Assembly: GCA_020137815.1 (NCBI GenBank)
Contig: CM035357.1
Location: 3,472,001 to 3,536,000 of the forward strand
Direction: 5' to 3'
DNA: 64,000 nt
DNA from: Hormiphora californensis
Taxonomy: Eukaryota; Animalia; Ctenophora
Shown piece after piece: positions 1-64,000 of the stretch (positions within the stretch are counted from its first letter, which is position 1; each line of letters opens with the position of its first letter). The notes under the pieces were generated by a model, which was not told the origin of the DNA, searched no databases, and saw only the letters and a list, made by a program, of their open reading frames with translations. A program made the position numbers and the translations under genes.

Positions 1-3000
1 AGAAGTACCAGACCCTAGAGGAAAACACCCCAATTCTCCCTGGACCCGGGACATGCTCCCTGACCCCTGAAGCCATCAGGACCGCAGTGGCTGTCACCAT
101 GGGAGGGTTCCTATTTGGTTATGATATTGGGGTAATGAGTGGAGCTCTGGTCAAGTTGTCTGAGGACACAGCCGGGGACTCAGCCTGGGGTCTAGATGAT
201 AACCCTTTTAGGTAGGTAGCATGGGGTCTAGATGATAACCCTTTTAGGTAGATAGCATGGGGTCTAGATGATAACCCTTTTAGGTAGGTAGCATGTGGTC
301 TAGATGATAACCCTTTTAGGTAGGTAGCATGGGGTCTAGATGATAACCCTTTTAGGTAGGTAGCATGGGGTCTAGATGATAACCCTTTTAGGTAGGTAGC
401 ATGGGGTCTAGATGATAACCCTTTTAGGTAGGTAGCATGGGGTCTAGATGATAACCCTTTTAGGTAGCTGATGTAGTTGATTGTCTAAAACTAAACTAAT
501 GTCTCCTTTTTATTACGGACTAGCGCACCCATTGGGTGCGCCTCAAGTAAGGGCTTTTTGATAACCCACCCGGCTTCGCCGGGTGGTTCTTTTCACCCCT
601 TTCAACGTCAATAACACGGTTGCCATGGCAACTGAATTAGTAACTATGGGGACTGGCATGTTAAAAGTCATTCGAAAATATTAACCAACTTCCACTGGAA
701 GTTCCAAAAGTGTGAATGACAGCTTTACAGCTTTGGGCACATAAAGTGTTTTATGAAGGAGCACTGTCGCGTAGAAACGCACTGAACGAACGGCCACTTC
801 GACGACGTTCATCTCCAAATTCCATTGTTTTCCATACTCATTCGTCCGATTTACAGTCTCCTAACTAGCTATAAGTTGCAACTAACTACTAAGTTGCAAC
901 TCGACATTTTCAGACAGGAAGTTGTAGTGTCTGCCACGATTATATTCGCTGCCATTGGATCCCTGCTCAGTGCACCGCTGAACAGGTCGTTAGGACGGAA
1001 ACCAGTCTTGTTGGGAGGGGCCCTGTTGTTTTCACTGTGCGGGGGTGTTATGGGTACCAGTTGGAACTGGTGGGTGCTAACATGCGGGAGAGCAATGGCA
1101 GGAATTGCAATAGGTCTCCTGTCGATGACAGCCCCACTTCTCATATCTGAACAGGTACTTAGTAACCATGGCAACCATACAGGTAACCATGGTAACACAC
1201 TTCTCATATCTGAAGACTGAACAGGTACTTAGTAACCATGGTATATCTGAACAGGTACTTTAGATTAGTGTAACCATGGTGGTAACCATGGTAACCATGG
1301 TAACCACTAACCATGGTAACATCTATATCTCCCTCCCACTTATAGATGGCTACAGAGTGGCGTGGTCCTGTCAACGTTGCAAATCAACTGATGATCACTG
1401 TAGGCATCCTGGTAGCTAGCATTGTAGCGGGAGGATTCTCTACAACTCCAGATGGGTAATATGTGCGATAAAGGAAAAAAGGCAAGGTCTACTCAGACCA
1501 AATATTTAGGAATGAAGTCTAAGTTCGAAAGTCTCGTCAAACGGATATAGATGTGTGTATCATACTGTTTCATATGGTAACCATGGTAACTCAGGTAACC
1601 ACAAGCCATGGTAACCATGGTAACCCAACTCTCTCTATTCCCTAGTTGGAGGTACATGTTGGGTTTATCTAGTGTCCCTGCTATTCTCATGGTGATGCTC
1701 GTGTGGTCCATCTCGGAGAGTGTTAGGTGGCTGGCACACAGTGGCAAACTGGGGGAGGCCAAGGCAGTGCTTCGGAAACTCAGGGATGACGATGTGGAGC
1801 TGGAGTGGGAGATGATCTTGGATGATATTGGGAACTGTAGTCAGGACGCAGGTTCGTGATATTGGGAACTGTAGTCAGGACGCAGGTTCGTGATATTGGG
1901 AACTGTAGTCAGGACGCAGGTTTGTGATATTGGGAACTGTAGTCAGGACGCAGGTTCGTGATATTGGAAACTGTAGTCAGGACGCAGGTTCGTGATATTG
2001 GGAACTGTAGTCAGGACGCAGGTTCGTGATATTGGGAACTGTAGTCAGGACGCAGGTTTGTGATATTGGGAACTGTAGTCAGGACGCAGGTTCGTGATAT
2101 TGGGAACTGTAGTCAGGACGCAGGTTCGTGATATTGGGAACTGTAGTCAGGACGCAGGTTCGTGATATTGGGAACTGTAGTCAGGACGCAGGTTCGTGAT
2201 ATTGGGAACTGTAGTCAGGACGCAGGTTTGTGATATTGGAAACTGTAGTCAGGACGCAGGTTCGTGATATTGGGAACTGTAGTCAGGACGCAGGTTCGTG
2301 ATATTGGGAACTGTAGTCAGGACGCAGGTTCGTGATATTGGGAACTGTAGTCAGGACGCAGGTTCGTGATATAATATTGGGAACTGTAGTCAGGACGCAG
2401 GTTCGTGATATTGGGAACTGTATTCAGGACGCAGGTTCCTGATATATTGGGAACTGTAGTCAGGACGCAGGTTCGTAATATTGGGAACTGTAGTCAGGAC
2501 GCAGGTTCGTGATATTGGGAACTGTAGTCAGGACGCAGGTTCGTGTATGTCCAGGTCAATGGAATGTAACAATTTAGTTTCGATTTAATTTCGTGAATTT
2601 ACATCACGTGTGTGGCAAGAATCACAGCCCCGTGTATGTGGCTGATGACTGTGTGTTAATGCTATCAAAACGTCATAAGAGCTCCGATCAATTCTTTTTA
2701 CGGATTCGTATGAAGCCTTATCTGACATATGTGTGTAAAGCTCTCTTACTAACACTACAATATCATGTAATACTCCGTATCATGTAACCTCGGTTTACCG
2801 CACAAAAACCCTTTCCCCCGAGTTGCCTAGCTAGACTGTTTCGCGCGTTAGAACATAACAACCCCCGAGGAGTCCGGTAAATCAAGGTTTTACTACCCTC
2901 GTTTAAAACTAAAAACAATTTCAGGGTTTTTAGACACGGTATCACGGATGATGGCCACAAGGGGTGTCAGAAGGGCCCTCGTACTTGGTGTATGCTTACA

Positions 3001-3772
3001 GGTATAAAAACTGTGTAATTTGTGAAATCCGGGTAACCTTGTTGGGGAACGGTTCAATTAAATCCCCTTTTATAATTCCACGATATGATCACCCAAAATT
3101 GACTAACATTGAGTAAATACTCTGACCACTCCGAAATGCGTTTCAGATGTTCCAACAAATAACTGGCATCAACTCAGTAATCTACTACGCGGACTCCATC
3201 ATCCTCTCCGCCCACCAAACCACCACCAGCCAGGCCATCTGGTTCGGGGCCATCGTGGCCTTTGTAAACTGTTCCGTGACAGTGATCACTCTCCTCACCA
3301 ACTTGATTGAAAGAGTGGGACGGAGAATGTTGATATTAGCTAGTCTCCTGGTGATGATAATTGGCCTAGTCCATTCTAATTGTTAGTTTTTATTACGAAG
3401 AGGAATATGACAAAACACTGGCATTGGTTGACCGTGCTTGGTTTATCCGTCTATGTGGCTGGGTTTGCTCCGGGTATGGGGCCCCTCCCGTGGGCTATTA
3501 ACAGCGAGATTTTCCCGATGTGGTGTAGAAGTGTAGCTGCTTCCATTACTACAACGACGAACTGGATTTTCAATAGTTTTGTGTCTCTCACATTTCTTTC
3601 AATTGCTGCTGGCCTAGGGACATATCATGCGTTTTTTATTTATTTAGTGGCGTGTTTTGGAGCGTTTATGTATTTCTTTGTGTTCCTTCCGGAAACACGG
3701 GGAATTCCCTTGGAGAGAATACCGAATTTGTTTGACGAGAGGATGGTTTTTGGTACTTGTTGTGGTCAGTGA
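1..3772 (+). CDS. SLC2A13: MFS sugar porter, H+/myo-inositol cotransporter-like; 5' end lies just before the window; exons ~1-211, 914-1153, 1345-1455, 1647-1851, ~2934-3001, 3147-3772
   Basis: Manual splicing at GT/AG sites gives GGFLFGYDIGVMSGAL, SLGRKPVL, WRYMLGLSSVPA, QQITGINSVIYY, PGMGPLPWAINSEIFP and LPETRG, which are sugar-porter/HMIT motifs. An apparent frameshift near 3370-3425 is probably a consensus error. Confidence 0.85.
186..466 (+). repeat. 8 x 36-bp tandem repeat of exon-1 end plus 5' splice donor
   Basis: Unit tggggtctagatgataacccttttag|gtaggtagca; the first unit is the coding exon end (WGLDDNPFR). Confidence 0.95.
519..590 (-). mobile_element. Possible Helitron-like terminus (two GC hairpins next to CTAG)
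   Basis: Hairpins gcgcaccca-t-tgggtgcgc and cacccggc-ttc-gccgggtg adjacent to actag. Confidence 0.3.
1824..2545 (+). repeat. ~21 x 34-bp tandem repeat of exon-4 end plus donor
   Basis: Unit gatattgggaactgtagtcaggacgcag|gttcgt; the first unit encodes DIGNCSQDA. Confidence 0.95.
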
Positions 3773-3854
3773 TAAATTAAAACCGCTTTGTGTGTTATCT
3801 GTTTTTAGTGAATGATATTAAATCTGAATTAGTAAATAATAGTCAGTATCCGTC

Positions 3855-4211
3855 TCACAAATTACAAAGAGCAGTTCCAATCACAATACAAATGGTTCCG
3901 GCCCAACCTCTGGCACCAATACGTCCCTCCCCAACTAAAGACCCGACCAAAGTCGTAAAGAGAAGTGTCAGACTGTTTACAATTGGTACAGCGTGTCCGA
4001 GTTCCGTTGAGCCGAGTAACAAGTAAAATAAAACCGAGCCGAGTTGATTGCCGACTACCGAACACAAATACGCTGGTCTGGTGAGAAGAAATATGATTTT
4101 GGATTTGGTATCCGTACACTTTTCCAGTCCTGCGCTTGTCACTTTTATCAGAGGGTTGGTGGAGCCCCATACGAAGGCCACGAAAATCATTTTAAATACA
4201 TCACTGATCAT
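3855..4211 (-). CDS. TMEM234: Transmembrane protein 234 (small DMT/EamA-like), intronless
   Basis: VWGSTNPLIK, NQLGSVLFYLLL and AVPIVNSLTLLFT motifs. Confidence 0.88.
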   Translation of the reverse strand: MISDVFKMIFVAFVWGSTNPLIKVTSAGLEKCTDTKSKIIFLLTRPAYLCSVVGNQLGSVLFYLLLGSTELGHAVPIVNSLTLLFTTLVGSLVGEGRIGARGWAGTICIVIGTALCNL

Positions 4212-4241
4212 ATTGGTAACCTGATGTGGCTGAAAAGTATA

Positions 4242-4360
4242 AAGTCCATTTCAAGCGACTTGACCCGTAATTCTTGGAATTTGGCGCATTGCGCGTGTAT
4301 TTACAAAGGGGAAATCCTGAATTTCCAGGAATCTCAGGTCAAGTCGTTTGAAACGCACTT
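4242..4360. mobile_element. ~120-bp MITE with TA TSD, polymorphic
   Basis: Imperfect TIR aagtccatttcaagcgacttgacc / ggtcaagtcgtttgaaacgcactt; the second copy at ~23345 has the empty site gaaaagtaTAgttagatg. Confidence 0.85.
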
Positions 4361-4863
4361 TAGTTAGATGCTCAATTTGTTTCACGTTAGGTCTATGATA
4401 GGTAGACGCCAGTCAAAATGGCCAGAAACGACGGTCGTCGACGGAAAATCCAGAAAAAAACCGCACGCGCAAATCTAAAAAAGGGCCCAAATGTTTGAGT
4501 TTTAGACATTTTGATATATTTTCAACGCCGCGCACATAATTTTCGAGTTGCGCGGCTGCACGTTAGCAGCGCCAATTTTGAAAGATTGCGCCTCACAGAT
4601 CGAATCAGGCAAATCAACCTGAAACCGGGAATGTAAGCATTAAAAACCCAGTCTTATGAATTAATCGAGATACAAAATAACAAATAGCAAACCATGTGTG
4701 TCAAAATAAATCACATATCTCCCATTCTGGATCAATATCAAAATGAAACTCTCAGCAATGAAAAACAATCGATCGTCTAGCTCACTGTCTCTTATCAAAT
4801 ATCGATTAATTGTAGTCAACAACAACAGTTCAATGTCACATCATGAGGATCGTTTTCAGATGA

Positions 4864-7800
4864 TCAAGGTTCAGAACAGACGAACTCAAGGATCCTCTGC
4901 CGGAAGCGGGTTTGAGCGGCCACCTCACATTTACAGACCTTCCTTCCAAGCTGAAGAACGGATCCCAGGTGGTACTTCCTCTGTTCGCCTGGAGAAATAG
5001 AATGTTGGAAATACAGTAAATACAACCCTCCAACAACTTATCTTTAAGGGTATAAACTAATTAGTCAATTATTAAGTTAGTTAATTAACTAATTAAGTAC
5101 TCAATTATCTAATTAATCAGCTAGACGTACCTTCAAGGGGACATCCCTCAATATTCTTGTTCCTCACATTACACTCCCTATCAGTGCACGTCATGGTCCC
5201 ATCATTACACGTGCACAAATTACACTCCACCTGCTTCTGGGTGCCGTGGGGCAGCACTTGGGTATCCATCTGAGGGGGAGGGGGAGGGGAGATTAGAGGG
5301 GGCAACACTTGGGTGTCCATCTGAGGGGGAGGGGGAGGGGAGATTAGAGGGGGCAACACTTGGGTATCCATCTGAGGGGGAGGGGAGATTAGAGGGGGCA
5401 ACACTTGGGTATCCATCTGAGGGGGAGGGGAGATTAGAGGGGGCAACACTTGGGTATCCATCTGAGGGGGAGGGGGGGGGGGTTAGGAGAGCCGAGAGGG
5501 GGTCAGGGAGGGGCAGCACTTGGGTGTTCATCTGAGGGGGAGGGGGAGGGGAGATTAGAGGGGGCAACACTTGGGTATCCATCTGAGGGGGAGGGGAGAT
5601 TAGAGGGGGCAACACTTGGGTATCCATCTGAGGGGGAGGGGAGATTAGAGGGGGCAACACTTGGGTATCCATCTGAGGGGGAGGGGGAGGGGGTTAGGAG
5701 AGCCGAGAGGGGGTCAGGGAGGGGCAGCACTTGGGTGTTCATCTGAGGGGGAGGGGGAGGGGAGATTAGAGGGGGCAACACTTGGGTGTCCATCTGAGGG
5801 GGAGGGGAGATTAGAGGGGGCAGCACTTGGGTATCCATCTGAGGGGGAGGGGGAGGGGGTTAGGAGAGCCGAGAGGGGGTCAGGGAGGGGCAGCACTTGG
5901 GTGTCCATCTGAGGGGGAGGGGAGATTAGAGGGGGCAGCACTTGGGTATCCATCTGAGGGGGAGGGGGAGGGGGTTAGGAGAGCCGAGAGGGGGTCAGGG
6001 AGGGGCAGCACTTGGGTGTTCATCTGAGGGGGAGGGGGAGGGGAGATTAGAGGGGGCAACACTTGGGTATCCATCTGAGGGGGAGGGGAGATTAGAGGGG
6101 GCAACACTTGGGTGTCCATCTGAGGGGGAGGGGGAGGGGAGATTAGAGGGGGCAACACTTGGGTATCCATCTGAGGGGGAGGGGGAGGGGAGATTAGAGG
6201 GGGCAGCACTTGGGTATCCATCTGAGGGGGAGGGGAGATTAGAGGGGGCAACACTTGGGTATCCATCTGAGGGGGAGGGGAGATTAGAGGGGGCAACACT
6301 TGGGTGTCCATCTGAGGGGGAGGGGAGATTAGAGGGGCAGCACTTGGGTATCCATCTGAGGGGGAGGGGGAGGGGAGATTAGAGGGGGCAACACTTGGGT
6401 GTCCATCTGAGGGGGAGGGGGAGGGGAGATTAGATGGGGGCAACACTTGGGTGTCCATCTGAGGGGAGGGGGAGGGGAGATTAGAGGGGGCAACACTTGG
6501 GTGTCCATCTGAGGGGGGAGGAATTGGGGTTCAGGAATAGCGTTTGGAGACAGACGGTGACCCACGCCCTCACGGGGGAGGGCTAACGTTGACCAACTTG
6601 GGGGGGGGGGGGGACTTCCCAATTTACACATACCTGGAAGAAACACTCTCGTTTTGGTTCTACACACTGGTTCTTGGTGCACGTCACCTTGCCTGCTCGC
6701 AGACAGATACACATGTTACAGTCCACCTGGGGGAGAGAGTTGGTGTGTTGATGATAACGGTGAGATGTAGGAGAGACTGATTGAGTTGGTTGATAGTTGA
6801 GTTTCTCGATGGGTTTTCCATGACATGTTTCTCCTTAAGTCACAGTGAGATATGGCATGGGAAAAATTTGAGAAATATAAAGTGGTGATCCTGGCTTGGG
6901 CTAGCTTTTGAGGTAAACTAATAACATGAACTTACCGTGAATCGGTTAAAGAGTTCGTAACTTTTCCCGTCATACAGACAGCCGTTAGTTGGGACTCTCT
7001 CGGCACAGGTAGTTCCCTCACAGTTCACATCCCCTGTATCAGTACAGGTACATGTCTGAAATATGAGAAATATGAGAAACCATTGACATATTGATAACTA
7101 ACGATTAGTTTCCTCCAGTAGGAACATCTGTAAAGTAGGTAGAAACCCGAAACTAACTGCGGCACTCTGCCAAGCGTGCGCTAAAGGCCCGTTCTCACTC
7201 AGAACAGGTGTAAGAATCAAAAGGGTCGAGGCACCAGACAGGGATCACTCTAAGACTCGACAAGAATTGAGTCCCATTACAGTCGGACCCCGATTTACCG
7301 GGATGCTCGTGGAAAAGGGTTTTCCCGGTAAATCGGGGTCTGACAGTAACTGTATTTACCTGGCAGTCATTGCTAAACTGGAATCCAACAGGGATGGTTC
7401 TGCCGTTATAGTCACATCCACTAGTACACCCTGCCCGGTTACACTGAATACCACCCGTTCCTGTAGAGATATAACTGCTTTGTAATCACCCTCTTATATA
7501 TCTTTGTTTTGATGTTTGGCTCAATTTGATTTAGTTGCCATGAACAAGATGATCAATCACCGAGTGATACTTCTAGTAGATCACTGATAGTGAGGAACAT
7601 AAATGATATGAGACTAACCTAGACAAGTACAGGTCTGGCAGCCCATTTTAAATTCATCACCAGCATTGTAAATAGTTCCATCGTACCACTTGCACTGAAC
7701 TGAAGAGAAACGGGAACCGAGGTTTAGGATAGGACAATCAAAATTAGCTGAATCAATGGGTCGCTTGAACGGAGGGTCGAGAGGTAATTTCATTCAGGTG

Positions 7801-8733
7801 GTAGAACGCACTCTATAATAATAACAATAAATCTAAACCAACAGACAGCACCAAAAACAGTAAAAGCTCACAAAACAAGCGTTGTAATTGATCCCGCTCC
7901 GTCGATTGAGCTTGAGCTCTCTCGTTATTTGGTGCCGTCACACTGTAACAAGCTTTTTACAATATACATACCTGCAGGCTCAACCTCCTCCACTTCTTCG
8001 ATGACTTCATCAACCTCACATTTCTTGTTGCTGCACCGCACCCTCCCACTGGACATACACACGCACCGGTTACAATCCACTTTGAAGATGGAACCAAGGG
8101 CAACCGTTCCACGACCTTCAACCTCACACCCAGTAGTAGTGGTTTCTAGGGATATGATACATTATTGAGGTGATGAATTGCAGAACATCCAATTACAACT
8201 CAAATGTTAACCCATTGGTTACGAAATAACCCCTCCAAAGCGCTGACAAGGGAGGGGTAACCAAACCCCAACCCCTGAACCCCTGCAGCACTTACCACAT
8301 TTTCTGCTGGTGCAAAAGTGGTTACCGTCCTTCAAACAGGTGCAAATGTTACAGTCTTTCTTCCACTGTTGGAATTGCTGGTACACATTTCCAGCACCGT
8401 CAGTACACTGCTTAGCCGCTGTGGAGAGGGGGTGGGGGCTTTAGATAGGGAGAGGGAGAGAGGGTGTGTTAGAGGGAAGGAAGCTGGTTCCAAAGAAGGA
8501 GTGAATGGTAAATTTTTATAAGAGCATTGATTTGAATAATTATCATGACAAATGAATTAATTAGTTATCATCTGGTTATTATCATCTGCTAATTACTATC
8601 TGCTAATTATAATATGCTAATTACCGCAGATATCCGTGGTACATGTGACACGTGTTTTGGAGCAATAACACGTGTTACACTCATCAGGAAACCTCTCTCC
8701 ATCCTCATAGACATTTCCCTTGAAGTCACACAC
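4864..8733 (-). CDS. 3' exons of the C-type lectin/pacifastin-VWC/Ig gene (first copy, 5' part missing)
   Basis: Exons encode C-N-x-C-x-C...C-T-x3-C repeats (DCNMCICLRAGKVTCTKNQC; ECNLCTCNDGTMTCTDREC); the last exon ends FVCSEP* at 4864. Confidence 0.8.
5247..6520 (-). repeat. ~25-copy minisatellite (45/51/~64-70-bp variants) made of branch point, polypyrimidine tract, CAG acceptor and first ~22 nt of exon
   Basis: Minus-strand unit ctctaatctcccctccccctcag|atggatacccaagtgttgcccc; single copy in the second haplotype (~24145-24180). Confidence 0.93.
7280..7346. mobile_element. 67-bp hairpin mini-MITE, same TIR family as 8866-9695
   Basis: cagtcggaccccgatttaccggga...tcccggtaaatcggggtctgacag flanked by TA. 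Confidence 0.75.
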
Positions 8734-8865
8734 CTGGAGGTGGAATTAGTTAATCAATTAATTAGTTAATTAATTAATTAGTTAATTAATAGGTAGTCAT
8801 ACATACACACATGTATATGTGTGACTACCAATTAATTAACTAATTAACTAGTTAACTAATATATA

Positions 8866-9695
8866 CAGTCGGACCCCGATTTAACGGCACCCTCGGGGGA
8901 AAGGGTTTTGTCCGTTAAATCGGGGTTTCCGTTAAATCGGGGTAGAGCATATTTGGCCCATAAAACCCTATTTTTGTCCAAAATGCTATACTAAAACACC
9001 TCTAAGTGTTAAATGCAATGTCCATGTATTGATTACATGATCATTATTCATTTCTGATTAGAAAAAGAAAGTAATTTCAAAATAAGTTATAAAAATTTTC
9101 TAAGGTACTGTATATCAACCACGTCCGAATCGTTTATCGAATCAGTGCATTTTATCGCATGTCTTGCTGCTAATTAGACGAACCGATACGTGATACCATG
9201 CCGAATCGGGGCACTTTAAGCGGGGTGAGGAAGAATTCGAATTTCAAAATATATTTCTCTCTGAAAATTCATGGGGAGCATCGATCAAAGCATTGACGAT
9301 CATTCTGTAAAATTTTGCAAAAAAAGTTATGAAAATTTTTCAAAGGTATATCAACCACGTCCGAATCGTGTTTCGAATCAGTGCATCTTATCGCAAGTCC
9401 TGTCGCTAATTAGATGGTTCGAAACGAACCGATACGTGATCCCCATGAGGCCAGTTTAACAAGCGTCAAAATTGCGATTCGATGGGCCTCATGGGGATCA
9501 CATATCTGTTCGTTTCGAACCGTCTAATTACCGGCAAGACATGCAATAAGATGCACCGATTCAAAACACGATTCGGACGTGGTTTTTCAACAAAAAAAAA
9601 TTCAAAAAAAATTTCAAAAAATTTTGGGGGAAATTTATCCTGCCGTTAAATCGGGGTGCCGCTAAATCGGGGGCCGTTAAATCGGGGTCCGACTG
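8866..9695. mobile_element. Tc1/mariner-type MITE, TA TSD, polymorphic
   Basis: TIR cagtcggaccccgatttaacggc / gccgttaaatcggggtccgactg with subterminal taaatcgggg repeats; empty (TA)n site at ~27057-27069 in the second copy. Confidence 0.9.
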
Positions 9696-10102
9696 TATAT
9701 ATATATATATACAAATTAAAAACAACAGCAGTTTTTAAGGTCTATACACATGTTTCATGGTGCCCCACGAGGAGGCACCAATCATCAGTATATTAGGTCA
9801 TCCAGTATTGATTGTCGTTGGGCTTTTATCAAAAAAATGGTTTGAGATATAGCAAAATGGACTTCACCACTGTTTTTCTCACTCGATTTTGGATCGGAAT
9901 ACAATGCCTGATATTGGTATGTGGTTGTTCTCGGTTTCCAGCAGGGTATTCTCTCTACCCCACTCTTGTTGCCGCTGCAAATGAAAAATTGCAATTTTCG
10001 AGTTTAAGAACTAAAGCTGCTGTACATCTTAAAAATGGTACCAGAGTGATGTTTTGATGCATCAAGCTCGTTCATTGGACAATTATCTATCGTTTTAGAT
10101 GT

Positions 10103-12395
10103 AACCTCGACCAAAACGCGGAGTTTTTACGTCAGCCGACCCGAAACCGGATTAAATCTGGCCACCCGCTGGTCTCAGGGCCTCAGATTATGTCAAAATA
10201 TGTTTAAATTATCATTTGGGATCATTTAGACCTTTTAATTACATGTAATTACCCTTTAATTACATGTAATTACATTTTAATTACATGTAATTACTTCCAA
10301 TTACATTCCAATTACTTCAGCACCTCGAGAGCTTTCCAACGCACCCTAGAACACCTTTCTACTCCTTCTAATTGCCGAGTTCTGTATACCCCTTATTTTG
10401 ACTGTTTTTCGCGTCCTACCCCTTATAGGTTTGGGTATGGCCATCGCCACACCCCCTATACGTCGCGGGACCTCGAGACCTTTCCAACGAGCCATAGAAC
10501 ACCTCTCTACTACTTCAGGGGGCTTCAAAACTTTCACTCTAAAAATATCTATGGTTTATGGTTTACCTCGACCAAAACGCGGAGTTTTTACGTCAGCCGA
10601 CCCGAAACCGGATTAAATTTGGCCACCCGCTTGTCTCAGGGCCTCCAAAGATGTCAAAATATGTCTGAATTGTCATTTGAGGTCATTTGGACCTTTTAAT
10701 TACATGTAATTACCCTTTAATTACATGTAATTACATTTTAATTACATGTAATTACTTCCAATTACATTCCAATTACTTCAGCACCTCGAGAGCTTTCGAA
10801 CGCACCCTAGAACACCTTTCTACTCCTTCCAATTGCCGAGTTCTGTATACCCCTTATTTTGACTGTTTTTCGCGTCCTACCCCTTATAGGTTTGGGTATG
10901 GCCATCGCCACACCCCCTATACGTCGCGGGACCTCGAGACCTTTCCAACGAGCCATAGAACACCTCTCTACTACTTCAGGGGGCTTCAAAACTTTCACTC
11001 TAAAAATATCTATGGTTTTATGGTTTTATGGTTATGGTTATGGTTATGGTTATGGTTTTTTTTTCATCTGGTATTAAGGGCCTGTCGGCTCGGCCCCGTT
11101 GTTTTAGTTTTAGGGGGGATGTTTTAGTGGGGATGGGTTGAGTTTGGGTTATATTCGGGTCGGGGGGCCTTGCCAGGCCCCGAATGGTTTACTCGACCAA
11201 AACGCGGAGTTTTTACGTCAGCCGACCCGAAACCGGATTAAATTTGGCCACCTGTTGGTCTCAGGGCCTCAAAATATGTCAAAATATATTTAAATTATCA
11301 TTTGGGGTCATTTAGACCTTTTAATTACATGTAATTACCCTTTAATTACATCTAATTACATTTTAATTACATGTAATTACTTCCAATTACATTCCAATTA
11401 CTTCAGCACCTCGAGAGCTTTCTAACGCACCCTAGAACACATGTCTACTCCTTCTAATTGCCGAGATCTGCATACCCCTTATTTTGACTGTTTTTCGCGT
11501 CCTACCCCTTATGGGTTTGGGTACGGCCATCGCCGCACCCCCTATACGTCGCGGGACCTCGAGACCTTTCCAACGAGCCATAGAAAACCTCTCTACGACT
11601 TCAGGGGGCTTCAAAACTTTCACTCTAAAAATATCTATGGTTTATGGTTTATGGTTACCTCGACCAAAACGCGGAGTTTTTACGTCAGCCGACCCGAAAC
11701 CGGATTAAATTTGGCCACCCGCTGGTCTCAGGGCCTCCAAATATGTCAAAATATGTCTGAATTGTCATTTGGGGTCATTTAGACCTTTTAATTACATGTA
11801 ATTACCCTTTAATTACATGTAATTACCCTTTAATTACATGTAATTACCTCCAATTACATTCCAATTACTTTAGCACCTCGAGAGCTTTCGAACACAACCT
11901 AGAACACCTTTCTACTCCTTCCAATTGCCGAGTTCTGTATACCCCTTATTTTGACTATTTTTCGCGTCCTACCCCTTATAGGTTTGGGTATGGTCATCGC
12001 CGCACCCCCTATACGTCGCCATAGAACACCTCTCTACTACTTCAGGGGGCTTCAAAACTTTCACTCTAAAAATATCTATGGTTATGGTTTTATGGTTTAT
12101 GGTTATCTCGACCAAAACGCGGAGTTTTTACGTCAGCCGACCCGAAACCGGATTAAATTTGGCCACCAGCTGGTCTCAGAGTAATTTAGACCTTTTAATT
12201 ACCTGTAGTTACCCTTTAATTACATGTAATTACATTTTAATTACATGTAATTACTTCCAATTACATTCCAATTAATTCAGCACCTCGAGAGCTTTCGAAC
12301 GCACCCTAGAACACCTTTCTACTGCTTCTAATTGCCGAGTTCAGCATACCCCTTATTTTGACTGTTTTTCGCGTCCTAGCCCTTATAGGTTTGGG
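10103..12395. repeat. ~460-bp-unit satellite (about 5 copies) running into the gap
   Basis: ctcgaccaaaacgcggagtttttacgtcagccgacccgaaaccgg recurs at ~10107, 10568, 11193, 11659 and 12107; internal taattacatgtaatta palindromes and (tatggt)n spacers. Confidence 0.93.
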
Positions 12396-12495
12396 NNNNN
12401 NNNNNNNNNNNNNNNNNNNNNNNNNNNNNNNNNNNNNNNNNNNNNNNNNNNNNNNNNNNNNNNNNNNNNNNNNNNNNNNNNNNNNNNNNNNNNNN
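12396..12495. other. 100-N assembly gap
   Basis: Run of n. Confidence 1.
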
Positions 12496-14700
12496 TGACA
12501 CAGTCAGGATGTTACTTGCATGGTGTTAACCTCACAGGAGGCACCACCCCCGCTCGTGCCCCCGCCCCCCCTCTCTGTATCTGTCCCTGCAATCCCCCAT
12601 CATGCTACTACCAACTCAGATACCTTGGGAAGTGGGGTTTGGATTACTGCTCCATCCTGAAGCATGCTACTCGTATCAGCGACTACTTTGCTCCGACGGC
12701 TCTGGTCGAGTGTCGAGAGAATCTGTCTTCCGAGCTGGGATGAGGGGAAGTTTGATCTCCAAAAATGGACCGTTCCATCCCACCAACAACCTTAGTTCCC
12801 TGGTTCTCGTTCAGACCTTACTGAGCCCCCTCTGCAGGCCCCCGTCCCAGCACCAAACTCTTGTTATAAGCTGGAACTGAATTGGCATCATATACTGCCG
12901 GGCTGTCCTTAGCCAGTCAGTCCAACTGGTTCACTACTGCCCTACGACCACTTCACTCGCCCTGAATAGATGAGGAGGCGACATGTGAGTACATACGACG
13001 AAGTGAAAAACCGGCTCAAACCCCTCAATAATTACTTCACGTTCCTATGACGTCAGATCATGTCCATCCGTCAGCTTGGGACTATGACGGCACACCACAC
13101 CGACCATGTTAAACTCACATAACTTGCCTATCGCCCATCTTTTCCTTGATTCTCAGCTAGTTCTAACCAGGCGAGGAATCCTCGCTCTGTTATCGGCCTT
13201 TCCTTTTCACGTTTCTAAAGAACAACAGTTTCCATCTCGGTTCGATTCGGAGGAAACCCGATTTCAGGTTCAAGTGGTCATCGTTCCTACACCAACGACA
13301 GAAACTGTTGAATCACTAAACAAGTAAAACATGTAGAGGGGTTGAGTTTCAAACTTACTTACTTTACTCCGATTTCACCTCTATTTAGAGTCCGCCTCCT
13401 TGCTTAGCTCCTCTATTCTATTCACACAAGATGCCGTCGATCTCGCACATCGCAACCCTCCCTCCTTTCCACCTGTTGCCGTAGCAGCAGCCCGACTCGT
13501 TGTCAGGAGATCGTCCAGGTTACTCTTGGTGACGTCATTAAGGGGCTCCCCTGATGAGGTGGGATGGTTAGATCGTCAAGGGAATCGCCTGATGAGGTGG
13601 GATATGGTTAGATCGACAATGAGGCTCGCCTGTTGAGGTGAGGGATGGTTAGATCGACAATGAGGCCAGCCTGATAGGTGGATTGGTTAATCGAACAATG
13701 AGGCTCGCCTGATGAGGTGGGATATGGTTAGATCGGAGGTGGTTGGTCAGTCGCTCTTTGGAAGGATAACAGGAGTTCATATATAGTTTGTCATTTAGGT
13801 CTGTGGTATGACACTCCTCTAATAAGGCAGACCTATTACCAACCCACCCCACCTGACTCTGTTGCAGCCCATCGTTTTGCATCTCAACACGGCGACTCAC
13901 AGCACCAGACGGGGTCGAGGCAACCTCCGTTTTATATCCAACATACTGTTCCCGGGCAGCGACTTTCTCTAGAGTAGAGCTTTCTTGATGCCGCCTTTTG
14001 GTCCGGCCTCCGATCCTGCAGTGATAGATGTGTAATTTAGAAGTTGGGTCCCTGCAAGTTAATTTAGAGTAAATCTACCTTTTGGCCGTTTGAATACCGT
14101 GACTTCGAATAATTTTAAGAATTCCATGATTAGGTGCCTCGGTAAAACTTTTCTCTATTCCTTACGGCTTACCCCAATCACCACCAATTTAGTGCTACTA
14201 AAACATAATGCAGTTATTCTTGTTTTTCTTTTTCTTACCGCCTGCACCAAGGGTGTTCGATCCCTTCCAAGATTCTCACTATCTTTCACAAATTGTTCCA
14301 ATCCCTGTCCAGCTGTACCTGTTACACCCTTAGCCAACTCGTTACCTGGAAATAAAAAACATTAACTTTGAGAGAGTTTTTGGAAGGCTTTTTAGGGCTT
14401 GATATCTATTCTATTCTTGGACTGGATTAGAGGGTAAAGGGATACATCACAGCGCTGGCAAGCGCCCCATGCCAAGACACATACCTGCATTGACACGATC
14501 TGTGGCACACTTTAGGCCCCCTCTAGTCAGGTAAGAAGCCCCAGCTGTTAGCCACCCTGTTATCCTCTACATCTCCAACCAACAACAAACCGCATCTGTT
14601 CGCTCTAGTAGGAGAGAGATTGTTGTTGTGGATAGGGGGGATCATTTATTTTTTAGTTGTGTATGTTTCTAAATAAAACTCCTTTACCTTTCGCGGAGCC
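12496..14700 (-). mobile_element. Possible degraded non-LTR retrotransposon 5' region
   Basis: Frameshifted Cys/His (PHD-like) patch ~14440-14510 and ~42-bp repeats at 13550-13735; no clean motif. Confidence 0.25.
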
Positions 14701-17690
14701 TCAAAATGGGTGTCGAGCCAGCAAGTTTTAAGTTTGTTCGTGATAGCTGGGCATTTTTTTTACAAAGGACCAGTTCGTTTTTTAATGGATGGTAATTAGT
14801 TTGCTGTTGTGCGTCTGTGGTACCGACAATCACACACACAAGTGTTATAGAAGTGGTGAAGATATCAGTTGCGCAGAGCAGCCCTCTATGTTTTCATCCA
14901 TCCCAAACCGAAATATGATCTGAAGATCTTCCACTTCCCTTTGAATGTCATATAGTGAGGTTCACAATTACGTCATGACCGTTCCCAAGATTTTATAAAC
15001 TTTGCATAAATCTCCCCGGTTTTTGGGGATGGGGTCCCTAAACGTTCAAAGGTGGACATCGTTTACACTTTACAACATGTGGCTTTCCACAGTCACAACA
15101 AGTCACAACACTAGATTACACCGTGGTATTACTTCAAGGCAGGGTAATGGAATCAGCACTGATCTTCTTTCCGTAATATCAGGATCTTTCAACGCAGAAC
15201 TCTGATTAATCTCCTTCATTGATGAGTCATCTTATCGATTGTTGGTTGCCTGAAAAGATTAACTGTACAGTTTTGAAGAAACAACGATTTGCTAAAACTC
15301 AGATTGGAGAGGACAGTCACACTTACAAAATTAGCATTTGACCTAATCAATCCATAACACTCTATTTTCAACTTCAACCCATTTTTACCCCCCATTTGAC
15401 AATGTTACACACTTACAAGTTTTTCTGTGCCGCAATGTTGGTAAGCTCCCTCCGTTGCCTCCTGCGTTAATCACACTCTTTACTAGCTCCCACTAACATA
15501 GGTGTCAACTTTTTCAGTTGGTCCGTCTCCCGCCTCAATATATCCTGAAGGTAACACCAATGGTTACAATTCGGTTACCAATGGTTACAGTTCGAAAGTG
15601 ATAGTGATTTTATGGCATCCTTTACCACGTCTTAGAATATTAAAAAGATTCAACTCAAACTTTGGAAGATTTAATATATTCTATGACGTATACGGGTTAC
15701 ATTTGATGATATATGAGGTGTCAGTATAATATATATTTTATGTAGAGGACACTGAGCTCATAATTGGACCATGTGAGATGGTTGCAAGAGTAAATAAGAC
15801 TGAAACCCAAAGTCTAAAATATCTAACCCCAAGATCAGAAAGAAGAACAAGTAATTCAGCACGGATATTAGTAGTTAGTACATAACCTCCCAAAACAGTT
15901 TGCATCATGTTCCATAAACTTGAATATTCTAAACTCACTTTTGTTACAAACAACAAACGCCCCTAAACTCACTAGTTTACAACCCAGCTCTACAATCATC
16001 AAATCTCACACGCATAAGGCTTGGTGTAGGAGGTCGTCAGCCCTGTTTTTAACCTGCTTAGTGACCTGGGTCGCCGGGAGTCAGGTCCTTTATGTAGAAA
16101 CTCCGCTATCCTACTCCATTGATGCACCTTAGGAAATATGAAGCATTGAAACATTAGTTTTCGGAAGTTAAATATTGATAAGAGTTGAAACATCATCTAG
16201 GATACCGGATTATTTTTGAGCGATTTCTTTATTAAACTACAACACACAAATCTACAATGTGTTCCTCCCCCTATAAGACCATTTTAGTAGACAGTCACAC
16301 ACACTGTAACTCTAAAAGTAGCTTGTCACACAACCTCAAACCCTTACAACTGAGGCGGTCCAAGGCGAGGTGACTGCGCCACCATTTGGTTACGAAGTCA
16401 CCCTGTTCTTTATATTGGCGGAGGGGTAATGTCAATTTCTAATAAAGTATAGGAGTAAACACGTACCTCCATACAAACGGGAAAGTCGTTCTTGAACAGA
16501 GTCACAGCTCTTGAAATCTTCCTCACCTCACATTCGTCATACAATCGCAGATCACAACAATCCTGGTGGGAGATATCAGGAGTTAGGAGCAGATCACACA
16601 AGCCTTAGTAAAGGCGACCCGGGTAAGCTAGATAACGATCTGCAGAACTAAATTCAGGTGTGTGTATTATACAGAATATCGAGTGTGCGTTCCATATATT
16701 TCTATACTGCAGACCATTTTCCGAACTATAACAGAGAGACCCTGCCTTGTTCCCTCTTTTCTTCCAACTAACAAGAGAGATCCCTGACATACCAATTTAT
16801 AATACCCATAGACCCATACAACTATTAAAAGACCTCTGGGCATACCATTAGGCATTCCCACCCCCTTACATACCATTTAGCCTTCCCTTGTCTCTGTAAT
16901 CAGGTTCCTCCTTCCGTACTGGCTAACGGATCAGCGGTGGGGGTCGCTAGTGCACTTTGTATCCACCACCTCCCGACCGAAACTGCCGTCATGGCGGAGG
17001 GGAAATCTCGCTAAGGAGAGAGTGATAACTATACTATTTACTTACCCGAAATCTGTTTTAACTTTGAGATGCAAATAAGCAAGTATTAAGTATAACTCAT
17101 TGAAAACACAATGACTAGGTAAAGAAAATTGAATGACTATATTAGATTGATGTAGTCCCCCCGATCGATAAGTATATCCCAATGTACCACCCCCTACTGA
17201 CTCTTCCCTACTCTCCGTTACTAGTATACCCCCCAGTTGCGTACCTGGAACATAGGATCATTACTGTCATTGGCACCTGTTTCTGCTACAGTAGCTAGTT
17301 TACTTGTTGGAAGCAATCACAGTCTCGATTTCATCTTCCTCCGCGGCATTGATTCCCTTCCCTGCTGTCCCAGCCTATACTGGATACCAGAAGACAGAAC
17401 CTGGGGTGGGTGACAGGGGTCAGAGGAGGGATCAGAGAGGGACTTGTTATTTGTGTCTAATCCTACTTTACAATGCATCGATAGAGGGTCACGAAGGAAA
17501 CTTGTAATGGGGCTATTTTGGTGGAACTGAAACGCAAGAATTATGCTATTTAACAACAGATGTTATCCCTGTTTGGCTACAGGATCCAGAATTCCTGCGA
17601 TCCGTCTTGGTATGAAAGCAGAAGACCATATCGCTGCAAACCTAGAGTGAAATGATTTATTAAGGAGCAGTTGTTGCTATTTTAACTAGG

Positions 17691-18435
17691 CACGGCGTTC
17701 CTGGTGAATTTAACCCCGACTAGCAGCGACGGAAACCACCACTTTGTACGTGAAAATAAGCAAGAAAAGTTGTCATTTGACCGTTTTGCCTACTTAAATA
17801 AATTTCTACAAAACCAACGATCTGTTATTGGATGGGTATGAAATCTTGGATTTTAGTCGAATTGTTCCCATAAACACGTAAGCATGGTCCCGATGACCAT
17901 TCATCAGAAGTTTGTTCGAAATTCCAAACCCCAAAAACAAGAAAATCAGTTTACGGTTCTCCTAGTTGGGCAGATTCAACAATTTGCCCAAATCTAACCA
18001 TAAATCGGATAATACAACAACGAAAACTTGGTTCTGTAGAAAAATGACCATTTACCGATTGGCACAAGTTTCATCAAATTCCTATCCAACGTTTTCATGG
18101 TTTAGGGGCCAAAACCTCCAAAAATGTAAAAAAATCACCTTTTGACCAGTTTTAACAGTCATTTTATAATTCGACTCAACGCAATCGATTCGACGTGCAA
18201 AAATGGTGGGGTGACATATTCGTTGCGAAGTCATTATGTATTTTTCGGGACACCACACGTTTAATATAGCCAATTTTGACCCAAATCAAATAAAAGTAAA
18301 ACAGATTTTAGGGAATGGAATGTTTTTTTTTTTTCCCGCCCGTATCGCCATTCTGTAGACCCCTCAGCTCCACTACAAGTGGTGGTTTCCCCGTCGCAAT
18401 GCTGTCCGTGTTAAAATTTCACCAGCAACGCCGTG
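17691..18435. mobile_element. Non-autonomous DNA transposon, Chapaev/CMC-like
   Basis: CAC...GTG termini, ~55-bp imperfect TIR (cacggcgttcctggtgaatt / aatttcaccagcaacgccgtg), 4-bp TSD TAGG. Confidence 0.7.
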
Positions 18436-18819
18436 TAGGCAGGAGTTAAGTATGAGTGAGTTGCCTTAAATAATCACCTGTATAGGATTCATGTTGATTA
18501 TAGGATAAGGAAGCGGGGCGATTGGGATTAAGAGAAAGAAGACCCGTCGCCATATATAGGAAAGAATATATGATATCGAGATATATAGATGACGAGAGAT
18601 AGTACGAGAGAGAGAAAAAAGAGAGAGAAGGACGGAGAGAGAGGAGAGAGAGATGAGGAGAGAGAGAGAGAGAGGAGAGAGGAGAGAGAGAGAGAGAGAG
18701 ATAGAGAATCTTGAGGTAAAAGCTTGCTTCAGCTGTCGTTTCGACACTCATAACTCTTGCTTCATACCCTTTATCTTCTCTCAATGTATACTTTCATATC
18801 AGGGGACTTCTGTTGTGTT

Positions 18820-19105
18820 TTCTGAGGGTTTGAAGCACGAGTGATATTGTGTGAAGCGTGTAATTTGATCTATACATGATTATTTTGGGACTTCATTCCT
18901 TTAAAGTCAGTGATTGTCATCAGTTTTTTTCCCCACTTATGTGAGCCGTTTTAATTTCATTTTTTCCAATTGGTCCTCTAATAGAGTTGTTTTTTTTCTA
19001 ACTTTGTATCCCTCCTATTGCCGTCAGTGTAGTATTATATTTGATCTACTGCCCCTGGACGGTATGGGCGGAATATAAGTACGTGTATTCTTATTATTAT
19101 ATTCA
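18820..19105 (+). mobile_element. 3' tail remnant of the LINE family found at 29881-34033
   Basis: Shares atgtgagccg and tatgggcggaatataa, followed by a short (tta)n tail. Confidence 0.55.
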
Positions 19106-19209
19106 TTGTCTTTTCGTCCTTTTTTAGTCAGGGTTTCAGCCGTTGAATTGGGCTGCTTTGTATGTTACACCCCTATTATATATAATATGCACGAGGTTGT
19201 AACAGCAAT

Positions 19210-22200
19210 ATGTACAATGAAACAGAGCCAGACCCTAGAGGAAAACACGCCTTCTCCCTGGAACCCGGGACATGCTCCCCTGACCCCTGAAGCCATCAGG
19301 ACCGCAAGTGGCTGTCACTCATGGGAGGGATCCTATTTGGTTATGATATGGGGTACTGATGGAGCTCTGGTCAAGTTGTCTGAGGACACACCGGGACATC
19401 CAGCCTGGGGTCGAAATAACCCTTTTAGAGGGTAGGTCCATGGGGTCTAATTATACCCTTTTAGGAGATAGCATGTGGTCTTAGATGATACACCTTTTAG
19501 GTAGGTAGCATGTGGTCCTAGATGTCACCCTTTTAGGTAGGTCTCATGGGGTCTAATGATAAACCCCTTTTAGGTAGGTACACTGGGGTCTAGATTATAC
19601 CCTTTTAGTAGGTAGGCATGTGTCTCGGATGATAACTTTTAGGTAGTGTATCATGGGGCTAGATGAACCCTTTTAGAGTAGCTGAGTAGTTGATTGTCCT
19701 AAAAACTAAACTAATGTCTCCTTTTTATTACGGACTATAGCGCACCCATTGGGTTGTCGGCCTCAAGTAAGGGCTTTTTGGGGGGGGGGGGGGATAACCC
19801 AACACCCTGCTTCGCCGGTGTGGTTCTTTTCACCCCTTTCACCGTCAATTAACACGGTTGCCATGGCAACGAAATTGTAACTATGGGGACTGGCCTGTTA
19901 AAAGTCCGTTCGAAAATATTAACCAACTTCCACTGGAAGTTCAAAAGTGTGAATGACACTTTCCAGCTTTGGGCACATAAGTGTTTATAAGGAGCCTTCT
20001 CGTAGAAACAGCACTGAACAACGGCCACTTCGCGACGTTCATCTCCAAATTCCATTGTTTTCCAACTCACTTCATTCAGTCTCCCTAACTAGCTATAAGT
20101 TGCAACTAACTACTAAGTTGCAACTCGACATTTTCAGACAGGAATTGTAGTTCTGCCACGATTATATTCGCTGCCATTGGTCCCTGCTCAGTGCACCCTG
20201 AACAGGTCGTTAGGACGCAAACCAGTCTTGTTTGGGAGGGCCCTGTTGTTCCACTGTGCGGGGTTTTTATGGGACCAGTTGAACTGGTGGGTGCTAACAG
20301 CGGGAGAGCATGGCAGGAATTGCATAGGTCTCCTGTCATGACAGCCCCACTTCTCATATCTGAACAGGTACTTTAGCTAAGTCATGGTATAAGATCTATT
20401 GTAACAGATTACGTACTTTAGTTAGACCGAACCATGTAACCATGGTGTAACCATGGTAACATCTATATCTCCCTCCCACTTATAGATGGCTACAGAGTGG
20501 CGTGGTCCTGTCAACGTTGCAAATCAACTGATGATCACTGTAGGCATCCTGGTAGCAGCATTGTAGCGGGAGGATTCTCACAACTCCAGATGTGTAATAT
20601 GTGCGATAAAGGAAAAAAAGGCAAGGTCTACTCAGACCCAATTTTAGGAATGAATCTAAGTTCGAAAGTCTCGTCAAACGGATATAGATGTGTGTGTATC
20701 ATACTGTTTCATATGGTAACCATGGTACTCAGGTAACCACAATGGTACCATGGTAACCCCATCGGTAACCAAACTCTCTCTATTTCCCTATTTGGAGGTA
20801 CAGTTGTGGGTTTAATCTGAGTGTCCCTGCTATTCTCAGGTGATGCTCAGTGTGGTCTCTGGAATGTAGGTGGCTGGCACACAGGTGGCAACCTGGGGAA
20901 GGCCAAGGCAAGTGCTTCGGAAACTCAGGATACTATGTGGAGCTGGAGTGGAATGAAAAAAGATCTTGGGTGTATATTGGGGAACTGTATGTCAGGACGC
21001 AGGTTCGTGATATTGGGGACACTGTAGTCAGGACGCAGGTTCGTGATATTGGGAACTGTCAGTGCGATGGACTGCTTGTGTTGTGAGTATGTGGGAACTG
21101 TAGTCAGGACGCCGTTCGGATATTGGAAACTGTAGTCAGGACGCAGGTTCGTGAGATTGGGAACTGTAGTCAGGACGCAGGTTCGTGATATTGGGAAACT
21201 GTAGTCAGGACGCAGGTTTGGTGATTTGTGAACTGTAGTCGGACGCAGTTCGTGAATGGAACTGTATCAGGACTCAGGTCGTGATATTGGGAACTGTAGT
21301 CAGGACGCAGGTTCGTGATATTGGGAACTGTAGTCAGGACGCAGGTTCGTGATATTGGACCGTTATCAGGACGCAGGTTTGTTGATATTGGAAACTGTAG
21401 TCAGGACGCAGGTTCGTGATATTGGGAACTGTAGTCAGGACGCAGGTTCGTGATATGGGAACTGTAGTCAGGACGCAGGTTCTTGATATTGGAAACTGTA
21501 GTCGGACGCAGGTCGTGTATTATGGGAACGTAGTCAGGACGCAGTTCGTGATTTGGGAACTGTATTCAGACGCAGGTTCTGATATATTGGGACTGTAGTC
21601 AGGACGCAGGTTCGTAAGTATTGGGAACTGTAGTCAGGGACGCAGGTTCGTGATATTGGGAATTGTAGTCAGGACGCAGGTTTCGTGTATGTCCAGTGTC
21701 AATGGAATGTAACATTTAGTTTCGATTTAATTTCGTGAATTACATCACGTGTGTGGGCAAGAATCACAGCCCCGTGTATGTGGCTGATGACTGTGTGTTA
21801 ATGCTATCAAAACGTCATAAAAGCTCGCTCAATTCTTTTACGGATTCGTATGAAGCCTTATCTGACATATGTGTGATAAAGCTCTCTTACTACCACTAAA
21901 TATCATGTAATACTCCGTATCAGTAACCTCGGTTTACGCACAAAACCCTTTCCCCCGATGCCTAGCTAGACTGTTTCGCGCGTTCGTCGGTTAGAACATA
22001 ACAACCCCCGAGGAGTCCGGTAAATCAAGTTTTACTACTTAACACTCTCGTTTAAAATAAAACAATTTCAGGGTTTAGACACTTATCACGGATGATGGCC
22101 ACAAGGGGTGTCAGAAGGGCCCTCGTACTTGGGTTGCTTACAGGTATAAAAACTGTAATTTGTGAAATCGGGTAACCTTGTTGGGAACGGTTCAATATAA

Positions 22201-22892
22201 ATCCCCTTTTATAATTCCACGATATGATCACCCAAAATTGACTAACATTGAGTAAATACTCTGACCACTCCGAAATGCGTTTCAGATGTTCCAACAAATA
22301 ACTGGCATCAACTCATTAATCTACTACGTACGGGACTCCATCACCTCTCCGCCCACCAAACCACACCAGCCAGGCCATCGTGTTCGGGCCTGTGGCCTTT
22401 GTAAACGTGTTCGTGACAGTAATCACTCTCCTCACCAACTTGATTGAAAGAGTGGGACGAGAAATGTTGATATTAGCTAGTCTCCTGGTGATGATAATTG
22501 GCCTTCCATTCTAATTGAGTTTTTATTACGAAGAGGAATATGACAAAACACTGGCTGGTTGACCGTGCTTGGTTTTCCGTCTATGTGGCTGGGTTTTGCT
22601 CCGGGTATGGGCCCCTCCCTGGGCTTAACAGCGAGATTTTCCCGATGTGGTGTAGAAGTGTAGCTGCTTCCATTACTACAAACAACAACGGGATTTTCAA
22701 TAGTTTTGTGTCTCTCACATTTCTTTCAATTGCTGCTGGCCTAGGGACATATCATGCGTTTTTTATTTATTTAGGGGCGTGTTTTGGAGCGTTTATGTAT
22801 TTCTTTGTGTTCTTCCGGAACACGGGGAATCCCTTGGAGAGAATACCGAATTGTTTGACGAGAGATGGTTTTTGGTATTTGTGGTCAGTGAT
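19210..22892 (+). pseudogene. SLC2A13: Second, indel-rich copy of the SLC2A13-like gene (probable haplotig)
   Basis: Colinear with 1-3772 including both splice-site arrays; dense 1-bp indels break the frames. Confidence 0.8.
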
Positions 22893-22974
22893 AAATTAAA
22901 ACCTTTGTGTGTTTAATCTGTCTTTAGTGAATGATTATTAAAATCTGAATTATAAATAATAGTCAGTATCCTTC

Positions 22975-23318
22975 TCACAAATTACAAAGAGCAGTTCCAA
23001 TCACAATACAAAGGTCCGGCCCAACCTCTGGCCCAATACGTCCCTCCCAACTAAAGACCCGACCAGTCGTAAAGAGAAGTGTCAACTGTTTACAATTGGT
23101 ACAGCGTGTCCGAGTTCCGTTGACCGAGTAACAAGTAAAAAAAACCGAGCCGAGTTGATTGCCACTACCGAACACAATACGCTGGTCTGGTGAGAAGAAA
23201 TATGATTTTGGATTTGGTATCCGTACACTTTTCCATTCCTGCGCTTCACTTTTATCAGAGGGTTGGTGGAACCCCATACGAAGGCCACGAAAATCATTTT
23301 AAATACATCACTGATCAT
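22975..23318 (-). pseudogene. TMEM234: Second, frameshifted copy of TMEM234 (probable haplotig)
   Basis: Same N- and C-termini as 3855-4211, split over frames. Confidence 0.8.
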
Positions 23319-23801
23319 ATTGGTAACCTAATGTGACTGAAAAGTATAGTTAGATGATATATAGTCTATGATAGGTAGACGCCAGTCAAAATGGCCAGAA
23401 ACGACGGAAAATCCAGAAAAAAACCGCACGCGCAAATCTAAAAAAGGGCCCAAATGTTTGAGTTTTAGAATTATATATTCCAACGCCGCGCACATAATTT
23501 TCGAGTTGCGCGGCTGCACGTTAGCAGCGCCAATTGAAAGATTGCGCCTCCACAGATCGAGGCAAAATCAACCTGAAACCGGGAATGTAAGCATAAAAAA
23601 CAGTCTTATGAATTAATCGAGATACAAAATAACAAATAGCAAACCATGTGTGTCAAAATAAATCTCAGTATCAAAATCAAATTCTCAGCAAAGAAAAACC
23701 AACCGATCGTCTAGCTCACTGTCTCTTATCAAATATCGATTAATTGTAGACTGTAGTCAACAACAACAGTCAATGTCACATCATGAGCGTTTTTCAGATG
23801 A

Positions 23802-26800
23802 TCAAGGTTCAGAACAGACGAACTCAAGGATCCTCTGCGGAAGCGGGTTTGAGCGGCCACCTCACATTTACAGACCTTCCTTCCAAGCTGAAGAACGGAT
23901 CCCAGTGGTACCTTCCTCTGTTCGCCTGGAGAAATAGAAGTTGGAAATACTACTGTTGAAATACTGATTTATAAACTACAGTCAACACTAATTGAATTCA
24001 ATAACTAATTAACTAATTAGTTAATGTACCTTCAAGGGGGCATCCCTCAATATTCTTGTTCCTCACATTACACTCCCATCAGTCACGTCATGGTCCATCT
24101 TACACGTGCACAAATTACACTCCACCTGCTTCTGGGTGCCGTGGGGCAGCACTTGGGTATCCATCTGAGGGGGGGGGGAGGAATTGGGGTTCAGGAATAG
24201 CGTTTGGAGACAGACGGTGACCCACGCCCTCACGGGGAGGGCTAACGTGACCAACTTGGGGGGGGGGGTGAGACTTCCCAATCTACACATACCTGGAGAA
24301 ACACTCTCGTTTTGGTTCTACACCTGGTTCTTGGTGCACTCACCTTGCCTGTCGCGCAGACATGATACACTTACAGTCAACCTGGGGGGAGAGTTGGTGT
24401 GTTGGTGATACCGGTGAGATGTAGAGAGACTGCATCGAGTTGGTTGATAGTTGAGTTTCTCGATGGTTTTTCCATGTCGTGTTTCTCTTTAAGTCACATG
24501 AGATATGGCATGGTGAAAAATTTGAGAAATATAGAGTGGTATCCTGGCTTGGGCTAGCATTTGAGGTAAACTAATGACATGAACTTACCGTGAATCGTTA
24601 AAGAGTTCGTAAACTTTCCCGTCATAACAGACAGACCGTTAGTTGGGACTCTCTCGCACAGTAGTTTCCCTCACAGTTCACACCCCTGTATCATACAGTA
24701 CAGGTCTGAAATATAGAAATATAGAAAACCATTGACATATTGAATACTACACGATTAGTTTCCTCCAGTAGGAACATCTGTAAGTAGTGTAAAACCCGAA
24801 CAACTGCGCACTCTGCCAATTGCGTGCGCTAAAGGCCGTTCTCACTCAGACAGGTTGTAAGAATCAAAAGGGTCGAGGCACAGACAGGGATCAACCTAAA
24901 CTCGACAGAATGAGTCCCATTACGTCGGACCCCGATTTTACCGGGATGCTCGTGGAAAAGGGTTTTCCCGGTAAATCGGGGTCTGACGTAACTGTATTTA
25001 CCTGGCGTCATTGCTAAATGGAATCCAACAGGGTGGTTCTGCCGTTATAGTCACACTCCACTAGTACACACCCTGTGCCGGTTACACTGAATACCACCCG
25101 TTCCTGTAGAGATATAACTGCTTTGTAATCACCCTCTTATATCTTTGTTTTGATGTTGTGCTCAATTTGATTTAGTTGCCATGAACAAGATGATCAATCA
25201 CCGAGTGATACTTCTAGTAGATCACTGATAGTGAGGAACATAAATGATATGAGACTAACCTAGACAAGTACAGGTCTGGCAGCCCATTTTAAATTCATCA
25301 CCAGCATTGTAAATAGTTCCCATCGACAACCTTCGCCTGAACTGAGGGGAACCGAGGTTTAGAATACTAGGTCAATCAAAATATCCTGAATCAATGGGTC
25401 GCTCGCACGGAGAGTCGAGAGGTAATTTCATTCAGGTGGTAGAACGCACTCTATAATAATAACAATAAATCTAAACCAACAGACAGCACCAACAACAGTA
25501 AAAGCTCACACCCAGTGGTGCTCGATTGAAAATCTTAACTCTATCGAAATATTTTGAACGGCAAAATTTGAAGAAAATAGCTCATCTGAACGGCAAATTC
25601 ACAACAACCAAAATCAAACCCATTTGTGACTAAGTGTGGTCTAATGACAGTTTAGAACCGTGATAGGCGGTAGATCGGTAAGATGAGAGTTATCGATTTT
25701 ATAGGTCTAGTGAGACTTAGTCAAATTTGACAAAATGGCTTATTTGATGGTTAAAATTCAAAACAACCAAAACCAAACCCCATTTGTGACTAATGGTGGT
25801 CTAATGAACGTTTAGAACCGTAGATAGGCGGTAGATCGGTAAAGATAGAGTCAATGATTTCATAGGCTAGTGAGTATTAGTAACACGAATAAGTAAAGCC
25901 AGCCGTTAAAAATCATCAATCTACATCTCCGATGTGGCCAGTGGCTAGGCGCCTTACTTACCACACGCAGGTCCCGTGTTCAAATCCCGCATCATAATTT
26001 CACAATTTTACTTGAAATTTTCCAACGCAACGCTTTTTTTGAACGGCCAATTAAATTTGAACGTTAAGCAACTCGAGCTTGTAACCCGCTCCGTCGATTA
26101 GCTTGAGCTCTCTCGTTATTTGGTGCCGTCACACTGTACAAGCTTTTACAATATACATACCTGCAGGCTCAACCTCCTCCACTTCTTCGATGACTTCATC
26201 AACCTCACATTTCTTGTTGCTGCACCGCACCCTCCCACTGGACATACACACGCACCGGTTACAATCCACTTGAAGATGGAACCAAGGGCAACCGTTCCAC
26301 GACCTTCAACCTCACACCCAGTAGTAGTGGTTTCTAGGGATATGATACATTATTGAGGTGATGAATTGCAGACATCCAATTACAACTCAAATGTAACCCA
26401 TCTTTTACGAAATAACCCTCCAAAGCGCTGACAAGGGAGGGTAAACCAAACCCCCCCCCCCTAACCCCTGGCACTTACCACATTTTCTGCTGGTGCAAAA
26501 TGGTTACCGTCCTTCAAACAGGTGCAAATGTTACAGTCTTTCTTCCACTGTTGGAATTGCTGGTACACATTTCCAGCGCCGTCAGTACACTGCTTAGCGG
26601 CTGTGGAGAGGGGCTGTTAAAGGGGAAGAGGGAGAGGGGGCGTTAGATAGGGAGAAAGAGAGAGGGTGTTAGATGGAAGGAAGCTGTTTGCAAAAAGGAG
26701 TGAATGGTAAATTTTTATAAGAGCATTGATTTAAATAATTATCATGACAAATGAATTAATTAGTTATCATCTGGTTATATCATCTGCTAATTACTATATC

Positions 26801-29800
26801 GCTAATACTTTGCTATTATAATATCTAATTACCAGCAGATATCCGTGGTACATGTGACACGTGTTTTGGAGCAATAACACGTGTTACACTCATCAGGGAA
26901 CCTCTCTCCATCCTCATAGACATTTCCCTTGAAGTCACACACCTGGAGGTGGAATTAATTAATTAGCTAATTAGTTAACTAGTTAATTAGTTAATTAATA
27001 GGTAGTCATACATATGTGTGACTACCAATTAATTAACTAATTAACTAGTTAACTAATATATATATATATGTACTCAGCTCTCTTATTTCATGTTTCTTTC
27101 ACCAAAACTACTAAACAATGGGTACCTGTTTCGAAGCGGTGAGGGGCCAATCAGGTATCTGAACGGGATCCTTCTTGAATTGGGCAGCAGTCATGGCCAT
27201 GTTTGCAGATGTAGGGGTGGGAGCCTTATCTGGGGGTGGGTGAGATTAATGTATATTGTAGGTGTTGTATCTAGAAATAGAGGTAACAGGAGAGGGGGAA
27301 CTGCTAGAGACATATTTTCAGTTACAGACTTGAATTGAGCAGTGAAGGGTTATTTCTTACCAACGAAACTGAGAGTGGCAATCTCTTTCACCGCACCGTA
27401 CTTGTTACTCGCGAGGCAGGCAAACCTGAGAGGGGGAGAGTATCGGGAGTTATTCCATAATATAGCTAAATAACTAGCTACTCATTAAATAATTAGCTAC
27501 TAATTACATAACTAGCTACTCATTATACCTGCCGGTATCCTCCTCTCCGTTGATGATCACTACCTCCTCTGCTACCACATTGTGGATTCCTTGTTCAGCG
27601 TTATTGTGAACTGGTGGGAAGGTGTTAGATCCAGACTGCAGCCTCACAATTATAACCTGGCAGGGGAGGATAATTAATTATCATCATCCTTGATTAATTA
27701 TTGGAAATTAGGGGGTATATGATAATGTCAAATCAATGATTTCAATTTCGGCTAAAGTATGCGATTATTATCTTACATCAGGTTTTGGGGCACCCGTCAC
27801 CACACATCGCATCTTTTGGGCGTACTTTTGTCCAAGAGCCAGGCTCTCAATACCCAATCGAACCAGAGGTGGCATTCGGACTGAAATGGTGAGTTTTATG
27901 AAGGAGAGCAGTTCACTAGAGAACAGAAAAAGGGCGAAATACAGACGGACAGACATCTATTAGATTTCTGTCTCTCTTTGATGACTGTCTCTCATGTGAC
28001 TTACTGTAACCGTCAGCAGCAACGGAGGGATTCATACTGGTATCACTACTTGGAATGACCTTGAAATTACCGGAACTTTTTGCAACGCCATTAACATTCC
28101 ACGCATAGCAAGTAATCTGAAAAATTAGCAGATAATAATTAACAATTTAGTACATGTATTAGTTTTAAACAATAAATCAATTATTAGTATCAACTAATTA
28201 AACACTAATTAAACACTGCACCTGTGAGGGAGTGATGCCTGCAGAAATCCTGAAAGTCTTGGTGGACGTTTTGAGTCCCAGTTGGCCCTTTTTAGGGGAC
28301 ATGGCCAGGTCGGGTTGGAATTGAGTAGCATCTGTTATTTTCATCTCGGGAACGGGCTCTCCGATAGCGGAACAGGTGATATCAAACTGAGAGAGGATTT
28401 CAATTTTCAGCTGTATGAAATGTGGATAAACATTTTCTCTTAATTAACAAATTAATTAGTTAATTAACTCACCGTCCCTCCCTTGATTGACCAATCAATT
28501 AGTTAATTAACTCACCGTCCCTCCCTCTGGGAACTGTTGCCCAGAGATTCCCTGGACAATAACAGGACTGTATCTCCGTCCAGGACACTCGTGTTTACAG
28601 ACACCATGAAAGAGGAAGGGTCTCTCTGGGGGACATTTGCACATATCCGCACACCTAGTGAGGGGAGAGAGGGATCAGATGAGTGAATGAGTGATAACGA
28701 AGTATCTCTAATTATTTCAAATTAATTCTAATTATCTCTAATTACCTTCTGTTACAGGTAGTGGTAGGTTCCTCGCACGTCCTATCACAACCATTGGCAC
28801 CCTCTTCACTACATCGGGTCCATCGGAAACCCAGGTCCCGGTAACTTGGGGGACACTCTGCAAGGGAATGGGACAGTTAGGGCGGGGATTGTGGGGGGAC
28901 GGTAACTTGGGGGACACTCTGTGGGGGAAAGGAACAGTTAGCTAGGTCGAGGGGATGTAAGGGTGACTGCGTCACCAAGGTGTACCCGTGTTTTGACCTT
29001 ACCTTCTCGCAATCGATATTGTGTTTCATGGGCTGTTCCTGTAGTCCCATCAATCACTGAAAAAGGTTTTATGAAGGAGTAACTCAAACAATGTTTGGTT
29101 TTATGAAGGAGCAACTCAAACAATGTTTGGTTTTACGAAGGAGCAACTCCCACAATGATTGGTTTTATGAAGGAGCACACTTACTTTCACAGCTGGTACA
29201 ATCCAAAGCACCGCCCGCGCTGTAACATGTACAACTTTGACAGCCAATATCAATAGATTCACCGACAGGAACCAGACTTCCCTTGTAATCACATCCTGTA
29301 GATCAAAAAGTTAGCAGAATTGATTATAGGTTTTGTCAAATAATCAGATATCACAAAACCACTGCAGATTAAATTTGATATCACAAAATATATTTTTACC
29401 CTGAGTGTTGCCACTGGTACATGCCGGATCCGCTTTACAGTTCAAGAACCCGTAAGTGCACGTGCACAGCTCACATGCCTCACTAGCGGATTGGCCATTA
29501 GCCAGCATGGATCCAGAGGGGAGGGTACATGCCCTGGCTACTGCCACGCACAATGTCGTCTTTTCCTGAACAGGGATCAATTGGTTAAATTTGTTGGGAT
29601 CTTGGTCACGAAGTCACCCCTATTTTTGCATATATAATGTGAGCTTGCGCGGAGGGGTAATTTCATTACCAAGTTGGGGTTAATTTCATAGCTGTGTGTA
29701 CCTCGGAGGTGAGCATTGATTTCCATTTCCCAGTAGCGGCCACCATGTAGGCATAACCTCTCTGTGGGTGGTTAACATCCCAGTTAGCATAGGATGAATC

Positions 29801-30366
29801 AGTGATCACCTCACGTGTTGCCATCCATTGCCTGTTACCTGCAAAATGGGGATTTAGAGTATAGTCTATGCTATACTCTATCTATGAGGATAACTGGAAG
29901 ATTGCGAAGGAGAGGATTGAGGAATGTTTGTCAAGTGTGAAAGCTTGGATGAGTGAGCACTGGCTACAGTGCAACGAGGCAAAGACTGAATTCCTGCTGC
30001 TAGGCAAAAACAGTGCCCTGGATAAGATGGTGTATCGGCCCACTGTGGACTTTGGTGGAGTGGAGATAAGCCCAGTGGACTTTACGGGGAGTGCAGGGAA
30101 AACACTAGGAGTGTTCCTTGATAGCAACCTCTCTATGGAGAGGCAAATCAACAGTGTTAAGAGGCAATGTGGACTACTTGTCTCCTTACATTGTCTTTGT
30201 TTTTACTCTCGCTTCCGATGCCATTTTGGACTATCACCGCACATAAATTGCCAGTTCTTCTTCTCCCAACTACCCAATTTCAGTAAACACTACCCCCACC
30301 CCCGGCCTTGTTTAGTAAATGTCCCGACACACGTATATTTCGGCAAATTTGTACTGGCCTCAAACT

Positions 30367-30427
<61 letters not shown>

Positions 30428-31320
30428 TCTCTCTCTCACTCTCACACTCATTCCTTCGCTTACTACAACCTTTCTAAAGTGTAAATATGCTGTCCAAAGT
30501 ACTCCCAAAGTTTCAAGTTCATATTTCAAAATTTAAATTTAATTAAAATAATCTTGCATTTGAACTGAGAAATAACTTTGCGACCGAAGAATTCACACAA
30601 GATCAAATATGCCACATTGTCACTACTTGTCTCCTTACATTGTCTTTGTTTTTACTCTCGCTTCCGATGCCATTTTGGACTATCACCGCACATAAATTGC
30701 CAGTTCTTCTTCTCCCAACTACCCAATTTCAGTAAACACTACCCCCACCCCCGGCCTTGTTTAGTAAATGTCCCGACACACGTATATTTCCACCTCCCAC
30801 CCCCTCCGCCCCTCCCCTCCGCCCCACCCACCTCCCCCACCCTGGCCCTTCCCAATTTAGAGCAGTTTCTTATATACCTCGCTACAGAGACAATCCTTGT
30901 GTTTTGGTGCACTAAGTCGCTTATCGCGTGTAACAACTCACAAATTGTCTTATCTGCCCCACCCGACCTGTCTTCTAGAACATCTTACATTCCAGTGGTG
31001 CTACATCTGTCCTACCCCTCATTTGTGTTTGATCGTTCTCTTTTTATCTTTATCTCAACTGGAAATCTCATCTCATCACCAAGACGTCACGGTACCCATC
31101 ACATCCATGAAGGTCGTAAGTTTGTCAGTCCGTGTTGGTTGTTGTTAGGTAACACATCCATTTAAAAAGCCCTGTTATCAAAATTATTACTCAAAAAGTC
31201 GGGGGATGGACATTAGATGGGGCCTCCTTTGCGCTTGCCAGCGCAGTGTTCCCCCGACCCCCAGACCCCATCTTCCTACCCAACTCCTAGCCTGTCTCTT
31301 TCTTTCTCTCTCTCTCTCTT

Positions 31321-31356
<36 letters not shown>

Positions 31357-31357
31357 C

Positions 31358-31432
<75 letters not shown>

Positions 31433-34400
31433 TCTCTCTAGCTCTCTCCATCTATCTTTCTCTCCCTATTTTCTTTTTCTCGCTTCTCTCTTCTTTCTAC
31501 CTTCTTGTTGCCGCACTCCTGCTCTCTTATCTCTCTACCTCTCGTTTCATTCTACTTTTCAAGATCTGGGAATACCACACTTGACAGGGTGCAGCCTTGA
31601 CCAAACAGCACATATCAATCGGTATAATATCAATTGATATGGGCTCCGCGCACCATAGGCTCAAATGAGAGGTCAAGGCGGCCCTGTTTAAGTTCCCCCC
31701 GCTAGCCAAGCGAAGTATAGGATGTGCCGTTGTACCAGACGCCGGACCAAACTTTGTTTGCCTAAGTTGGGTAGTCACTTTGTTGGTCACGCCTGGATGC
31801 CAGAATCCAGGTGTGACCAGGATGACCAGCGCCGGGCCGAGAAGGCACTGGGGGCAAACAAGGGGCATTGGGAGTTTCGTAGTTTCACAAAGGGCCCCAA
31901 CATAGCGCTAGCCTTCGGTGACACTAAGGACGCGGAGAGGTCGCGAGAAAAAAAAAAAAAAAAAAAAAAAAAGAGGCAATGTGGTTTGTTGTTGAAGAAT
32001 CTATGGCAGGTAAACCGGTGTCTAGATAGATCGACGAAGATACTCCTTGTTAAGCAGCTCATCATTTCAAGACTGGATTATTGTAATATCCTTTACCATG
32101 GCTTACCTAAGAAGCTTCTCAACAGCCTTCAGAGAGTCTTGAACTCGTGTGTCAGATTTGTTTATGGCCTATACGGTCACCAAGACACCTACATGCCATA
32201 CTTGAAAGAATTGCATGTTCTTCCTGTGGAACAACGAGTCACGTTCAAAGCATGCCTTATGGCGTACAAGATTGTACATGGATTGGCCCCTGGCTACCTG
32301 CAAGATCAGGTCCCTGTTGATGATGGACTTCATGTGATCCGGGCTACTAGAGGAAATGCTTGGCCTGATGGCCTCAAGCTGAAGTACCCTAAGCTATCAA
32401 GTGTCAATGCGACTTCCAAGTTGAGAAGAAGACGTCCGTCGGTTTACCTGCCTGAAGTCTGGAATAAGCTTCCCCTTGATCTGAGAGCTGTTGAGTCTGT
32501 GGAATCTTTTAAGTCTAAGCTCAAGACTAGTCTTTTCACTGAGGCATTTGGTGAGACTGGACTGTCCTCTTAAGACTCTCCTTCTTGCTAAGGTATGTGC
32601 TCTAGCTGGTACCCGTTTTTTAATTATTTTTCTGTAATTTAGCTCGTGGCGAGCAGAAGTGTGAAGCATTTTTTCATAGCACGAGTGGTTTTCTGTGTTT
32701 CCAATCTACGGACTTTTTTACCAATCTTTTTAGAGTTCCAGGACTCTAACTCAGTCTGTTATGTAATCAGTCACCGATAGTTATGTGAGCCGATAGTAAT
32801 GTGAGCCGGTGTTTTTCTTTATTAATTTTTGTTCTATTAGGGATAAGTTGTCAAGGTCTTTCTAGTATATTAACCGTTCAGATTATCCTTCAGTGACAGC
32901 ATCAGTTTCGCTGCTCTGTCCCTGTCGGATATGGGCGGAATATAAACCCCAGTGTCCCGATCTCTGGAATATGAAGGAAAGATAAATGCAAAAATTCTGC
33001 AGCAAAACAAAATCCTTGCAGCAAAATGAAAAAATATTGGGGACTGCAGCAGCTGCTGCTGCAGCAGCAGAAGATATTTCCCATACTTACACACAGAGAT
33101 ACAGCAGTGCTGCAGTGTTAACAGTGTGTAACAGAGAGATAGAATATGTTGGGGCATGCCCCAGTTGTGCGTAATGCACCGACAACAGTCGAGTAAGGGG
33201 GAGGGGGAAAGAAAAGAGAGATTCATACTTTAACAAAGATCTCTTTTTTCCCCATAGCTTTACAGAGGGGTGAGATCGTTATAGTCACTGTTGCAGTACC
33301 TGACAGTGGTCCTCCGACATATTCCGACGTGAAATTCGACCTAGATCTCGACCTGGAATGAGCCGCGCATCAGAGAGATGTGCCGCAGTAAGAAAATGAT
33401 GTCGCGCTTCAACTCTTTTCTCTCGCTAGTCTTTGTGTCTCTCTCACTACGAATGCGCGCCTCATTCCAGGTCGAGATTCTCGTCGAATTTCACGTCGAG
33501 GTATGGCAATTATGTTGGAGGACCACTGTCAGTGGAATTTTCTCGGAATTTTCCATCTCTGCAGTCGCTGCAGCACTGCAGCAGGGAAGGGGAAGAAAAG
33601 AGAGATTCATACTTTAACATAGCTCTCTTTTTTCCCCATAGCTTTACAAAGGGGTGAGATCGTTATAGTCACTGTTGCAGTCCCTGAGTGGAATATTCCA
33701 AGACATTTCCACTGCTGCAGCAGCACTGCAGCAGGCACTGCAGAGATGGAATATTCCAAGGAATTTCCACTACTGCAGCAGCACTGCAGCAGGCACTGCA
33801 AAGATGGAATATTCCAAGGAATATTCCAACTTTATAGGGACTGCAGTAGGGAAATATTCCAATGTTAGGGGTACTGGGACTGCCGGGGTATTTTAGGACG
33901 GCAAAATCCCTATCCATGACTGCAGCAAATAGTAAAATTCCTGCAGCAAAACGAGCTCCCAAAATGAAAATTCCAGGCGTGAAAAAAAAATCGGGACACC
34001 GGGATATAAACATAGTTATTATTATTATTATTATACTATACTCTATACTATATACTCTATACTATAGAGAGAGGGCAAAATGAGAGGGTAGAGCTGCTAC
34101 CATGAAACAGGACAGCATGGGGTTTGATTAGAGTGGGACTACCACTGAAACTGTCTTGAGGTGTATCCCGGGATCTGAGCACAATATTACATACTGAACC
34201 GTACCATCAATGGATTGAATGAGCCCCAGCCAGGCCTCTCCGATCCCATTATCGAGCATGTACTGTTGTACAACCTCGTTCGCCTCAGAATCCATCACGG
34301 GCAGCCACCTGAACGACAGAAACTGTGACTTGCGAATCATTAATGTGTAAAGGATATATTGCTTCTCCCTTCTCCAGAGAAGCTAAGTTTGAGAGATAAA

Positions 34401-34823
34401 ATATATCTCGAGCAAATAAAGAAGAGAAAACTATGCCATATCATTGTTATAATGTTCTAAGTTCTAACTCGCGAAAAGGGGGTCGAGCTAGGCAAGCCAT
34501 ATTACAAACCTCCATCCCTTTCCAGCACATGCCATAAGACCCTCGGAGGCTCTGTACTTCCCCACATTCTTTATAGTCATGGAGTAGGACTTCCAGAAAA
34601 CTGAAATATAGCAGGGAATTAGATCTAGTTTTGTTAGGGAGGGTCGAACAAGTTTAGGAAATACCCGATGTCTGATCCATCTCCTCGCTTCGCTCACTCC
34701 TGAGCGAAGCGCCCGAGAAGGGGTCAGAGCGAGGGTTTATAACCAGCACCAGACTGTAAACTTACAAGAGTCATTAGTAGTCGCTGACCCCAGAGTAGTC
34801 AGGAGAACTACTAGCAATAACAT
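23802..34823 (-). CDS. Secreted mosaic protein: signal peptide, C-type lectin domain, VWC/pacifastin-like repeats, Ig-like domains, more pacifastin-like repeats (>20 exons)
   Basis: MLLLVVLLTTLGSA signal peptide; AWLGLIQSIDG|NRQW...YANWDVNHP...GKWKS|...LC (CTLD spliced across the LINE-containing intron); ACELCTCTYG and GCQSCTC repeats; ITCSAIGEPVP...ITCYAWN (Ig). Confidence 0.8.
25511..26077 (+). mobile_element. Haplotype-specific ~570-bp insertion with internal direct repeat and tRNA-like cassette
   Basis: Absent at ~7870 in the first copy; imperfect terminal IR gctcga..ttg..cttaac; tRNA-like 25929-25998 (tggccagtgg A box, gttcaaatc B box). Confidence 0.7.
30173..31970 (+). mobile_element. 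Non-coding poly(A) retroposed element with 14-bp TSD
   Basis: TSD aagaggcaatgtgg at 30159-30172 and 31971-31984; A-tail 31947-31970; internal direct repeat 30173-30341 = 30623-30790; (CT)n tracts. Confidence 0.88.
32948..34003. mobile_element. Non-autonomous DNA transposon, 8-bp TSD, rich in ctgcag repeats
   Basis: Ends cccagtgtcccgat / atcgggacaccggg; TSD atataaac on both sides; inserted in the LINE 3' tail. Confidence 0.78.
33301..33531. mobile_element. ~230-bp foldback MITE nested in the previous element
   Basis: tgacagtggtcctccgacata / tatgttggaggaccactgtca plus inner IR; absent from the parallel direct-repeat copy at ~33685. Confidence 0.75.
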
Positions 34824-34868
34824 CTTTCTAACTACAGAGACATGCAAATAGTGTAATTTAGAGAGAGT

Positions 34869-34940
<72 letters not shown>

Positions 34941-35427
34941 TAGAGAGAGAGAAGGAGAGAGATATGTCGCATACGGTTGCATATAATGTTGGCCACTTGG
35001 CAATTGCGGTGTTTGGAAATTTTAATTCCAGGAAAGGGTGAACGACACAAGAAGCACCGCCAAGTTTGAGAAAGCAACAAGAAACTGAGAAAACGAAATG
35101 AAGAAAAAAGAGCCGTTTACTCCTTCTCGTATAGGTCCCATTAGAACTTCTAATCTTGTTTTTAAACATGAGACTAGAACCGGAAGTGTCCAGTGGACTA
35201 TTTCCACATCTTGTGGTAGACATATTAGAAGAAAAGACGCGGTGATAGACTGAGAGAAAGGAGAAAGAGAGACGTAGTAACGAAAAAAGAAACAAAGAGA
35301 GTGACAATAATTGCTAAACAGAAATTGAAAAACACAAGAAACAAGTGGGACGAGATGCAGTGGTAGCATCTAAATTTAACTCTGCAAAATACGGCTCTAA
35401 AAGTGGATTCTATAATGTATAAGACCA

Positions 35428-35492
<65 letters not shown>

Positions 35493-35751
35493 TCTCTTTC
35501 TCTCTCTCATTGACGGCTAAGTGTCAATTGTTCTGCGGATGAATGGGGCGGTATGCATGGTATGGATAAACACGTTAAAGAGATACAGACAGAGAGAGAT
35601 ACTAAATTGGACCAGATTGACAGATCAAACAGTGTTATGAAAGGATCGAATATATTATGTAGTGTTGTTTTCCAACTGATTAGCAAACTATATTGTAGGC
35701 GCTAACTACCATACAACTGCTAACCACTGCAGCATAAACGAGTTATATATA

Positions 35752-36718
35752 CCGCGTGGGCCAATAAAAAGGGAGGGTCTTAAATCTTAGATTTCTCCGG
35801 TACCTTAATTCCAATGGTTCTGAAATTTTGACACAATGTTGGTGGGCTTATGCCAGATATGTGTACAGAGTTTTAAGTTCAAAAATGCAGAAATTCATTA
35901 ATGACCTTAAATTCCCGATTTTTTAGTTAATTGAAGGTTTTCCCTTGTTCCAAGTTGATTTTGATCGCAAAATTGTAGCCACTCAATAGTGTTAACATTG
36001 ATCAATGGCAATCTGAAATTTCATTGAAAATGAATAAAGTTTAGTGGGTGAAATTAATGAATTAAAAATGATATTTTTTTCAAAAAATTTATTTTCGCTG
36101 AAAATGAGAGATTTGCACTGTAGAGATGAAATTAAAACCTAACTGGGTTATGATTTAATCATTTAAGTTCATTCTGGTATGAAAAACTGTTAAATTCAAA
36201 AAAATTAATTTTTTTAAATTTTCGTTTTTTTAATTTTTTCGTTAATAACTGCATAAATTAACATTTAACCGATAGTTCATTAACAAACCGTTAGTTGAGA
36301 CATTAGTAAATCGAAAACTTGCTAATGGAAGCTTGCTAATGCTTATACTGATTGGTAACAACAAGCGTCATGTGACCTCCATGCAAGCAACAAGAAACGT
36401 AACCAGGGTGTGACAAAATCTTGTTAGCAAGATTGCAATTGGTCTCCAATGCCCTCTGTTGTACCCAGTATCAGATATCTGGCGTGGAGTACAAAAGAGG
36501 TTCCTGGAAAACAAAAAATATGGACTAGCGAAAACCTACATTAGCTTAAAAACATGAATTTAGGTTCATTAATGAATTTCTGCATTTTTGAACTTGAAAC
36601 TCTGTACACATATCTGGCATAAGCTCAATAACATTGTGTCAAAATTTCAGAACCATTGGAATTAAGGTACCGGAGAAATCTAAGATTTAAGACCCTCCCT
36701 TTTTATTGGCCCACGCGG
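35752..36718. mobile_element. MITE with ~150-bp TIRs, TA TSD
   Basis: ccgcgtgggccaataaaaagggagggtcttaaatc... mirrored at 36565-36718. Confidence 0.9.
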
Positions 36719-36971
36719 TATGGCCTCCATAATATTCCTAACACTTTCATAGGCGTCAACTTAAACCGTCTTTGCTTTGAGTAACAGCAAGACAGAAAAT
36801 CTAACTAAAGCGAGGTTTGCCAACAATGCGGTTCTGGCTGCATATTAAATGTGGTGTTGTTGTGGCTTCCGGCAGCACTGAGCACCATGACTTCATCTGT
36901 CACAGTTCCATAATTTGGTATTAATTTCTGGTGTGTAACCACGGCATCCGAGACGCGGAAACAAAGGCCGA

Positions 36972-37080
36972 AGAGGCAGGAAATAAGAAAAGAGGCAGGA
37001 AATAAGAAAAGAGGCAGGAAATAAGAAAAGAGGCAGGAAATAAGAAAAGAGGCAGGAAATAAGAAGAGGCAGGAAGAGGC
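36972..37080. repeat. 20-bp minisatellite, about 5 copies
   Basis: gaggcaggaaataagaaaa unit. Confidence 0.85.
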
Positions 37081-37933
37081 ATTCTTTGGTTGGATTGCGG
37101 TGGGGAAGAAAACCGGATATAATGAAGGAGTACCTATACCAGCTAATATAAACCACAGAACAGATCTTTTAATTAATTAATTTGCGAAAGTCACCACAAG
37201 ACCCTACCACAAAACCAAAAGAAGAGTTTTTTATGAAGAAATTGCATCTGTGAGAAAGAATTCATTTGACATGTTTGAAACAGGGTTTTTATTATACAGA
37301 GCCGTATATTTGCTAGGTAAAATCGAAAAAGTTTAGAAAATATCAAATTGATTTACCTCAAAAATGTATGCCGTCATCGATAAGAAAGAGATGCCACCTT
37401 TTTATTGTTAGAATCTGTCTCATCCATCCCCTTATCACGACCACCTGATCCACAGCTCAAATAACTCCATTTTGTTCGAATGATCGAAACGAAGGTCTTC
37501 AACACAACCATTCACCTGAGGGAGTGTGTAGTTGTAATGGGTGATTGGGTAAATAGGGAGGGTCAGGGATTATCTATTAGATAAAGGGTACTAGCAGGGT
37601 TGTCTAAAATGTTAGAACTTTTGAGGAAATCTAGACAACCCTGCGTAGAAAGAATAAACATTATCTTGCAATCCTAACCATAAAAGATAATAAATACAAC
37701 GACCAATAGTTTATTATAAATACACCAGAATAAATATTACTTATCTTGAAAAAAAAAATCACAGAAAAAAACTGCGATTTAGACCTTGCAACCCTTTATA
37801 CAGAAAGAAAAGTCTACAAATAACTCAATTTAGAACTAGTCATACTACTCTATAGTTTTTAGTGAATCCACTTTTTTGATGATCAATATCATGATCAATT
37901 CCCTGCTATCATCCAATACATGGTCCTCCACAT

Positions 37934-40900
37934 TTAGATGACTCCCTTCTGTTTTCCAACCTCAATGAAGGCATCCACGCATCTGTCAATCTGTTCAATT
38001 GTATGGGCTCCCGACATCTGAACTCTAATCCGCGCTAAACCTGGGAAGAATGTGTGGTAAAATAGTTTGGGTATCAAATATATTGGAAAATGGGTTTTGG
38101 ATGACCAGTCATCGTTCTGTGACTTTCTGACTTTTTTCAGGGGGCCCCTTTAGCAGCTGAAGTTCTCAACATCATCTAGAATTTACCTTTGGGTACAACA
38201 GGGAAACTAAACCCAATTTTAACCTACCTTTGGGTACAACAGGGAAACTAAACCCAATCACATATATTCCTTTCTGGAGGAGTTCGTCAGCGATTGAAGA
38301 AGCAAGGGCAGCGTCATAGAGCATGACGGGTACAATGGGATGCTCCGTCCCAGATAGAGTAAAACCAGCCTCCGTCATTCGAGATCTGGGGGGGGGGGGG
38401 GGGGGGGGGGGTGTTTGAGGGGTAGGGGGTATGTGTTATGTGTAGTCAGGGGGGGGTAGATATGTATAGTTGGATGAGGCATGGTTGCCACTTGCCACGG
38501 GGGTGAACTTCACACCCGCCGTGAACCCCTTTCAGCGACCCTACGGGAGCCAATCACTTTGTGATACTAGCACCGTTCACGCGTATAGGAAGCACGTGAA
38601 GAGAGAAATGAAATAATAAATCTGTCCAGTAGCCAGTAGATAGATTATAAGCAAGCATTTAGCAAGCAAAAAGAGTGTACAACAGGTTTTGTTTCACTGT
38701 GCTTGTGTGCAGTTCATCGTTCCCTCTGTGTTATAGCTCCAGGCTCGGAGTGTTTTGTTTCTGGGGCCCAGTTTCTGCTTTGATCTGGTACCCATCAGTA
38801 CTTATACTGCTCGGACTAGCCAGTAGCCACTAGCCGTACAAGACAGTCCGATAAAGTCAGGGGTAGTTGAAGCAAGCTAGCAGTAGCTCTCTTTACAGAG
38901 TGCGTGCAAACTCTGCGTAAGTACTTTCTCCACGCCGAATACTACACATACTTTTATCTTGTGCCATTGATTGAGTTTCTGAGCACAATTCACCTATATT
39001 TATAGGACAGTATCCTGGATATATGAGAGGTGGATATCTACTAATTATCGCCCTGATAGTATTGTTATTACTGGTAGATGACAGTGCCGCAGCATCCCGC
39101 ACCAGATCAACATCTACTTCTAGGAGAAGAGTAGTTTCTAAATCAACATTTGGGAGAATATCGAATTCCAACACCAATGATTCCGACCCACCATTGGTTA
39201 GTTGGTTATTAGCATTTTCTGGTATGGCCGGGGCCGGGGTAGTGTGTATCTGGTCTTACATATATTGTTGTCAAAAAAGGTGTCGAGATTTTTGTTGCAA
39301 ATCAAAGGAGGGTCCTCCCCCTTCTGTGGTCGGGAACTCACCCGATGGGGTGGGTGAGATGAATTTGGAGGATTTAGAGGACCAGTCACCGCCCACATAC
39401 GGATCATTATTCCAGGATGGACACCATGATAGTGAGCTACCCGGATATGAAGATGAGGTACCCGGATATGAAGATGAGGTACCCAGATATGGTCATTTTT
39501 TTTTTAACTTGTGCAACTACCAAATTTTTTCAAATGATCATAGCAAAATAGCTGTGGCCACTGGAAATTTACTCAGCACCTCAAAAAAATCGAGAAATAT
39601 TAAAAGTTCAATTTAGTGAAAGAACGAAGTCTCTAGCATACTCCAGTGAGGTGCTATAGCATTTCTACGCCGTGAGGTGCTATCGTGAGGTGCCCCCGAT
39701 TTGTAGAAATACCGTTTGATCAAAAATCTCCAAACTTTCAGAAATGGTGGGGATATTTCTCACTCATCAGATGAGGTGAAAACCATGGAAAAATTTACTC
39801 ATTTGGTGAGGTGCAAGCCGATTTTAGAGCTAAAAGTTTACTCACTAGGGGTCAAATGAGCAAATAAAGAATTGAAACTTGGCATAAAGCAAGATTAGAC
39901 AATTTCCCTCCTGATTTACCGAAAATTTGCTCTAAAAATTACTCAGCGAGTGAGGTGCAGACCCTCAAAAAATGACATATTTTACCTACTTCTCCAGTGC
40001 ACCTCACAGGTTGAGCAATGACCTTGGAATCGATTAGGTAGTGTTTGGGGATGTCATATGAGCAAATTAAGGCCACTTTTAGAACTATATACTCACTGAG
40101 TGAGGTGCAATTAGCGTTTGAAGAAAATACAGTTTTTTGGGTGCACCTCACTCATTGAGCAAAATTTTTTGAACTTTTTTGGTACAAATGATGGTTTTGA
40201 GTCTACTGCAAGTATCTAGCTAGGAAAAGTCGTGAAACGTGAGGTGCTACGGGCTTAAAAGTAGCTGTAAGTATACAGTGTAACTTTAAACACCGGTTGC
40301 ACCTCATAGATTGAGTAAGTTTGCTTACATATTTTAAAGGTGTTTATATTGGACATTTTTCAGCATATTTTCGAAAATTTTAGGAAAAAATATTAAAATT
40401 TGACGGAATGGCACACGCTTTTGCAAACATGGTCACCGGCACCTCACGAGATGAGTTTTTAGTTTATTTTGCCTGTAAATCTATTCCCTATACACTTTTA
40501 CACATAATATTCGTTGGAAAATAATATTTTTTGACAAAAACTATTATAAAAGTCGAAAAAACTGAACTTATGTCATTTTCGGAAAAAATTTTGCACAAGT
40601 TAAAAAAAAAAAAGACCATATGAAGATTGTGAGGGATTTGATGGGAACAATGGCGGGGGTGATTTTGGAGGGGGTGGTGATGGAGGGGGTGGTGATGGAG
40701 GAGGGGGTGACTAATGTGGGGCTAAGGTGAGACATTTTAAAAGGGTCAAGTTCAATATGTATTAAGTTATATTATTACGAACCAATTTAATAGTGATTGT
40801 GAAATTTTAATTTAATTAGTGTGTCTCTCCCGCATACCTGAAGTGCATGGTATTCCTAGCCACCAGCTCAGGTAACTCACTGCTCTCAGTCAGCAGTTCA

Positions 40901-42783
40901 AATACCCTCAGTGCGGCTCCTACTACAGCAGGGGGCATAGTGTTACTGAACAGGTAGGGGCGAGACCGCTGTCGTAGTAACTCTATAACCTGGAGGAGGG
41001 GGGGTGTTAGTCTGTTGTAACATGTGATCTGTGTGTCTTGTTGGAAGTTGATTTCCAAAAAGGATTGAGAAACAAATGGTGCGGTCAGCAACTAACCTCT
41101 TTAGGTCCAGTGGTATACCCACCACACGCTCCCCCAAGTGCCTTCCCCAGGGTACTATTAATAATATCAACCCTCCCCTGCACACCAGTCAACTCATCAG
41201 TCCCCCTGCCAGTGTTACCCAGGAACCCCGTAGCATGGCACTCATCAACAAACACCAACGCGTTATACTTATCAGCCAGATCACATATCTCAGGTAGGGG
41301 GGCAATAGTGCCGTCCATGGAGAACACCCCGTCTGTAACTATCATCTTGGTCCGTGCGGTAGAAGCAGCAAGTTGGGATTCAAGATCCGCCATGTCACGG
41401 TTTAGATATCGGTGTTTCTGGGCCTTGCACAGTCGGATTCCATCGATTATTGACGCGTGGTTCAGTTGGTCGGAGAAAATGGCGTCTTCGGGGGTCATGA
41501 TAGTCTCAAAAATACCTGGACAGGGAGGGAAACATGCATCATGAGTGATCTACAAAATATGTACCCATTCTTCAGGACCCCCCCTATTAGAGGGCCCTTT
41601 TTTACCCTTATTCTTACCTCAAACGCCCTCAAATATATCGATCACATCTCTTACCTGCATTGGCATCAAAACAGCTGATATAAAGTATCGTATCTTCAGT
41701 CCCGTGGAAGTTGCTGATAGCGTCCTCTAACTGTTTGTGTATCGTCTGAGAGAAACGGAGGAGGGAAATTAATAAGATGAGGGGATTTGGAGTAGCAAAA
41801 GTAGAAAAAATGAATATAACTAATTATAATATTGATTGAGGCAAGCAGTATCACACTTTGCAACGTGTCACCTAATATGTTGTACCTGAGTTCCACAGAT
41901 GAACCGAACAGAGCTGAGCCCATTTCCAAATTCCTCCAAGGCATCATGGCCTGCCTTTATAACCTCTGGATGAGAGGACAGACCCAGATAGTTGTTGGAA
42001 CAAAAGTTTAATACCTAGGAAATAAGTTGTTTCAATTTGTTGCTGCTCTCGGGTTATAATTGGACCTATCGATCTCTATCGACACAATTTATACCTGGGA
42101 TAATCAATGGGAAACATTAAAACTGCAAACAGATTTGTAGCTTGTGTGAAACAGCCGGAGTTAGAGGGTTACATGTGTCATGTAACCAAGCAAACCAAAA
42201 GGGATATAGAACCATAGTCTAGAAACATAGAATTGTTCTGCCTTGTTCGACCCTCCAAAACAAGAATTGTTCATACTTTGAACGGAGCGTAGACACAGCG
42301 ACTCAAAGCAATGATATCAACACGACAGAGTTTCAAATCCCTATTACCTGGTCAGTTTGAGATGTAACTCCAATCATGGGGGCCATTGGGGTAGTAATGA
42401 CACGTTCATTCTTGTACGTTCCTGGGGTGAAATGAGTTTAATTGGGTCGTATTAGACTTTTAATTGGTCCTGTATTGCTAATTTCATATTCACACATCAC
42501 AATATTTACTGCGGTACATATCGCACACGCGCGCCATGCTACATCGACAATATGTACTTTTTACACAAGACTGGTACGTATTAGCCGCGCGCTACGTTTA
42601 ATGATCTGGTCTCATCAAAACACCAACTCTGTACTGGGAGAAAATAGGACAACATCTGCAGATCTGGATAAATTATTATTGAAATTTTAACATACCAGCA
42701 GCCCGAATTCCAGATATCTCTTCTCCAATTATCGCCCGAATGCTCTCTCGTGCAGCACCAAATAATCGCGGTGAAAACTTCAT
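37934..42783 (-). CDS. GCAT: 2-amino-3-ketobutyrate CoA ligase (glycine C-acetyltransferase), 8 exons
   Basis: [71 protein letters not shown] and ARIRVQMS. Confidence 0.96.
39023..40714 (+). CDS. Nested antisense intronless single-pass membrane protein gene in GCAT intron 6, interrupted by a transposon
   Basis: Signal peptide, TM segment, [15 protein letters not shown] and PGYED repeats; removing the insert and one ATAT restores [33 protein letters not shown]. Confidence 0.7.
39491..40617. mobile_element. 1.1-kb non-autonomous TIR element, 4-bp TSD ATAT
   Basis: TIR ggtc-(t)n-aacttgtgcaa / ttgcacaagtt-(a)n-gacc; many gaggtg (left) and cacctc (right) subterminal motifs. Confidence 0.88.
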
Positions 42784-43258
42784 ACTAGAACAGTTGTGAA
42801 CTGGTTAGTTTTTTAATACCATAACTCTGTATTTTGTTGATAAAATAGACATATTAAAGTACAGACTTGTTAAAAAACATGGCTTAGTATATTGAATCAT
42901 GCAAGAAAGCTGTATAGTACATACATAGGGGGGATGTTATAAAAACAGACACACATACAAACACATTTCCACACTCAATCATCACTCATTAACAGTATCA
43001 TCACAAAACATAGCAAAAGAAAATAAACACACTCTTGAAAACATAAAACTATCAAAAACAGTATAATTCGTGTCTCTAGAAATATATCTCTGTCAATTCG
43101 TGAGCCCTCTCCAAAGATCCCCCAGAATCCACCATCTCAGGATTATTTAACCATTACCCATCAGTACGTTCCGGGGATTGCAGAGACAGTACGTACAGTT
43201 CAACTCATCATAAGATTTTACTAGATAGCTCTTTTCTTGACAATAAATACCCTTCCCA

Positions 43259-56696
<13,438 letters not shown>

Positions 56697-57254
56697 TAGA
56701 CCAATATTAGTTGCAGTTAGACCATATTGTTACACACACACACACCCTGTCCTCTACCATGTAACCTATTCATCAGCCCGGCTACAAATATAATAGAAGA
56801 GTGTTATTGAGAGTGCTCTGCAAATAATCTAGAATTGGAGGCAAGCATAATACTGAAATGTATTGGGAATCATAAAAACGCGTAAAGTCAAGCCAAGTCA
56901 GGTGTGTAAAATAATAACATTGGTTTCTCGCTCCCCCTCACCTCATTCTACCTATCTTCTCTTCACTTCTCTCCCTCTCTCACATTCTCTCTCCCTCTCT
57001 CTCTCTCGCACTCGCATTCTCTCCTCCTCTCCAGAAATTGTACCCCCTGTGTATCAGATTTCCCCACTCTATCTATAAGCTTGTGTTACCGATTCTAAAA
57101 AAGGAGGAGACAGGAAAAGAGAACCAAACACTTCTGTCTGACTCCATAAAAACTATGAAACTCAGTCTCTGGCCAGCACACACTCTCTCTCTGCAACAAA
57201 TATCATGGAACCCAGCTCCACAGCTCGACCCTGCCAGGAGTACCCTCCACAGCC

Positions 57255-60200
57255 TCATGAGTACCCTTTGTGAGGGTCGTATATAACATCATTCCTTGTG
57301 TGTTTCCTGGGTGGAGGGGGTGGCAGATCTCCGCCAAGACCGGGTATCCCCGAACTGGGCCGTTTCCGGGAGGGAGGTGGAGGTGGGGCGTCATCCTCAA
57401 CGTCAATGTCAGAGTTTTCATCCGAGTTGGTCACGTCCACCTGGTGGTGGAAGAGGGTGAGAGGGGTGAGAGAGGGGGGAAGGTGTTAGCTTCTGGTAGG
57501 TTATGCTAGCTGACGCTATACTTGTGCACCTATTATATGAAGAAGAGGGTGAGAAGGGGTGAGGGGGCACCCCGTGCCTGAACAAAGTTTAACCTCGGAT
57601 GAAAAAACATTGGAGGAAGAGGGTGAGAGGAGGGGGGAGGGGTTGGTGGAGGGTGTTAGCTACTGGCAGGGTGGAGGAAAGATAACTATTTCTCTAAGTT
57701 CTCTCACCTCATCTATCTACCGGCTACCATTACTACATTTTCTCTAAGTTCAAAATTCTCTCACCTCATCTTCATAAAGATCGGCCTTCTCCTCGCTGAG
57801 TCGTGTCATGATCCCCATAACTTCTTCTATGTCATCTGCACTGGTCGGACTCTGGACGGGAGAGGGTGAGATAATTTTAAAGAGAATTTTAGAGAGAATG
57901 CTAGAGAGAACTTAAAATACGACAAATGTGAGCAGTAGACCGCAAAGTTATTCGTTACAATACCTCAATAAGATGTCCCCACCAGGGCAGAGCGACTTGT
58001 TCAAACAGCTCATCCTTTAGGGCATCCTTGGTGAGAGCGATGGGGAATTTCAGCCTCTTACTGCCAAGACAAAGTAGTGCTCCGGCAATAACATCGGGTG
58101 GGTAGTGGAGGGAGAGGGGAGTACAGAAGGATTCGTTACAATACGTCCATGCCATCTGGAAAATGGTTAGTTGTTATGTTCTAACCCTCCGGGCGGGGCA
58201 CGGGAAACAGGGTCGAGCAAGGCAAAAGGTTAGGTGATTTTTTGGTGGTTTGAAAGAAATTGTTCAATTATAGTTTATTTGCCGTGATTAATGTCTACAG
58301 CCCAACTGTTTATCCTGAAAACACTCAGTAATAAACATATGAGCGTCACTCGATTCAAAAAAGCAAGAATTGTAACACGTTGTTTCATGGTTTATTTCTA
58401 CCTGTACAAGATCGTTTTTCCTTTGTTTCTCTCCCTTGAACTGTTTCACATATTTCACCAGATACATGTACGGGTGGACAATGTTGAAATCAAACTTGAT
58501 GGTCTGAAAACATTGAGGATAATTAGAAGTTGCAAAAAGTAGTCATCATAGCGCTGGAAAGCGCCCGAGGTTCAATTGCTATTCCTACCTAACATAGTCT
58601 AGGTTGCATCGGAAACTTCTCGACATGAAGGTTCTGGAACAGTTTAGACAGAATTCAAGTGTCGAATATCTGGCGTGTCTAGTCTCCACCAGACAACTGT
58701 CTAGACTCAATGTCTACTGTCTAGACTCAATGTCTACTATACCTGAAGGAGCATCTTCTCGTAAAGCAGCATCTCGTCAACGGGAGACAGTCCAAATCCC
58801 TTGAACTGATCAGAACTAAGGAGGTTCTTTGCCGTTCTGACGATATCTTTACTGAGTTTTGGCGTCTCCTCTACCTTGCCCGCGAGAAAGAAACATGCCG
58901 CTGCCATTACCCACCTGGAAATATTGGGGTTAGGGGGATCTTCTATCACAACAGAGATAAGAGTAGTGGAGAAAGAAAGAAACATTTGAAGGAGTGCTAA
59001 CTCATCGCAAATAATAATTCCAAATACCTGTTAAATTTGTCGAACGAATGGTACATGTAAAAGCGATGAAAAAACACGCATCCCGTTGCCATTGTATAGT
59101 GGGTCAGTTCCAGTGCTTTAACTGTCGCCTGGATGAACTTCGCACCTGGGAGATAATATTGGCGTTAGGGCAGGTCGGTAGAACTTCGACAGAATTTAGG
59201 GCAGGTCAATTTAGGGCAGGTCTGAATTTAGGGCAGGTCAATTTAGGGCAGGTCTGAATTTAGGGCAGGTCTGAATTTAGGGCAGGTCTGAATTTAGGGC
59301 AGGTCTGAATACTAAGCATGTGAATGTGATTCGGGGAAGCTTATTAGCGGTGTGAGACGATACGAGATATAATGGAACATGATTCGGGGAAGCCAATCAG
59401 GAGTGTTCGACGATATGAGACACGATTCGGTGAAGATTTCTATCACTTTCCATCCCTAGACCCTATCCCCCTCTCTTTTCGCTCCGTCTCTCTTTCAATT
59501 TCTCTTACTTTCTCTGAGGGAGAAAGAGAGATACCCTTAACTTTTTGACTGCTGGAAAAGCACGTAGAAATTGTAGATGTAGGCGGCTCTTTTTACCGAG
59601 AGAGAAAAGACAATGTTTAGCCATGCGAAATGCATGGATGATATCTTCTTGACCTCCTGACCACAAGTCCTCCACAACCGCCACCTACTTCCGATCCGGT
59701 TTCCCTAGCTAGATCATCGACCTGAACGAAACGACCGAGAGTTGCCTACATCTACCTGATGGGAAAGCGGAGGAGCTCAACAGTCTTTCTATCTCGACTC
59801 TCGGGTATCTCTCTTTCTCCATGTCTCTCTTCCTCCCTTCATAGAAAGTGAAAGAGAAAGTGAGAGAAAGGAAGAGAGAGCCCCTACCAATCATAGCTTG
59901 GTCGACATGCGCTAGACCAGGATCGAACCCGGAACCTAGTGCGTGAGAGGCGAGTGTACTAGCCACTACACCACCGGTATAACCAATAGCTTATATGTAT
60001 ATAGGGATGGAAACCCCATATCCATCGTCTAACACTCCTGATTGGCTTCCCTGAATCATGTTCCAGAGAGGGGGATAGGGTCTAGGGATGGAAAGCAATA
60101 GAAACCTTTACCGAATCGTGTCTCATATCGTCTAACACTCCTGATTGGCTTCCCCGAATCATGTTCCATATCTCGTATCGTCTCACACCGCTAATAAGCT

Positions 60201-60610
60201 TCCCCGAATCACATTCACATGCTTAGTATTCAGACCTGCCCTAAATTGACCTGCCTTAAATTCAGACCTGCCCTAAATTCAGACCTGCCCTAAATTCAGA
60301 CCTGCCCTAAATTCAGACCTACCCTAAATTCAGACCTGCCCTAAATTCAGACCTGCCCTAAATTGACCTGCCCTAAATTCTGTCGAAGTTCTACCGACCT
60401 GCCGGCGTTAGATTTGTTTTTTTGGTGATAATTGGTGATAATGGAACGTCAAACGAAATAATAGCTCATGTGCTGAAGGGGTAATCACAACTTGAACCAG
60501 AACTCACCCTCTTTTCTGTATCGCAGCTCGGTAAGATAGTCAATACCATCCGCCTGACTAGGAGTTTGCCGGAGCTGCTTTTTATCAAAAACCCATTTCC
60601 CCTGTGTCAT
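57255..60610 (-). CDS. CCNK: Cyclin K, 7 exons
   Basis: ELRYRKEG|ARFI, TMATGCVFFHRFYMYHSF, FLAGKVEETPK, TIKFDFNIVHPYMYL, MAWTYCNES and a Pro-rich tail. Confidence 0.9.
59169..60403. mobile_element. TIR element (Merlin-like: GG termini, 8-bp TSD) in CCNK intron 1
   Basis: TSD ggcgttag at 59161-59168 and 60404-60411; ~300-bp arms with 17/19-bp aatttagggcaggtc repeats. Confidence 0.88.
59912..59977 (-). ncRNA. tRNA-derived (Glu-CTC-like) Pol III cassette inside the TIR element; probably not a functional tRNA
   Basis: ccggtggtgtagtggctagtacactcgcctctcacgcactaggttccgggttcgatcctggtc: A box and GTTCGATCC B box present, anticodon stem imperfect. Confidence 0.6.
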
Positions 60611-60823
60611 CGTGCAGCTCTGTGTGTGTTCGTGGAGAGAGAAATTATGTGCATGTAATATATTATGCAGGAAATAATTAGTCGAATTATCGGATTATGT
60701 GCAAGTAAATGTTGCACTATTTATAGAAACACCGTAGATTTATTAATTCAAATTAAAAATTTCGGAATATGTATAAACATTGGGACACATTGGATAATAT
60801 TATTATTACACTACTTTTATTAT

Positions 60824-61442
60824 TTAGATGATTCTGTAGAAAAATCTACAAAAATTACACTGCATCGTCATCAGAGAGTTCAGTTCATCGTCATCTTCAA
60901 TAAGAAACATTGGAAGACATCCACAGTTATTGGAGTGGAGATCTGTAGCAAGAGGTTAGAGTTCCTGATATCTGATCGGCACTGAATCGAGAGGTATTAT
61001 CCACCACCATCTCACATCCCCCACATGAAATGCGATCTGGTTGGACGATCAGGTTGTGTTTCTGGCAAATGGGACAAATTACAGAAGTTGTTACGTGATC
61101 CATGGCAGCCTGTTCAAAGTATCTCGTGCCAGAGTCTATTTCTCCCAACTCAAACAAGATTTCCTGCTGTATTTCACCGAGAATTTGTTCGATTTCTTCG
61201 TCTGTTTCAAATTCGTCCTCTCGAAAACCGAGACGTCTTCGGAGGGCCAAAAACTCTGCATGAAGCAACTCCTTAACAGAATCCTCATCAATGGCTATGT
61301 CACGGAAGCGGTTAATAATGGATTGGCGTCTCATTCGTATTTCTGTGCGACATTTGTCTTTTAGTGCGGTTCGCCAATTCGGACTTCGGGCTTTGTACAT
61401 TGCAGATCGGCCATTCTGGCGGTTCGGGGAGCAGTCCATCAT
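60824..61442 (-). CDS. RPAIN: RPA-interacting protein, with an apparent frameshift near 60950
   Basis: YKARSPNWRTALKDKC...RFR and ICPICQKHNL...CGGC; the conserved H-x3-C...P-x-F...C-x2-C end is in the adjacent frame. Confidence 0.82.
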
Positions 61443-61730
61443 ACTGAAGGGCAAATTGTTACGAAAAAAAGTTGGCAAATGATTGTTTAAAGGGGCACAA
61501 CTACACACAAACAATTGGCAAACGCTACTGGCCCCCGCAGCGCGGGATATTTTTTATTATTATTAAATCTATATAATTTACACAATTTAATTGTATAAAT
61601 AAGCCCCTTTTTTGTGGGCAAATACGGGTTACCGATAGATATTAAAATTCATTGAAGATACCCATTATGAAAAGTCTATCACCCCCCTCCGTACCCGGAA
61701 TTGCCTCCAGATTCGAGTCCCTCAACTCCT

Positions 61731-62350
61731 TCAACGTTTGGTGGAGTCTCCTCCTCTCACTTCTCTCTGCGAAGGACATATCCCTTGCAAGATAACACAG
61801 CAGTACGATTCTAACTGTTTTAGCTGCTTTGCCTTCTGGAGAAGGCTTAGCAGCATTTCCCTACTCTGTAGCTTCACAATCACTGGTCTCTCCCTTCCTC
61901 CCCGTTTCAAACCCACCCTTCTAGCTTCTATGGTCGTTCTCGCCTAGCTCAGCAAAAACATTTTCCACTTCACCCTTTAACACAGATTCATTTTCATCCT
62001 CACATTCCGGTAGACCAACACCATCTATTTTCGATCTGTCTGGGCCGGTATCAACTGGCTGTGCGACCTTTTCCACGGCTTTCTGGATCTTTTTCGATGC
62101 AAACGCAGTCTTACAATTCTGTGTGACGACTGCAGAGAAAGTACGCAAATCTTTCTGTACCGTCTCGGTAACCGATTCAGTTGCTCGCCCTGAAGCTCAA
62201 TAACCTGCTCTTGTAACTTGACAGTTCTTCTCAAAAGATCATCACACTCCACTTTCAACTTCTCCTCCTGCTCCTGCAACCGAGAGATTTTCTCAACAGT
62301 TCATCTCGCTCCTCTTTGAGTTCATCTTGCTCCTCTTTGAGTATCATCTC
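61731..62350 (-). pseudogene. Fragmented LINE ORF1 (coiled coil plus RRM-like)
   Basis: GVGLPECEDE...RPVIVKLQSREMLLSLLQKAKQLK spread over three frames. Confidence 0.6.
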
Positions 62351-62979
62351 AGGATTTCTCGGCAAAGATATGACGCTCAAAGTGTTTTAGAACAATAAAC
62401 GTTGCAAAGCTCATTTCTTCCAATCAGTTGCTTTAGCTCATATTTCGTGTGTACAGAGTTGATTTTAACTGATGAGGTATTTCAGCATCGTTGAAATCTG
62501 GACTGCTCCTCACTTTTTTAAGACATGCCAGCGACAGAGCTCTCTCCACTTTTGGCCAGCGTCAGAATCCTCTTACAGCAAAGTCCATTCTCGTTGTTCG
62601 TCTCCATTATCTTACGTTCTGCCCTTTGGGGCCGTTACATCGCCATGTTGCTGAAACTCAAATTAATTTGTTTAAAGTAGTGTTGAAAAGTTTGAAGCGC
62701 GGGATAAGGCAGTGCTTTTCAACACAAACAACCAAAACTTGCCGTTTTGTGAAAATTCACGGGCGCGATTATAATCTGGGTGCCTTGCAGCCTGTTTACA
62801 GGTGCGCGCTACCAAAAGAGTACACTTAGTACGACTTTTTTCAAACGGCTATAGCCACGCAACCACATGGCCAATTTGAGTAAACTAAACGTTGTCTGTT
62901 AGAGAATCGATAGCCCTAAACGATAACCCCAACGGATAGCCCTAACCCGTCGCGCGTGCTAAAACTACGAATTGTTAGC

Positions 62980-63190
62980 CAGGGACGTCGCTGGGCCTTC
63001 GGCCCAGCGCGTACCTGTGCGTCCAGGGGCCTTGGGCGGTAGCCCGGGTCAGGGGGAGTGGGGGGTGACCCCCCCACAGCAGGGTCCAGGCGCAGCCCCG
63101 GCGGGGGTGTAGGGGGCAAGCCCCCGTAAGCAGGGTCCAGGGGCTGCAAGCCCCGGTGGGGGTCGAGGGGGCGAAGCCCCCGGAAAATTT
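62980..63190. repeat. GC-rich gggg-N-cccc hairpin repeats typical of DNA-transposon interiors
   Basis: ggggcgaagcccc, gggggcaagccccc and agcagggtccagg repeats; similar motif at 52430-52500. Confidence 0.5.
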
Positions 63191-64000
63191 TGACTTTTTT
63201 CGCGATGATTTTAACAATCAAGAGCGGTAGAAAAGTGGAAACAAGAAAGCACAACAGAAAGACGAAACGTGAAACAAAGCGTTTTTTGCAAACCGAATGA
63301 ACATGAACAACGCGCAAACTTTAAAGAATATTGCGCGGTTGTTGTTTAGCGCGTGAACTGCGCGTCACAATCTCGCGCGAAGACCCCTGTTTCAAGTAAA
63401 AAGGAGGACCGCGCCTGAACGGATTTGCAGTGAACAGCGGGCCGATGTGACAACATTTCACTTCTCGTTCTTTACTTGCTGTGATGTTGTCTGTCTTGCA
63501 TTGTGTGACCCTATCTCCCCACGCCATCTCGGTCACGCTAGGATTGTTTCTAATGACAATGAGTCATAAACCAGCAATTATAACACATTGTGCTGCCTGT
63601 TCACGAGATTTATTTAAATTAGTTAACAACTTTTAACAACCCGTTAACCAACTAATCTGCTTCAGTAGCTGCGACTTGATATGTTCTCCATTCTCCGTTC
63701 TCTTGTCCAGAATAATTGCCCACTAGCTGTTCCCGACCTCATGCTTCATCACAGATGGCAAGATTGGGGAACCTTTGATCCGAAATCCGCCGCTGCTATT
63801 CCTTGATCCTCTACAGTAGCTCTCACAACAGACAAATTATTTCAAGGTACAGTTGAAGCTAAATAACTAACATACCATCAACTGCGGTAGTTCATGATTA
63901 TACATTTACATCCAATAACTTTCCCCCAAAGTTTTACTAAATCCTATTTCAATTCAGGTAAACATTGCGACGCCTGTTATACTGGAATGTTTCACCGTGT

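What the first reader, a model, noticed from the sequence alone, without database searches (positions are those of the whole stretch)
186..57770. Splice junctions are themselves tandemly amplified across unrelated genes
Seen: at about 12 junctions in five genes the repeat unit is the splice site plus adjacent exon sequence, with extra copies lying in the intron. Donors: 186-466 (x8), 1136-1260 (x3), 1824-2545 (x21), 28462-28524 (x2), 38184-38258 (x2), 45167-45866 (x12), 55943-55995 (x3), 57689-57770 (x2). Acceptors: 5247-6520 (~x25), 28840-28921 (x2), 48851-49010 (x2), 54041-54150 (x3-4). The units share no sequence, so this is not a TE family. The largest minisatellites inside genes here are junction-anchored. 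Inference: either a junction-targeted duplication process (splicing- or R-loop-coupled, or RNA-templated repair), or genome-wide slippage filtered by selection because junction-spanning copies leave the exon intact. Either way the spliceosome must pick one of up to ~25 near-identical sites.
Basis: partly seen in the sequence, partly recalled or inferred. Interest (0 to 1): 0.85.

Follow-up and report, generated by a model that had tools for sequence, protein, structure and literature searches.

The report
Comb-jelly splice-junction "mirage" repeats
In five unrelated comb-jelly genes, about one exon edge in nine has been copied with its splice signal into the neighbouring intron, a repeat type already named "mirage" in lancelets; the spare signals are likely ignored during splicing, and the copies are crowded at exon edges more than chance predicts.

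Summary
55943-55995 is rejected: only 3 nt of exon plus a common motif. The window is from a ctenophore. The gene models stay open with the exon-proximal copy, and 66 of 70 intact decoy sites would give a premature stop or frameshift. Short-read contigs carry three of the small duplications. A second, noisy haplotype-like copy of the region carries two big arrays and lacks two other duplications. One acceptor has several length alleles. Junction-spanning duplications are about 2-3 times more frequent than geometry predicts, but a plausible 2x persistence bias removes part or all of that. Intron-only duplications also crowd intron ends (9 of 9 within 15 nt). This is the known 'mirage' class (amphioxus; human F7 intron 7 VNTR), and the scan has found it before in annelids, urchins and molluscs. 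My searches found no ctenophore case. No RNA was available, so copy choice is inferred. A splicing-coupled mutation bias is neither shown nor excluded.

The parts
182..467 (+). Donor mirage, sugar transporter; 36-nt unit x8 (about 30 nt exon + 6 nt intron); real donor after 211
   Evidence: 7 motif matches in the noisy copy vs 8 here
1135..1260 (+). Irregular donor triplication (patchwork of short local copies); real donor after 1154
   Evidence: absent from the noisy copy
1823..2545 (+). Donor mirage; 34-nt unit x21 (29 nt exon + about 5-7 nt intron); real donor after 1851
   Evidence: 20 motif matches in the noisy copy vs 21 here
5248..6517 (-). Acceptor mirage, pacifastin/VWC gene; 45/51/70-nt units x25, each with branch-point-like CTAAY, pyrimidine tract, AG and 22 nt exon; ORF-matching acceptor at 5269
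   Evidence: single acceptor in the noisy copy at about 24141-24190
28439..28526 (-). Donor duplication, 43-nt unit x2, 11 nt exon; real donor at 28515
   Evidence: decoy present in contigs of X1, X3 and X5
28839..28941 (-). Acceptor duplication x2, 61-nt offset, 19 nt exon; real acceptor at 28857; other alleles carry 25, 29 or 40 nt of exon
38184..38258 (-). Donor duplication x2 in GCAT-like gene, 41-nt offset, 31 nt exon; real donor at 38227
45167..45866 (-). Donor mirage in Fer-type kinase, 57-nt unit x12; real donor at 45826
   Evidence: junction colinear with homologues
48850..49011 (-). Acceptor duplication x2, 123-nt offset, 39 identical nt (22 exon + 17 intron); real acceptor at 48871
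54040..54150 (-). Acceptor mirage, 31-nt unit x3 plus a degenerate fourth copy; real acceptor at 54056
57689..57771 (-). Donor duplication x2 in cyclin-like gene, 57-nt offset, 7 nt exon (marginal); real donor at 57764
   Evidence: spanned without gaps by X1 contig 8
43644..43773 (-). Intron-only array, 43 nt x3, starting 5 nt from a donor (example of edge-crowded duplication without exon sequence)
29065..29177 (-). Intron-only array, 32 nt x3.5, ending about 7 nt from a junction
19228..27062 (+). Noisy, indel-rich second copy of 8-8865; likely an unpolished long-read haplotype; serves as a second allele

Best explanation
These are 'mirage' repeats: short local duplications across real exon-intron borders, some grown into long arrays, that likely persist because the copy next to the exon keeps the gene intact while the spare splice sites are skipped. 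Step 1 (shown): the units are copies of each gene's own junction and are unrelated to one another. Step 2 (inferred): they arise by ordinary slippage or microhomology-mediated repair, which is frequent in these introns; short shared words sit at several unit ends (2 nt at 1823/2545, 3 nt at 38227, a 13-nt palindrome-containing word at 45826). Step 3 (partly shown): selection removes duplications inside exons, and copies at exon edges last longer, because the exon-anchored copy cannot decay and (inferred) deletions near splice signals are costly. Step 4 (shown as polymorphism, mechanism inferred): unequal exchange or slippage expands, trims or removes arrays between haplotypes. Step 5 (inferred, untested): the spliceosome takes the first donor and the last acceptor, that is the shortest exon, and rare slips would mostly be removed by nonsense-mediated decay.
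For: Open models using the exon-proximal copy: kinase 886 aa, GCAT-like 405 aa, VWC gene parts 465 and 354 aa, cyclin-like 285 aa. The kinase model aligns with two full-length homologues of 59-60% identity (in the 264-aa query exon) with no repeat-sized insertion at the three repeat junctions. 66 of 70 GT/AG-intact decoys give a premature stop or frameshift (one search tested 71 offsets, including one copy that lost its GT). 0 of 7396 exon-interior positions are duplicated. Allelic variation: two duplications are absent from the second copy, and one acceptor shows exon-part lengths of 19, 25, 29 and 40 nt across two samples. The same anatomy, haplotype length differences and normal splicing are reported for amphioxus mirages (PMC3087553, passages; PMC3902484, passage). 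Exclusive use of the most upstream donor is shown for F7 IVS7 (PMC1557585, abstract and Discussion).
Against: The excess is not fully absorbed by the 2x persistence correction: for units of 30 nt or more, 10 of 12 span junctions against 4.8-6.4 expected (p 0.003-0.03). Intron-only duplications of 19 nt or more lie within 15 nt of a junction in 9 of 9 cases against 1.9-2.4 expected, which exon anchoring does not explain. The 2x factor is my assumption. Median intron length is 174 nt, where intron definition would be expected from general knowledge and would favour the wrong copies. The sugar-transporter model has a frameshift in its last exon and another near 180, read as sequence errors but not verified.
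Confidence: 0.62

Rival explanations
1. Duplications are generated preferentially at exon edges by a transcription- or splicing-coupled process (spliceosome pausing, R-loops, or breaks at the palindromic motifs that crowd intron ends), and selection only trims the result.
For: Residual enrichment for units of 30 nt or more. Intron-only duplications crowd intron ends: 9 of 9 within 15 nt for units of 19 nt or more; 13 of 17 within 20 nt for all non-TE events vs 4.5-5.6 expected. Several distinct alleles at one acceptor.
Against: One window and a hand-curated list of 34 events; distance thresholds were chosen after seeing the data; several intron-only events are low-complexity. Shielding from deletion near splice signals predicts the same crowding. 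The alleles at 28857 look like one old duplication trimmed by deletions. No exon-exon joined copies were seen, which RNA-templated repair would give. No consistent G-rich RNA strand: 6 of 7 donor units G>C, 3 of 4 acceptor units C>G (no background computed).
Confidence: 0.25
2. Some arrays are used: they tune expression through unproductive splicing, or the 5248-6517 array adds a variable proline-rich linker between pacifastin domains.
For: The four acceptors nearest the exon at 5269 (offsets 51, 102, 147, 192) keep the frame open, adding 17-64 aa. Decoys score as well as real sites on a matrix built from the window's 49 introns.
Against: That array is absent from the second copy of the region. 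The other 10 loci give only premature stops or frameshifts. The genes are unrelated and show no common regulatory logic.
Confidence: 0.09
3. The repeats are assembly artefacts from merging divergent haplotypes at conserved exon edges.
For: The assembly is imperfect: it has a false-looking 8-kb duplicate with raw-read-like indels and a gap at 12396-12495. Introns differ strongly between haplotypes.
Against: Short-read contigs match 28775-29043 (X1) and 28775-29064 (X3) with 0 differences across both acceptor copies. A second sample (X5) has its own duplicated alleles there. An X1 contig with 19 differences spans 57651-57996 without gaps. The noisy copy holds the 36- and 34-nt arrays with nearly the same copy number. 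Not checked in reads: 1135-1260, 5248-6517, 38184, 45167, 48850; 54040 was in the stretch laid but no listed contig bridges it.
Confidence: 0.04

Closest known systems
Amphioxus 'mirage' minisatellites (Adh3, globins BflGb6/BflGb9, troponin C, PGBD5); PMC3087553 and PMC3902484, passages read; the original Adh3 paper was not held
   Same: Tandem duplication of exon-intron boundaries, both 5' and 3'; units of tens of bases (10-160 bp reported; here 31-123 nt offsets); retained AG/GT; copy number differs between haplotypes.
   Different: Here a ctenophore; a per-junction rate is measured (11 of 98); up to 25 copies against 3-6 in the globin case; no RT-PCR or somatic-instability data here.
Human F7 intron 7 37-bp VNTR (PMC1557585; abstract and Discussion read)
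   Same: First unit spans the exon-intron boundary, followed by identical pseudo-donors; polymorphic; unit size like the 34-, 36- and 57-nt arrays here.
   Different: F7 has 5-9 donors and tested upstream-site choice; it covers donors only. The acceptor arrays here need the last copy, which 5'-to-3' scanning does not explain.
Rogers-type intron gain by duplication of an AG/GT site (as summarised in PMC3087553)
   Same: Duplicated segments often contain AG|GT and could seed new introns.
   Different: The repeats here flank existing introns; no new intron is shown. AG|GT is not enriched: 5 of 7 donor units end in AG vs 34 of 49 donors overall; 2 of 4 acceptor exons start with GT vs 15 of 49.

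Membership tests
Mirage minisatellites | Tandem or near-tandem copy spans a real exon-intron boundary | tested here: met
   11 of 98 junctions; junctions rest on ORF continuity and homology, not on RNA
Mirage minisatellites | Both donor and acceptor boundaries can be duplicated | tested here: met
   7 donors, 4 acceptors
Mirage minisatellites | Extra copies keep GT/AG signals | tested here: met
   70 decoys with intact GT or AG
Mirage minisatellites | Length instability between haplotypes | tested here: met
   two duplications absent in the second copy; several alleles at 28857
Mirage minisatellites | Normal splicing is not disturbed | not testable with these tools
   no RNA-level data obtained; only ORF logic
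Mirage minisatellites | Somatic instability (Adh3) | not testable with these tools
   needs single-molecule reads from tissues
Mirage minisatellites | Concerted evolution with end units left out | not tested
   no tree built; end copies at 211 (last) and 5269 (intron-side first) visibly differ
F7 IVS7-type donor VNTR | First monomer holds the authentic donor, identical pseudo-donors follow | tested here: met
   arrays at 211, 1851, 45826
F7 IVS7-type donor VNTR | Only the most upstream donor is used | not testable with these tools
   inferred from 53 of 53 tested offsets...: every donor decoy gives a premature stop or frameshift; no transcript seen
Transposable-element or satellite family | Units share sequence or recur elsewhere | tested here: not met
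   at most 7-8 nt shared between units; units hit only their own locus and the noisy duplicate, apart from the AT-rich intron motif in the 28515 unit and one hit near 52 kb for the 5269 unit
Rogers-type new intron | Duplicated AG/GT segment inside an exon is removed as a new intron | tested here: not met
   all 11 lie at the edge of introns with their own unique sequence; intron age itself was not tested

The most novel reading that the evidence does not exclude
Ctenophore genomes have a mutation process that duplicates DNA preferentially at exon edges (junction-spanning and junction-adjacent alike), touching about a fifth of introns, and an animal with short introns resolves up to 25 identical splice sites by picking the shortest exon, so exon-proximal choice would be ancient and testable genome-wide with thousands of natural, polymorphic splice-site competitions.
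Probability: 0.2. Interest if true: 0.7.

Novelty: new member of a known kind. Interest (0 to 1): 0.3.

Why it matters
As a structure it is known. The additions are the lineage (a ctenophore, with no case in my searches: and a word search of one ctenophore genome paper), the density (11 of 49 introns) and allelic presence/absence. The acceptor arrays are the useful part: the ORF needs the last of up to 25 equal acceptors, which first-come scanning does not predict, so allele-specific RNA data would directly test exon-proximal choice in a short-intron animal. If the crowding at exon edges proves mutational, it would link splicing to germline mutation and feed models of intron gain and sliding. 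In practice such repeats can mislead gene prediction.

Tried and rejected
No whole genome is held, so no genome-wide test was possible. No RNA holder listed; the one guessed-RNA run X16 laid 0 records on 53300-59180; neither says anything about expression. A metagenome scan with the kinase exon gave 51 pattern matches and no confirmed locus. Three 93-97% identical EukProt proteins (P0001, P0004, P0005) depart from my models at several junctions, skip exons and include intron-like stretches, so I read them as gene predictions and did not use them as evidence of splice choice; P0005 agrees with six consecutive exons of the VWC model (223 of 226 aa). Site 55943-55995 rejected (3 nt exon). Recursive or AG|GT re-splicing as the general rescue: no enrichment of AG|GT. 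In-frame tolerance as the general rescue: only 4 of 70 decoys are open. TE origin rejected. Two further genes at 12.5-17.4 kb and 34-37.5 kb could not be modelled and were dropped from all counts; duplications at 8744-8861 and 56222-56286 fall outside the 49 modelled introns and were also left out. Two papers cited by Ebner et al. (Adh3 mirages; Gao and Lynch) were not held. Supplements were not read.
Full report
Setting. The window is animal DNA with short introns. The kinase's long exon has three homologues in the protein collection: an EukProt entry at 97%, a Logan protein at 60% and Mnemiopsis leidyi at 59%, so the organism is a ctenophore. No whole genome is held. Self-comparison shows that 19228-27062 is a second copy of 8-8865 at about 85-92% identity. 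Its exons differ mostly by 1-2 nt indels, as in an unpolished long read, while its introns differ by real insertions and deletions. I treat it as a second haplotype (inference) and leave it out of all counts.

Gene models. I fixed exon borders by hand. Five genes result: a sugar transporter (+), a pacifastin/VWC-repeat gene (-, modelled in two parts), a GCAT-like aminotransferase, a Fer-type kinase and a cyclin-like gene (all -). Pfam supports exons of each, the cyclin only weakly. They hold 49 introns, median 174 nt. Using the exon-proximal copy at every repeat, the models read 886, 405, 465, 354 and 285 aa without internal stops. The transporter model has a frameshift in its last exon and one near position 180, read as sequence errors. 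The kinase model aligns with the two full-length homologues with no repeat-sized insertion at the repeat-bearing junctions 54056, 48871 and 45826.

Observation. A uniform scan finds a copy of the junction inside the adjacent intron at 11 of 98 junctions: donors 211 (x8), 1154 (x3), 1851 (x21), 28515, 38227, 45826 (x12), 57764; acceptors 5269 (x25), 28857, 48871, 54056 (x3). Units share at most 7-8 nt. The three longest arrays in genes are junction-anchored; the next two are inside a large inverted-repeat insertion.

Reality and variation. Short-read contigs of X1 and X3 (one sample, possibly the assembly's source) match across both acceptor copies at 28857 with no difference. The same runs and a second sample, X5, show other alleles that go back to 28833, 28829 or 28818, so the exon-derived part is 19, 25, 29 or 40 nt depending on allele. 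The decoy donor of 28515 is in both X1 haplotype contigs and in X5. An X1 contig with 19 differences spans the 57764 pair without gaps. The noisy copy has 7 vs 8 and 20 vs 21 motif matches for the 36- and 34-nt arrays, but lacks the 1135-1260 patchwork and has a single acceptor in place of the 25-copy array.

More than chance? Per position, 11.2% of junctions against 2.3-6.0% of intronic controls, 4.6% outside genes and 0 of 7396 exon-interior positions; p 0.007 against 4.8%, but 0.34 if junction copies stay recognisable twice as long. Intron-only, non-TE duplications also sit near junctions: 9 of 9 units of 19 nt or more within 15 nt (1.9-2.4 expected) and 13 of 17 of all sizes within 20 nt (4.5-5.6 expected) (thresholds chosen after looking, several events low-complexity). 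So the real pattern is crowding of duplications at exon edges, with or without exon sequence, at about 2-4 fold.

How it likely works. Local slippage or microhomology-mediated repair makes short duplications (short shared words at unit ends are visible; mechanism inferred). A related ctenophore has about 3.2% combined heterozygosity with raised indel rates in introns (PMC8527503, passages), and searches show whole intron segments replaced between alleles here. Selection removes exon-internal events. Edge copies last longer because one copy is held by selection and deletions near signals are costly (inferred). Arrays then expand, shrink or vanish between haplotypes. Decoys score like real sites on a matrix made from these same introns, so choice must be by position. 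66 of 70 intact decoys would break the protein; the four exceptions are the acceptors nearest 5269, which would add 17-64 proline-rich residues. First donor plus last acceptor equals the shortest exon, as exon definition would give (general knowledge). This step is untested. AG|GT is not enriched in the units, so re-splicing is not supported as a general rescue.

Comparison with the known. Earlier scan notes gave the name 'mirage', which I checked in print. Ebner et al. describe minisatellite-like tandem duplications of both intron-exon boundaries in amphioxus globins and Adh3, with retained AG/GT, haplotype length differences, normal splicing and unclear origin (PMC3087553, passages); PGBD5 and troponin C are further cases (PMC3902484, passage). 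Human F7 intron 7 has a 37-bp VNTR with 5-9 identical donors of which only the first is used (PMC1557585, abstract and Discussion). Four of the seven mirage features I listed were tested and met, two are not testable here and one was not tested. Searches for a ctenophore case found none (the word minisatellite is absent from PMC8527503); the library lacks most subscription papers. The scan index lists 70 findings with the words splice, junction, repeat and mirage in at least 7 genomes and none with 'ctenophore', and no notes on this genome.

Verdict. Real, modestly enriched and polymorphic; a new member of a known kind. Interest 0.3. The open points are whether the edge bias is mutational and which acceptor is used in the 25-copy array.

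Noticed in passing
window 19228-27062: Indel-rich second copy of 8-8865, probably an unpolished long-read haplotype left in the scaffold; it splits the VWC gene model into two parts.
   Followed up: partly
window 49267-53343: About 4-kb insertion with roughly 800-bp terminal inverted repeats (49267-50033 / 52521-53343), each holding a 16-nt array, inside a kinase intron; likely a non-autonomous DNA transposon.
   Followed up: no
window 59192-60380: About 1.2-kb element whose ends carry inverted 17-nt arrays, upstream of the modelled cyclin-like exons.
   Followed up: no
window 10084-12395: 461-bp satellite-like repeat running into the assembly gap at 12396-12495.
   Followed up: no
short introns, e.g. 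1160-1320, 1570-1625, 8744-8861, 53670-53750, 56210-56290: Intron ends are rich in runs of palindromic words (CCATGG/GGTAACC and TAATTA types); TAATTA occurs 114 times and CCATGG 39 times in the window. They may seed local duplications; positional enrichment was not tested.
   Followed up: partly
window 60930-61553 (-): Single-exon gene with RPA-interacting protein N and C domains.
   Followed up: partly
window 13540-13735: 38-41-nt repeat x5 inside an unmodelled minus-strand gene region; may be coding or junction-related.
   Followed up: no
window 4864-8733 and 27125-29838 (-): Large predicted extracellular protein with cysteine-rich pacifastin/VWC repeats and an Ig-like part; function not examined.
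   Followed up: partly
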